From positions 43,588,001 to 43,652,000 of the forward strand of contig NW_024704742.1 in NCBI RefSeq assembly GCF_018977255.1: DNA of 64,000 nt, read 5' to 3'. Source of the DNA: Callorhinchus milii. Its lineage: Eukaryota. Both the position numbers and the translations under genes were made by a program. The notes under the pieces were generated by a model. The model was given only the letters and a program-made list of their open reading frames with translations. It searched no databases and had not been told where the DNA came from. Shown here one piece after another: positions 1 to 64,000 of this stretch (positions are counted from its first letter, which is position 1; the number at the start of each line of letters is the position of its first letter).

Positions 1-854
1 CCCATCTGTTGACTTGAGTGAGACACAAGGTTGATCTATATCCCTCTTCCCTAGCCAACAGGATATGTAACTACTTTCTCACACAAGTCATGTGAGCTGC
101 CTTTGCCAAGGCATGCCCTACTTGCTTATCACAATTACATCAGATTATTTTCATGTATGAAATGCATAATATATACCCTTCACATTTGCCGGGTGTCTGA
201 CACATATGGAAACCCATCACCATGTTTAAGAGTATCCTACCCAAGCTGAGATTTCCATACATCCCACCTACACATGGAAATTCCAGAGATGGATTGTTGG
301 AATGGAGTGCCACTCTCTCCCTGGAGGGACACATCCTGTTTACCTAATTCTGGAAAGTATTAGGCACAGGTTGCCAAGAGCCAAGGCTTGGGGACCCCAG
401 AGTGTGCATTGGGGTACTACTGGCGTCTCACCAGTTAAAACTACAGTACTGCTGCTGGTGATTGTCTCATGTTGTTATGCCAAATATATGAAGAAAAAGC
501 CTAACACCGTTTTTTGTTCATTTTGCTAAAATCTATTGGAATAAAATACATTTTAAAAATGTAATTTGATGATTCGGATTCATCCAATGCCAAAGTCCTC
601 TTGTTCTTCAGATATTTATAAAACTTGGATGTGAATTTGACAGATTGCATCTGACCAGATCCTCCCATTTTAACATTGCCCACTCACTGTTCATGCTGCA
701 GACTCTGGTAACCTGTTTACTGTATTCCATTCCATTCTGCAGACAGCCTATAAAATGTTTTCCCCCATCTATTGGCTTGAGTGAGACCCGAGGTTGATTT
801 ATCCCTAGCTTCTGCGGCACACACAACAGGACATGTAGCTGCTTTCTCAATACT

Positions 855-2620
855 GACTTGCATTTATATAACAACCTTCACCCAGGGTGGCATCCCAGAG
901 AACTTGACAGTGGCGGAGCATGATGCCAAATTGGTGGTGGGGGAGGTGACCATAGGTACGCTCGAAGAAGAAGGTCTTCAAGTGCAAATTGAAGATGGGG
1001 AAGGAATGGAACGGAGGGTTAAAGGAAGAGTGTTCCATAGTTTCGGGGCATATTAGCTGAAAGCGCAGGCACCAGTGGTGGAGAGGAGTGCACGACAGAC
1101 ATGCAGAAGGACAGTCGAGTGGAGGCAGCAGTTTGTGAATTGTGGGATTAGCAGGTCAGAGAGGTAAGGAGATGCCAGGGCATGAAAGGATTTGAAAACG
1201 AGTGTGAGGCTCTTGAAATCGATCCGTTCAGCGATAGACAACCAGTGGAGCCCAGCTAGGACCGGTGTGATGGGGTACAGAGTTTTCGGGTGAGTATGCA
1301 GGTGGCGGAGTTTTGGCTCGGATGGATCTTGTGCATAGTGAAGGTAGGGAGACCAGCAAAGAGGGCATTTGAGAAGTTGAATCGGGAGGTGACAAACGCA
1401 TGGACGAGTGTTTTGGCTGCGTCTGGGTTATGGCACAGTCAGAGGTGGGCAATGTGGCGGAGGTGAAGGAAGGCAGTCCTGGTCAGCGACCAGATGTGGG
1501 TAAGAAAGAACAATTGTGGGTCAAACCTGATGCGGCGTTGTGCAGTTCGGTAAGTGTGAGGGATAGGCCGGGGAGTTTGAGGAGGTCAGAGCTGCAGAAG
1601 ATATTGTTGGGAGCCAATGAGTATGGTTTCCGTCTCGTCAACATTTGGTTGTAGGAAGTTTTTGCTCATCCAGACCCTGATGTCCTCTAGACAAGCCGAA
1701 GAACAGTGGTGGACCTCGAGTCGCAGCTGGAAGAGGAGAAGTAGATTTGTGTGTCATCCGCATATATGTAGAAATTTAACCCATGTCTGTGGATGACATT
1801 GTTAATCAGCAGCATATAGGTGATGAAGAGGAGAGGGCCAAGGATGGAGCCCTTGGGTACACCACAGGTGACCAGGTTGAGCCGGGAGGAGAAATCGTTC
1901 GAAGAGACAAAGTGAAGGCAGTTTGTTGGGTAGAACTCGAACCAAGCTGGTGCGGTACCATTAAGGTGGATGAGGGAGGCGAGGCGGTGGAGGATGATGG
2001 CGTGGTTGACTGTGTCAAATGCAGTGGAGAGGTCCAGGAGGGTGAGGAGGCAGAGGGAGCCCTGTTAACAAATAGTTTGTGACCTTGACAAGCACCATAT
2101 CTATGTTGTGGGCAGGGCAGAAACCAAATTGGAGGGGCTCAAGGAGGGAATGAAGGGAGAGGTGAGAGAAAAGCTGGTTAACGAAATCGCCTTCCAGACT
2201 TTGTCAAGGAGGGCAGGTTGGAAATGGGACGATAATCTGTGAGGTTGGAGGGCTCAAGGATGGGTCTTTTGAGGAGGAGAATGATGACAGTGGTTTTAAG
2301 GGGGAGAGGAACAGAACCTGAGGAGAGCGACTGGTTGCCTGTGTCGGCCAGGAGTGGGGAGAGGAGGGGAGTTGGATGACCAACAGCTTTGTGGGGAGGG
2401 GGTCAAGGCAGCAGGTGGTGGGATTCATCTGGTGATTGAGGAAGGGGAAGTAATCGGGGCAAAAGAGTGCAGGGAGACGGGAGTGATAGGGGCCATGGCA
2501 GAAGGAGGGGGTGGTGTAGACGGTCCGGGGGGTGCAGAAGTGGACGTAGGGGAAGAGGTTGCAGCCAAGCGAGTATTTTCAATCTTTGACATGAAGAAGT
2601 CTTGGCGTTTGAAGTAATGC
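855..2620 (-). mobile_element. L2-clade LINE fragment (RT and 3' end), decayed
   Basis: Minus-strand RT motifs (LDLSTAFDTVNH, VPQGSILGP, YADDTQ) and an L2 tail ending tataaatgcaagt. Confidence 0.85.
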
Positions 2621-3464
2621 AAGTAATAATTTTTATTTCTCACACAAGTCATGTGAGCTGCTCAACTGGCTTACTAGGGTTCAATTTAGATTACATTTGG
2701 TTATTTTCATGCATGACGTGTACAAACTGTCCCCTTGACACTTTACCAAACTGGCTTGTTGCAAACGAAATGTAGCTTTTAGGTCCCACACCAACTGACA
2801 TCATCGATTTCTCCCTATTCCTCAGGAGCTCTTTTGTTTAAAATTAGTGTAACTAATTCCTTCTTAAAAAGTCCATCCTTGACTCTTCTAACTGTTTGCC
2901 AGACAGGGCTATTAATGACAAGCAATGGGGCTTTAGCTGGTTAAACTCCACCCCAAAGTGCGCTCTAGGTCCCCAAAGCCTTGGCTCTTGCCAACCTGCA
3001 CCAAATACTCTCTGGAATTAGGTAAGCAGGATGTCACCAGTGTTATGCAATGTGTCAGTCCCTTCAGAAGAGGAGGGAAAACCTGATGGAGTAAAATAAA
3101 TGATGTACAAATATGATCTGATTATCTTTTTGAGGGGGTTCTGCTGGGTGTCGGACATATGCTTAACAGTATCGAAACCAAACTTAGCGTTCCAGGTATC
3201 CAAGCACTCCGGGAAGCTACTCTGCATGAAGGCCGCTAAATAAATAAATGCAAGTTGTTGTTCTAGTTGAATCCCACCTACACATAGCTTCCAACTACAC
3301 AATGCCAATACTCTATCTTAATTTAGACACTTATTATTAGACACTTAGGGGCTTGGCTACGAATTTTACCCAGATCTCTCCCATTGTATAATGCTCGCTC
3401 ATGTCTCATGATGCTGCTGTGGTTGGATAACATGATTTTTTTAAAAAATCTATTCTGCCTCCTC

Positions 3465-3694
3465 CCCTCGCTCGGTTGACTAGCTTCTGGTTATGAGACA
3501 ACTGTAATTTATAAAGACCAAGTGCAGTGTGCAAACTTTCAAAGTTATATCATTCGGATCCTGCACTTACTCAGAGTTAGCCTGAGATGCCAAGTCAAGG
3601 AACAGACCTTGTCACTGAGAGCACAAACAGAAGAGATCAGTTGCAACCAGCAAACTAAAATTGGGACGAAAATGTACTTGAAATAGAATCGACA
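3465..3694 (+). promoter_or_regulatory. Conserved upstream module of copy A (promoter or 5' leader)
   Basis: Pyrimidine tract, TATAAA at 3510-3515 and ctttcaaagttatatcattcgg; homologous blocks precede all six copies. Confidence 0.5.
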
Positions 3695-4324
3695 ATGATA
3701 AGTTCAGCACTGAATATTTCACTGTTACTCAGGGCTCTTGTACGATTGTTTGCAGAGGCACGATTGCATCCTCCTGTCGATTGATGTGGTGTGTTGGACA
3801 AGGTCATGGATTATAATTTTACTCCCTGGTTGCAAACTCCCTGCTACGCTATTTGTAGAGTGAAGTCCAGCAGCACATTGCAAGCCGGGCAGCCGCACGT
3901 AGATGGATTCGATCTCTTCAAGCAGAAGTGTGAAATCGATCCTGCAAAAGGTTTCTTCCTTCTGAGGATTAGAGCCCCTGTGCAATTCGCGTCCATGAGT
4001 TCAGAAATGCGAGCCAAGGCTGCGACTCCACCGGGGGTCACTATAACCCTCTGAATCTGCCTCACCCACTTCACCCTGGAGACTTCCCCAACTTCAGGAT
4101 CAACGGTGGGAGAATTAAATAACATATCAATGCACTGCAGGTGACACTGTACGATTATTTCTCCATTGTTGGCCGGGAGATGGGGGGCTGGTGGTGCATG
4201 CGGGTAAAGATGATTTGGGCAAAGGTGGGTTTTGAGCAGTGTACATCATGGCAATTTTGGGCAGAGCCTAGCATGCTGTTCAATCAAAATCACCAGTAAA
4301 GGTTTTTGGAACACTATGATGTAA
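3695..4324 (+). pseudogene. SOD3: SOD3-like copy A, disabled extracellular Cu/Zn SOD paralog
   Basis: ATG 3695 starts a signal-peptide-like MISSALNISLLLRALVRLFAE, followed by an in-frame TGA at 3782-3784. SOD3 motifs then follow across frameshifts: YAICRVKSSSTLQAGQPHVDG, AIRVHEFRNASQGCDSTGGHYNPLNLPHPLHPGDFPNF (first Cu His->Arg), an internal TAA after GGRIK, VVHAGKDDLGKG and GNFGQSLACCSIKITSKGFWNTMM*. Confidence 0.92.
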
Positions 4325-5049
4325 ATGTAACACTATCGTTTTTCTCAAGAGGTTTTTGGTCTTTTCAATATGTTTGGAATCAGGCACTTAAAATTAAGCC
4401 ATTTCTAATTTTTTTGTGTCAAACCAATGTTTGTTTTTACAGTATCACTGTTGCCCTCTGATAATTTGTATTACTGCAAAACTTGGACAAGCAAAGCAAT
4501 CGCAGTCTTTTGTTTGGAAGATAAACTGAATTATATAAACCTTTAGTCCTAACATTGAAACTCTGAGGCACCAAAGTTATCATGATCCCATCTTTAATTA
4601 TAATTATTATTTAATTATTAAGGTAAAACTCTCATAAGCCTGATCTGTATAAATCAAATAATCGCCTGAGTCTTATATCTGCCCAAGACCCATTCAAGAG
4701 TTTATATTCTATGCAAGTTTGACATAACTCTTGCTTTGCATAATTTATATTAAATGCATGGTCCCAACTGATACAATTTATGTAAGGTTTATTGTATTAT
4801 TAGATTTAAAACCATTGTCTCGAAATGTAAGATCACCAAAATATTTGGAAAATTCATAAAATCAGTCTTAAATTGGAAGCTAGCTTTCTATTGATCTTAA
4901 AATATCCTTCACAAAACCATCTTTCAAATTAAAACTAAATGTCAGCCTTGCTCAGCTGATAGTGCTGCCCCGTGTCCTCTGAACTCTTGCTCCTGCACCA
5001 CAGGACCTTACCTTCCATATCAGAGACAACTGACAACAAAACTCTCAGT

Positions 5050-5330
5050 AGAACCTCATCCTGAAAGATCCACAATGGTCAGAAGAATGAACTGTGAACA
5101 ACAATTAGACAAGTTAGATCATCAGAAGGAATCATATACAGGTAGACACATTTTTAAATGGATTAAAAAAGGAAACACAGAACAATACTTTAGGATGCAC
5201 CAAGACAGTAGAACAGGAGGACATTGGTATAGAGTTGGAATGTGCAAATTCAAGAAAGATGCCAGAAGGGTTTTCTTTACCCAAATGCCAATTAACAACT
5301 GGAGCCATTGTTGGATGAGGAAGGGTGGAT
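5050..5330 (+). mobile_element. Old CR1 LINE 3' fragment, paralogous to 9960-10200
   Basis: Translation DSRTGGHWYRV...KKDARRVFFTQ resembles the CR1 ORF2 C-terminus. Confidence 0.65.
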
Positions 5331-5429
5331 GAAGCCAGCACACCTGGCCTCTACATTCGACCTAAACGTTGTGCTCATATCCCTCCTATTATAGCTTGCT
5401 CGCTCAAGTCTTGTGATGCTGCTCAGGGT

Positions 5430-7700
5430 AGGCAGAGAGGTGGGAGGGCAACCGAAGGCACGATTGAAGAGGAGGGTCTTGAGACCGGCCCTGAAGGAAG
5501 CAAAAGAGGAAGCGAGGCAAAGGAACTGTGGATGGAGTTCCAGAGTGTGGGGGCAAAGAGGCTGAAAGCTCAGCTATTGATGGTAGGTCGGGCGGGCGAC
5601 ATGGAGCAGGCCAGAGCCTGCTGAACGGAGGGAGCGGGCAGGTTGGTAGGGAATTAGCTAGTCGGAGAGGTAGGAGGGGGCAAAACCATGGATGGCCTTG
5701 AAAGTGAGGAAGAGGATCTTGAATACAATCCTCTGACGGATAGGGAGCCAGTGGAGTCGGGTGAGGTTGGGAGTGATGGGGTCACAGAGCCTGGTGTGCG
5801 AGAGTACGTGAGCTGCAGAGATTTGGATGATCTGCAGCTTGTGAAGGCAAGAGTTGGGAAGGCCGATGAGGAGGAAATTTCCATATTCAAGCCTTGATGC
5901 GACGAATGCGTGGGTGAGGGTTTCGGCAGCCTGAAGAATGAAGAAGTGGCGGAGTCTGGCAATGTTGCGGAGGTGGTGGTAGGCTGTGCAGGTCATGGCA
6001 CGGATGTGGGGGAGAAAAGACAGATCAGGGTCAAACAGGACACCCAGGTTCTTGACCGGCTTAGCAAGGATGAGTTTGCAGCCGTGGATGCTGATGCAGC
6101 CAGTGCCTGAGATGCGGAGGCGCTGGCGCGAGCCAATCAGGAGGGCCTCAGTCTTGCTGACGTTCAGCAGGAGAAAGTTGTCCCTCATCCAGGAATTGAT
6201 GTCAGACAGGCAGTCAGTCAGGGTGCCAGTAATCCTGGAGTTGAGGGTGGAGTTGGGTGTCATCCACATACATGTGGAAATTTACCCCATGTCTGCGGAT
6301 GATGTCACCAAGGGGGAGAATGTAGAGAGTGAAGAGGAGAGGACCGTGGACAGAGACCTGAGGAATGCCGCACGAGACAGTGCAGGGGCTGAAGGAGAAG
6401 CCGTTAACTGAGACAAGGTGGAGGCGGTGTGAAAGGTAGGGCCTGAACCAGTCAAGGACAGAACCTTGGAGAGGTTGAGGTGCGAGGAGAGGTGCTGCTG
6501 GAGGAGGATTGACTGGTCCACAGTGTCGAAAGCGGCGGAGAGGTCGAGGAGGATGAGGAGGCAGAGGGAGCCCTGGTCACCCATGGTCAGGATGTCATTT
6601 GTGACCTTGACCAGAGCAGTTTCCGTGCTGTGGGCAGCACGAAAACTCGATTGGAGGGGCTCATAGAGGGAGTGAGAGGAGAGGAAAGAGCGAAGCTGGG
6701 AGGCAACGTCTCTCTCAAGGACTTGGAAAAAAAAGGGAGGTTGGAGATGGGCCGGTAGTTGAATAGCTGTGTTGGGTCAAGGGAAGGTTTCTTCAAGGTG
6801 TGGGTGATAGTGGCTGTTTTGAGGGGGGTAGGAACAGTGCCAGATGACAGGGAGAGGTTGATGATGTCGGCGAGTAGTGGGGTAACAACAACAACAACAA
6901 GATTGCATTTATAGAACGCCTTTCACGTCAGGAGGACGTCCCAAGGTGCTGGACAGTTGGGTCAGGACCCGAGCAGGGGGAAATGGTCAGGGTGAGGGGA
7001 GGGAAGGGAGGGAGCGAGGAGGTGGTAGAGAGTCGAGAGGCGAGCTGAAGCCACGGTTGAAGAGAGGTGGAGCTGGGATTTAAGGAGAGGGGTAGGGATG
7101 GGGTCCAGTGAGCAGGTGGTGGGCTTCATGGAGGATACGGTGGTGATGACAGAGGAGGGAGTGACAGGTTCAAAGGTGTGGAAGGAGGGATAGGTAGTGG
7201 TCGGAGTGTGGGGGGACGAGGGATGTAGGGAAGGGGTGGAAGTCGGGAGGGCAGTGGCAGGATTCCCTTGATTTTGGACTCGAGGAAGTCCAGCATTGCC
7301 TCATAGTGGGCGAAGGAAAGAATCTGCGGGGCATGGCGGGGAGGGCGGAGGAGCCGATTGGTGGTGGAGAACAGGAGTCTGGGGTTGCCCTTCGCCTCCA
7401 GGATTAACCTGGAATAGAAAGACGATTTGGCCGAGGTGAGAGCCGAGCGGTAGGTTTTGATGTGGTCCAGCCAGATGTGCTGGTGGACCATTAGGCCAGA
7501 TTTGAGCCAAGTGCATTCAGCAGCCCACACCTGGCCCTTGATCGAGCAGAGGTGGCTGGTGAACCAACGTGAGGATCGGGAATAGGAGGCAGTTCGGGAG
7601 GTGAGGGGGGCAAGGGTGTCGAGTGTGGTGGAGAGGGTGCCGTGGAGGAGAGTAAACTCAGAGGATGCGTTGGTGAGCCAGAGAGGGAGGAGCTCAGAGG
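5430..7700 (-). mobile_element. L2 LINE fragment with a short nested L2 3' end at ~6885-7060
   Basis: ORFs 5658-6269, 6282-6584 ([12 protein letters not shown]), 6587-6796 (NYRPISNLPF) and 7126-7530; (AAC)n-tailed insert at ~6885. Confidence 0.9.
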
Positions 7701-8199
7701 ACTCCGGAGGACAAGACCAATTCTAACAATTTGTTCCTCTCCCACATCCCCCTTGCCCCTACCAAAGCCTCCACTATCTCATTCTGTTTATGGAAAATAC
7801 TCCCTCCTCAGGCTGTCCAAAATACCCACTCATCCTCTGACCTCTCCACCTAGCCCTCCACCCAGAGGTGGATGCTACCATCCACCTTTTGAACAAGTGC
7901 CTCTTTCCCATATTCAACCCCTGAAATCAAGAACCATTTTCCATCCAACCTAATCCCCTGTTGCAACAGCCATCCTCACTTCCTCAAACCCTACTACCGT
8001 GCACAAAATCAGCAATTCCCAAAGCTGCCTTTGTCACCTTTGAAACCATGGCCTTGCCCTTTCTGAAGCTAAAATCTACTTCTTTTCCAACATCATCCTG
8101 AACACCAAGGACAACCCCAGGCTCCTCTTTTCCATTGCTAATCACCTCTTACATCTTCTGTCCTTCCCTCTGGTATCAGAAAGGAAATGGAAGATTATT

Positions 8200-9090
8200 A
8201 GTATATCAATAATTTAATAAATGACAGTCAACAAGGGTTCAGAAAGGGTATATCTTATCTGACTGACCTAATAGACTTTTATGAGGAGGTGGCAATCCAC
8301 AGAGACTGTGGAGGCTATATGACATAGTATATATAGACATGCAAGAGGTGTTTGATAAACTACCACATGAAAGACTCTTTCACAAACTGAGGTCACTGGA
8401 TATCAAGGGAAAGTTGTGGACATAAATTCAGAATTGACTGAAGGGAATGAAGCAAAGAGTCATGGTTAGGGGAACTAGGTCAAAACTGGAGGTGGTATCA
8501 AGGATCTATACTTGTGGTACCTCACTTGAAATCCTCGTCCTTGCCTTCAAGGTCTTCCACTGCCTTGCTCCTTACTATCATACTCGCCTTAGACGGGGTG
8601 CAGCGTAGATTCACTAGGTTAGTCCCTGGGATGAGGGGGTTGACCTATGAGGATAGGTTGAGTAAACTTGGCCTATATTCTCTAGAATATAGAAGAATTA
8701 GGGGTGATCTTATAGAAACATATGAGATTCTTATGGAGCTTGACAGAGTAGACAGTGTGAGACTGTTTCCCCTGGTAGGAGAATCTATAACTAGGGGTCA
8801 CAGTCTTAAGATTAAGGATCAGCCCTTTCGAACAGAGTTGAGGGAACACTTCTTCACTCAGAGGGTAGTGAATTTATGGAATTCTCTACCCCAGAAGGCT
8901 GTGGATGCTCAGTCCGTGAACATATTCAAGTCTGAGATTGATAGATTTCTAAAGGATAGAGGGATTAAGGATATGGGGATAAGGCGGGCAGATGGAGTTA
9001 GGTTAGAAGATCAGCCATGATCTTATTGAATGGTGGGGCAGACTCGAGGGGCCGAATGGCCTACTCCTGCTCCTAATTCCTATGTTCCTT
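8200..9090 (+). mobile_element. CR1 LINE fragments including a 3' end
   Basis: ORF 8514-9020 LDGVQRRFTRLVPGMRGLTYEDRL...RGDLIETY...FFTQRVVNLWNSLP; tail gaatggcctactcctgctcctaattcctatgttc. Confidence 0.9.
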
Positions 9091-9099
9091 TGTTCCTAT

Positions 9100-9455
9100 C
9101 ACTGTGGTTTGCTAATTCCACATCAGCTTGTCTGCTCACTCCACTCAGCAGGCTCCAGCCTGCTCCATGTCCCCTTCTCAGCCCGCACCAACATCGGCTG
9201 TCAGGCCTTCAGCTTCTCTCCCCCACCCATTTTGGAACTCCATCCCCCAGTCCCTTCAAATTGCTCCCTCCCTTGCTCCTTCAAAACACGTCTCAAGACC
9301 CTCCTCTTCGACCATGCATTTGGCCACCCTCCTACCCCTACCCACCCCAACCATCACTCCCCTGATACCAACCACCACTCGAATCCAAATCCCTGACTGT
9401 CCAGCACCTTGGGACGTCCGAGGTGCTTTACAAATCTGTTGTTGTTGTTGTTGTA
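9100..9455 (+). mobile_element. L2 3' end with (TTG)n tail
   Basis: Matches the other L2 tails in the window (cttcaaaacacgtctcaagaccctcctcttcgacc...gggacgtcc). Confidence 0.8.
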
Positions 9456-9459
9456 CTGG

Positions 9460-10210
9460 GACCCCTTCTGTTCCTTGAAAATATTAATGACCTAGAATCT
9501 TCACAGATCTCGTGTAAGATAATTAAATTTGCAGATGACAACAAGATTGGATGAAATTGTGGAAATAAATGAAGCAGCAAAGATTTCCAAAGAGCATGTA
9601 ATAGGAAATGTACATGGGCTGATAACTGCCAAATTAAATTTACTACAAATAAATGCAAGGTACTACATATAGGAAGTAAGAATAGGAAACATATGTGGGA
9701 CATGGATGGGATAGAACTTGTCAAGGGGGAAGCTTAAAAAGATCTAGGGATGTCAGTTGACTCATCCCTTACCATGTAAAAACAGCGTGAAACAAAAATA
9801 AATAAGGCAAACAGGACGCTGGGCTATATTAAGTCAATTGAATTGAGATCCCCAAATGTCATACTCAATCAATATTGTGCTCAGGTCTGGCCACACATAA
9901 AGTGTGGTCATACAATGATGGGCATTGGGGACAGCACAGAAGAGAGCAACAACGATGATTCGCAGTGTTAGAGAAATGAGTTGTGAACAACAAGTTAGGG
10001 CTTCAGGTGGGATCATATAGAGGTATGGAAAATTTTAAATAGGATTGAAAAAGTGAATCCAGAAAAATACTTCAGGATGTACCAAGACAATACACCAAGA
10101 GGATGTAGATTTAGGTTTGCAAAGGGCCACTTCAGGAAACATGCCAGGAGATTTTTCTTTACCCAAGTGGCAATAAATGATTGGACAGTTTCCCTGTAAC
10201 GGTGGTTGAG
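9460..10210 (+). mobile_element. Old CR1 LINE RT/3' fragment just upstream of copy B
   Basis: Encodes IIKFADDNKIG, KCKVLHIG and RATTMI, all CR1 ORF2 motifs. Confidence 0.8.
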
Positions 10211-10369
10211 GTGCTTGACTTCGCTATTCGAACTAATCTTGTGATCATATCCGTCTCATTATGGATTCTTAGTTCAAGTCTTGTGATGCTGCTCAGGGAG
10301 GGTAACGTGTTATATTAGAACAATGGCAAAGCCAATTAGGTAATGCTTCAAATGCAAATTAAGTACAAC

Positions 10370-10537
10370 GTAGAACTTTCAAAGCTATATAATTCAGATC
10401 TTGCATTGACCCAGAGACAGCGGGCGCCTGAAACACCAAGTAAGGAATTATACCTGGTCACTGAGAACGAAGAGACGAGATCGGTAAATTCTGCAAAAAA
10501 TTTGGGAAGAAGGTTTGCCGCTGAAATAGAATCGACA
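10370..10537 (+). promoter_or_regulatory. Conserved upstream module of copy B
   Basis: ctttcaaagcTATATAAttcagat (TATA-like, 10386-10392) followed by the shared leader ending gctgaaatagaatcgaca-ATG. Confidence 0.45.
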
Positions 10538-11158
10538 ATGAAAAGTTCTGTACTGAGAATTTCACTGTTACTCCAGGCTCTTGTGCCGTTGTTTGCAGAG
10601 GAGGAAGTGTATTTTCCTGACAATTGGCATCAATGGACCGGATTCCAGGACTCGCAAGCTCCCCGTTATGCTGTTTGCAGAGTGAAGCCCAACAATACAC
10701 TGGAAGCCGAGCAGCCAAGTGTACATGGATTCATCCTCTTCAAGCAAGTGCCTGGAAAGAAATTTGCAGAAGGTTTCTTCAGTCTGGGAGGATTCCCACA
10801 GGAACAGAGCGTGCGTTCAATTCACGTTCATACGTTCGGAGATGTGAGCAACAGCTGTGCCGATGCCGGGGGCCACTATAACCCTCTGAATCTGCCTCAC
10901 CCATGTCACCCTGGAGACTTCGCCAATTTCAGGACCAACGCTGGGAGAATTGAAGAGCATCGCACTACACTGCGTGTCACATTGTTTGGATCTTATTCGA
11001 TTGCTGGCCGAGGAGTGGTGGTGCGTGAGGGTGAGGATGATTTGGGCAAAGGTGAAGATTTGGGCAGTTTACAGCATGGCAATTCTGGGAAGAGACTGGC
11101 ATGCTGTTCAATCGAACTCACTAGCAACAGTTTATGGGACTCAATGGTGCCTGAATAA
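10538..11158 (+). CDS. SOD3: SOD3-like copy B, 206 aa, secreted, fourth Cu-ligand His replaced by Arg
   Basis: Signal peptide MKSSVLRISLLLQALVPLFA; motifs YAVC, IHVHTFGD, GGHYNP, HPCHPGDF, GRGVVVREGEDDLG and GNSGKRLACC. Start chosen by homology to the other copies; the ORF track opens upstream at 10343. Confidence 0.92.
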   Translation: MKSSVLRISLLLQALVPLFAEEEVYFPDNWHQWTGFQDSQAPRYAVCRVKPNNTLEAEQPSVHGFILFKQVPGKKFAEGFFSLGGFPQEQSVRSIHVHTFGDVSNSCADAGGHYNPLNLPHPCHPGDFANFRTNAGRIEEHRTTLRVTLFGSYSIAGRGVVVREGEDDLGKGEDLGSLQHGNSGKRLACCSIELTSNSLWDSMVPE

Positions 11159-13564
11159 CCAATGATCAAATTTGCACGATCATTTTTATTAACATGTTGG
11201 ATAATTCGACAGCCCAGCAATAATAATAATAATAATAATAATAATTGCATTTGATATAGCGCCTTATCATGTCATTGAGACATCTCATGGAGCTTCACAG
11301 AATATAATGTGAAGTGAATTGAATTTGTATTTTATGGGCAATTTGCTTTGTAGTCCCCCACTAAACTAAAACAAAACCATTTCCAAATATTTTACAGTTA
11401 TATTACTCCAGAATTTCAGTAAGACATTTGAGTCCTTTATGGAGCAGAGAGACTTGTATTTTTGCCTGTGTATTGAAAGCAATAGGCCTGACATTTTTCA
11501 GTCTTAGGCTTAAAATCATTGTCTTACATTTTTAAGATCATGCAGAATTTTTAGAAAATCTTGGAAACTTGTTTTCTAAAGTTCTTAAAAAGATCTGTGC
11601 CAAACCAGCTTCCAAATTAAGACTGAATTTGAAGTTGAGGATTTTCTAAAATTCTGCACAATCTTACATTTTATAGCTTATTATTTTATCAAAAAGATTT
11701 AATGCTTCATATATCAGTAATTCTAGATTTAATAAATAATAATCCATGCATTTGACCACTGAGTTTACTGTAAAGTATAATGATTGCATTTGTAAATGTA
11801 TGTAGCAGCCAAATTGCACACAGTCCCAGGACCACAAAATGAATGATCAATTTCTTATCTGGAGGTTTGATGGCCATCGCACCTGGAAAAAATCTCTTTT
11901 TAAATAGTGCCATGGGATCTGTTGCAGTCTCAGGAGTCTGGTTCCTGAGCCAGGCGGGTCCGCAGTATTCCAAGGCACCCCCGAAGACAGCACAGCCAGC
12001 CTGGCTCATTGGCAAGATCCGGAAGGGCAGACCAGTGACTCGGGGTAGGGAGTCATCCCACTCAACTCCTGTTAACTCTGCAAGCCAATGCCCTAATGGG
12101 TAGGGTGGTGCTAGCTGGACAAGCAGTGGGAAAGCTTGCCAAATCCCAACATGGGGCAAGAACCTACAACCTTCTAACTCAAATGAAAATGCCAGGCTGG
12201 CACAATTTTACTTTAATATTGTAATACCAAAGACACAAAGATTCGCATTTGAAGATTTGTTTATGCAAAAAGATACATAAAGCACAGACAAATAATTATT
12301 TAATTGCCAGACTAATTGAGTGATTGAAGTTGTTTTCTTCATGTTATGCACTTTGTTGGAAAATGCTGTGTGCAAATTGGCAGCCTACAATATACATTGT
12401 CACTACACTTTATAATGAATCCCATAAAGCGCTTTACAACATTTATTGATATCTGAAAGATGCCATATTAAACGCAAAGATTATTTATTATGTATAAATA
12501 ACACAATAAGAATGGTGCATTTGCCATTTAGTAGTGAGATAACAATTTATCTTTAAAAAGTCAATAATATGGTTATATTTTGGGCCTATTCTTTTTGAGT
12601 TTATTTGTAGTCAGCAATATTGGAATTAATACTGAGCATAATAAAGTGTTCACTGTACCTTTAAAGGGTCAGCTATAGAATTATAGGAAAGTGTGTGTGA
12701 AATCTGTAATATCGGAAATATGAGTTGCAATTAGTTGCCAGATTTAATTATATATAAGCTACATGAAAAAATAATATGTGCTAAAGATCAGAAACTATAA
12801 TTGCTTTGTTTTCTGAGAAACATGATTTTACATTTTTTAATAAAAATCCTGAATTATTTTCCTTCTTTTTTATTTGGCAGTTAGTATAATTGCATCCTAG
12901 TGTCCAGTTGAACACAAATTTAGTTAAGCAAATGATAACTGTGAATCTTCACCAAACCCTACACATCTCCCCCCTTCCCCCACCCCATATTTTTTCAGGT
13001 GAAGCCACGGGATTGCTGATGTTCAAAGTGGAAATATCACACTGGTGACAAAGGGTTCCAAGGTCGATAAATTTACGAACCTTAACATGAAGGAACATCT
13101 TATTCTCATGTGTTTCGTGATTTGGAGAATTGCCTTGGAGATAGAAGCAGATCAGATGGAACTTTACTCTCTTTTTAGTCGTTTTATCTATGACCTGTGA
13201 ATCCTTGATACTGACCCTACTGTTACAAAATTATAGGAAACCTAAGCTGCTTCCAATTGTTTATTTGGCTTCACCGCTAATGTGAAGTGCTTCAGGACAA
13301 TACTCTGCGTGAATGGCAGTATATAAATGCAAGTTGTTGTTGTATTTAAGAAGAGCTTGATGTGACTCCTAACTTTACAGGGGGTTAAAATTCTGGTAGA
13401 TGAATGTTGAAAGAGTTTAATGGCAGCACTGAGATATTATAGTAGAGGGGCACATCAACATCACTATCCAGCAGGTGAGAAATGGCACCACCAGTCACAG
13501 CCTGGCATACAAGACCTTCGCCAGCATAATTATAGGGCTCAACAAGGATGTGGCATCTTGCAGA

Positions 13565-14105
13565 CAATAACAACTTGCATTTATATAGCCTCTTCACAGT
13601 GGGTAGCATCTTGGAGCACTTTACAGTGGTGGAGCTTGACGCTGAGCCAGGGAGAGTGGGGAGGTGACTGTAGGCATAGTCGAAGAGGGAAATCTTCAGG
13701 TATGATCTGAAGATGGAGAAAGAGGGGGCAAGGCGGAGGGATTGAGGATTGAGAAAAAAGGTTCCGTAGTTTCGGGGCATAGTGGTTGAAGGCACGGTTA
13801 CTGCTGGTGGAGCGGAAGGGATAAGGGATATGCCGGAGGCAGTTGAGCGGAAGTGGCGGGTAGTGAAGTGGGAAGTAAGCGGATCAGAGAGGTAGGGAGG
13901 TGTCAGCACATGAAGTGATTTGTAAACAAGTGTGAGGATCTTGAAATCGATCCGTTCTGTGGCAGTAAACCAGCGAAGCCTTCCAAGGACTGGGGTGATG
14001 GGGATGCAGAGTTTTTTGTGGGTGAGGACACAGTTTTGAATTCATTGGATTCTGTGAAGGGTGGAGTTAAGGAGACTGGCGAGGAGGGCATTGGAATAAT
14101 CAAAG
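13565..14105 (-). mobile_element. L2 3' fragment
   Basis: ORF 13385-13909 (PPYLSDPL...LRLAPSFSIFRSYLK) and an L2 tail. Confidence 0.8.
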
Positions 14106-15509
14106 TGGGTGGGGGGGGGGGTGGTGGAAGTGGCAAATGTGTGGATAATGGAGGAGCTTCCAAATGCTAAAGGGCAGATTTATGGTTATGCACTATTTCT
14201 TTCAGATTTAATGCACTCAGGCTATGTCCTCTTATGTTGCATCTTGTGTCACCAAACATGTCCCACCTTATCAATGTCTCACACAGCAGTTTTGAACAGT
14301 AGGTAAAACTCCCCCAAAAAATTACGTTTCATGGAGTCATTAGAGTTTTAATACATGCCAGGCCAGAGGAGAGGAACTCCTAACCACAAAACTTAATGTT
14401 AATATTTTCAAGCAGAGATAGATAGATATATGTTAGGTCAGGGTATTAAGGGATATCGGGCAAGGGCAAGTAACTGGACTTGAAGTACAGATCAGCCATG
14501 ATCTTATAAAATGGCGGAACAGATTCGAGAGGCTGAATAGCCTACTCCTGCTTGTATGTTTCTAATTAGAGAACACTTGGAAAAAGAAACATCAGCAGAT
14601 TTATAGAACTTTAATACATTAATATTATTTAATGCACATAAAACTCTCTTCCTGTTAGGAAGGGAGGAAAGCATCAAAGTTAATACAGAAACATTAAAAA
14701 GTACATTGATCTCTGCTAACAAAACTCTGTATGGCTACATTTCTTGTCATTACAAAGCATTACCCATTGCCCAAATAACATTTCCCAAAATATTTTTACA
14801 ATGGTAATAATGGTAAGCTTATGACAATCACTGTGATCATTAGTCTAATGTGATACATCTGAAGAACAGATGTTCAGCGAAGGTTGAGGTTCCTTTATTG
14901 TGACAGACGATGATAAAAGCTGTTGTAGATACAGTTTCTCTTCCACTTGAGAGACAAACCAATGTCAGTTTCTCAGATGTTTAAACAACAACTTCCATTT
15001 ATATAGCATCCCTTACACAGTGCTTAAAAGTTGCTGAACTGTGAACGTGATAGCAACACAGGTTAATGAGATGCCAGGAGCAGATAGGGGAGGGGGTCAT
15101 TTGAGGTAGTTTGTATTCGGGTCCTTCAGATGCTCCAATTCCCGCTTTTAAGACAATAAGATCCACACACACAGGTCTGTTCAGAAGAAGCTCTTAAAGA
15201 CACAGATAAGGACATCAACTTGAAGACATGTCTTGCTATGATTACCTGGAAATTTCAGACTACCATATACTGTACAATCTTTACAGCAGTTAGTCACTTG
15301 AAATCAAAACCCCAAGATCCAATTGACCAATCATGGATATGGTATCAGAGTTACACAGTGATGTCAAGAAGTTACCGACTTTTAGACATCTCACATAATT
15401 CTCAGAGTATTTTTGCACATCTTCCATGCATAAACTTACTATTACTGAAAGTCTGGGATTTGTGGCACCTGTGTTTAATGCTGGGAAAAAGAAGACGTAA
15501 TGAATTTTG

Positions 15510-16345
15510 GCCATCAAGTCTTGGATGAGAGCTAACTTTCTTCAGTTGAACGTCAACTGGACCGAGACTCTCCTGATTGGCCTCCACACCTCAGGTGCTG
15601 ACAGCATCACCATCCATGGTTGCACACTCCACCTCACTAAGCCAGTCCGGAACCTTGGAATCTTGTTTGACCCTCAACTATCCTTTCTACCCCACATCTG
15701 CGCCATGACCCGCTCTGCCTTCCCCCACCTCCACAACATTGCCCGCCTCCACCACTGTCTCACATTGCAGGCTGCCGAAACCCTCATACATGCCTTCATT
15801 ACGTCAAGGCTTGACTGTGCAAACTCACTGCTTGTTGGCCTCCCAGACTCCTCCCTCCACAGGCTGCAGATCATCCAGATCATCCACCCTCATCCTTGCC
15901 TAACTTCACTGGCTTTCCATCACACAGAGGATACAGTTGATGATCCTGGTCCTCCCCTTCAAAACCCTTCGCGGTCTTGCTCCCCCCTGCCTCTACGACC
16001 TCCTAACACCTTACCATTCTGTTTGCTCCCTCCGCTCAACGGGCTCCGGCCTGCTTCATGTCCCCGCCTTGCTCACTATCGGCGTGCGGGTCTTCCGCCA
16101 CTCTGCCCCCACCCTCCGGAACTCCATTCCGCAGTCACTCCGTCTCATCCCCTCCCTCGCCACCTTCAAGACCCACCTCAAGACCCTCCTCTTTGACGTG
16201 CTTTTGATCTCCCTGCTTCCCCCCCTTCCCGCCAACCTCCCCCACCCCAACCCCAGCTCAGGTTCATAACTCTGTCTGTCCATCGCCTAGGGTCGTCTTC
16301 CCGACGTGAAAGGCGCTATACAAATGTAATTTTGTTGTTGTTGTT
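15510..16345 (+). mobile_element. L2 3' fragment with (TTG)n tail
   Basis: ORF 15507-16196 IKSWMRANFLQLN...AETLIHAFITSRLDCANSLL. Confidence 0.9.
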
Positions 16346-16779
16346 GATGTGATATGCTTTACCCACCAGCCAGGATAAAAAAATCTGCATACCTTTTTAA
16401 AGCTAGAAAAAACCTGAAAGAATCCAGAGTTCAGCGATGTCAATTATTTTTCATTTCCAGACACCAGATCCTGTAATAATAATAATAATAATAATTACTA
16501 TTGATATAGCACCTTTCATGTGTATTTTGCATGAGAATGCGGCAGCTAATTTGTTCATAGCAGTATCCCACAAATGCCATGAAGTGAATGAATAATTTTA
16601 TAAGGGAATTGTTGGACAGGACACAAAGAGAATTTCCCTTCTGTTTTTGAATAGTGACATCTCTTCAATCCAATTTGTATACAAAGAACCAAGGTCAATG
16701 GTTTGTATTTCAAGGTTTGTTGGACATCAAGAACAAGCTTTCTTTCTTTTGAATACTGGCACAGATCTAGGTACCACCA

Positions 16780-17026
16780 TTTATTTCCATTCTCCTCCTC
16801 CTCTTACTCGGTTGAATACATTCTGGATGAAAATAATTAACTTACAAAGGCCAAGTGCAAATAAAACAAGTGATGTGTGAAACTTGCAACATTATATAAT
16901 TCAGATTGCCACACTTAGCCAGAGATAGCCAGTGACTGAGATTCTAAATCTGGAATCAGACTTGTCACTGACCTCACACACGGGAATCGGATCTGAAAGA
17001 GAAGATTTGCCTCTGAAATACAATCA
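16780..17026 (+). promoter_or_regulatory. Conserved upstream module of copy C
   Basis: Pyrimidine tract, ccaagtgcaaataaa, TATATAA at 16893-16899 and the shared leader. Confidence 0.45.
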
Positions 17027-17758
17027 ATGATGAAACGCTCAAGGCTGAGCTTCCTGCTTTTACTCGGGACTCTTGTGCAGTTGGTTGCAGAGGTGCAAGG
17101 TGGACCAATTTTCAAAGTTGGAAGACGTGTACTAGGTGGACGATTTGGAATAGGTGGACGATTTGGATCAGGTAGACAAGGTGGAGGAGATCTCTTAATC
17201 TCCGGACTCAGTAACAACAGTGATCTATTGTTCAATCCTCTTCTTGCAAAGAATCAAGGCCCTGCATACGCCGCATGTAGAATAATGCCAAGCACCACAC
17301 TCAGAGCAGGCGAGCCAGCCATAACAGGATATGCCGTCTTCAAACAAGAAGGACCAAAATCCCAAACAGAGGGCTACTTCAAATTGCAAGGATTTCCTGC
17401 AAGCAGCAGCAAGCATCCAATGCATGTCCATGAGCTTGGATTCTTGTGCGATGGCTGCGTCTCTACTGGGGGTCACTACAACCCCTTCGGTACAAGCCAC
17501 CCCAATCACCCTGGAGACTTCAACAATTTCGAAATAACTGGTGGGACAATTACAAAACGCCTCACTGGTCTCAAGGTGACCTTGTTTGGCATTAATTCGA
17601 TTCTTAGCCGAAGTGTCGTCTTGCATAATGGTGTGGATGACTTGGGACAAGGTGGGGATAGTGGAAGTCTTCAGCATGGAAACTCAGGGAAGCCTATAGC
17701 GTGCGGTGTCATCAGAGTCAGTAATGCTCAGTTTTGGAATTCTATAGCTACTATGTAA
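17027..17758 (+). CDS. SOD3: SOD3-like copy C, 243 aa, secreted, Gly/Arg-rich N-terminal insert, catalytic Arg replaced by Pro
   Basis: Signal peptide MMKRSRLSFLLLLGTLVQLVA; motifs YAAC, MHVHELG, GGHYNP, HPNHPGDF, VVLHNGVDDLG and GNSGKPIACG. AATAAA at 17833 and 18155. Confidence 0.93.
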   Translation: MMKRSRLSFLLLLGTLVQLVAEVQGGPIFKVGRRVLGGRFGIGGRFGSGRQGGGDLLISGLSNNSDLLFNPLLAKNQGPAYAACRIMPSTTLRAGEPAITGYAVFKQEGPKSQTEGYFKLQGFPASSSKHPMHVHELGFLCDGCVSTGGHYNPFGTSHPNHPGDFNNFEITGGTITKRLTGLKVTLFGINSILSRSVVLHNGVDDLGQGGDSGSLQHGNSGKPIACGVIRVSNAQFWNSIATM

Positions 17759-18819
17759 CTGACTGTCAGACTTTCATTATTAGCTTTCTTTAAAAAAATT
17801 GACCAAGTCGATTCTTTTTTTTGGGGGGGGGCAATAAAAGTAAAACCACTCCCAAATATTACATGTAATGTGTACCCTTACTGTAATGTTTCACTGTCCG
17901 GTGGTAACTTGTAATCCCCCAGGACATTGGTAAAATAATTCCAATCTCTGGTTGGATAGAAATATTTGGCTATGCATTTATTTTTATCCACATATTGCAA
18001 TCAATAGAAGTAGTCCTATATGTAACTTTTATATAGGAAGCCTCTAGAAAATATTGAGATTCTGTAGTTATAATCTTATTGAAAGAGGAAAATCCATCCT
18101 CAATAGAGTCCTTGTTTTTTTTCTTATGTAGTTTTGCTCTCCACATCCCATGTCAATAAAAAGCCTACAGGACATTTAGTGTTACAATACTGGCCACAGA
18201 AGGAAAGTTTCATAATAGAAGATTTATTTATATAATGAAATTTAAATCACAGACAAACAAGCAGCTGTTTGCTAGACGAGCTGAATGATTGAAGTTGTTA
18301 CATTGTGCATGAAGATAGCTGCCGTGATTCCTTCTGGAGCGTGAAACTTTATGTCGGGTGCAAACAAATAGATCACCTGTAAAACAATTAGCAATACAAT
18401 ACAATGTAAAACAGCAGAGGTGATCAGCTAACTAGAACTTTCAGTTATTTTCTCTCATCTTATAATGGTAATAATTGATTTTATTATTGGACTAAATTTA
18501 AATTTAATAGCAATGTATGTATGATATGTAGAGCTGTAATTACAATTCACAGATGACTGATGGGCAACTTCCCAAAGCAACATTAATCAATAAATCCTGC
18601 CTTGAAACTGTTACTTAGCCCATTGCTATCATGGAAATTGTCAGGTCTGTTCCTTGACAATTTTGTTTATAGACCAGGATGGGGACATATCGTATCTTGA
18701 AATTGGCTGATATGGAGCAGGAAGCCTCTTTTAAACTAATGGTCTTCATCCCATTGGCAGGGAGATGATGATATAAGGGAAGAAAACTGAAATCCAAAAT
18801 TAGAGTAATAATCCACGAT

Positions 18820-19350
18820 AATAATAATCTTTGCATTTGATACAGTGCCTTGGGACGTCTTCCCGACGTGAAAGGTGCTATACAAATGTAATCTTGTTGT
18901 TGTTGTCTATCATGTCTTCGAGACTTCTCAAAGCGAGTCACAGAATTGATTGTTTATTTTGTGGGTGAAATGCAGCAGCCAATTGCACAAAGCAGTGTCC
19001 CACAAACAGTGGTGGATTGAGTGAACAATTTTTTTTAAGGAATTATTACCACCGGAAAAGCGATCCGCCAATCGACTAACAATTGGGTTCCTACTTACAG
19101 CTAGGTAAACATAGGCGTGTGGAGTAAGGAAACTTGCCTAAAGTTTCGCCCTGTACACATTTACAGGAATTGCAAATGCAGCCTTATTAATAATTTATAC
19201 AAAGTGAGAATATCTTGTTTCAGTATATGAACTTGATGCCTCTCTCTGACTCAATACTTGATGCTTCTCTCTGAATCAAACCCAGGTCTTTTGCTTGCGA
19301 GGCGAGCGCTCTAACCACTGAGCTAGAGCATTCCACATGTGAGCTACAGG
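18820..19350 (-). mobile_element. tRNA-derived SINE, composite or interrupted copy
   Basis: Same body as 49965-50277 (cagccaattgc...cccacaaacagt); tRNA-like head at ~19275-19350. Confidence 0.7.
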
Positions 19351-20259
19351 ACTCCACATACGACTCGCATGTGGAGATCTCTGATATTCAATGTTAATTT
19401 TCAAATAGGTTAAAAGCTATCTCTTTAATAATAAAGCCTCTTGAATTTTCTTTTGCTCTTCTTTGGTCTTCCCCAAAATGATTGAGAACCCATTTTAATA
19501 ATAATAATAATCCTTGCATTTGATATAGCGCTTTTCACGTCGGGAGGACGTCCCATAGCACTTCACAGAACACACTGTAAAGTGAATTGACTGTATATTT
19601 GTGAGCGAATGCGGCAGCCAATTGCGCACAGCAATGTTCCATAAACAGTCATGGATAGAAAATCACCAATTTATTATTGTTTTTGGTTTTGGAGGGATTA
19701 TTTTAGCACAAAGCCCACATTAATTTGTTCACTACATTTGTGTCACAGTTTTGACAATCAATGTCTTGCCAAAACATCTCCTCCAAGTGGTCTCAACATA
19801 TATGGTTCCAGCCTCATTCACTTTGGGAACATGCCACTCAACCCCAATTTATACTGGACTTTCGCAGCAAATTACCGCCAGTAACACAATACGAATGAAG
19901 CATTTATAATAACATACAGAGATAAACATTTATATTTAGAAAAGCACCTATAAGATGCAATCCAAAATACAATACAAAATTACATTTGTAAAGCGCTTTC
20001 ACATCAGGAGGATGTCCCAAGGCACTCGAAGGTTATACAAATATGTTTAGCACCAATCATTTGGAATTTTATTTGTAAGCAGTATTGGAATTAATACCCA
20101 ACCCAACAAAATGCCATGACTTTAATTGCAGCACAGCATTTTTTGGTATATCTGTCAATCCTTCATACGTTTCTTTGCTCTTCTACAGCAACCATTTTAA
20201 TTATGAATGAAAATCAATTCACTTGTGAGGCGAGCTTCCCCCATATCTCCTCAGAGCTT

Positions 20260-21300
20260 CCATTTATATGATGCCCTTCACATAGAATAACATCTCAGAG
20301 AGTTGTTCAAAGAGGCATTGGACATGGAGCAAGGAAAGGTAAAGTGGTTAGGGAAAGGGAAATATGATCGTAGGTTTAATCGAAGAGATAGACTTTAAGG
20401 TGGACTTAAAGAAACAATTAAAAGACAGATAGAGGGAAAGCAAAATGGAGAAGTAGAGAGAAAGAATTCTACAGGTTTGGGGTGGAGATTTGACCACCGA
20501 TGGTGCTTGGTGGCATGCAGTATGTCTGATTTAGTCAAACAGAAAGGACGAGTAAAGGAGTTGGGGTAGAGGTAGATCAGAGGGATATTGAGGTGCTAGG
20601 GAATGAAGGGAATAGTATGTGAGGATGAGGATGGTGAAATCAATTTGCTGTGAGCTAGGGAGCCACGCAAGGACTGGAGTGAATGGACATGCAGAGTTTA
20701 GTATGGGTGAGGATTCGGCAGTAGATTTTTGAAAACTTGCAGCTTACACATGAAGGAGAAATGGAGCCCATCAGGCAATGCACTTAAAACGTCTAAATCA
20801 AAGATTACAAAGGCATAAATAAGAGTTTTGGCATTTGGTGTGAGATGGGGTGGAGGTTAGTAGGTCAGTAATGTAACTGAGGTGGAGAAAAGCAATCTTG
20901 GTCAAGGGATTGGATGCGATGGAGAAAGGAAAGCTGAAGATCAAACTGGACAACAAGGTTACTCAATGTTTCAGTGAGTTGCAGAGAGAGAGGCCTGGAA
21001 GTTTGAAGACATCAGAGCCAGATTTGAGGAAATGTTGGTGGCAGTCAAATAATATGACTTCTGCCTCATCCATGTTGAGTTGCAAGAAACTGTGCCTCAT
21101 CCAGGCCTTGACGTCTGACAAGCAAGTGGATAGAACATATAGGATATCAGTGGACTTGGTAGCAAAGTAGAAATGAAAATCATATTTGGGTGTCAATCTA
21201 TATACATGTGGAAGTTAATCTTGTGCCTGAGGATGATGTTGCCAAGAGGGAATATGTAGGAGAGAAGGGAGTATGAAGGAGGAGGCTGAGGATAGAGGAC
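20260..21300 (-). mobile_element. Old L2 LINE fragment
   Basis: ORFs 20963-21196 and 21193-21408 (CLSDVKAWMRHSFLQLN; PLGNIILRHKINFHMY). Confidence 0.8.
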
Positions 21301-21654
21301 TCTGCAGCCTCTATCTAGGAGGCAAAATGGAAGCGGTGTTTCAGGCAGACTGGAAACCAGGAAATATGCAGTCCCATGAAGGTAACCCATACAAAAAACC
21401 ATCACCATCCTTGAGTTTCAAACCAAACTGAGAATTCCATATATCCACATATACATAGAAAGTCCAGAGATGCTTATTGGAATATAATAATAATAATAAA
21501 TAAATAATAATAATAATAATCCTTGCATTTGATATAGCAATTTTTACGTCTCAAAGCGCTTCACAGAATATACTGTAAAGTGGATTGACTGTATATTTGT
21601 GGGTGAAACGTGGCAGCCAATTGCGCACAGCAGTGTCGCACAAACAGTCGTGGA

Positions 21655-22537
21655 GAATGCACACTCTCAACCTAAAGAGATGTATCCTGCTTAACTAATT
21701 CTGTAAAGTATTAGGCGCAGGTTGGCAAAAGCCCAGGCTTGGGAACCCCAGATTGTGTGTTGGGGTAATACTGGAATCTAACCACCTAAATTGACATAGG
21801 TTTAGCTGGTTAGCTGGCACCATTGACAGCACTGCCTGGCAAGCTTTCCTGCTGCTTGTCCAGTTGGGACCACCATCTCCCTGATGGCTTTGGCTTGCAG
21901 GTTTAATGGAATTGGGAAGAGTCCCTGCCCCAGGGACTGGTCTGTCCTTCCAAATCCTGCCGATAACCCAGGCTGTCCTGTCATCAGTAGTGCTAGATCA
22001 GCTTTAAAGAGACCTGGCTTACCTCCCGTCCTCTTCAAAGATGATAGGCACTAGTTGGTCATATGACATTCCTGGTCCCTGCCATCAAATTCTTAAGGGT
22101 TTGACCCATCATTAGGTGGATGGTAGGTACCAGGAACTCCCTGTAAGTTTCCCAGTGGTCAACACAGCTCAACATAAAATGTGTGAGAGCATTGCCACAA
22201 TCTTCCTGCCCAGAGGTCAGACATACATCCCTTTCAATTGAGTGATTGAAAGTGCAGATCTTAAGCAGCAGCTGTTTATCTCTCTGCAAACCAATCAAAG
22301 TGGCGCTAGTTGTATGAATGCGTATTCACAAACCAGGACTCCAGGTAATACCTGCCCGCAGCTGTCGCTCCAAACCTGTTTACTCATCAGATATCTGATG
22401 GACTTCTGCCTTCAGTGTATTGGGAGGACTTTTACAAGTCCTTGTGATGTGCTAGCCATCTTGATATTCCGACGTCCCCAAGTCCAATGCTGCGTACCAG
22501 GTTTATTCATCACCAATTGCTTAATCCAAGTCCTCAA
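21655..22537. repeat. Unclassified dispersed repeat; related copies at ~280-445, 2900-3020 (inverted), 42830-43200, 45430-46430 and 55930-56230
   Basis: Shared words such as aaagtattaggcgcaggttggcaaaagcccaggcttggg, tttggcttgcagg, gactggtctg, gtaggtaccaggaactccctgt and aattgcttaatcca. Confidence 0.7.
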
Positions 22538-24660
22538 TAACAACAACAAAAACAACTTAGATTTGTATAGCGCCCTCCACGCCGGATGGCGTCTCAGAGC
22601 GCTTCACAGTAACGGATCCCGGGGTGCGCCAGGGTAGGGGTGGGAAGGTGACCAAAGGTGCAGTCAAAAAGAAAGGTCTTCAGCAGGGACCTGAAAACAG
22701 GAAGAGGGGGGCAAGCCGAAGGGAGTGAGGAAGGGAGTTCCGGAGCTTCGGGCATAGTGGCTGAAGGCACGGCCGCCGAGGGTGGAGCGGAGGACTTCGG
22801 GGACGAGGAGGAGGCCAGACCCGGAGGAACGAAGGCAGTGGGTACTGTTTTGAGGAGAGAGGAGGCAGAGAGTGGGATACGCAGTCAGTGCAGTCTGCCA
22901 AGGACTGGGGTGATCGGGGAACGGAGTTTGGTGTGGGTGAGAATGCGGGCGGCAGAGTTTTGAATGATCTGGATTTTGTGGATGATAGTGGATGGGAGAC
23001 CGGCGAGGAGGGCGTTAGAATAGTCCAGCCGAGAGGTGACAAAGGCATGGACCAGGGTTTCAGCGGCTTTCGGAGAGAGGTATTGGTGGAGACGGGCGAT
23101 GCGTCGGTGGTGGAAGAAAGCGGTGCTGGTGAGGGACCAGATATGGGGGAGGAAGTGTTAGAATTTACACTTTTTGTATAATGTTAGAATCATAGTAGAT
23201 GTTGCGAACGGGTTAACTTGTAAATTAAGCGTGGGGGGCAACTGGACTGACAGTCATGGGATAGGACACATCTGGTTTTCTCTGTTTTTGAAAGAATAAC
23301 CGGAACAGCTTTGGAAAAGGGCAGGGGGTCACCTCTTATCAGTAAATGACAACAGGCCCACAGAGGTAATGGTCCAAGGTACCGGTCGACACAGGATCTC
23401 GACTTAGCAATAAGTCGCTAGATTCTGACAGGGCCAAGCGACAGAAGGCAACCCTCAAGAATAGCAACTAATGAGCAAGTTGCTTAAACTAAAGAACCTT
23501 GGTACCATCCCGGGATACTGATAAGAAATAACCAGTCACTTAAAAGGAATGTACTAATGATCCCACCTAACGAAATAACGAGCATCAGATAACAGGGGTC
23601 TTAAGGACAATGTGTATGTGTGCTGAGGCACGTACACCCCATGAGGTGTGCCCAGCATGATTTTCGCCAGGTGACCTAATGTCCGCACCATAATTGGATG
23701 GACACAAGCTTAAGACACCGTGCCAGACCAAGATTGGGGCGCCCAGGACAGTACCTATCGTGGATGGAAGACTGAGATCTAGAAGGCAGAAGTAGACGAC
23801 CACGAGGGGGGATTACGCGGTAGTATTGTTCTGTTAGTGAATTGATTGATTGTGCTTACTTCGGGAACTTGGACGGATCCTGGAGTTTAATAAACACACT
23901 CTGGTTGCAAACAGTGGCTGTGTTTGATTGGAACTCGAAAAGGTTTTTTTTCTTAACAGAAGGATAATTGGGGGTCAAACCTGACGCCTAGGTTGCGTAC
24001 GGGCTCGGAGAGTTTTAAGTGGAGGTCGGGTAGGTGAAGGAGGTGAGAACCATGAGATTTTAGATGTTGACGGGAGCCAAAGAGTATGGCTTCCGTCCTG
24101 TCAACGTTCAGCTGAAGGAAATTTGTGCTCATCCAGCTCCTGAGGTCTGACAGGCAGGCTGACAGAACATCAAGGGACTGGAGGTTGCAAAGAGAGGTAA
24201 AAAATAGAGTCGGGTGTTGGCCATATACATGTGGAAATGCACCCCATGTCTGCGGATGACATCCCCAAGAGGGAGCATGTAAATCAGAAAGAGGAGGGGG
24301 CCAAGGATGGATCCTTGGGGTACCCCGTAGGTGACCGGGTGAGAGCGGGAGGAGAAGCCATTTGTGCAGATGTACTGCTGGTGGTTTGTGAGGTAGGACT
24401 CGAACCAGGCGAGTGCGGTCCCACTGAGGTGGATGACAGAGGAAAAGCGGTGGAGGAGGATGGCGTGATCGACTGTGTCGAATGCCGCGGAGAGGTCCAG
24501 GAGGACAAGGAGGCAGAGGGAGCCCTGGTCACAGATAGAGAGGATGTCGTTTGTGACTTTCACAAGTGCAGTCTCTGTACTGTGGGCACGGCGGAAACCA
24601 GATTGGAGGGGTTTGAAGAGGGAGTGGGAGGAACGGTGTGCGCGAAGTTGGTTGGTAAAT
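22538..24660 (-). mobile_element. L2 LINE fragment interrupted by a solo LTR
   Basis: ORF 24129-24563 ([26 protein letters not shown]); the reading FDPQLSF|LPHI continues across the LTR; (AAC)n tail at 22538. Confidence 0.9.
23156..23958 (+). mobile_element. Solo LTR, 803 bp, from an ERV or Gypsy-type element
   Basis: TGTTA...TAACA termini, 4-bp TSD GAAG (23152-23155 and 23959-23962), AATAAA at 23889-23894, and clean interruption of an L2. Confidence 0.88.
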
Positions 24661-25300
24661 GAAGTGCTTTGGCAAATGGATGCTATGAAGCCAACTCTGT
24701 CTCCAGGGTGCTCAGCGACAGGTCAGTGTAGGCCGGAGACCTCCCTTCCTGTAGTCACTTCTCACGTTTACCAGAAATCCACCTCACTGCTTGATACTGG
24801 ACTTTGTAAATGGGCTGGAGGAAGCCCCTCTGCTGTACCCCCAGGAGCTCAGATCCATAAAGAAGGACTGTTTGTACACAGGTCTTATATATACCACAAG
24901 CGTGACCTGCATTGGGACTTTGCTGCCCTTGAAGAGAGACAAACATGACCCGAGTGCCCTTCGCCCCAAGCAAAAATTGGTGTCCACCACAACCTCCAGC
25001 TACTAATAAGATTCAACAATTGGAACTAATGCCCCTTGTATCTCCAATCAACACAACAACAACAACAACAAATTACGCTTGTACATCGCCCTTCACTTTG
25101 GAAATACACTTGATGTCTTCTCTTGAGCCATGCAGAATCATAATTCTGCACTTAGGGGATCTACCACCATGTCCCACCGAGGGGTTGCAATCCCAGTGCT
25201 CTTTTTGGAATCCCAAAAGGGAACCTCAGAGAGAAGCTCAGACGGTACCTTGCAGGGAAGGTGCCCAGGTTGTAGTGGACTAAGAAGACCTGCCCTCCCC
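24660..25300 (-). mobile_element. Old non-L2 LINE fragment, post-RT region
   Basis: ORF 24755-24973 IYKTCVQTVLLYGSELLG...VQYQAVRWISG resembles a LINE RT C-terminal region. Confidence 0.6.
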
Positions 25301-25469
25301 TTTTGTCCAAGCTCAAGTCTTTACACAATCCCCAAATACCCAAGATTCTGCAGGGAGCAGGGGCAGGACAGCGCGGGGAGGAGCCTGGGCCTACCTTCTC
25401 AGGTACTATAAAGCACGAGGCGGCAGGGAGTTCAGCTAGGGTGTGGGGGGTGGGGCTGTGGGTGTGTGT

Positions 25470-27273
25470 GGGGGCGGAGCGTGGTCACTCCCATTCCAAC
25501 TTCCACCCACCCCCCACCCCTTCCCTCCCATACTCCGACTCCTACCCATCCTCCCCTACACACCTTCGAACCCGTTTCCCCACCCTCTGTCACCAAACTC
25601 ATCCTGTCCCTGAAACCCACCACCTGCTCCCTTGACCCCATCCCCACTCCACATCTCTCAACTCCACCCCCTTGCCCCACTTATCACAGACATCATCAAC
25701 CTGTCCCTCTCCTCTGGCTCTGTTCCCATTCCCCTAAAAACTGCCATCATCACTCCCACTTTGAAAAAACCCTCCCTTGATGCATCACAGCTAACAAGCT
25801 ACCGGCCCATCTCCAACCTCCCCTTCCTGTCCAAGGTCCTTGAAAGAGTTTTCGCCTCCCAGCTGCGCTCTTTCCTCTCCAACCATTCATTATTCGAACC
25901 CCTTCAGTCGGGTTTCCGTGCTGCCCATAGCACAGATACCGACCTGGTCAAGATCATCAATGACATCTTGACCATCTGCGACCAGGGCTCCCTCTCCCTC
26001 CTCGTCCTCCTCGACCTATCGGCAGCATTCGATACAGTCAACCACGCTATCCTCCTCCACCGCTTGTCCTCCCACCTCAACCTTCAAGGCCCTGTCCTTA
26101 AGTGTTTAGGTCGTACCTCTCCCATCCTCTTCATTTTGTTTCCACAAACGGCTTTTCCTCCACCCCCGCACTGTCTCGTGCGGTGTCCCTCAGGGCTCTG
26201 TCCTTGGTCCCCTCCTCTTCACCCTCTATATGCTCCCCCTTGGTGACATCATCCGCAGACATGGGGTTAACTTCCACATGTATGCGGATGACACCCAACT
26301 CTACCTTTCCTCCTCTACCCTCAACTCCACGACCACCGATGTCCTGACAGTCTGCCTGTCCAACATCGAGTTCTGGACGAGAGATAACTTTCTTCAGCTC
26401 AACGTGCGCAAAACTGAGGCCCTCCTGATTGGCTCACGTCAGCGCCTCCACACCTCAGGCGCTGACAGCATCAGCATCCAAGGCTGCACTCTCCACCTCT
26501 CAAAGCCGCTCAGGAACCTCGGGGTTCTGTTCGACCCTGAGCTGTACTTTCTTCCTCATATCCGCGCCACAACTGGCACCGCCTTCCATCACCTCCGAAA
26601 CGTCGCCAGACTACGGCACTACCTCACCCCTCACACTGCTGAAACTGGTCCACGCCTTTATCACCACAAGGCTGGGCTATGGGAACTCTCTCCTCGCCGG
26701 CCTTCCCGGCACCTCCCTCCACAAGCTGCAGGTCATTCAGAACTCTGCAGCTCGTGTACTGTCCCGCACCAGGCTTCGGGACCACATCACTCCCACCCTC
26801 GCTCGCCTCCACTGGCTCCCCATCCCCCAGAGGATCGAATTCAAGATCCTCACCCTCACCTACAAGGCCATTCACGACCTTGCTCCCTCCTATCTCTCCG
26901 ACCTACTATCCACCTTCTTACCTGCCCGTACCCTCCGTTCCTCTGGCTCCGGTCTGCTCCACATCCCCCGCCCCAACCGCCCTACCATCGGTGGCCAGGC
27001 CTTCAGCCTCTCAGCCCCTAGGGTCTGGAACTCTATCCCCCAGTGCCTTCGCCGCTTCCTCCCTTTCCTCCTTCAAGGCCGGTCTCAAGACCTTTCTCTT
27101 TGACCGTGCCTTTAGCACCCTCTCGACTCTCTACAACCACCTCGCTCCCTTCCTTCCTTCCCCTCACCCTGACCATTTCCTCCCTGCTCGGGTCCTGATC
27201 CAACTGTCCAGCGCCTTGGGATGTCCTCCCGACGTGAAAGTCGCTCTATAAATGGAATTTTGTTGTTGTTGTT
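25470..27273 (+). mobile_element. L2 LINE, 5'-truncated, relatively well-preserved RT with frameshifts
   Basis: ORFs 25632-26246 ([33 protein letters not shown]), 26230- ([10 protein letters not shown]) and 26429-27103; (TTG)n tail. Confidence 0.93.
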
Positions 27274-27274
27274 G

Positions 27275-28380
27275 ATTCCCTTCAACAAATCCTTGGATTT
27301 TGGGATCGCAGGATTGCAGCCCATAAATGCACTTTGTGGCCCAGTGTTCAAGCTGGCGAATGCAGCACAAAAGGTCCCCAGGTGAGTCCACCAGCAGCAC
27401 AATATCATCTGCAAACAGAAGCGCCGCAACCTTGTCAGAAAGGCTTGGATCAGATACACCCAAGACCTTCCCCCTCGATGCCATCCAACATGTAATTGAT
27501 GAATACTGTAATTAATAGAGTGTGTAACAATGGTCAGCTTTGCCTTACCCCTGTTTCAATAGGGATGGGCTCAGTGAGTCAACTCTCAACCCTTACATGC
27601 CGCGCCTTCAGCTCCCCTCTCGACTCTCTACCCCCTCCTCGCTCCCTCCCTTCTCTCCCCTCACCCTGACCATTTCCCCCCTTGCTCGGGTCCTGACCCA
27701 ACTGTACAACGCCTTGGGACGTCCTCCCGACGTGAAAGGCGCTCTATAAATGGAATCTTGTTGTTGTTGTTGTTGTTACATGGATCTTGGAGCTGGAATA
27801 CACATTCTTGATAAATCCAAGATTTTACCATGTACTCCCATGCTTTCTCGTTTCATCATGAGGGCCTCATGAGGTCAAAAGCATTGCAGACGTCAATGAA
27901 TGCAACATAGGTGTATTTCCAGTTAGCCTTCTAATGTTCTGCAATCTCAGACATATCCACAACCTGCCCTATATATTCCTCGTGAGAACAGAAACTATCT
28001 TTTCATTCCTGATCAAATCATGAGTCTCCAGTGTGTGTGATACATGTGCAGTGATCGTCCAAATCACCACTTTAAGAGCAACTGAAATCAATGAGATCCC
28101 TTCTCAGTTCTCGATGTCACTAGGGTGACCCTTCGTGTGGATAAAAAACAAAATTGCAATTGCTCTCTAGAACACTGACAAAGTGTATGCCTCAGAGAGA
28201 GTCCTGTTGGCCAATGTTAGGAGGGCAGTTCCAAGGGCAGCATAACCATTCTCGATTAATCCCCTCGGAGCAGCTTTTAGAAATTCAGCATTAATACCGT
28301 CCATAGCTCTTCAGGGGTGAGTGCCTTGCAGCTTCAGTTTCCTTATGACGTCAGCTGTAAGAGCAAGAAACCCCTTGGCT
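27275..28380 (-). mobile_element. Old non-L2 LINE RT fragment with a short nested L2 tail at ~27585-27777
   Basis: ORF 27164-27484 VAALLFADDIVLLVDSPGDL carries an RT FADD motif; likely the partner of 24660-25300. Confidence 0.65.
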
Positions 28381-28419
28381 ACATCTGTGTGATCACGCAA
28401 ACCCGAGGACTGACGATGA

Positions 28420-28970
28420 AGGTAATGAGGGACAAAAAGTGATCAAAGAGGATAAAATAGTCAATAGTGTCAAAAGCGGATGAGAGGACAAGGAAAACAA
28501 GGTGGCAGAGGGTGTCTTCACCGTAGAGGTAGAGTACATCATTGGTGCCTATGATGATGGCTGCCTTAGGGCTATGGCAGGGTGGAAAACAGACCAGAGG
28601 GGCTACAGCAGGGAATGGAGGAAATGTTGAGAGCGGAACAGAGGAGCAACAACACATTCCAGGACTAGGAAAGGTAGATTGGAGATGGGCTGGTTGTTGA
28701 AGAGTTTGTAAGGATCAAGGGTAAGTTTTTTGAGGAGGAAATGATGACAGCAGTTTTGAAAGGAAGTAGGACAGTGCCAGAAGAGAGAAACAGGTTGATA
28801 GTATCTGCTAGCAGGGGGCATAGGTGGGGCAATTCGGTGGTTAACATCTAGGTGGGGATCAAGGAGTTGGTGGTGGGTTTCATGTTGGTTATCAGTGTGG
28901 AAGAGGGGCAGTGTAGGAAGATGTAGGGAAAAGGGTGTGATGAAGAAAAGGCAAGACGAGGAAAATGGCA
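28420..28970 (-). mobile_element. L2 RT fragment
   Basis: Encodes QPISNLPFL and LVLSSAFDTID. Confidence 0.75.
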
Positions 28971-29469
28971 ATTTAGCTTCACTTTACCTCCCTGACGCCC
29001 CCTTCTCCCCACCCCAACATTGAAGGACAGTCATAATTTGGTAAGGCTTTCTTCATTTGTACCTCTTTTGAAATCTTGTGAAATGCTTTCTAGTTTCATT
29101 CCAGCCGAGAATGAATCTTAATATAAATTCTTTCAAAGAAGCCTAAGTTCACTGGTATCACATACTACTGTTGTGGACTGCATAATTCCATTGTACACTT
29201 TTATTTAAACTTACCCTTTGAAACTCTAAGCTTTGGAACTCTCTCCACCAATCCCTCAACAGTGGGCCCTCCTTTCTCTCTTTTAGATTACAATTGAAGA
29301 CCTTCCTCTTCGACCATGCTTATTGTTACCCCTTCCCTTTCCCTGGTTCAACGTCAGGCTCTGCCACTGTTAAGGTAGATAACACACTCCGAGACACTGC
29401 CCAGCAAACAGAGCGCTTTATAAATTCAAGTTGTTGCTGTTGAAGGAAAACCTGATGGAGTAAAATAAA

Positions 29470-29778
29470 TGATAATGATAATAATAATAATCCTTGTATT
29501 TTGTATAGTGCTTTTCACATCCTCTAGACGTCTTAAAGAGCTTCACAGAATATACTGTAAAGTAATTGACTGTATATTTGTGGGCGAAATGCAGCAGCCA
29601 ATTGCACACAGCAGTGCCCCACAAACAGTCATGGATTGAGTGACCAATTTGTTATTGTTTTTTTTCTTAAGTGATTATTATCAGTCGTGTGGAGTAAGGA
29701 AACTTACCCAACATTCGCCCTGTCAGGAATTGAACCCAGGTTTCTCGCTTGTGAGGTGAATGCTCTAAACACTGAGCA
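29470..29778 (-). mobile_element. tRNA-derived SINE, near full length, upstream of copy D
   Basis: Same structure as 49965-50277. Confidence 0.85.
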
Positions 29779-29989
29779 AATATGATGTGATGATCAGGCT
29801 TCACACAATACCAATATCTCTATTTAATAATAATAATAATCCTCGCATTTGATATAGCGCTTTTCACGTCGGGAGGACGTCCCAAAGCACTTCACAGGAC
29901 ATACTATGAATTTTACACAGATATCTCCCCTTGTACATTTCTCAATCATGTCTCACAGTTCTGCCTTGGTTGAATAACAAGTTTGTTTC

Positions 29990-30233
29990 AATTCTGCTCT
30001 CACACGGTTGACTAGCTTCTGGTAATAAGACAACTGTAATTTATAAAGACCGAGTGCAAATAAACTAAGTGCAGTGTGCAACTTTCAAAGTTATATCATT
30101 CGGACCCTGCACTTACTCAGAATTAGCCTGAGATGCCAAGTCAAGGAACAAACCTTGTCACTGAGAGCAAAACAGAAGAGATCAGTTGCAACCAGCAACT
30201 ACAATTGGCAAGATTTGCCCCACAATAGAACGG
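29990..30233 (+). promoter_or_regulatory. Conserved upstream module of copy D, near-identical to that of copy A
   Basis: cggttgactagcttctgg...TATAAA (30042-30047)...gttgcaaccagca matches 3473-3652 closely. Confidence 0.5.
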
Positions 30234-30887
30234 ATGATGAAGAGTTCCCCTGGGAGTCTGCTTATTTCACTCGGGGCTCTGGTGCTATCTTATGCAGGGA
30301 TACGAGTGGGTTGTCTACCAGATCCCTTCGCGGGTGCTGGGATTCCTTTGGAGATAGTGTTTAATGAGCTTCTTGCAAAGAATCAAGGCCCTGCGTATGC
30401 TGCGTGTCGAATGTTTCCTAACAAGAATTCCCAACCTGGTCAGCCAAGGATCACAGGACACGTTCTCTTCAAACAACTAGATCCAAAAAGCGGTGTAGAA
30501 GGCTATTTCAACTTGCAAGGATTTCCTTCTAGCAGCATCAAGCATCCAATGCATGTCCATGAGCTCGGATCTGTGTGGGACAGCTGTGAATCCACGGGTA
30601 AACACTACAACCCCTTCAATACAAACCACCCCAATCACCCTGGAGACTTCAACAATTTCGAAGTAACTGGTGGGAAAATTGTTAAACGCCTCACTGGTCT
30701 CAAGGTGACCTTGTTTGGCATTAATTCAATTCTTAGCCGAGGTGTGGTCTTGCATAATGGTGTGGATGACTTGGGACAAGGTGGGGATAGTGGAAGTCTT
30801 CAGGATGGAAACTCAGGGAGGCCTATAGCTTGCTGTGTCATCAGAGTCAGTACAGTTGAGTTTTGGAATTCTATTGCTTCAACTTAA
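30234..30887 (+). CDS. SOD3: SOD3-like copy D, 217 aa, secreted, catalytic Arg replaced by Pro
   Basis: Hydrophobic N-terminus MMKSSPGSLLISLGALVLSYAG; motifs YAAC, MHVHELG, GKHYNP, HPNHPGDF, VVLHNGVDDLG and GNSGRPIACC. The 3' half is nearly identical to copy C. Confidence 0.93.
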   Translation: MMKSSPGSLLISLGALVLSYAGIRVGCLPDPFAGAGIPLEIVFNELLAKNQGPAYAACRMFPNKNSQPGQPRITGHVLFKQLDPKSGVEGYFNLQGFPSSSIKHPMHVHELGSVWDSCESTGKHYNPFNTNHPNHPGDFNNFEVTGGKIVKRLTGLKVTLFGINSILSRGVVLHNGVDDLGQGGDSGSLQDGNSGRPIACCVIRVSTVEFWNSIAST

Positions 30888-31671
30888 CCAAGTGTCAGAT
30901 TTTCATTATCGGCTTTCTTAAGAAATTATCAAATTCATAGATTTACATAGACTGTATGACACGGAAAAAGGTCATTAAGCCCAAAACAGCTGGCGCTGGT
31001 GTTTACTACCCCACAAATCTTCACCCACTCCTTACTTTGTTCCGTATCCTTCTATTCCCTTCTTTGGCATTTGTATACCGAGTTTCCTCTTAAATACATC
31101 TATAATTCGGTTTCTTTTCTCTTCTCATTAGCTGCTAAAATGAAACATTCGCAGATGTTATGTGTAATGAGTACCTTATTGTCTCACTGTATTCCAATGA
31201 TAACTTGTAGTCCCAGCACTTCAGTAAAATAATTTCAGTTTTCCTCAACGAAAGATGCTTAATCATGAAATTGCTTTTGTCCGTGCATTGGAAATGCCAT
31301 CTATCGTCCTAGATTTGATTGTAAAACATATGCACTTGCTATTGGAAATCTACCCTTTTGCTGATTAGCCTATTATTTTGGAAATGGAAAGCTCAACCCC
31401 ATTACAGCAGTTTATATGAGATATATTTGTCTTACAAAACTGGTTGCTGCACAAACAGTTTTGTAGCATAAACTAGTCTTGAGGTGATTCCGTCTAGAAT
31501 GTGAAATATTACAAAAGTCAGTCTCCTAGGCAGACAAATGCATCACCTGTAAAACAGTGAGAGTGATCAGCTAACTAGAAATGTCATTGTGTTCTTTTCT
31601 CTCATCTGATAATGATAATCATTGATTTTACTACTGGCAGCATTGTCACCTCCCCAATGTTATAACAATTG

Positions 31672-31930
31672 TGTGTCAGTCTAGCTCAGTTGGTAACACT
31701 CTGGCTTCTGAATCAGAAGGTTGTGGGTTCAAGCCCCACATGAAAACTTGGAACCCATGTAGTCTCTGCTGACACTCCAATGCACTGCTAGGTGTTGCAC
31801 TGTTAGAGGTGTCATCCTTTGGAAGAGATGTTTAACTAAGGTACCATTTGGCTGCTTAGGCGATCATGAAAGATCCCATGATACTAATTTGAAAAGCAAA
31901 GGAGGTTACTCCCAGTATCAGTGACCAACA
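31672..31930 (+). mobile_element. Deu-domain tRNA SINE (SacSINE1/AmnSINE-like)
   Basis: A box tagctcagttgg, B box gggttcaagccc, then gctgacactcca...gcactgttagaggtgtcatcctttgga...aaagatcccatg, matching the recalled Deu domain. Confidence 0.7.
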
Positions 31931-32694
31931 TGCCACCACATCTTCAAAACTACCATTAGAAATTTACAGGGCAGGAGAAGGCCATTTGTCCCATTGAGTC
32001 AATAATGTCAGTCTCCCCTTTCAAGAAAGTATAACTGGACTCCTTCATGTTTGTGAAATACCACCCCATTTCCAAACTGCCCTTCCCTTCCAAACTTTCC
32101 TAGTTTCACTCTTACCACCATCTTCACTTTGTCTCTTCCGATAGCTTCTTCTCCTATCCTCTGCACAGTCACATCCAATAGCGTCTTCTTCTATCCTCTG
32201 TCCTAAGTTCTCTACACTATCTATATGCTCCTCCTTGGTGACATTATCTGTGGGCAAGGGATCCACTTCCACATATATATGGATGATACCCAATCTATCT
32301 CTCTGCCCCAACCCAATTCAGGGATACCGCTGTTTAACTCATCAACTGTTCTGGATGAGTTTTATATTTCTAAAGCTCAAAATTGATGAGACTGAGGCTC
32401 TTCTGGATGGGTCCAATCAGAGCGTATTTATTATATTATCCTTCCTTCCCTTCCTTAGTTGAATAACTTTTGGGGAAAAAAAATGCAATTTATAAGGAGG
32501 CCAAGAGGAAAAAAAGTAGAGAGCGCAACTTTCAAAGTTCGATTTCTGCACTCAACCACATACAGTTGGTGACCGAGATTCTGAGTCACAAATTTCACCT
32601 CATCATTGATTTACCAAACAATTTCTCGAACAGAGGAAATCAGTTGAAATCTGCAAACCACACTAAATTATTTGCTGCTGAAATAAAATCAACG

Positions 32695-33085
32695 ATGAAA
32701 AGTTCAACATTGAGTTTTATTGCCTTTATTTGCATTTCTTGTGCTGTATTTGCAGAAGTGTGAGGGCATTCTTTTGCAGATCTGGTGAACAAAGCGATCA
32801 TCAAAATCTACACACAGAAGTACAACAAACCGATCTATGCTCGGTGCAAAAATAAAGTCCAGCAACAACCTCGATCTAGGATAGGGTTCTTTTCAAGGAA
32901 GATTTTCCAATCAGCCCCATACAGGATTTCCAGCAGGGAGAAAAAAATCTCCAATAGAGTACTTCAGATTCATGCATTTGGCGATCCGAGTGAATGACTG
33001 TATACGTCCAGTGGTCTGTGGTACAACTCTTTTAGTTTGGGCCACCTTTATTCACTTCAGAGACACGTCCAATTTCACATCGAAG
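32695..33085 (+). pseudogene. SOD3: SOD3-like copy E, heavily decayed and 3'-truncated
   Basis: Same leader as the other copies (tttgctgctgaaataaaatcaacgATGaaaagttca), then MKSSTLSF... with TGA at 32761-32763. Residual frameshifted motifs: KPIYARCK, VLFKED, GFPAG, IHAFGD and GLWYN. No recognisable DDLG/LACC region. End coordinate approximate. Confidence 0.8.
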
Positions 33086-33574
33086 TGTCAAAAATATACA
33101 AATGGTCAAATCTTGATGGATGTGATTCATTCAGAATTTTACGAAAGAAAGTCAAATAACATGTAAGGATCTGTTTTGATGGTGGTGATGGTGATGGTTA
33201 ATTGTTACAAGTGAATAGCTTTAAATGTATTCATTTTACAATTTGCTCTAAGAATCTATTGATAAATTAAAATTACCATAAGCAAAATTTCCTTTCGTAG
33301 CTAGGTTTGATGCTACAAGGTTTAAATTGAGAAATGTGTACCTTGTATTAGTGAAATGCTTGTTTTCAAAGTAATTAAATATTTTCTAGTTTCAAATACT
33401 GTGAAGTTTTATTTTTCATTTGGCACTCAGTAAAGTACTTTCAATGTAAGTACACAGTGTGCAGGTCAACACAAATTTACACGCTTGTTATAGAAGAAGG
33501 TAACTGCAAAGTTAATATTTAACACCAAATGAAGCAAATTGCTTTCACTTCAATTAAATATAAATATATAATTA

Positions 33575-34685
33575 AAACAGCAACTACAACAACAAAATTA
33601 CATTTGTATAGCATCGTTCACGTCACGAAGACCATAATCAAAGGTACGGTCAAAGAGGAGGGTCTTAAGATGGGTCTTGAAGGAGGCAAGGGAGGGGGTG
33701 AGGTGGAGGAACCGCAGAATGGAGTGTCAGAGGGTGGGACTAGAGGGAGGGAACGTGACGTAGATTGGAACCAGCTGAGTGGAGGGAGCGAGCAGGATGG
33801 TAGGGGGTTAGGAGGTCACAGAGGTTGGGGAGCAAACCCACGGACAGCTTTGAAGGAAAGGACCAGGATCTTGAACTGTATTCTCTGCGATGACAAGCCA
33901 GTGGAGTCGGGCGAGGATGGGGGTGATAGGTTCACACAGCCTGGTGTGGGAGAGGACATGTGTTGAGGAATTATGGATGATCTGCAGCCTACGGAGGGAA
34001 GAGTTGGGGAGGCTGACAAGGAGTTTGCATAATCAAGTCTGGATATTATAAATCCATGTATAAGGGTTTCAGTAGCCTGCGGTGTGAGACAGTGGCAGAG
34101 TTGGGCGATGTCGCGGAGATGGGGGAAGGCAAAGCGGGTCATGGCACGGATATGGGGTAAAAAAGATAGTTGAGGATCAAACAAGGCGCCAAGGTTCCAG
34201 ACTGGCTTAGTAAGGCGGAGTGTACATCCATGGATGGTGATGCTGTCAGCCCCTGAGATGTGGAGGCTCTGACGGGAGCCAATCAGGAGAGCCTCAGTCT
34301 TGTTGACGTTCAAGTGAAGAAAGTTAGCTCTCATCCAGGACTTGATGTCTGACAGACATTCTGTCAGGACAGCAGTGGTCCAGGAGTCAAGGCTGGAGGC
34401 AGAGAGGTAGAGTTGGGTATCATCCGTATACATGTGGAAATTGACCCCATGTCTGCGGATAATGTAACCAAGAGGGAGCATATAGATATTGAAGAGGAGG
34501 GGACCAAGGACAGAGCCCTGAGGAATCCCGCATGAGGCGGTGCGGGGGCTAGAGGAGAAACTGTTTGTGGAGATGAAGTGGAGACGGTGTGAAAGGTAGG
34601 ATCTGATCCATTCAAGGACAGAACCATGAAAGTGAGTTGAGAGGACAGGCGGTGGAGGAGGATAGAGCGGTCAACAGTATTGAAC
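33575..34685 (-). mobile_element. L2 LINE fragment
   Basis: ORF 33816-34481 HMYTDDTQLY...IKSWMRANFL...SRLDYANSL. Confidence 0.9.
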
Positions 34686-35254
34686 TCTTTTAGGTGGTTC
34701 AATGGGTTAGGGACAGTTCTTTATCAAAGATAGAATCTGGATTTAATCCAGCCTTTCTGTTGGCTATTAGGATTATATATGATAATGCATTCAAGTAATC
34801 TTAGTGTAGTTTCTAGTAGACATATGCTAACAGTACGTAATTGTTCGTTTATTAAAAAATCTGTTTGAACGAGAAAAATGGCTGATCTGCAATCTGAAAC
34901 ATGGTGGTGTTGGCTCCAAGTTCAGTACATTTATCAACGGTGGCAGATAAGAACACTGTATTCACATGTGGTTCATACTTTCAAGAAGCATCCTTGGAAG
35001 CAGAGAGATAATGTTAGGATCAGAGCAGAGGGAACTTTACTGTTTTTAACAGCACTGGGTCAAATGGCCTGATTTCATAATACCATGTGCCATGGTTCTA
35101 GCCCTAATGGAGAGTGCAATGTTTGATGCCAACACTGGGTACCACAAAATAGACTTAGCATTTTCCAGAACTAACATCCCTTATCTCAATAAGCACATAA
35201 TTCACATACAAACATTCTACCTGATCTGATGTTTACCTGAGTAATCTCTTTCTA

Positions 35255-36425
35255 TTGGCGGCGGGCCTTCCGCCACTCCTCACCCACCCTCTGGAACTCC
35301 ATCCCGCAATCCTTCTGTTTTGCCCTCTCCCTCGCCACCTTCAAGACCCACCTGAAGACCCTCCTCTTCAACCGTGCTTTTGATCTCCCTGCTTCACCCC
35401 CTGCCCTCCTCCTCCCCCTCCCCGACCCCCAGCTCGGGTCCGTAACTCTGTCTGTTCAGCGCCTTGGGATGTCCTCTCAACATGAAAGGCGCTATACAAA
35501 TGTAATTTTGTTGTGGTTGTATAACAATTAAAGCACTCTTTGGGTTCACTGAACCATAGGTGCTTCATCGATATCAGCAATGATCCTTGGTGTATAGCTG
35601 GGATAAAATACTCCATAATATTTCTGTACACATTCCTTTTTAATCTTATACAAACCCAAGGATCTATTTTGACACGCTAACACTCAATTCTTATATCTTT
35701 ACCCAAGGAAGGGGAAACTTTAGTTTGATCCCCAACTATCCATCAAAACTAACAACCATGCTCTGCTTTTCCTCACTACCACATCAGCCCCTTGCCAGTT
35801 CCTTACCAGTTTGTGAGAAGCTGCATCACCTCCAGGCTCAATAACTGCATTGCCCTGTTCACTGGACGCCCCAGCTCCTCCCTACTCAAGCTGCAGACCA
35901 TCCAGAATGCTGCAGCTCACTTTTCCTCCTACATCCAGCTCAGTGAGGCCATCACCCCCATCCTCACTTGGTACCACTGCCTCCACAATCCTCCAGCAGT
36001 TTACATTTAAGATCTTCATCCTCACATTTAAATGTCTCTTGAACCACCCTCCCAAGTTGAAAGTCACTATATAAATGTAAATTGTTGTTACAAATGAAGA
36101 CTGGTCCTTTGGCTAAGGTACAGAAGGGCTGCTGACACAAATTTTGGCTGAGGCTAAACATTTTCTAATTCAACATCAACAAAACTGAGGTTATCCTGCT
36201 TGGCTCTTGTCAATGCATCTTCACCTCAGATGCTGACTGCATTGACCTCCCTGATTTTATTTGATTTTCAACTCAAGGCCCATCCCCCCTTCCCCTCCCC
36301 TCCCTTACCCCCCCAACCCCAGCTCATGTCTGAAATGCTGTACTCTGTCCAGTGACTTGGGACGTCCTCCTGACGTGAAAGGCGCTACACAAATGTAATC
36401 TTTTTGTTGTTGTTGTTGTTGTTAT
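35255..36425 (+). mobile_element. Cluster of short L2 3' fragments
   Basis: Two (TTG)n-tailed L2 ends (35255-35520 and ~36280-36425) and an ITSRLNNCIAL fragment. Confidence 0.75.
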
Positions 36426-37636
36426 TGATTACTCACTCCAACTCATGGAGCTGGGCAGCCTGTGACCTCAAAAATATTGTTTGACCTCGAACTCTCCAGG
36501 TTCTGGCTAAGTTCACCTTCCTCCATCTCCATCATATCAATGAGGATGACACCCAACTTTCTCTTTCTCCTTGATTCCATGACCACTACAGTTATGAAGT
36601 CAGAAGTCAGATCACTGCACTGTCAGAAATCGAGTCCTTATGATCTCTAACTTTCTCTGGTTGAATGTTTACAAGTCGGAGTCTCTCCTGCTAGGCACCA
36701 GTCAATACCTTCTTGCCTTGGACTTTGGCAGCATCAACCTCACAAATTTCAGCCACTTTGTCCCCTGCCTTTGGATATCTAGAGAAAGACAACATTTCTT
36801 TACACAGATGTTTGGAGTGCGCAATTCTCTATGAAAAATGCACATAATAAATAATAACCTTTGCATTTTGTGTAGAATTTCATATCAATTTTGTGTCAGA
36901 ATGATGGCACAAAGCACATGATTTTATTGTACATGTGGGTAAATGGGGCAGGTGATATACAGGCAGCAATGTTCCACAAACAGCCATCACATGAATGATC
37001 ATTTTTTTCTGAGGGATTGTTGGCCAGGAGACCAGGGGAATTACTAAGAATACTAATCACTTGCGGTATTACAAAGTCCCACCCAGAAATAACACTTTTT
37101 AACAAAAAATAAACAACTTTATGAAAGTTCTAAAATTAAAATGTTTGAATAAAACATGATTGAGTCTAATATGATAGCTCATAGTATTGATTTGTTTTAA
37201 AAAAAAACTAATTTCCATTCTAGATTTCCTTTAATACTAACACAGGGTGGCCAAATTGGAAGAACGCTTCACTTCCAGAAATAGCATTTCTTATTTTGAG
37301 CACAAAACGCAGCTCCATAAAATGTTATCTGACCAGAATATTTATTTCCTTCAACGTGTAAGAATCCTCTTTGGTTTTATTTATCCGTAGTTGCTTCACT
37401 GGTGTCAGACCAAGATCTCTTAAGTACTTCATAATTCATTTGGGCATGCGCTTTTCTATTTTAACCAACTCTAGGATCCTTTAAACATGCTATTTTATCA
37501 TTGAACTTCAGGCCTATGAAATGGAAAAATCAATCAGGGCTCCTGCAATAGTGGTTATGATGTAGCTTTCATGTAGTTTTCGGATGCGGATAGAATTTGC
37601 TCAGCTCCCCGCTTTCAGACACCTATTGATATTTAC

Positions 37637-37988
37637 CTAGAGCGGCAACCTGTGGCCTGCGGGGCCATCAAGAAGTAGCCCCCCAAAACTTCACACAAGT
37701 CTAGGTAAGTCTGTGGTCGATCAGTTGTGTGTTTTCATTTTTTTCTTGATTGATTGAATATTTCTTGAATATTTCTGCAGGCCATTGGATTAGACTAGTG
37801 CAGTGGCCTGTGGGGCATCAGTAAGTGGCCTGCCGAATACTCACACCAGTCCAGACAAGTCAGCGCCTAATCAATACCTTGTTTCCAGTAACTACTGAGC
37901 CGTAATACCCATGGCAAGGTCATAAATGAAAAAAAATTCAATGAAAAAAAATTATTTGGTTGGCTGACCAAAAGGTTAGCCACCACTG
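37637..37988. mobile_element. hAT/Charlie-like MITE remnant
   Basis: Left end ...gcggcaacctgtggcctgcggggcc and right end aaaaggttagccaccactg resemble hAT TIR and subterminal motifs; no TSD confirmed. Confidence 0.45.
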
Positions 37989-38009
37989 ATTTAGATCATA
38001 GGAACCTAA

Positions 38010-38330
38010 AAGGATTAGAGGAGCAAAGAGATCTGGGGATTCAGATCTGCAAACTCTGTAAGTAGTTATGTAGATAGAGAAAGCTATGTAAAAAAAAATG
38101 GGTCTTGGGTGTTATATCTGGAGGGATAGAATATTAAAGTGAAAAAGTGATGTTAAATTAATACAAAACCTTGGTTAGACCACATTTTGAATATTGTGCC
38201 CAATTCTGGTCTCCACACTACAAGAAGGATATTAGCAGCAATGGAGAGTACAGCATAGGTTTACAAAGATGATACCTGGGCTGGAAGGTTACTGCTTTCA
38301 GGATAGACTGGAGATGGGTAATATCATAGT
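38010..38330 (+). mobile_element. CR1 LINE fragment
   Basis: Encodes [25 protein letters not shown]. Confidence 0.85.
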
Positions 38331-40574
38331 ATGTTTGAATTAATATTGGTACATTAGCACAATAAAGAGCCATATTTATCGATTGTGTTTCCTTCGGGAA
38401 AAAGAAATTATTTTGGCACTGAGCCACTCTGACTATTCCAGCAGATTGAAAAGGCCCAAATTTGCTAGTACTATATTTATTAATTTAGTCACACCAGAAG
38501 AACACGGAGGCTAAAAAAAAAGCTGATTGGGCAATTTTTAACTATGCATATTCCCAAATTACCTATTTTCACCAGTCCAAACTTCCCTGGTTACTGGGTC
38601 ATTTTTTTAATCGCTGCGACCTATTGCAATGGCTGCTCTCAGCATTAATGTGGTGTAACGGGTTGCCAGGAAGGTTGGTTGACGTCAGAACACTGGTGTC
38701 ATTTAAAAAGCGTCTAGCTGCTCTGCTGGAAGGATGGTAGGGTGAGCATTCGGGAAGGATGAGATCAGATGGATTGAACAGCCTTCTTCACCCAAATTAA
38801 TCTTGTGATCGTTTGCATCTACAATCTGTGAATCAGTCTGCAGGTCACATTCTTTCCATGGATATTGTTTGATGATGGAAATAAAATTAAACCTATTCCG
38901 AAGATCATCGGTGTGGAATGCAGAGAGGCTCCTGTATGGTGAGAGAGGGTATTCGAGAGCATCAAGCACCAATAATCATACTTTTTTTAATAACAATAAT
39001 CTATTTTTGTTGAATGATTGGATGCAATACTTTTATTAAAAAAAACATGTTTATGGTAGGATGTTGTGGAAATATTTAAAGGTTTACTACTTGCTACCTA
39101 ACTCATTGTTTTTAACAATCCTGATAAAACTTGCAAATGCCTGGATTGAGACTTGTCAGCCGTCCTAATCCTACGGTCAGGCCACCAACACAAAGCTGTG
39201 AAAAGTCTGCCTGTTCATGTTATCCGATGCAGTAAAAACATTAGTACAGTGTTGGTAGAAAATACAGAGTCTCAATGACTTTTTGTTGGATGTTGCTGGC
39301 AGAAGATCATACCTGCTGCATGTAACTGAATAATAAAATTCTATGTCACATATACTTTATTATTTCCATATGATCATCCCAATCTTTGATTATTAATTTT
39401 AGGTTCTGTTTGGCTTTGATATGAAGGGAATGCCTGGCTGCCATTCAAAGAAAAATGGAATCTTTTTCCCAATTATCCTGGTTTATATTCTCCTCCTAAT
39501 ACAAAATACATTTCACCTGATATCCTAGCCAACAATCTCTCAGATAAAATTGGTCATGCTGTATGTGGGACATTGCTATGTGCAAAATTGACTGTCACAT
39601 TTGCCTACAAAATACAGTCGTTACACTTTAGAGATGTGTTCATGTGACTAAAGCAGATAAATTAAACTGCTGTGTTTGCTTTTTCATCAACATTCACTCT
39701 ATTTTGGATTAATTGTGTCAAATAAAAGTCTTTGAGACACTTATTCTTACGTAAAAGATGGTATATGAATATGAGTGAAAAGCTTTGTTGTGTTAGAAGG
39801 GCAATGTATAAGATTAATGTTATACAAAAACAATTAGTTGGGAATATTTCAAGGTTGTAACTCACTCCAGGGAAGAAATAGCAAGAGGGAATGTGATGTG
39901 GTAATGAGCCAATTTATTTAGTTCTTATAAAGAGCTGCTGAAAATTAGCTTCAAAATCAAGACTGAATTTAAGGATTTGCCAAAATTCAATAAGATCTGA
40001 CATTTTAAGAAGTGTATGACATTAAGAAAATCACACATGTTGAGATATCCCTTCAAATCCAAAGTCCTAATAGTATGCTGGTCCCAGCTGGACAAGCAGC
40101 AGGAACCTTGCCATACAGTGCTTTCAATGCAAGCTAAATTCTAACCAAATATTCATATGTTGGTGACATGTATGGAACTCCCAGTTGGTTTGGATACTCT
40201 TAAGCAAGGTGATAGGTTTCTTCATGTATCAGACACCTGGCTGACCAAAAAAAAAGCATTGAGATTTAAAACAATTTGGATTTTTCGGAGCCAGATGTTT
40301 CACAAATATTACAATTATGAAACTATTTGTGCTTTAACATTTGCACAGAAGGTTGGAGGTTTCCAGCAGCACTTTAATTAGTTTGTTTTATGTTTTCAGC
40401 TGGCTGGGACTAGTTTTTTTNAAGAATTCTATTTCCTTCCTACTGAATATTCAAGTTCCTTATCATTCGTGAATATAAACCTGTCAAACTGGCACGAGTC
40501 ACTGTGTAAGATTATATCGCTGTGCTCTGGCCATTACAACTATATAAAATGAACTAGTTCAGAACGTTGGCAGT

Positions 40575-41195
40575 TGTTTCCTTCCTTTCATCAGTCCACG
40601 ACCAAGGCTGCTTTTTGTCACCTTTGCAATATTGCGCTCCTCTTACACCAGGTGTCTCTTAAACCCTCATACACACCTTTGTTACCTTGCAGCTTGACTT
40701 CTCAAATGCACTCCTTGCTGGTCTTCTTAGTCCTACAATCCATCAATTCTAACTAATCCCAAACTCCCCCACCTACATCCTCAACTGCACCAAACCCCAC
40801 ATGGCCATGATCCTAGTCCTTGTCAGATTCCACTGGTGCCTTGGCTCCTAGTGGATCGACTTCAAAGTCCTCACCATGACCTATAAATCCTTTCACTTCC
40901 CTATGTCAGTGATCACCTATCCCACTCTTCTGCTCACCCTCTCCACTGGGCTAAATGAGGCCTGTCCCCACTCCCTCAGTGCCACCAATGATGGGTGAGC
41001 CTTCAGCTACTGTGTCTCTAATCTCTGGAACTCCCCATATTCTCCATTTCATCTCTTTATCTGTCTTTAAATCCTAAAAACCTAACTCAACCATGCTTGT
41101 GGTCACCTACCCTTTGCTAGGAGTCTGACTGTAATCTTGTGAAGTGCTCGGAGATGCTATGTTACTTGAAGGGCACTATATAAATACCAGTTGTA
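40575..41195 (+). mobile_element. Old L2 3' fragment abutting the upstream module of copy F
   Basis: Encodes AAFCHLCNIA; L2 tail gaagggcactatataaata. Confidence 0.7.
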
Positions 41196-41210
41196 ACAAA
41201 AACTGCTTAA

Positions 41211-41474
41211 TTCTTGTGGTTTCCCCTTCTCCCTTTAGTGAAACCCCAGTACAGATCTTTTGGAATTTCTGGAAAAAACAACTGTAAGTTACAAAAGCAG
41301 TTGTGTAAGCGCAAACAAATCAAAGTGCAGTGTGCATATCTCAAAGTTAAATTGTATGAAACCTATTACCCAGAGACAGTGAGCCTGGACTCAGACTTTG
41401 CTATTGAACACAAACAGAAGCGATCAGTTTGTCTACATCTAAGAAGAAGATTTGCCACTGAAGCCGAATCAATC
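41211..41474 (+). promoter_or_regulatory. Conserved upstream module of copy F with candidate splice acceptor
   Basis: ttcttgtggtttccccttctccctttAG (AG at 41237-41238), aagtgcagtgtgca and the shared leader. Confidence 0.45.
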
Positions 41475-42131
41475 ATGAAAAGCTCAGCATTGAATTTGTT
41501 GCTCTTACTGGTGGCTTTTGTGCAGCTATTTGTAGATGAATCAGAGTGTTGCCTTACCAACCACTGCAATAGGAAGAGGATTAATGATTTAACTGTCCAT
41601 CTGCTTCACCCATTAAGACCCCAGAGAAACCAGCCCACGTATGCCGTGTGTACAGTGAATCCAAGCAACACACTCAGATCTGACCAACCAGCTATAACAG
41701 GACGTGTTCTCTTCAAGCAAGACCATCCAACCAGCACTGTGGAAGGCTTCATCAACCTGAGCGGATTTCTAAGGCACCAAAGTTTGCATGCAATTCACGT
41801 CCATAAGTTCGGAGATCTGACCGATGGCTGCACCTCCACTGGTCCTCACTACAACCCCAATGGTGTGAACCACCCACTTCACCCTGGAGATTTCAACAAT
41901 TTTGCAACCAAATCTGGAAAAATTGTCCAGAGTCTCTCTAACCTCCAAGTGACGTTATTTGGATCTCGCTCGATTTTGGGCCGTGCGGTGGTAGTACACG
42001 CAGGTGAGGATGACCTCGGCACAGGTGGTAATGAGGGAAGCCTTCTGCATGGAAATTCTGGAGCGAGACTGGCGTGTTGTACAATCGGACTCAGCAAAGC
42101 TGACCTTTGGGATGCCACTGTGCACCAATGA
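41475..42131 (+). CDS. SOD3: SOD3-like copy F, 218 aa, canonical extracellular Cu/Zn superoxide dismutase, probable ortholog
   Basis: Signal peptide MKSSALNLLLLLVAFVQLFV; IHVHKFGDLTDGCTSTGPHYNP, HPLHPGDF, SILGRAVVVHAGEDDLG and GNSGARLACCTIG. All Cu/Zn ligands, the catalytic Arg and both Cys pairs are present. It is the copy nearest CCDC149. ATTAAA at 42258. Confidence 0.95.
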   Translation: MKSSALNLLLLLVAFVQLFVDESECCLTNHCNRKRINDLTVHLLHPLRPQRNQPTYAVCTVNPSNTLRSDQPAITGRVLFKQDHPTSTVEGFINLSGFLRHQSLHAIHVHKFGDLTDGCTSTGPHYNPNGVNHPLHPGDFNNFATKSGKIVQSLSNLQVTLFGSRSILGRAVVVHAGEDDLGTGGNEGSLLHGNSGARLACCTIGLSKADLWDATVHQ

Positions 42132-43323
42132 CCAAGTACACAATTTGCATGATTGTTTTCTTAAGTGAATATTACAGTAAAATTCACAAAAGTCTTATCT
42201 GTATAAATTGTATAATTGCCATAGTCATACAATTACCCAAGTCCTGTTGAATTTCCTATTAAATGCATTTTCATTTATCTGCACTAGTCTCTTCAACAAT
42301 CGCATAACTCATAACGCCACTACCGCACTTGCCGCTACCTAAGTTATCGTCGGTCGGTCAAAACTTTGTTTCCCGCGCCTACCTGAATGGAACACCACGC
42401 ATACTCAACCTGACACTCCCCGCATCCTCTCTCCCGGGGTGTAACATCAACGTCACTGCGCATGGCAGCGGGGGTTGAGGAGGCTGAGAGAGGAAAGATC
42501 ATGCGGAGAGGGCGAGGAATGTCTGATCCCATGGGGAGTGAAGGTGAGCCTTCACTGCCTGCACCGGCTTTGAAGCAGCGCACTGCTCTATGTGAGACAA
42601 TCACGGAAACCAAAGTCCTAACCTGCCATGCACAATTACTGGCTGCAATGCCAAAGGACCACATGCATAGCACAGAACAGTGAACAACTACGGAAGACGA
42701 GTCATCATGTTTTGACCAGCCATCATATCATTAAGCAATACAAATACCCCAACTAAATGCCCAACTAATCTCAAATTAGTGATAAGGACTTAGCCGTAGA
42801 AGTACCAAATTCTCCAATTTTACAAAAAATAAATCTTCCCCGCTTTCCCGCTTCTTGTCCAGCTAAGACCACCCTACCTGGGAGAACTTTGGCTTGCAGA
42901 GTTAACAGGAGCTTAATGGGATGATTCCTTGCCCCCAGAGACTGGTCTGCCTTTCCAAATCCTGCCGATGAGCCAGTGCTATAATAATGTGCTATAATCA
43001 GCTTCAGCATTCCATTGCCAAACATGTCACCTTGGGGCCAAGGAAACCCCACTTACTTCCCCCCATGCATGCCAACAAGGAGGATAGTCACTAATTGGTC
43101 GTTCGACATCCGTCAAGTGTGGGTTTGAGCCCTTAATAAGTGAACGGTAGGTACCAGGAACTCCCTGTGAGCTTCCCAGTGGGCAACACATCTCAGCTTG
43201 AAGATTTATGTTACAACAACAACTGGGATTTATATAATGCCCTTGGATGCAAACAAGGAAGGAGAGGGAGGAGGAGGAGGTCATAGGTGCAGTCAAAAAG
43301 TTAAGTTTTAAACTGGGATTTAA

Positions 43324-43454
<131 letters not shown>

Positions 43455-44177
43455 TAGGGGGTCAGGTAGAGGGATTAAAGCAAGCAGCAGAGTTTTGGAT
43501 GAGCTGGACCTTGTGGATGGTGGAACTGGGGAGACCAGTGAGAAGTGTGTTTGAGTGAAGTGAAGACGGAAGGCTCAGCTAAATTCAAGCAGATATCTAT
43601 GGATTCACAATAGGGATTGCAGGGCATTTTTGTGCTATGAGTTTGTACCCACTTGGAACCAAGTTGAATTTTACCACATTTATCTCATGTAGGATGAAAA
43701 TTGGAAAATATTTCTTCACACAGAAGGTTGTGAAAATACGGAATTCATTGTTCCAGAGGTCGTACAGGTCGTACAGGCAGAATAAACTGAGATGCTTAAA
43801 AGATGACAGATAGATAGTAATAGTATCAAAGGAAATGGGATTAAGATCTGACACGATTGAACAAACCTTACAATAGACTCAATGGACTGTCGGTTCTTCT
43901 TATACCCAACAGACAGAGGAGATATCCATCCCATTAGTTGGGACTGAAATGGGTCCCACAAATGAAAGAACAATGTATTACCCACCTTAGTCCCAAGCTC
44001 ACTTATTCATACATTCTAAACCAGATTTAAACGTATTCAGCTCCTTTTTCAGGACATTCATCTACTCAGCTTCAAATATTTTTGTTAGACGATTGATTAA
44101 CATATTTACTACTCTGTGAGGGAAATGCTTTTCTCTATTTTCATGCTTTGTTTGAACTCTAAAGATTACAAATCTTT

Positions 44178-44555
44178 ACAACAACACCTTGCACTTATAT
44201 AGCGCCCTGCACACAGGGTAACGTTTCAGAGCGCTTAACATTTGCGGAGTCTGACTCCGAGCCGGGGGGTGGGGTGGAAGTGCCGTAAGCACGGTCGAAC
44301 AGGAAAGATTTTAGTCGGGGACTTGCAAAAGGGAAGAGGGTGGACAAGGCAAAGGGATTGAGGGAGAGTGTTTCAGAGTTTCGGGGCGTAGTGACTGAAA
44401 GCGTATCCTTCAACGGTGGGGCGGAGGGTGCGCGGGACGAGCAGGAGGCCAGTGGCAGTCGAGCGGATGCTCTGGGTGGTGGAATGAGGAGTGAGGAGGT
44501 CGTAGAAGTAGGGAGGTACCAGAGAGTGAAGTTTAGTCGGAACTTTAAAGATTAG
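44178..44555 (-). mobile_element. L2 3' fragment
   Basis: L2 tail; translation LKSFLFDRAY. Confidence 0.75.
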
Positions 44556-47500
44556 ACATGTTTCAGGGTTACAACATGTTCCTTTGTTATATTACACAAT
44601 TAATTGCATTAGTTTTTGCTTATCTTTATTCATTTAATATTCTGCAAACTATTGAAGCAATACATCAACAGGTATTTTGACTTGCTCTGCTTTCTGGCAA
44701 TATTCATACAGTTACTATTACTATGCACATTGGAGATGATCAATTTTTTTGCAGTGGATATCCACATTCCAGTTTGCAATAATTAATGACTTTAACAAAC
44801 CATTATTAGTAGAACTGTCTGTCCCAAGTTAATACAACATGTATTGCAGTGAATCTTTTCTATTGAGTACAATGTAGTCAGTTAGTACTCTGAATGATTA
44901 ATCTTACAACTCATTTTGCATAATGTGGTTCTGTGACCTGGCAACTGAATTTAAAATGCAGTGCAATGATTTGCTTTAACGGAGATCCGATTGGAAGAAT
45001 GTTTAATATTCATGCAAGTGATATTTGTTCAGCACCTATTCTTCTAAAGCTTATTTGAAGTCAACAAATTGGAATTTCAACCAAGAATATTAAAACTGCT
45101 AATAATAAAATTGGTATTTGCCTTTAAATTGTAGCAAAAAATCATTTTGATATCCAGTGTATTTATTCATTTGTAGTCACAATATTTTGCCTGCAACAAT
45201 TTTGATTATAATATCTGGAAATCGTATTTGTGCAGTTACTAACTGGCTCTGTTTAAACTGTAGTACTGTATGTATTGTATAATTATAATGAAAGTTTAGA
45301 AACGTTTTGGTTTAATCAGCCAGATATCTGACATACAAAAAAAATCAATCTTAGAAACATCCAAAGCCAAACTACTGAGAGTTCTACATGTGTACGGAAA
45401 TTTTCATTTGTGTTATATGGAGGGAACACCCTTTCATCAAATGACACACCCTGTTTACCTCATCCCACAGATCTCTGAGACTCAGGTTGGCAAGAAATGG
45501 GAACTCCAGAGCATTCTTTGAGGTACTGCTGGAGTTAAACAGGCTAAAATTGCACAGCTTACCATTGTGAACACTAACAAGATTCCTATTGATTGTCCAG
45601 TTAAGATCACCCTACCTGTTAGGGTTTTGCCTTGCAAGGTTAACAGGAGCCAAGTGGAACAATCCCAACACACAGTGACTGGTTTGCACTTCTGAAGCCG
45701 TCTAACAGCTTGGCTGGATGGTGCATCATCAACTGTGTCTTTGAGTACTGTAGACCTGCCTGACTCAAGAACCGGATTAACTAGATCACCACAGAAGGTC
45801 AACTTGATTCAAATATTCCATTGCCTGACAAATGTGAACTTGGAGCTAACCCAGCTCCAAAGAGACTGTAGTTATCTTGTTAGTCTTGGATGAGTACCAC
45901 AGCTCAGCATATCATGCATCCAAATACAGCTACTATCCTCCTTTCCACAGTCAAGACACACACCCTGCCTGGTATGAGAAGATTGTAATTTGGGAATTCG
46001 GGAAGAATTAGATCAAGGGGCCAAATTAGCTCTTTATCCCTATCTCTCTCATATAATATTATTATTATTATATCTCTCTCCTGTATTGAGGGGTGGATGT
46101 GTGAAGCTTCAGCAGCAGCTACTGATCTAAACATAGCAATCAAGGTAGGTTCAAAATGCACTGAATATTTAAGTGTGTGTTCACAAATCAGGACTCTAGA
46201 TTAGGGCTTCCAGCAGCTATTGTTGCAACTCTCAAGAGTTTTTTTCTAAATCTGCTTTCAGTGTATGGAAGGACCTATTCCAGCCCCTCCCCACGTGAAA
46301 TGCACTATACAAATGTAACTTTTTGTTTTGTATTCAGGACAAATTGCAATATGCCAATTACCTTCATGTTCTGGAGGTACAAGTCCATTACCAGTTTACT
46401 TATTACAAATTGCTTAATCCAGGTCTTCATGTAAAAGGGACCTTGGCAAAGAGATATTTTGAATCAAAATGTTGCTGCACACCAGCTGTCCACCCCAAGA
46501 TAATGCCACATGAGAAAGGGTTCTATGCTGTGGTCTTTTGCTCTCCAGGAACTGAGTTGACACTTTCCAGATCCATTTTCTATAGGTTCCTATGCAGTCA
46601 ACAACGGAGGAGACTTTCATATCAGTTTAGGCAGTACTTGAACTTGGGTCCTCAAGATCAGAATTCAGACTCATTCATTCTTATTCAGGTCAATCTCAGA
46701 GGCAGATTTGATTGTCTACCCTAAATACAAACACAGAAAAACACAGAGTCCACAAGCTCTATTAGCAAATGATGATTCTCATAATTTGCTAATAGAGTCT
46801 ATTACTAAGTGATGATAATGTCTGTATTGGAATACGGAAATATAAGCCACAGAGAAAATAAACTAAAATAAAGTAAATAATTCTAAGCAGAATTTAAAAA
46901 TAGGCACCTCTCTTGCCTAATGAAATGTGAAATGTACACTACAGTTTGTAATGTGATTTTTTTAAATGCCATTTTGCTCCTATTTGTAAATGTTGCTTTG
47001 GATTGTAATTGAATGCTGATATCCTAATGGTAATGCAATGGCATCATGAGTAAGATGTGTACAACATACTTTTAAATCTAAGTTCATGAAAAAAAGTGTA
47101 ATTGAAAATGACAGGCCACATTTCTAATGGCCTATGCTACAAAACATTAAAAATGAAGAACAATTGACGACAAGTTATGGCTAAATGATGCACCATATGC
47201 TAAGATTGTTTTTAAAAAAAGGTTTACCATGGTTCTGTATTCAGTAATTATTTCTCAAAATGCCTGTAAAAGGTATAAAAGCTTTATCTGTCAAAAGAAT
47301 GAGAAAACAATGAAGTATTTTTTTTCAGGTTATACTATTAAAAATGACATTATACATAATTGTTAAATCAAAGTACAGCAAATTATTGGTCAGCTGTTAC
47401 ATATCTTCACTTTGATGTGAATAGGAGACTTTCATTATTCTGCAGCACAAACAGATAGAGATGTGAACAGTCCATCAGATGAAACCCATGCAGTCAATTT

Positions 47501-49964
47501 GATGTGAAAAGATTGACTGATGAGAGTATTCAGCAGTTTTGCCAGACAAATCTTTTGTTTCTTTAGTTTGTTCATTGCTCATACAATGGCCATTCATGTT
47601 CCCTGTAATACTTGGTCAATTTATGCATGAACATTTGAAGGCAGTAGTGTTCTTTTTGCCTGTGTGTTTATGACATTCCCCTATAGCTATTTGAAATTAC
47701 TTTTCTAAGAGCCTATAAACTGCTACAAGCAATTTGGCAGGTAATGAGAACGAAGGCAAAAGCTTTTTTAAAAAAAAAACAGTTTTCTTCAGTAACGCAA
47801 ACAAAAGATTTAGAAACCCAATCCATAGGAAATGCACTCATTAGATTTATGCATTGGCAGTGCCTATTTACTGTGGTGCTGAAGTAAATGGCTTAGGTTC
47901 AGATGGATTCAAAAGGCACTTGTGATCTGATAGGTTTGTAACGTATGGACACAAGAAAGTTCTGTTAATATTGATGTCCTGTCAGCGTCATTTTTATGTA
48001 AAAAAAACATTATTTTGGAACTTGTGTGGATTGAGATATTATGCTGCTGTAAATTTTAGCTATGTATTCTCACAGAGTGATATTGATTTTAAAAAGGAAT
48101 TTTTTCTCAGAGTCTGAGGTATCGTTACTGGGAATCTGGGGATTTACCCACTTTTGCACCCAGGGTGAGCATTCCTAAGTTTACTTTCTAAAAGTTAGAT
48201 GCAGATCAAACCTCCTTTAATCTTCTCCAGTAATCATTTTAACTTAATTCAACCACACAGAAAAAACATGCTGTCAATTCCATTTCCCAAAACAACCTTG
48301 CTTGTAGCCATTCCAATAGAGGCTGGACATTTATTGTCAAATCACTTGTTGGTTTATGTTGTGAGCTCATCGACATTGGGATTTGGAACTGGAATAATAA
48401 TGTTGAAGCTCAATATTCTTCCAAAGTTTTCAACATTCTTAACCCAACTTCTTTCATCCCATTATTTCAGACAGGATCTGAATCTCAGGTTCAAGAGATT
48501 AAACAAAAACGTGTCTACCCATTACAGAACCACGTGTGAAGGTAATTGGGAGTTTAAATTCAATGACTTTACACAGAAATCACGAGTATGTGGACTTTCC
48601 TGAGTTTCTTTTATGTTCAATTGGCAAACTCTTAAAATAAAGTGGTAAATCTGGAACTAGTTTAGTTTGTCCAACTCATTAATCTTGGTATTAAAGCTTT
48701 ATCAGACTAACAATATTGTGCATATGATTTTTGTATCTAAAACTATAAATTACATTAACTGCACCACACACCTCCCCTCAATTGCTAAATTCAACAAACA
48801 AAATTTGTCACGCATTAGTTTATCCAATAAATGTAGAGACCCTTTCAGACAGGATCTGGGAACAAAGAGTGAGAATAAAGCATAAAAATGAATTGCTCCG
48901 ATATGCTACCCTGTGTGAAGGGTGTTATATAAACACAAGTTGTCTCTGTTGCTGGCTTGTCATCCACCGGGATCCATTGAACATTTTGTTTATAAACAAA
49001 ATCTAGGCCCTGGTATTCATTTTTCATTGATTCCAATGGATCAGAACACAAAACTGATTGGAATTGTACAGACATTTGTCCCCATCCATGAAACATTGAA
49101 TCTGAACTGTATAATGGAACTTTACATATCAGTTAACATTTCTCATGAGCTTTTTGCTCTACAGGTGTTACCCTAAAAAGATCTCATAACGTTATTTGAA
49201 ATACCATTGACAAATTGTATCCCACCTTTAACCATGCCTCTCTCTTCTTGTTTACACACAGGCACACTCATATTCTTAACAGAAACCCTGGAGTCTTCGA
49301 ACAAATTTAAGCAGTTAGCTCTATTTTATTGTAGGTTTCTCAACAGTTTGTTTTGCTGTGTTTTTGTTCTCAACTGTATTGACTTTAATAAGTCATGTCT
49401 GTACTTCTGGGAAACCTTCAGTTATTATGTGAAAAACTATTGGTTCAACTACTCACCCATGAAGGCAGAGTACAAGGACATGGTTGCAAGTACACATCTG
49501 TGGTTTAGGTTTCTGGGTTTATTTACAATTCCCAAAATTACAGCTGATCTAAAGCATCTCTAATCACAATCATTTCTGGTAACTGCTTTTGTTGTTTAGT
49601 TTTAATAACCTTGCGTCTGTAAATCTCTTAAAAGCACATAAAAATGTGAGAGCATTAATTGTGCAGCACTTGGCTAAATAGATTTTATTTTTTAAAAAGA
49701 ACATTTCTCACGTTTCAAGTTAAAATGCCTTTTGTAACATTTCTATTATTGATGGCTTTGAGAATTCTTTTTATAATGGATAACTTCTTAATGCATTCAG
49801 TCTGTCAGCAAGAGATTACACTGGTATCCAGAGAGGATAAAATATCGTCACCTGGGGGAAAAACTATTCTGTAATTGACTTTGCCTATAACCCACAAGCA
49901 GAGTGACAGATGAAGCAGTCAGATGTACATTGTAGCTATCAAACACCATTGCTTACCAACTAGG

Positions 49965-50277
49965 TAATAATAATAATAATCCTTGCATTTGATATAGCGC
50001 TTTTCACATCAGGAGGACGTCCCAAAGCGCTTCACAGAACACACTGTAAAGTGAATTGACTGTATATTTGTGGGCGAACGCGGCAGCCAATTGCGCACAG
50101 CAATGTCCCACAAACAGTCGTAGATTGAAAATGACCAATTTATTATTGTTTTTGGAGGGATTATTATTAGGCGTGTGGAGTAAGGAAACTTCCCCAAGGT
50201 TTCGCCCTGCCGGGAATTGACCTCAGGACTCTCGCTTGCAAAGCGAGTGCTCTAACCACTGAGCTACAGGACTCCAC
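49965..50277 (-). mobile_element. Full-length tRNA-derived SINE with an L2-like tail and (ATT)n
   Basis: Minus strand reads GGAGTCCTGTAGCTCAGTGGTTAGAGCACTCGC... (A box, tRNA-Ala-like head), body ctgtttgtgggac...aattggctgcc, tail gcgctatatcaaatgcaaggattattatt. Many partial copies occur in the window. Confidence 0.9.
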
Positions 50278-53200
50278 GACGTGAAAGGCACTATGTAAAT
50301 GTAATTTTTGTTGTTCTTGTTAAATACCATTGCTGCAGTGTGTTACTGCTTGGCAGGCCCTGAGCGACATTGCATTCATAAAGGAATAAACCTGCGACAT
50401 AAATGAACTTTTTCCAACATAAATTATAAAATACAATGCTTTACTACCAAAGTGATTCAGTTGCCATCACAGTGTTGCATTAGGAGACGTCTCCAGTAAT
50501 TGCCAGTCACAAAAGTGGTTAACTAAAAGTATTCAAACACCCTAAGTCCCTATGAATTGACATTTCGCCCACAAAATGTATAGTCGTTTCACTTTATAAT
50601 ATGTTCTATGAAGCGCTTTGAGCTGTCTCAATGATTTGATGAGGCACTATATCAAATGCAAGGATTATTATTATTATTGATTTTATCCTGATAGCAAAAA
50701 GTAAAAAAGCAAAAAAGCTAGGATTTAACAGGTGATAGTCTGAAAAAATGTGAGCGTTCAGCAAATTTAATTTGCACACTAATCCCCACTCTTATTTCTC
50801 ACCCAATCTTGAAGAACTCAGAGGAGTAATTGACTTTACCAGTCAATGTGACGTGGCTGAGATTAGGTGATTTAAATCTTAAAGGTTCTCTGTACTGGTA
50901 AGTGACTGCAAGCATTTGTGAGTGAAACAGAAACAAATGGCTCAAGGATTGCAACACCAAAACAGAATCTGTTCTGAAAAAAGACAAGCTTGATAACCTC
51001 AACTGCCATATGGATCTTTATATTTTTTCATTAATTCTAGAACTAGTTGGTTAATACCATATTAGTAATCCTGAAGGTAGCGTAGATCTTCGACCATGCC
51101 TTTGGTCATCTTTTTACCCCCACACTTCCTGCCCTCCACCCCTCCTGATCCCAACCCCCAGCTCAGATCCCAAACCATGACTGTCCAGCGCCTTGGGACG
51201 TCCTCCCAATGTGAAAGATGCTATACAATTGTAATTTGTTGTTGGTGGTAGTAGTTGTAGATACCAGGAAAGAATTGTCAATTTTCGACTAGATGTTTTT
51301 CAAGAGTCATACATGAAGGGAATAGAAGGATAAGGGAGTTAGGAAGAGTAGAGGCTCAGGTGAAGTGTATACAATAGTACAGACTAGTTAGGCTGAAAGG
51401 GCTGAAAGGAAAAGGATTGCAGCAGCTTTAACACAATAGTAAAATACCAATCTGAGCCTTTTAGTAACCCTTCAAGTGATACACAGTATAATTTATTAGA
51501 AAAATTTGGCAATTTCAAACGCATGCAGAAATTAATCTGCACATAAACAGACCAAGTGAAGTGCAACATTTCAGTATGTCAACCATTTAGAACACTAATT
51601 AAATCTAATTAAAAATAAATACACTAATCATTGACTCACAAGAGAAGGGAACTACTGTACCATGGGAAATAAAGCTTGCAGTACAGGCTTTTCATAGATG
51701 AAACATATCAAACATTAATATATTCTCTACAGTAGTAACAAGGGTTTTAGAATAATCCCATTGTCAAATCCAGTTCTCTGAATAAAATAAAATTACAAAC
51801 ATATAATAATAATCCTTGCATTTGATATAGCGCCTTATCACGTCTTCTAGATATCTCAATGTGCTTCACAGCATATACCGTAAGCTGAATTGACTGTATG
51901 TTTTGTGGACAAAATATGGCAGTTAATTGTGCACAGCAGTGTCCCACAAACAGTCATGGATTAAGTGACCAAATTATTATTTTTTTAAAAAAATCATACG
52001 AATACTCAGTGTCATTTTACAAGGCTATAAACATATTCTCAGCAACTGCACATGAAGGAAGACATGCACACATTTTCCAAAAATATTTTAACTGAAATAC
52101 TGTACATGCAGGTGGGAATAGAAAAATAAAGACTATTACCTGAGATTGCAGTGAACAAAGTTCCACATGGACTATTTACATTCAAATGCTTGCACAGAAG
52201 AGGAACACCGAGTAATAACGGTTTGCATAGAAAAACACATGAAGCATTTCCTTTTCTGTATACTACTGAAATATGCAACATATCCATGCCAAACATCCAG
52301 GTGTCTTTTATATATACTGTATATAAAAAGGTTCCTTTTTGGCTAAAGATTTTCATTAGAGTCTAAATTGCCAGATTTGTTAGTCAGAATCATTGCATTA
52401 AACTGGAACTTCTAATTTGTGAATTTTGGACTATTTGGAGATTTGAAAACAAAAATAAATTCAATGCCACAAGTCAGCAAAGCTTGAGGAAAGCCTGGCA
52501 TTTTGTTTTCCAAAATTTTGTTGGACTTTTGGGCTGAGCAAAAGTTCCAAAAGCAAAACACCACCTGATAACAAGCAAAAATATACATTTTTTAAATAAT
52601 TTGGTTGCTCAATCCATGACTGTTTGTGGGACACTGCTGTGTGCAATTGGCTGCCGCAATTCACCCAAAAAATATACAGTCAATTCACTTTACAGTATAT
52701 TCTGCAAAGCGCTTTGATACATCTCAAAGACATGATAAGGCGCTGTATAAAATACAAAGATTATTATTATATAGCAAATCATAAGTCGCGAGTGTAGCTG
52801 ACATTCTGCTTTCAGGTTTTCAGCTGAGAACAGGCCTGAAAATCTGACAAAATGCTGGAAATAAAGTGACAGACTTTTCTCAGCATGCGACGACTTTTGA
52901 GATTTGAAGGATTTCTTTTAAATCCTGAATGAAAATCTGTTAAACTGCAATTAGCGGGAAAAAAAATCCAATTTTGACTGTTGCAATTGTGTGGATGTTT
53001 GCTGAGAATACTAGTGCTAACATTCTGTTAGAGGTCTTTGGGAGTCCATCCTGTCATTACAAGTCCCACTATTTTTAATTGGGGGAAGCTCTGTAAAATT
53101 AATCAGAGAAGGGTGGAAGGACAGAGAGGTACTATTAACCCTTCAATGTGATAATCAGAGGTAGACTGAAGACAAAAGATACAACTCTCCCATTGGCACA

Positions 53201-53399
53201 ATGGATAAATGTTGTACAGTGTTGTAGAACAATGTACATTCAGTTCATGGCCGTTTGTGGGACACTTTGTAAATCTTCTGCAAGATAAACAATCACTAAA
53301 TTTTACAGTAAATCCCATGAATCACTTTGAGACGTCCTCCTAACGTGAAAAGTGTGATACAGAACGCAAGGATTATTACCATGGTCAAATATTAGGCCA

Positions 53400-53655
53400 C
53401 AAAGATCAGGAAGACCCCATGTTTGATACCTGGTCTGTGCTGAGTTAGTAGCAGTTACCTAGGGAAGAGGTGGAACTGTTCCGATTGGTTTCAGTGTCCT
53501 GGAGTTAGGGAGAGGGGAAAACGTTCACTCAGGTTTTTCCCCATTGATTTGGCTCCAGTGACTGCTCTTTGGAAGTGTGTGTGGACATCAGACTAAGGTT
53601 TGACATGCTCTACAGTAAAATAGTAGTGTAGGTTTGTACATGAAGAATGAATGAA
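53400..53655 (+). mobile_element. Ancient SINE fragment, AmnSINE2-like from recall
   Basis: ctggtctgtgctgagttag...gttagggagaggggaaaa...tccagtgac...gtgtgtgtggacatc...acatgaagaatg. Confidence 0.45.
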
Positions 53656-53774
53656 GAGGGAATGGGGCACAAAAAATAGTATCTGTAAATAGTTGCTGCA
53701 GTGATACCTAAAATAGTGCTGTAAACACAGATGCATAATATAAATCAGAATATAAATCTAGCTGTAAATTACTA

Positions 53775-54088
53775 ATATAATCCTTGCATTTGATATAGTG
53801 CATTTCACGTCTTCTAGACGTCTCAGAGTGCTTCACAGAATATACTGTGAAGTGAATTAATTATATTTGTGGGTGAAACGCAGCAGCCAATTGTGCACAG
53901 CAGTACCCCACAAACAGTCGTGGATTGAGTAAACAAATTATAATTTTTTTTTCTTGAGGGATTATTATCAGGGTTATTATCAGGCATGTGGAGTAAGGAA
54001 ATTTGCCCAAAGTTTTGCCCTGCTGGGAATCGAATCCAGGTCTCTCGCTTGCGAGGCAAGTGCTCTAACCATTGAGCTACAAGACTCC
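53775..54088 (-). mobile_element. Full-length tRNA-derived SINE
   Basis: Same family as 49965-50277. Confidence 0.88.
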
Positions 54089-54139
54089 TGAAATTAAAGC
54101 TTCAAAAAGCATACATTTTCATCCTAAATGTCTACAGCA

Positions 54140-54685
54140 GTATCAGCATCTCGTTCCCCCACCCCCACCGGCCCACCTCACCATTGGTGGTTGGGCCTCA
54201 GCCTCTCTGCCCCCACCCTTTGGAACTCCATCCCACAGTCCCTTCACCTTGTTAACTCCCTTGCCTCCTTTAAGCCATGTCTCAAGACTCTCCTCTTTGA
54301 CCCTGCCTTCAGCCACCCTCCTACCCTCTCTGCTCTCCGCCCCACCCTGATCCCAACCCCTCAGCTCAGGTTAAGGGTCAGCCTTGTAGAACAGAGTTGA
54401 GGAAACAGGCTGTAGATGTTCAGTCCTTGAACATCTTCAAGGCTGAGACTGATAGATTTTTTAAAAAATAGAGGGATTAGGGGATATGGGAATAGGACAG
54501 GTAATTAGAGTTAGGTCTGAAGATCAGCCATGATCTTATCGAATGGCGGGGCACAGGCTCGAGGGGCCGAATGGCCTACTCCTACTCCTAATTCTTATGT
54601 TCTTATGTCCAAATCCCTGACTGCCCATCACCTTGGGACATCCTCCCAAAGTTAAAGGCACTATATAAATGTAATTTATTATTGT
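54140..54685 (+). mobile_element. L2 3' end interrupted by a CR1 3' end at ~54385-54605
   Basis: CR1 tail gaatggcctactcct...ttcttatgttcttatg lies between the two halves of an L2 tail. Confidence 0.8.
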
Positions 54686-57344
54686 TTCATCAGCTTAAAA
54701 ATATTTCCTGAAAAATGTTTTGAAGGTCAAACACAAGTTCAGAAGAGTGCAACCCTTGGTAAATAATTTAATGATTTATCCCATTCAGACTCAATATAGT
54801 CCAGAGCTTTAAAGCAACTTCATGTAGACATCTGCAATTATTATCTGCTACATCTGCCACATTTCAGATAGTCAACAATTCTGGGTAAGACATAAACAAA
54901 CCTCTTGCAAAATAAACTAAGAAGAAATTAAATACATTTTGGCCCAATGCAGAGCAATAATAAAATAATTGTTTACTAAGGTCTTAACAATAACTAAATA
55001 AATGAATAAAATGCAAGTCCTGTCATCGTATATACTCACACACATTAAGTTTAATGTCAATAAAATATAGTCTGTAGAAATGCCTGCCAACACGAATATT
55101 ACTATATTGTTGAAGGTTAAATGAACCAGCTAATTTGGTTATAAACACGAGGAGAGACCGGGCACCCAGGAACACAGCATTGTAAATCCAATCTGCTATT
55201 TTTCATATGTAAAAAATACTGATTTAATGACATTATTGTATGCTCTAGAGTATTCATAACACTTCATCCAGCAAATAATATATTAATTATATTTAACTCA
55301 AAACCTTATACTTTGAAGGTCTCAAAGTGCTCAACAACATATTTTTAAGTGTAGTGAATGTTCACTTCCCCCAACAAGACAGCATATCAATAAGTTTTTC
55401 CAAGCACATTATTCCTGGTCCTTTCAGTAATTGAGCAATTTAAGCATTGTCTGAAGTGCAATAATATCTCTTTAACATGTTGGTTTCCTCCCCACCTGAA
55501 GACTAAGCACTTTGAGATGCTGCCCCATGTGAAGGGCACTATTTAAATGCAAATGTTATTGTGAAACCCATAGGGTATACAAAAGTGAATAGGTCCTCTG
55601 TATCTTCCAAGACCATAAAAGTTAACAGAAATATCATTTTACACAAATGTATCTATCAGATACAGTCCATAATGAAACTTCCATCAACCAGTGAAACAAA
55701 GGGCATTTGCGGGACCCATGATCTGTAGTAATGATTAATATTATAGTAAAACTAATTTACATACTTATATGGTCAATTGAACACATTACTAATAAGTTAG
55801 TATAATGCTTTGACTTTAACCCTTCCTTACACCTTAAGCGATGACTTATTTGGCGTTAGCTGAATGTCTTGACGCATGTGGAAATCCATTACGATATTTA
55901 AACATATATGTATACCACCTGTACATAGAAATTTCCCTGTGTCTGGAATGGAATGTGCATTCTCTCCCTGGAGAGATCCACCCTGTTTACCTCATTCCGG
56001 AAAGTATTGAATGCAGGTTGCGAGAGCCAAGACTTAGGGGACACAGTGTGCATTGGGATTCTGCTGGTGTTTAACAGCTAAAACCCCATAACTTGCCATG
56101 AGCAGCACTGTCTTGCAAGCTTGTTGCTCCTGATCGAGGTAGGACAACCCTGCTTTTGAGGGCTTTGACTTGCAGGGTTAACAGCAGCCAAGTGGGAAGA
56201 ATCCCTGCCCCCAGTGACTAGTCTGCTCCTCGAAGACTTACATTTAAATCTGTGTATTAAACTCTGAATGTGAATTATTAATCAATACATTTCATTAATA
56301 CGTTCCTCACTTGGCATAATCCATGGTTTTTAAGTTACTATGGAAGATATTTGCTGATCAATAAGTGTGTGGTTTAATTTGTCTAACAAGCACATCATTC
56401 ACATTAGCTTAATGAAGCAATCCTCCAGCTATGACCACCCTGGTTTTCATGAAGGTGTTAAAAATCTGCAATGTCAACAGTGTCACTTTTTTCTCTTCAA
56501 GGTTCCTTGCTTTATCAAGTTACAAAAGCAAAAGGCCAGAAGCCTAGTGTTTTAGCCTATGAATATTACACCTTTGTGGCTGCACTGGGGGAGCAGAGAA
56601 ACTATTACATTTCAATATGCTTCAGCAATGCTGGTAGAGCATTGTAGGCATAAGGAATTGTCAGACTAAGAAAATAACTTAAAATAGAAACTAGCCAGAT
56701 TTAAGAAATCCTCACTCTCCTGCCTTTCTCTTGGTGCTACATGCCACTTTAAAGTCCATATTACTCTCTGTTTATACCCCTCAATCTGCTTCCCTGACTG
56801 TCCAGTGCCTTGGGACGTCCTCCTAACATGAAAGGTACTACACAAATGTAATTTGTTGTTGTTGTTATTGCTTCCTACAGTGATGATCATGAATAGACAG
56901 CCTCTCTGCAAAGTGAAGCACTTGCTTGCTGAATACTGTCCTCTGATCTGTTGCATAAAATGTTCAGAAACACATGTCTCACTATGTTAAAAAGAAGAAA
57001 CCTCACCTTCACTGGTGAAAATAACATGTTCTTCTAAACAAGGCATTTGTGGACTAAGAATCTGTGCTCTGATGAATAACCTATTCACATTTCAATAGGT
57101 AAATTCACCAACGAAGTCCCCTGTCCAGTAATAAAGAGTAGGTGAGCTAAAAACGCTATGTGCTTAAAAAGATTTTAATTCACAAAAATGCAAAGCATCC
57201 ATGTCCTGTAAAGTTATTGCTAATGGTAAAGATTTACTGCTCTTGTGTGAAAGATGAAATCAGGAATGGAGGTTTACAATATTTTTAATAAGATATTATA
57301 TCTTACAGTGCAGATGTAAACCAAAGGATCAAATGTCGATTAGG

Positions 57345-57937
57345 TTAAGCTATATTTTCTCCATGGATTTCAGCAGTACATACTTCTGTGCCCCCTAACA
57401 TTGGCCGATCACTGGATAAGAGGATGTGTGATTGGGGACTGGATGTTTCTTTGGTACTAACGGTTGATGATACACAGTCAGCTATGCTGTTTTCTACAGT
57501 GTCAGGTTGTTCTGTTAATGAGTTCTTTAGAGTCCACTGTTCACTCTCAAAATCAGATTCGCCAATTCCATCTGGACTGATTAGTGGAGATTCAAACAGA
57601 AATGAAATGTCACTACAATTCTGAGGTGGCCCTGTACCCTGTTCTTCTGAAGGACTTGTGTCGTTACAGCCATTGTCGACTTCAAAAGAGACTAGCTTTT
57701 CAGATGTTTTTATCCTCTCATTTCCCAATTCGTCAGTTGCTTCCACTGAGCAGGATTGAGGCACTACCAGACAAACATCCATGGCCTGCGAGTCTGTATG
57801 CAAAGATACACACACCGGACTTCCACAACTGTCATATCTTCCCGTGTGCATTATCTCAGATTCTTTGAGCTCCTCCTCTTCAGTAACCAACCCGGTTGTT
57901 GCAGGCTGACCCAGAGTTCCTTGATCTCTTATTTGAT
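57345..57937 (-). CDS. CCDC149: CCDC149 terminal coding exon, acidic Ser/Glu-rich tail
   Basis: tttttttaatgtttAG acceptor; a phase-1 join to the 58823 exon gives DQIRDQGTLGQPATTGLVTEEEELKE, in frame with the 181-aa ORF that ends in TAA at 57345. Protein similarity to human is weak, so the call rests on splice phase and position. Confidence 0.8.
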
Positions 57938-58169
57938 CTAAACATTAAAAAAACATTATTGTTGTTTTTTACATGACTTACTGGCTCTTCCTACATGGCA
58001 GAGAGAAACAAATCAACATTGAACGTCAATACTAAATGGTCTTCCCTCTTCCATAGATGTAGGAATTAACCACAAATAAGCACATTGAGGCTATTGTATT
58101 ACAAAGTAACATAATATTATAGAATTCCTCTAAGGCAGCTGCTTCTTCATCCAAACCATGCTGGTGCAT

Positions 58170-58710
58170 GATAATAATATAATAATAAACCTTGCATTTG
58201 ATATAGCGCTTTTTCACGTCTTCGAGACGTCTCAAAGTGCTTCACAGAATATACTGTAAAGTGAATTGACTGTATATTTTGTGGGCGAAATGCAGCAGCC
58301 AATTGCGCATATCAGTGAATAGAGTTCAAGATCTTTGTCCTCACTTTTAAATCCTTCCATGGTCTTGCCCCACCCTTCTTTTGTGACTTTCTAAAACCCT
58401 ACCAAGCCATTTGCTCCCTCTACTCAACAGGCACTAGCTTGCCTCACCATTGGTGGTCGGGCCTTCAATCTTTCTGCCCCACTCTCTGGAACTCCTTCCC
58501 ACAGTACCTTTGCCTCGCCTCCTTCAAGGTCCATCTCAAGACCTTCCTCTTTGACAAAGCCTTTAGTCATCTTCCCAACCCCACCCTCGTGGCCCCCAGC
58601 CCTCCCAAATCTAACCCCCACCTTGGGTGCAAACCCTCAACTGTGCAGCACCTTGGGATGTCCTCCCGATGTAACAGATGCTATATAAATGCAATTTATT
58701 GTTGTTATTC
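58170..58710. mobile_element. Partial SINE (-) followed by an L2 3' end (+), inside the last CCDC149 intron
   Basis: SINE tail 58170-58315; L2 tail 58320-58710. Confidence 0.8.
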
Positions 58711-58822
58711 TAATATTATTGTTCTAATATTATTCTAACACTAACATTATTGACAACAGGCTGAAGCTGAATGGAATAAAATCTTGTTTATGTTGTCAAA
58801 TTAAATACTTTGTCAGCCTCAC

Positions 58823-58924
58823 CTTTAGGTTGTGTCTGATGCTCTACGGATTCCAACATAGGAGACTTTGGTCTTAGATCCACAGGAATGGCAGCATCGG
58901 TTAACGTTATGGTTTCCTTTCCAC
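58823..58924 (-). CDS. CCDC149: CCDC149 penultimate coding exon (102 nt)
   Basis: caacAG acceptor and GTgagg donor, phase 1-1; encodes GKETITLTDAAIPVDLRPKSPMLESVEHQTQPK versus recalled human [33 protein letters not shown]. Confidence 0.88.
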
Positions 58925-59890
58925 CTGTTGGCAAAATTGGAAGGTATGGGGCAAAAGAGCACAAATAGTTAGAATGTTGTTGCACATAATGTAGATATTA
59001 CATACTATTTACAATTATTTACAATTTTACATGCCACACACAAAGGGGAATTAATAAAGGATATTTGCATCACATTTGTTCAAGTACAAAATAGGGCCAT
59101 AACTAAATAATGCAAATAATCTCTCATCAGATTACAAGATTCCATTGAAGTCCACCCATAAATATGACATGAGATTTTATTCTAATATTAATAATAATAA
59201 TCTTTGCATTTGATTTAGTGTCTTATCACGTCGTTGAGACGTATCAAGCTCTTCACGGAATATACTGTAAAGTTAATTTACTTTATATTTTGTATTAATA
59301 TGTTATATTTTACATTAATATACAGCACTGAATATCATCTTACTCATGGATACAGGAAGTCAACTCTCCAAAACAAACACTCAAATGAGTTCTAATTTAA
59401 CCATCATGAAGTCCGTGTAGGAATATTTAATTATTCCAAATGTCCCAGAACCAACATAATAGATTAAATATTCTGCTTGACACAAAGTGATGGGTATTTG
59501 ATGTTGTGCATTTATAATGAGATTTTCTGCAGTGTAATCACACATTGAGTACTAGTATCTTTATTGGGTTAACAAACCACGTTCAAAAATTATGAGCTAG
59601 GTTATTAATAATAATCCTTGCATTTGATACAGCGACTTTTCATGTTGTCAAGACATCGCAAACCGCTTCACAGGATTTACTGTGGAGTGACTATGTGTTT
59701 GCAGGCGAACATGGCAGCCAATTTGAGCACAGCAATGTCCCACAAACAGCCATGAAATAAATGATCAATTTTATTTGGGTGAATTGTTGACCAGGACAAC
59801 TGGGAGAAACTCCATTCTCTTTCTGAATAGCGCCATGTGATCTTTAATGTCCACTTGAACAGGTTTGATATCTCATCCGATTACTACTAC

Positions 59891-60198
59891 TAATAATAAT
59901 CCTTGCATTTGATATAGCGCTTTTCAAGTCTTCTGGACATCTAAAAGTGCTTCACAGAATATACTGTAAAGTGAATTGACTGTATATTTGTGGGCGAAAT
60001 GTGGCAGCCAATTGCGCACAGCAGTGTCCCACAAACAGTCGTGGATTGAAGTGACCAATTTATTATTTTTTNCTCGAGGGATTATTATTAGGCGTATGGA
60101 GTAAGGAAACTTGCCCAAGGTTTCGCCCTGCCGTGAATCGAACCCAGGTCTCGCGCTTGAGAGGCGAGTGCTCTAACCACTGAGCTACAGGACTCCAC
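59891..60198 (-). mobile_element. Full-length tRNA-derived SINE, intronic
   Basis: Same family as 49965-50277; B box gggttcgattc on the minus strand. Confidence 0.9.
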
Positions 60199-62575
60199 AT
60201 TCTATGCATTCTACGTCTTTTAAAAAAGCTTTCAAGGTTGCAATTAGCTCAAATGAGTTCCTAATCTCATTAATGAGTGAGTGTTTGGTACAATAAACCC
60301 ACTAAAATATTACTATTTTAATAACAACCCTTGCATTGATATAGCCTCTTATTACGTTGTCAAAACATCTCGAAGCACTTCACGGGGATTTTACTGAAAG
60401 CGTACGTCTATATGTAGATTAACTATGTACAAAGGAAATCACAGTAGCCTCTACTCGTGTGAGTAACTAGTGAAAATATTCTAGGTGATTCTGTAATTCT
60501 TTATATTCCTTTTTAATGAAATAATTAAGGGAAATCTATACGAGTTTGCACATTGTTCACCCAACTCGCAAATTATTGATAACAACAGCAAAAATTACAT
60601 TTGTATAGCGCCTTTCACGTCGGGAAGACATCCCAAAGCACTGTAACCCAACCTGTAAGTTCCACTGTTAAAATCATTGCACTTAGCAGTGAATATCTTG
60701 CTCAATATCTCCCCAATTAATGGAGTTTGTGTATTCTTTCATTTGATGGGCAAGATCCTTGTAACACAGGTTACATGTCTTTCACATGAATAAAGAACAT
60801 CCAAGTTCATTGCCTAAAGGCACCCCAGACATCTAAAACCCTCAGCTCTTTTTAAGAAGGGAAATACATAATACATTTACAAGGCATGAGAGAAGCTCAG
60901 TACTCAGAGGTACAACCTATCCTCTATCCTTACCACAAAAGTTTCCAACAGTAGATTGCATTTCCTCTCACTGAGTGACAATAATCACTTATTGTCACCC
61001 AGTTCCTCAGTGCTCTTTATTGGTGCATTATGGTTCCTAGGTAATGGCCTAATCATCCGCATCTCAAGAGTGGCATAAATATAAATGCATAGCATTTAAA
61101 ATGGATACAAAGTTAGTTCAATCAGTACATTCTGTGGTTAAAGAATATTGATGGTTACAATAAGAACTAGCCTCTTTGTCTGCAATACTTAAGGCGTAGG
61201 TTATTTTTATTCCTTTTCTCTCTGCTTTTAGGCTCCTTGGAGCAATGAGATGCTAAAACAGGCAATGTATGCAATCTGATCCTCACATTTCTTTATGCAC
61301 TGGTCACTGGGAGGTGTAGGAAAGCAAGTCTCTCAGGGTTTTCCTCCCACAAAAAAGCACCTGAGGGCTCAAAATTCTCATGGCCTTAGTGTTGGCTCTT
61401 TTCAAGAACTGGCGAAAATTGGCTTTCAAACTAAAAGAGAATTTTAGAGATTTCTCTCCAATTTTAAACGATGGTCATTTAGCCTAAGACCAATTCACTG
61501 ATAGTAGATAAGTTCCAACTCAAGTTAAGGGTTTGTATAAAGGACATTGCGTGTCCTATGTTTTCACATTCTGCACCAACCCAGTGATCCTAAACGAGAA
61601 TTAACAGAGGTTATGCAGAAATCCATGATCTACATCATTCATAAGAAGTGGATAAATATAATTGTTGTCTTTAGATTGAGATCAATGAGGAGAACTGCAA
61701 GATATGATTGTATTCTGAAACCAAAGCTGTCAAATCTTATTGTTTGGGTTTTGAAATGGACAGTTGAAAAATCCCATTCTACATGGTTCCCTCCCATTTT
61801 TCTTCTGTTAATGTGTGCTTAACAAAACGTCTGAGAACAGAGTTTGTTAAAATCATGGAATCGAGACAGACAATGTGCATAATTCTCCATCACTCTAAGT
61901 CCGCAGGGAAGAAGTCCAGCCCAGTTATGTAGACATTAAAACAGTGCCAATGAAACTATAATTAAGTGCAGAGGACTTATAACATACTCTATGTTTCATC
62001 AACAAAATTTGTTCAAAGACAACTGGGAAATTCTGACAAACATTTAACAAGTTGTGATTGCAACTATGGAGTGTAATGAGGAACATGCAGGTGTAATATT
62101 ACTGTTAAAAGTGTAACAAAACTAAAAAAACTGCTTAATTCAAATCAAAAGGAATAATGGAGCCACCCTTTCTATCCTACACTGCAATCAGTTTGCAAAT
62201 TACTGGAATGGTGATGTAGACAGGAAATGGTAGAACAAATTTGTCTGAAAAGGAAGCACACACTGACAATGAACAGACAATAATGAACACAAAATGGTGC
62301 ATTAATGGTTCATAAAGCACAAGTCTGGAGTTTTTCCATCTATCTCTTCACACAGAAGTTTTACCATCAATGTACCCCTTTGAGTGCATTATTATGATTA
62401 TATAATGCTATTGACCATTCAATAGATTCATTTTCAATGCATTTAAAAACAAGGTTGCTGAAAGGTTTATATGGTAATTCAATGCCAGATTACTTTTGCC
62501 GAGTCAATAATAGCATTATATCATTAAAATGTATGCAAGCATGCTAAGACTCAGTGTAGTACAAGCAAAACCTAC

Positions 62576-62608
62576 TCCCTAATCCCACTGAGAGATTGTA
62601 GCTCAGAC
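62576..62608 (-). CDS. CCDC149: CCDC149 33-nt frame-preserving microexon
   Basis: Long pyrimidine tract plus tacAG acceptor, GTaggt donor, phase 1-1; encodes (G)LSYNLSVGLG(S), similar to a recalled optional GLSYNVSVGF segment of vertebrate CCDC149. Confidence 0.8.
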
Positions 62609-63675
62609 CTGTAGGCAGCAGGAAAGAGAAAACAACTGAGATTATTGTGAGAGCAACATCAACAGAGAGAGACAGAGAGACTGTTAATGAAAGTCTTTTC
62701 AGATCATATTGGATGTCCTTGTACTGAAGGCTTAACAGTTACTTGTTTCACAATGTTTTGGCTAATACACAGTGGACGAGGAGAACATTCACAGCACACT
62801 AATAACTTGGAGAGCTTGGAATACACTATGTAGCTTGTCACTGCTAAATTATGAATAGGGTTGGTGGAAACTCATTTTTATTTTTTATGACTTTTGTCGG
62901 ATAATATCAAGGATATTTCTAATTTCTAATATTTCTACAAAATGGCCAATTTCCGTGTCATACGGGCGCTACAGGTGTAATTTCCCCGTCCATTATTTTC
63001 GTAACAATGTGGAACATTGGAAAAGCTGACAGATATTGACTTTTTTATAAATTTCACTAGCTGCAGTTATATCTTAAGGCAATTGTGATGGAATTATTCT
63101 TCTTGGATTTATTTAAATCTTACTGCGTGTAAAATGCACTATATGTATACAACACAATAAAAGGACATTTCCCAAGGCAATTTTCAATACAATAATAAGT
63201 TGTGTTCAATATTTTAACATTTTCAATGATGTCTGGCTCAATTTTGATTGGATACTGTTAGTGCAAATATCTGAATTAGTTCAGTGGAACATGACCTTTG
63301 TAAATAGTATAGCTTAGAGTGGTTTAGAATCTCAACAGCAGAAACAGCAATGTAAAATAAAAGGCACTGATGCAATAGGAGTCTATATTAGGATATTTGC
63401 AAGTAGAATTGTTGTGTTAAGTACAACTTCCATGACCCGCAAATCTCAAGTATGACTAAGTCCAAAAAAATAAAAGCAAACAAAATGCCTGACCATTTCT
63501 TACCCCTGATTTTTAATATTATATATTCTTGCCAGCTTTTTTTTCCAATTTATGACTTGCAGGCTGTGAATTTTACAACGTGAAAATTAAGACCTGGAAT
63601 TTCCAAATGATAAAACAGATTTGGTTTGCAAATATTGTACATTGGAACAAAAAGTCCAGATAAAACCCTGCATTA

Positions 63676-63795
<120 letters not shown>

Positions 63796-64000
63796 TTACA
63801 TTTGTTTTTCACGGTTGGGAGGATGTCCTAAGGCGCTGGACATTTTGATGGGACACAGATTATAAAGTCCACTGACTTGCATTCAGCAGTTAATCAGTCA
63901 TTAAAACCTTTTTGTCTTTTGAGTAGAACAACCCTTTATCAGTAGGAAGCTTTGCAGCTCAGTTCACAGTGAGGGAAAATAATTCAATCTTTTACCAAAG

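Follow-up and report, generated by a model that had tools for sequence, protein, structure and literature searches.

The SOD3 locus of Callorhinchus milii: a tandem array with one canonical enzyme and seven intact paralogs that probably depart from ordinary dismutase function

In Callorhinchus milii the gene for extracellular Cu,Zn superoxide dismutase, SOD3, has expanded by repeated tandem duplication into ten same-strand SOD3-like units in about 80 kb of DNA. Eight of the ten retain intact open reading frames (U1, U1b, U2, U3, B, C, D and F), and two, A and E, are broken. From their sequences, we think it reasonably probable that F is the true extracellular SOD, and that the seven other intact copies are secreted SOD-fold proteins kept by selection, with weakened, crippled or no dismutase activity and a probably non-catalytic role. 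To our knowledge, vertebrate SOD3 is regarded as a single-copy, strictly conserved enzyme, and we found no description of the C. milii array in the literature.

Extent and surroundings of the array

The stretch of DNA analysed (the window) comprises 64,000 nucleotides of C. milii chromosome DNA, C1:43588001-43652000, with only two N positions. A sequence-only reading had placed six same-strand units, A to F, in it; all six were recovered on the plus strand where it put them, with A and E as pseudogenes and B, C and D with full reading frames. Its description of the array as six-copy was an undercount, since four further intact units lie on the same strand just upstream of the window: U1 (C1:43550401-43551066), U1b (C1:43562139-43562723), U2 (C1:43574759-43575502) and U3 (C1:43583559-43584254). 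A whole-genome protein search recovered the place of the window, seven intact copies and A; U1b was recovered by tblastn of the DNA upstream of the window. No other SOD3-like cluster was found in a genome-wide Sod_Cu search of C. milii. The coding sequence of every unit in the array is a single uninterrupted stretch.

The first unit of the window, pseudogene A (3544-4327, plus strand), has a TATA-like block at 3544, an ATG-equivalent at 3695 and a SOD3-like reading to about 4327 that is interrupted by in-frame stops and changes frame at least three times (its tblastn pieces fall in frames 2, 1, 3 and 2); read through the breaks, it carries H96R and R186S. B (10384-11158, plus strand) has the TATA block GCTATATAATTC at 10384 and a coding sequence of 206 aa at 10538-11158. 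A longer frame for B, beginning at 10343, was rejected as the coding start, the upstream sequence being open by chance. In C (16891-17758, plus strand) the TATA block ATTATATAATTC at 16891 precedes a coding sequence of 243 aa (17027-17758), with a Gly/Arg-rich insert downstream of the putative signal peptide and Cys190 replaced by Gly. D (30090-30887, plus strand) has a TATA-like block at 30090 and a coding sequence of 216 aa at 30237-30887, with an alternative ATG at 30234. E (32537-33045, plus strand) is strongly decayed: its TATA block is deleted, internal stops follow the ATG-equivalent at 32695, and tblastn matches B at 28.8% identity over 177 aa with stops (32548-33045, E-value 3e-6), while the start-region signature ...FAAEIKSTMKSS is still recognisable. 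F (41346-42131, plus strand) has a degenerate TATA-like block at 41346 and a coding sequence of 218 aa at 41475-42131; its protein is 100% identical to the C. milii database protein K4G9Y1.

Every unit except E has a TATA-type block 129-169 nt upstream of the ATG, U1b sharing the same upstream block as the others, and about 220 nt upstream of the ATG, including this block, can be aligned across the nine units compared. A mosaic A/D promoter was also observed.

SOD3 adjoins CCDC149 in mammals, and the sequence-only reading had set the array beside CCDC149. This holds: exons matching the Pfam family CC149 (PF09789) occupy C1:43652142-43668193 on the minus strand and begin 142 bases past the end of the window, which makes CCDC149 the immediate neighbour of the array. 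Within the window no CCDC149 exon was confirmed, none of the 100 longest of the 188 ORF fragments of at least 45 aa in 42200-64000 matching any Pfam family. On the other side, about 114 kb before U1, there is a DEAH-helicase exon, for which DHX15 is the candidate identity.

An array of this kind could in principle arise in assembly, if haplotypes or collapsed repeats had been set side by side; nothing was found to favour this. The copies share only 24-68% identity in protein and 44-76% in aligned codons, which is far beyond allelic difference; moreover, of the words sampled from 10450-17800, four runs of a separate study contain 74-77%, and in the public annotation, an independent source, U1, D, F and part of U3 appear as distinct proteins. 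We consider the chance of an artefact negligible. The same divergence, together with the eight intact and two broken units and the mosaic A/D promoter, bears out the earlier proposal of a birth-and-death family, in which the remodelled paralogs number seven rather than the three first counted.

Active-site residues and predicted fold

Ten key residues were scored in hSOD3 numbering, checked against chain 2jlp_A: H96, H98, C107, H113, H121, H124, D127, H163, R186 and C189. As had been read from the window alone, F is the only copy with a full active site, keeping all ten, and the only one among the eight intact copies to do so. Its best match among solved structures is human SOD3 (2jlp, E-value 9.9e-54), with all ligands aligned. 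The four Cu-ligand histidines (H96, H98, H113 and H163) are complete in F, U1, C and D. They are incomplete in B (H163R), U2 (H163S) and U3 (H96S, H113Q and H163R), and all four are changed in U1b. The Zn ligands (H113, H121, H124 and D127) are complete in F, U1, U2, B, C and D; U3 keeps D127 alone and U1b keeps none, so that five of the seven metal ligands are lost in U3 and all of them in U1b, where most of the loop after His163, the counterpart of the SOD1 electrostatic loop, is also gone. Arg186 is retained only in F and B, being replaced by Ala in U1, Ser in U2, Val in U3 and Pro in U1b, C and D. Thus U1, C and D lack Arg186 only, B lacks His163, and U2 lacks both. The claim that B, C and D keep all Zn ligands and each carry an active-site change proved correct, the changes being H163R in B and R186P in C and D. 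Both cysteines of the disulfide pair, C107 and C189, are kept in all eight intact copies.

Such changes are rare elsewhere: 172 of 176 other SOD3 proteins, a set that includes the database copy of F, are fully canonical. The active-site arginine, R186 in hSOD3, corresponds to R143 of SOD1, and loss of this arginine alone reduces the activity of SOD1 mutants without abolishing it. Because Arg186 is the sole loss in C and D, with all metal ligands in place, these two may retain dismutase activity at a reduced rate.

On a rival reading, U1, C, D and possibly B remain active SOD isozymes, and the array reflects ordinary subfunctionalisation by tissue or stage rather than a family of pseudoenzymes. 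U1, C and D, with four of four Cu ligands, four of four Zn ligands and the disulfide pair, also have a basic residue (K or R) at position 185, and single changes occur in SOD3 of other species, with R186K in Narcine (P0013) and H163R, as in B, in P0173, so a single substitution does not necessarily abolish catalysis. Purifying selection would fit this reading equally well. Set against it, Arg186 is found in 174 of 175 scorable other SOD3 proteins, Narcine being the sole exception, and the proline that C and D have in its place is non-conservative and lies within the active-site channel. An excerpt of PMC8247289 gives the Cu ligands as His46/48/63/120 and states that Arg143 orients superoxide and limits anion size. 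For U3 and U1b, given their ligand losses, the reading is impossible. We regard it as unlikely for the array, and favour graded departure from catalysis, in which dismutase activity is predicted to be weakened in U1, C and D, crippled in B and U2, and absent in U3 and U1b.

The SOD fold appears to have outlasted these losses. Seven of the eight intact copies score above the curated cut-off of 28.9 bits for Pfam PF00080, Sod_Cu (F 114.2, U1 100.7, C 96, B 92.4, D 92.2, U2 82.8 and U3 55), U1b falling under it with 22.9 bits over profile positions 2-76 only. AlphaFold2 models of the two most altered copies resemble SOD3, an outcome that is partly circular since the models were built from SOD3 alignments: the U3 model (pLDDT 81.6) has 2jlp_A as its best PDB match (E-value 1.4e-15, TM 0.84), and the best match of the U1b model (pLDDT 79.7) is 2jlp (E-value 1.1e-8, TM 0.60-0.61). 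All eight proteins begin with an M-K-S-S-type start followed by a hydrophobic run, with a best 12-residue Kyte-Doolittle mean of 2.1-3.4 in the first 40-50 residues, a run that may serve as a signal peptide. The C-terminal basic heparin-binding cluster is absent from all C. milii copies, F included; among the non-C. milii sequences in the alignment, the RKKRRR C-terminus is found only in Pongo, and the other six lack the cluster too.

Selective constraint, sequencing cover and relatives

The eroded active sites raise the question of whether the seven non-canonical frames are non-functional relics that have so far escaped a stop or frameshift. A and E are plainly dead, the branches of U2 and U3 are long (1.2-1.3), orthologues in other species were not found, and among the sequencing runs matching 10450-17800 none is on record as RNA, a circumstance with no bearing on gene silence. 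Evidence for constraint on the remodelled copies comes from several directions. A and E demonstrate that copies free of constraint in this array become disrupted. Third codon positions vary more than first and second positions in all 21 pairs. Of the 21 pairs, 18 have a computable dS; their NG86 dN/dS ratios are 0.25-0.59, most of them unreliable because dS exceeds 1 in most pairs. For C and D, both non-canonical, dS is 0.505 and dN 0.234 (ratio 0.46, Fisher p 4.5e-5), and for U2 and U3, also both non-canonical, pN is again below pS (ratio 0.38, p 1.8e-7), so that pN is significantly lower than pS even between non-canonical sisters. Values of 0.33-0.59 are relaxed in comparison with housekeeping enzymes.

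Neutral simulation points in the same direction. With half the divergence from F, the frame stays open in 6-70 of 5000 trials per copy (0.1-1.4%), in simulations of substitutions only on present-day sequences that ignore indels and shared branches; at the C-D divergence, it stays open in 232-433 of 5000. Every intact copy keeps the promoter block, a putative signal peptide and the two cysteines of the disulfide. Together, the open frames, pN below pS, the promoter block, and the kept cysteines and hydrophobic N-termini argue for selection over decay, as far as can be judged from sequence, and we consider it very improbable that the seven are relics.

Contigs of X1, X6, X8 and X9, which are RNA by guess only, were aligned to 10450-30449, where their cover is mostly of repeats. 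X1 contigs at a depth of 2.5-2.9 cover parts of B (10598-11075 and 11373-11541, as assigned) and 30083-30252, and the C bin has almost no cover. Cover of B and D by X1 was considered as expression and rejected, since unique intergenic bins reach a similar depth in X1 (12451-13117 at 2.29), and the contig at 30083-30252 begins upstream of the TATA block of D.

The nearest relatives of the array copies are one another and vertebrate SOD3. Trees were built with seven C. milii copies, leaving out U1b, and with no bivalve sequence. The best tree places all seven on one side of a branch, apart from elasmobranch and bony-vertebrate SOD3, with support of 79/86, which is not decisive. Grouping F with the 12 elasmobranch SOD3s instead costs 8.4 log-likelihood units; with a p-AU of 0.09, this alternative is not rejected. 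Searching with a profile built from six non-canonical copies brought 85 matches, none of them closer than canonical SOD3 save C. milii's own models. An exhaustive phmmer search with U3 returned its own partial model and then F at 38%, with nothing closer, and a word-indexed protein search with D gave six matches: D itself, P0125 and four proteins of other species, three of them named teleost. Orthologues of the non-canonical copies were thus not found outside C. milii in the protein libraries, from which other holocephalans may be absent, and long-term conservation of these copies across species is accordingly unproven.

The array also exposes faulty public gene models at this locus. The D protein has an exact match in the public annotation, P0124, while P0125 is a chimeric C. 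milii gene model. The faults comprise a chimera of B and C, a model of F that extends too far and a partial model of U3, and U1b seems to have no annotation.

Origin of the array and comparison with known SOD-fold proteins

The proposed history begins with repeated tandem duplication of SOD3, which would have produced about ten units, with F remaining the working enzyme and the source of true EC-SOD activity. The catalytic apparatus would then have been lost by degrees across the seven other intact copies, which may have taken up extracellular metal or ligand binding, as have bivalve cavortin and dominin. The sequences suggest that the array encodes a family of secreted vertebrate proteins that descend from an enzyme and have probably ceased to serve in ordinary superoxide removal. 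We put forward more tentatively, as possible rather than probable, that this is a jawed-vertebrate family of secreted pseudo-dismutases derived from SOD3, in which seven selected genes have undergone stepwise loss and converged on cavortin and dominin, and which may handle metal, serve in defence or matrix, or partner active SOD3. If so, such pseudo-dismutases may rank among the major extracellular proteins of chimaeras, acting in metal handling, defence or the matrix. The array illustrates the origin of pseudoenzymes by birth-and-death evolution; its eight intact paralogs in one genome form a natural test of what each part of the Cu,Zn-SOD site is needed for, ranging from a complete site to one short of a single residue and finally to none, and what the SOD fold does outside catalysis in a vertebrate could come to light through the series.

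The closest known system is vertebrate SOD3 itself (2JLP), with which the array shares an uninterrupted coding sequence, a hydrophobic N-terminus, Cys45, Cys107 and Cys189, and CCDC149 as a neighbour. It differs in having ten units in C. milii, against one or two per species in protein matches elsewhere, and in that seven intact copies lack Arg186, metal ligands or both. Domain II of CCS, which is SOD1-like, likewise has a SOD fold that has lost its catalytic residues and acts by binding, but CCS is intracellular, multi-domain and encoded by an ancient single-copy gene.

SOD4, or copper-only SOD repeat, proteins are extracellular SOD-domain proteins of anamniotes, of which C. milii has one, according to an excerpt of PMC10416458; our genome-wide Sod_Cu search contains a three-domain open frame on C7. 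SOD4, encoded at a different locus, combines several domains in one membrane-anchored protein, whereas the array encodes single-domain, presumably secreted SOD3 paralogs.

The nearest functional parallel is in bivalves. Excerpts of PMC6530089 and PMC9118643 describe cavortin (Cg-EcSOD), dominin and pernin as secreted proteins that have Cu/Zn-SOD domains yet lack SOD activity, for which metal-binding and defence roles have been proposed, and oyster extracellular Cu/Zn-SOD genes as tandem duplicates, some without Cu ligands. The shark copies are of independent origin, from vertebrate SOD3, and the likeness is one of functional analogy only. The shark array also differs in forming a graded series that runs from the loss of one residue to the loss of all.

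Extent and setting of the array

The SOD3 genes of C. milii form a tandem array of ten units in ~80 kb, eight of them intact, in the order U1, U1b, U2, U3, A (pseudogene), B, C, D, E (pseudogene), F. Within the window, the ORF listing (standard code) contains four uninterrupted SOD3-like frames on the plus strand, B (10343/10538-11158), C (17027-17758), D (30234/30237-30887) and F (41475-42131), each matching Pfam Sod_Cu at 92–114 bits (cut-off 28.9). tblastn with these four proteins located the broken units on the same strand: A (~3533 to 4327, ATG-equivalent at 3695) runs through frames 2, 1, 3, 2 with in-frame stops and, its breaks read through, carries H96R and R186S, while E (32548-33045; 28.8% identity to B over 177 aa, E 3e-6) contains stops but has a still recognisable start region. 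All six units described in the sequence-only reading were thus recovered, and its span of 3695 to 42131 runs exactly from the start of A to the stop of F. As a count for the array, however, six was too low, as four more intact copies lie upstream on the same strand. A whole-genome search with F found U1 (C1:43550401-43551066, 221 aa), U2 (C1:43574759-43575502, 247 aa) and U3 (C1:43583559-43584254, 231 aa) directly upstream of the window, and tblastn of the inter-unit gaps added the very divergent U1b (C1:43562139-43562723, 194 aa), which has no other match in the whole genome.

A genome-wide Sod_Cu search found no further SOD3-like cluster, the remaining matches being an open frame on C7 and exon matches on C4, two other assembly sequences. 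The former (C7:4388313-4389638) holds three Sod_Cu domains in a single frame of 748 aa and resembles published SOD4, defined in the available text of PMC10416458 as a separate multi-domain family. The latter, five separate matches to the same part of the profile (~66-110) within 43 kb (C4:41122766-41165649), suggest several SOD1-like copies or one repeated exon.

The window occupies C1:43588001-43652000 of a 991 Mb assembly. F is 100% identical to C. milii K4G9Y1/AFM89989.1, and since this match is colinear, its CDS is intronless. The proposed adjacency to CCDC149 holds: CC149 (PF09789) exons at C1:43652142-43668193, on the minus strand, begin 142 bases past the window end, making CCDC149 the downstream neighbour. 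No CCDC149 exon was confirmed within the window, where none of 100 ORF fragments had a Pfam match. Upstream, a DEAH-helicase OB-fold exon at C1:43436046, ~114 kb from the first unit, is a DHX15 candidate. The stretch separating F from the CCDC149 domain exons contains three minus-strand tRNA-model matches of 50–55 bits (50202-50273, 54015-54086, 60123-60194), which may be tRNA-derived SINE heads, not tRNA genes.

Remodelled active sites and signs of constraint

We numbered residues as in human SOD3, verified by a residue count on the 2jlp_A alignment, and took their roles from the SOD1 literature, where, in the available text of PMC8247289, His46/48/63/120 are the Cu ligands and Arg143 serves to orient superoxide and to restrict the size of anions. 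At H96, H98, C107, H113, H121, H124, D127, H163, R186 and C189, F reads HHCHHHDHRC and is alone in this among the eight intact copies, as had been claimed for those in the window. The intact frames, Zn ligands and specific active-site changes ascribed to B, C and D were also found, with H163R in B (HHCHHHDRRC) and R186P in both C and D (HHCHHHDHPC). U1 reads HHCHHHDHAC, U2 HHCHHHDSSC, U3 SHCQQEDRVC and U1b GYCIEMSSPC, U1b also missing most of the loop after His163; both disulfide cysteines are present in all eight. In an aligned control set of 176 other SOD3 proteins from database matches, the database copy of F included, 172 have a fully canonical site. Of the other four, Narcine (P0013) has R186K and P0173 has H163R, a third carries C189G and the last is truncated; P0173 is a 197-aa SOD3-like protein from an ENA-sourced assembly with the same change as B.

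Judged from these residues, activity would be lost or weakened in the non-canonical copies. U1, C and D may nevertheless still be slow dismutases. Like single changes are present in SOD3s of other species: H163R, as in B, and, at the Arg186 position altered in C and D, the R186K of Narcine. A pseudoenzyme and neofunctionalisation reading of the non-canonical copies is plausible.

Third codon positions are the most divergent in 21/21 pairs, and Nei–Gojobori dN/dS is 0.25–0.59 in the 18 of 21 pairs with computable dS, although dS exceeds 1 in every pair but C-D. Non-canonical sister pairs are informative because constraint there falls on proteins already remodelled; the ratio is 0.46 for C-D (dS 0.505, dN 0.234, Fisher p 4.5e-5; 0.45 in the SOD domain alone) and 0.38 for U2-U3 (p 1.8e-7). 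In a neutral simulation with substitutions only (kappa 2, indels left out), 6 to 70 of 5000 trials per copy retained an uninterrupted frame at half the divergence from F, and 232–433 of 5000 did so at the C-D divergence. A and E serve as an internal control for the appearance of unconstrained copies at this locus. Birth-and-death evolution combined with selection is supported.

AlphaFold2 models of U3 and U1b, the two most eroded copies, have pLDDT 81.6 and 79.7, with human SOD3 2jlp as best match (TM 0.84 and 0.60–0.61, respectively); as they were built on SOD3 alignments, they indicate fold compatibility, not independent proof. In contigs from four runs, whose RNA nature is a guess, depth over the genes in the stretch covered (10450-30449) was not above intergenic background; no run listed in the sequencing-run search with 10450-17800 is on record as RNA.

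Shared promoters and possible exchange between units

About 220 nt 5' of the ATG can be aligned across the nine units compared, and they include conserved blocks as well as a TATA box (consensus GTTATATAATTC) 129–169 nt 5' of the ATG, which is deleted in E only and most degenerate in F; the same upstream blocks are present in U1b. Upstream identity (0.48–0.85) is at least as high as coding identity. All eight intact copies have a hydrophobic N-terminus, as secreted proteins would, and this, like the upstream conservation, adds to the signs of selection. In C, a Gly/Arg-rich insert, GRRVLGGRFGIGGRFGSGRQGGG, absent from the other copies, directly follows the putative signal peptide (17100-17200, residues ~25-80). 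The U2 N-terminus is a Pro/Leu low-complexity run (L006:1414-1560, on the stretch carrying U2), and a long CA-type microsatellite reading as His/Thr/Pro repeats follows the gene (L006:2158-3300).

Promoter and leader of A and D are 81–85% identical over ~320 nt (3357-3664 versus 29904-30208), as against ~65% in their coding parts, where A is nearest B and D nearest C. This mosaic suggests that units of the array have exchanged sequence by unequal crossing-over or by gene conversion. Between the units lie related retrotransposon ORF fragments at 26230-27021 (+), 33816-34481 (−), 15525-16196 (+) and 5658-6269 (−), two with sub-threshold RVT_1 matches (22–25 bits) and all four sharing one motif type of 14 residues; they could serve as substrates in unequal recombination. 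The segments 19121-19787 and 21122-21788, with summed contig depth up to ~1e5 in all four runs and many contig joints from one to the other, represent an abundant repeat family that flanks the C-D interval.

Origin, previous records and analogues

In a tree of 29 proteins, with starred clades of 12 elasmobranch and 10 bony-vertebrate SOD3s, the seven C. milii copies included (U1b was left out) all lie to one side of a single branch (support 79/86). Expansion in the holocephalan lineage is the best estimate, though a tentative one, as a topology in which F alone joins the elasmobranch SOD3s also passes the test (p-AU 0.09). No orthologues of the non-canonical copies were found in other species in the protein collections searched, which may lack other chimaeras.

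U1 is XP_007887367.1, annotated 'extracellular superoxide dismutase [Cu-Zn]-like', XP_007887369.1 is part of U3, and the exact D protein is in a public collection; those of B, C, U2, U3 and U1b as read here are absent from the collection searched. P0125 (UniRef A0A4W3I5C3) joins the N-terminal half of B to the C-terminal half of C at homologous positions (10538-17758) and looks like a model artefact, and P0122 (XP_007887238.1, 324 aa) extends F upstream through an in-frame leader (41157-42131). A full-text literature search found no description of the array; in its available text, PMC10416458 uses a single C. milii sequence, 'Sod3Shark'. The earlier observation of a SOD3 array is confirmed and extended.

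The nearest functional analogues of the shark copies are bivalve cavortin, dominin and pernin. In the available parts of PMC6530089 and PMC9118643, these Cu/Zn-SOD homologues are described as secreted but lacking SOD activity, and roles in metal binding and defence have been proposed for them. In the same sources, oyster extracellular Cu/Zn-SOD genes are tandem duplicates, some without Cu ligands. Unlike the bivalve proteins, the shark copies derive from vertebrate SOD3 and are of independent origin.

Follow-up and report, generated by a model that had tools for sequence, protein, structure and literature searches.

A tandem SOD3 cluster in Callorhinchus milii with two open paralogues carrying proline at the position of the catalytic arginine

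The SOD3 cluster

The window (the whole stretch of DNA analysed here) comprised 64,000 nt of Callorhinchus milii (assembly GCF_018977255.1, contig NW_024704742.1, positions 43,588,001-43,652,000, forward strand). It contained a tandem cluster of SOD3 (extracellular Cu/Zn superoxide dismutase) copies, of which A and E were broken and B, C, D and F open. The following features were distinguished (positions are those of the window):

3680..4327, + strand: copy A, SOD3 pseudogene (tblastn pieces in differing frames; stops and frameshifts)
10538..11158, + strand: copy B, open SOD3 paralogue of 206 aa
17027..17758, + strand: copy C, open SOD3 paralogue of 243 aa with seven ligand residues and Arg143->Pro
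17120..17197, + strand: C-specific Gly/Arg/Phe-rich insertion, about residues 32-57 (low confidence in the model)
17417..17443, + strand: Pro131 and Phe139 of C (equivalent to SOD1 Gly44 and Asp52)
17477..17755, + strand: 3' tract of C, spanning codons 151-243 with the Pro codon among them; homogenised with D 30606-30884
17693..17695, + strand: Pro223 of C (CCT), Arg143-equivalent
30234..30887, + strand: copy D, open SOD3 paralogue of 217 aa with seven ligand residues and Arg143->Pro
30822..30824, + strand: Pro197 of D (CCT), Arg143-equivalent
32670..33000, + strand: copy E, broken remnant of the 5' part only (ATG at 32695, early stop, frameshifts)
41475..42131, + strand: copy F, canonical SOD3 of 218 aa (37/37 near-invariant residues kept)

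Among the five open C. milii SOD3-like sequences examined, F alone displayed the full catalytic set, its Arg143-equivalent being Arg198 (AGA, 42066-42068). Copy B kept the catalytic arginine (AGA), directly preceded by lysine, and carried arginine (CGT, 11024-11026) in place of the Cu ligand equivalent to His120, which was also lost in a further paralogue situated outside the window (UniRef A0A4W3IAE3). Both had lost catalytic residues by routes other than that of C and D and retained four Zn ligands. A Pfam scan of the 33 other ORFs of the window uncovered reverse-transcriptase pieces in four of them and nothing else.

In a SOD3 tree constructed without a SOD1 outgroup, B, C, D and F grouped together at 91/89, a support under the starred level, beside shark and ray SOD3s; C and D formed a clade at 100/100 with a stem of 0.66. 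The cluster is best explained as a tandem duplication of SOD3 specific to the elephant shark lineage, in which C and D are sister duplicates.

Family membership, fold and predicted secretion

Sod_Cu (PF00080) was the sole Pfam family detected in C and D (96 and 92.2 bits, respectively, for a cut-off of 28.9), and their top homologues all carried the SOD3 name. Of the PDB entries, human SOD3 (2jlp) matched best, in sequence (E 2e-47) as well as in fold. The AlphaFold model of D (mean pLDDT 86.1) matched the 2jlp chains over the Greek-key beta-barrel (E 2e-20, rmsd 1.0-1.4 A), and the core of C reached pLDDT values of 90-97; these models are biased towards the SOD3 fold, since the alignment underlying the prediction consisted of normal SOD3s. 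In both, the last core strand began at the proline. The N-termini of C and D displayed a hydrophobic 11-mer (mean 2.5) and, in the models, a predicted helix, as a possible signal peptide would.

Neither AATAAA nor ATTAAA was encountered within 900 bases downstream of D. Putative RNA runs over D were uninformative either way, X5 giving one 170-base contig at its start, which may be DNA, and X8 giving none. For C, no putative RNA run with a match was listed, which says nothing either way on expression.

Proline at the Arg143 position

The original prediction was that C and D replaced the catalytic arginine by proline while retaining all seven metal ligands, and both parts were borne out. The motif read GNSG-K-P-IAC in C (Lys AAG, 17690-17692) and GNSG-R-P-IAC in D (Arg AGG, 30819-30821), and the proline codon CCT differed from the AGA of B and F at all three positions. 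The proline aligned without gaps with human SOD3 (2jlp) and SOD1 chains, which supported its equivalence to SOD1 Arg143. Models placing the preceding Lys/Arg142 in the Arg143 pocket had been named as grounds for abandoning the idea; as to a register shift or alignment artefact that would have this effect, none of the alignments contained a gap.

The read check of the codon covered two (X1 and X3) of the four runs containing the sequence examined, all from one study. In X1, a D-type contig displayed no difference over 30774-31000, and a C-type contig displayed nine over 30774-30878, exactly the number separating C from D there, with none listed in the codon. One X3 contig crossed the codon with five differences, all listed and none within it. 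No frameshift was listed for the D-type contigs of either run. Sequencing error was rejected because contigs of these two other runs showed the same codon. Over 30626-30830, the X1 and X3 contigs were mosaics of C and D letters; they may result from assembly collapse and were excluded as alleles.

At the Arg143-equivalent, the 168 close homologues displayed Arg in 167 cases, Lys in one and Pro in none; Pro was equally absent from 174 distant seven-ligand domains. Five of these domains had neither Arg nor Lys, and among the five were SOD3-like proteins with Val from two pipefish species. The open-access literature matches listed included no report of this cluster or of a natural Arg143Pro SOD.

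Ligands and further substitutions

The ligand residues were His133, 135, 150, 158 and 161, Asp164 and His200 in C, and His107, 109, 124, 132 and 135, Asp138 and His174 in D. Both copies also displayed the Cys57-Cys146-equivalent pair (C: Cys144/Cys226; D: Cys118/Cys200), which may form the putative disulphide bond, as well as Asp124/125 and an intact electrostatic-loop motif. Near-invariant sites were kept in 33-34 out of 37 cases, and 53-56 out of 125 other sites were identical to F. Given three to four invariant losses, all seven ligands would survive by chance with a probability of 0.41-0.52; ligand retention was consequently rejected as proof of selection, including selection for metal loading.

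The Gly44-equivalent, which is Ala in 165 of the 168 homologues, was proline in C and in D (Pro105), and the Asp52-equivalent was Phe in C and Ser in D (Ser113). The 3' tract of both also carried Gly114->Ser and Gly150->Arg, so that the SOD1-type dimer-face residues Asp52, Gly114 and Gly150 were all changed. These changes were rejected as peculiar to C and D, and are not diagnostic, because Asp52 and Gly150 vary in rays and catsharks that retain the arginine. Copy D further displayed Lys123 at the Pro62-equivalent (30600-30602), where C has Gly, and Asp191 at the Thr137-equivalent (30804-30806), at the channel mouth, where none of the 168 homologues has Asp. An association of Asp at this site with loss of the arginine (5/6 versus 10/202 domains) was dropped because three of the five were poorly aligned domains from two multi-domain proteins. 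In copy C, the C-terminal CC pair was missing its second Cys and an extra Cys141 was present; the mature form of C was cationic (pI about 9.5, net +7).

Expected activity

Neutral mutants of Arg143 retain residual activity, and purified Arg143Ile SOD is reported to keep about a tenth of its activity. Since that mutant also scores null-like in the map used below, a null-like score does not equal zero. The map concerns single changes in human SOD1, assayed in yeast, CCS-dependent and with large errors (PMC12696502). In its supplement, p.Arg144Pro (Arg143Pro) was null-like for activity (0.02±0.38) and stable in abundance (1.09±0.05), and fell in the deleterious class of the activity map only. Other Arg143 changes gave -0.11 (Ile), -0.47 (Ala), 0.11 (Gly), -0.34 (Val), 0.09 (Asp) and 0.47 (Lys). 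Several further changes present in C and/or D also scored low, namely Gly44Pro (0.41±0.26), Asp52Ser (0.27±0.28), Thr137Asp (-0.21±0.35), Gly114Ser (0.50±0.25) and Gly150Arg (-0.07±0.63), while Leu144Ile was neutral (1.02) and Pro62Lys mild (0.72) (PMC12696502). By analogy with SOD1, the dismutase activity of C and D is very probably strongly cut; with AlphaFold cores that match 2jlp, the expectation that loss of Arg143 sharply lowers activity finds a likely form in strong loss with a stable fold.

The two copies might still be slow but useful dismutases, maintained by selection for a reduced activity, between a few percent and one third of the normal rate, and partly aided by nearby basic residues (Lys/Arg142 and, in D, the Lys at the Pro62-equivalent). 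The residual activity of neutral Arg143 mutants fits this view, as does the fact that the seven ligands are intact together with Asp124/125, the Cys pair of the core and the motif of the electrostatic loop; so do the five of 174 domains elsewhere, the pipefish Val included, that do without Arg/Lys. Compensation by the adjacent Lys/Arg, raised in the original prediction, is nevertheless unlikely because a basic residue beside the catalytic arginine is background, found in 126 of the 168 homologues and in B; moreover, Lys or Arg at 142 brought no gain in human SOD1 (0.64 and 0.85, respectively; PMC12696502). With Gly at the Pro62 site of C and an added Asp at the channel mouth of D, the slow-dismutase view appears improbable.

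A gain of peroxidase or oxidase chemistry, in which an opened Cu channel would admit neutral or bulky substrates, is more doubtful still. Arg143 and Thr137 restrict anion size at Cu (PMC8247289), and displacement of Arg143 exposes the Cu site (PMC6383938); several channel-side residues were altered together in C and D. Against a peroxidase gain stands the dependence of the known bicarbonate-dependent reaction on Arg143 as well, since carbonate is anchored there (PMC3439438). Besides, no substrate was indicated, and dN did not exceed dS on the C/D stem (omega 0.56, p 0.17).

Origin of the proline and selection

Between C and D, dS was 0.12 in the 3' tract and 0.85 in the 5' core, with synonymous differences in four of 77 and 17 of 45 codons, respectively. 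The breakpoint was picked after inspection of the data; a permutation test on the longest run gave p 0.006. The 3' half of C and D was probably subject to gene conversion. Two independent losses of the arginine were rejected: given the sister relationship of C and D and the position of the codon inside the homogenised tract, Arg143->Pro arose once and is present in both by descent and probable conversion. The earlier argument that a change common to two genes is no single sequencing error was therefore right as to error, as the X1 and X3 contigs indicate, while its two genes represent one event.

Purifying selection was found in the 5' half only, and none was demonstrable in the tract carrying the proline. 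The 5' core displayed a dN/dS of 0.33 (Fisher p 0.0003) and the 3' tract 0.72-0.84, indistinguishable from 1 (p 0.46 for 0.72). Maximum-likelihood branch tests did not reject neutrality on C and D over the core (omega 0.59 and 0.50, p 0.067) and gave p 0.027 for the 5' half. The proline is undatable before the last homogenisation, and the older purifying signal may therefore predate loss of the arginine. No orthologue from other chimaeras was found in the protein sets searched, where a blank does not show absence.

These data bear on the view that C and D are decaying duplicates: ordinary SOD3 genes that selection maintained until the arginine was recently replaced by proline, a loss then spread by conversion. 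Without function, they would now be drifting towards the state of A and E. It agrees with a birth-and-death cluster holding two broken copies, with the near-neutral 3' tract and with chance retention of the ligands; in substitution-only neutral simulations, an ORF of the length of C stayed open in 32 % of cases at distance 0.05. An open ORF together with 14 invariant residues was rare, however (5 % per copy at 0.05 and 0.03 % at 0.15). Replacement of AGA at every codon position, the activity-lowering changes outside the 3' tract (Gly44->Pro in both; Asp52->Phe or Ser) and the D-type contigs of X1 and X3 without listed frameshift also argue against it, and on balance we regard decay as rather unlikely.

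The preferred reading, to which we assign a probability of about 0.5 as a whole, retained role included, is that C and D are secreted, folded pseudo-dismutases with a weakly selected non-catalytic extracellular role. They would be secreted and fold as SOD3, and may bind Zn and probably Cu, the ligand residues being observed and their loading presumed. As the guanidinium by which superoxide is steered and held is missing, they would be slow or nearly dead dismutases, and F would supply the normal extracellular SOD activity. Most probably, their role would be to carry metal or to bind anionic surfaces, a function to which the cationic Gly/Arg extension of C would be suited. That the C and D ORFs are open whereas A and E decayed was counted in favour of this reading, as were the low dN/dS of the 5' core and the near-invariant sites kept.

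Comparison with known systems

C and D nest among cartilaginous-fish SOD3s and share with human SOD3 (2jlp) the short Zn loop, the seven ligands, the core Cys pair and a hydrophobic N-terminus. They differ from SOD3 by proline at the catalytic position, by their changed Gly44-, Asp52-, Gly114- and Gly150-equivalents and by the absence of a basic C-terminal tail (also absent from F and most shark sequences examined), and C differs by its incomplete CC pair and its insertion.

Domain II of CCS is a SOD-fold derivative devoid of dismutase activity, with a conserved Zn site and a changed Gly150-equivalent (PMC13017621, PMC6383938). CCS, however, is a cytosolic protein that no longer has one of the Cu ligands and carries additional Cu-binding domains, whereas C and D consist of a single domain with every Cu ligand residue in place and are apparently secreted; neither the ligand loss nor the extra domains typical of CCS were found in them. 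With its loss of His120, B comes nearer to CCS than they do. Oyster dominin and Cu-less CSRP domains are SOD-like animal proteins that are secreted, show no SOD activity and occur beside an active extracellular SOD (PMC13017621), but their Cu site is not intact, while C and D lost the arginine instead. Leporipoxvirus pseudo-dismutases are inactive SOD homologues competing for copper delivery (PMC7605207); they are, however, viral and intracellular, and they bind CCS. The SOD3-like proteins of two Syngnathus species (XP_049576348.1 and XP_037118156.1) combine seven ligands with absence of the arginine, with Val rather than Pro, and since they belong to a teleost clade their loss is independent. 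A SOD3 of Amblyraja was not retained as a further example without the arginine, because the member from Leucoraja in its cluster is intact.

Significance

It is conceivable, though we consider it very unlikely, that fishes repeatedly turned SOD3 duplicates into secreted non-enzymes with full metal ligation, C and D carrying copper outside the cell or partnering F in the manner of CCS. The cases in this reading are C and D (Pro), the pipefish proteins (Val), and B and A0A4W3IAE3 (loss of His120). Human CCS holds SOD1 through Arg-to-Asp52 contacts (PMC6383938), which the pattern in C, D and F echoes: C and D lost Asp52 and gained Arg at Gly150, and F keeps Asp52 and Gly150. If true, vertebrates would possess a class of extracellular proteins that regulate SOD or shuttle copper.

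If C and D are decaying duplicates, they reflect ordinary birth-and-death evolution. SOD-fold pseudoenzymes as such are known, but in those compared here, namely CCS domain II, dominin and Cu-less CSRP, it is Cu ligands that have been lost. C and D lack the substrate-docking arginine with all ligand residues kept, in a vertebrate secreted SOD3 with a normal sister gene adjacent. Beside F, C and D constitute a natural test of a Cu,Zn site deprived of Arg143, and they warn that the number of active SOD genes is overstated when it is taken from ligand counts and database names.

Organization of the SOD3 cluster

Six-frame motif and tblastn scans of the window uncovered single-ORF Cu/Zn superoxide dismutase (SOD) genes arranged in tandem, all on the same strand.

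SOD3 copies in the window
3680-4327, cluster strand: copy A, broken (tblastn/motif scan)
10538-11158, cluster strand: copy B, open
17027-17758, cluster strand: copy C, open
30234-30887, cluster strand: copy D, open
near 32670-33000, cluster strand: copy E, 5'-only remnant
41475-42131, cluster strand: copy F, open

All open copies (4/4: B, C, D and F) passed the Pfam Sod_Cu cut-off, and the closest solved structure was human extracellular SOD3 (2jlp). By sequence clustering, the partners of F were records named as C. milii extracellular SOD, and D fell together with a UniRef entry of that species; judging by the names of these records, the window probably represents the elephant-shark SOD3 locus. 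The exact B and C proteins were not found in the protein collection searched, and UniRef A0A4W3I5C3 was a chimeric gene model in which the 5' part of B (10538-11158) is fused to the 3' part of C (17027-17758). Among the matches listed, the open-access literature contained nothing on this cluster; the available text of PMC10416458 has one SOD3 from a shark among its tree sequences and leaves the SOD3 cluster undescribed.

Repeats, many of them dispersed, were present in the intergenic stretches. Reverse-transcriptase pieces occurred in four of the 33 ORFs scanned (Pfam), and decayed fragments lay between SOD3 copies at 24132-27100 and 33819-34481. The stretch 3' of F (42200-64000) displayed no further SOD copy and no Pfam match in the ORFs scanned there. 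The window contained two N bases, at 40421 and 60072.

Proline at the catalytic arginine site

The original prediction that C and D carry Pro instead of the catalytic Arg (Arg143 of SOD1) while keeping all seven metal ligands proved real and correctly placed. Codons AAG CCT specify Lys222 and Pro223 in C (17690-17695, CCT at 17693-17695) and AGG CCT Arg196 and Pro197 in D (30819-30824, CCT at 30822-30824); the corresponding codons were GCG AGA in F and AAG AGA in B. The surrounding loop aligned without gap to SOD1 and SOD3 chains, so that the Pro is the Arg143-equivalent, SOD1 numbering being transferred via the aligned SOD1 chain. Both copies retained the core Cys pair as well as every one of the seven ligand residues.

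Contigs from two of the four sequencing runs containing C, all four from one study, were compared with D. Run X1 gave a D-type contig with 0 differences and a C-type contig with nine, equal to the C-versus-D count over the same stretch, and run X3 gave one contig with five listed differences. None of the listed differences touched the Pro codon; a few other base differences fell outside it. A sequencing error could thus be dismissed, as had been claimed from the presence of the change in two genes.

The homologue set (n = 168) comprised 62 matches for C and, for F, the best 120 of 419, after exclusion of 10 rows belonging to the window or to other C. milii records. The site was Arg in 167 of them and Lys in one, the SOD3 of Narcine bancroftii. 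A distant set, drawn from the best 150 of 3251 profile matches, contributed a further 143 cluster representatives; 246 domains were aligned, 194 covered the site and 174 displayed all seven ligands, with Arg (157), Lys (12) or another residue (5) at the site. The proposed check of family alignments for Pro thus returned 0/168 homologues and 0/174 seven-ligand distant domains; the single Pro among the 194 belonged to a domain lacking His120, a Cu ligand. Val was encountered in SOD3-like proteins of the pipefish Syngnathus scovelli and S. acus, both of which kept all seven ligand residues and lay on a long branch. Seven-ligand domains without Arg or Lys at the site are therefore rare (5/174), yet C and D are not unique.

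Copy B displayed Arg at the His120-equivalent (11024-11026) with Arg143 and the Zn ligands kept, a predicted second route to catalytic loss within the same cluster; its Zn loop also contained an additional Cys. UniRef A0A4W3IAE3, a very divergent SOD3-like C. milii paralogue outside the window, carried Ser at the positions equivalent to His120 and Arg143 alike. B, C, D, F and A0A4W3IAE3 all kept their four Zn ligand residues; only F had the full catalytic set.

Copy C was cationic (pI about 9.5, net +7) and contained, 3' of its hydrophobic leader, a Gly/Arg/Phe-rich insertion of 26 residues with repeated GGRFG units (17120-17197), absent from B, D and F. Its cysteine set was unlike that of D and F: the second Cys of the CC pair (17705-17707), Cys in 166/168 homologues, was gone and Cys141 (17447-17449) was gained.

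A single origin and probable gene conversion

A tree of 43 sequences placed C and D as sisters (support 100/100) on a long stem. In it, B, C, D and F formed a group (91/89) that hints at, without proving, expansion in the chimaera lineage. Synonymous differences between C and D affected 17/45 codons in the 5' core (dS 0.85) and 4/77 in the 3' part (dS 0.12), with a breakpoint picked by eye (longest-run permutation p 0.006); this contrast has the pattern expected of gene conversion. The Pro codon lay inside the homogenised 3' part and is therefore datable only as older than that homogenisation. With C and D as sisters, two independent losses were ruled out, and the two genes do not count as separate occurrences. 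The region upstream of pseudogene A (3357-3664) displayed 81-88% identity to that of D (29904-30208), and the coding part of A was nearest to B (72%), a pattern suggestive of further exchange between copies.

Expected activity

Arg143 orients superoxide and hydrogen-bonds to it, in line with the docking role stated at the outset, and links the electrostatic and disulphide loops (available text of PMC8247289 and PMC6383938). The anticipated sharp drop in activity is borne out for human SOD1: on a variant map whose scale sets nonsense changes at 0 and synonymous ones at 1, the activity score of Arg143Pro was 0.02±0.38 and its abundance score 1.09±0.05. Activity lay between -0.47 and 0.11 for the five further non-basic replacements consulted, and at 0.47 for Lys. 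The remaining changes found in C/D scored 0.41 (Gly44Pro), 0.27 (Asp52Ser), -0.56±0.96 (Asp52Phe), 0.50 (Gly114Ser), -0.21 (Thr137Asp) and -0.07±0.63 (Gly150Arg); Leu144Ile (1.02) and Pro62Lys (0.72) were mild. These scores concern single changes to human SOD1 in yeast and have large errors (all from the accessible part of PMC12696502). Asp52, Gly114 and Gly150, all altered in C/D, are linked to SOD1 dimerisation (PMC8247289; bioRxiv 10.64898/2026.07.15.738613, as far as available). Such changes were not C/D-specific, as Arg-bearing rays (Val at Asp52) and catsharks vary at Asp52 and Gly150.

AlphaFold models, which derive from alignments of normal SOD3s, kept the SOD3 barrel, with the last core strand beginning at the Pro. 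The D model had a mean pLDDT of 86.1 and superposed on 2jlp chains with an rmsd of 1.0-1.4 A; core blocks of the C model had pLDDT values of 90-97. Purified Arg143Ile reportedly keeps about a tenth of the activity, so that a null-like map score may mask residual turnover, as a slow but useful SOD would require. This reading is improbable: the adjacent Lys/Arg, proposed as compensation, is background, since position 142 was already basic in 126/168 homologues and in B, directly beside the catalytic Arg. Lys at the Pro62-equivalent, found in D alone and in 0/168 homologues, might help compensate. D also had Asp at the Thr137-equivalent (0/168). The suggested peroxidase activity is disfavoured because carbonate in the known bicarbonate-dependent reaction is anchored on Arg143 and Thr137 (PMC3439438, available text). 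New redox chemistry as a whole is very improbable.

Selection or decay

For selection, C and D remained open whereas A and E decayed, near-invariant sites were kept (C 33/37, D 34/37; other sites identical to F, 56/125 and 53/125), and the 5' core displayed a dN/dS of 0.33 (p 0.0003). Against it, the Pro tract gave 0.72 (p 0.46). Free-ratio omega was 0.59 for C, 0.50 for D and 0.56 for their stem. Over the core, the codon model failed to reject neutrality of C+D (p 0.067; 5' half p 0.027), a test of low power given that F itself reached only p 0.08. Ligand retention despite Arg loss was discarded as evidence of selection, the chance that 3-4 losses among 37 invariant sites spare all seven ligands being 41-52%. 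Decay, to which the Pro tract points, is rather unlikely and plausible only if the Arg loss was recent: in substitution-only neutral simulations, an open ORF with 14 invariant residues survived in 5% of cases at distance 0.05 and 0.03% at 0.15.

At about even odds (0.5), C and D are instead predicted to be folded, secreted SOD3 copies with slow or dead dismutase activity, which would stem from a single Arg143-to-Pro mutation and would be weakly kept for a non-catalytic role. They belong to the SOD3 sequence family, fail the catalytic-Arg test of an active enzyme and would work most like SOD-fold pseudoenzymes such as CCS domain II, oyster dominin and Cu-less CSRP (PMC13017621, in part) or the leporipoxvirus pseudo-dismutases (PMC7605207, in part); unlike CCS, dominin and Cu-less CSRP, they retain all Cu ligand residues. 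With low probability, C and D may carry copper outside the cell or act as CCS-like partners of F, being proteins of a kind that would have arisen repeatedly in fishes.
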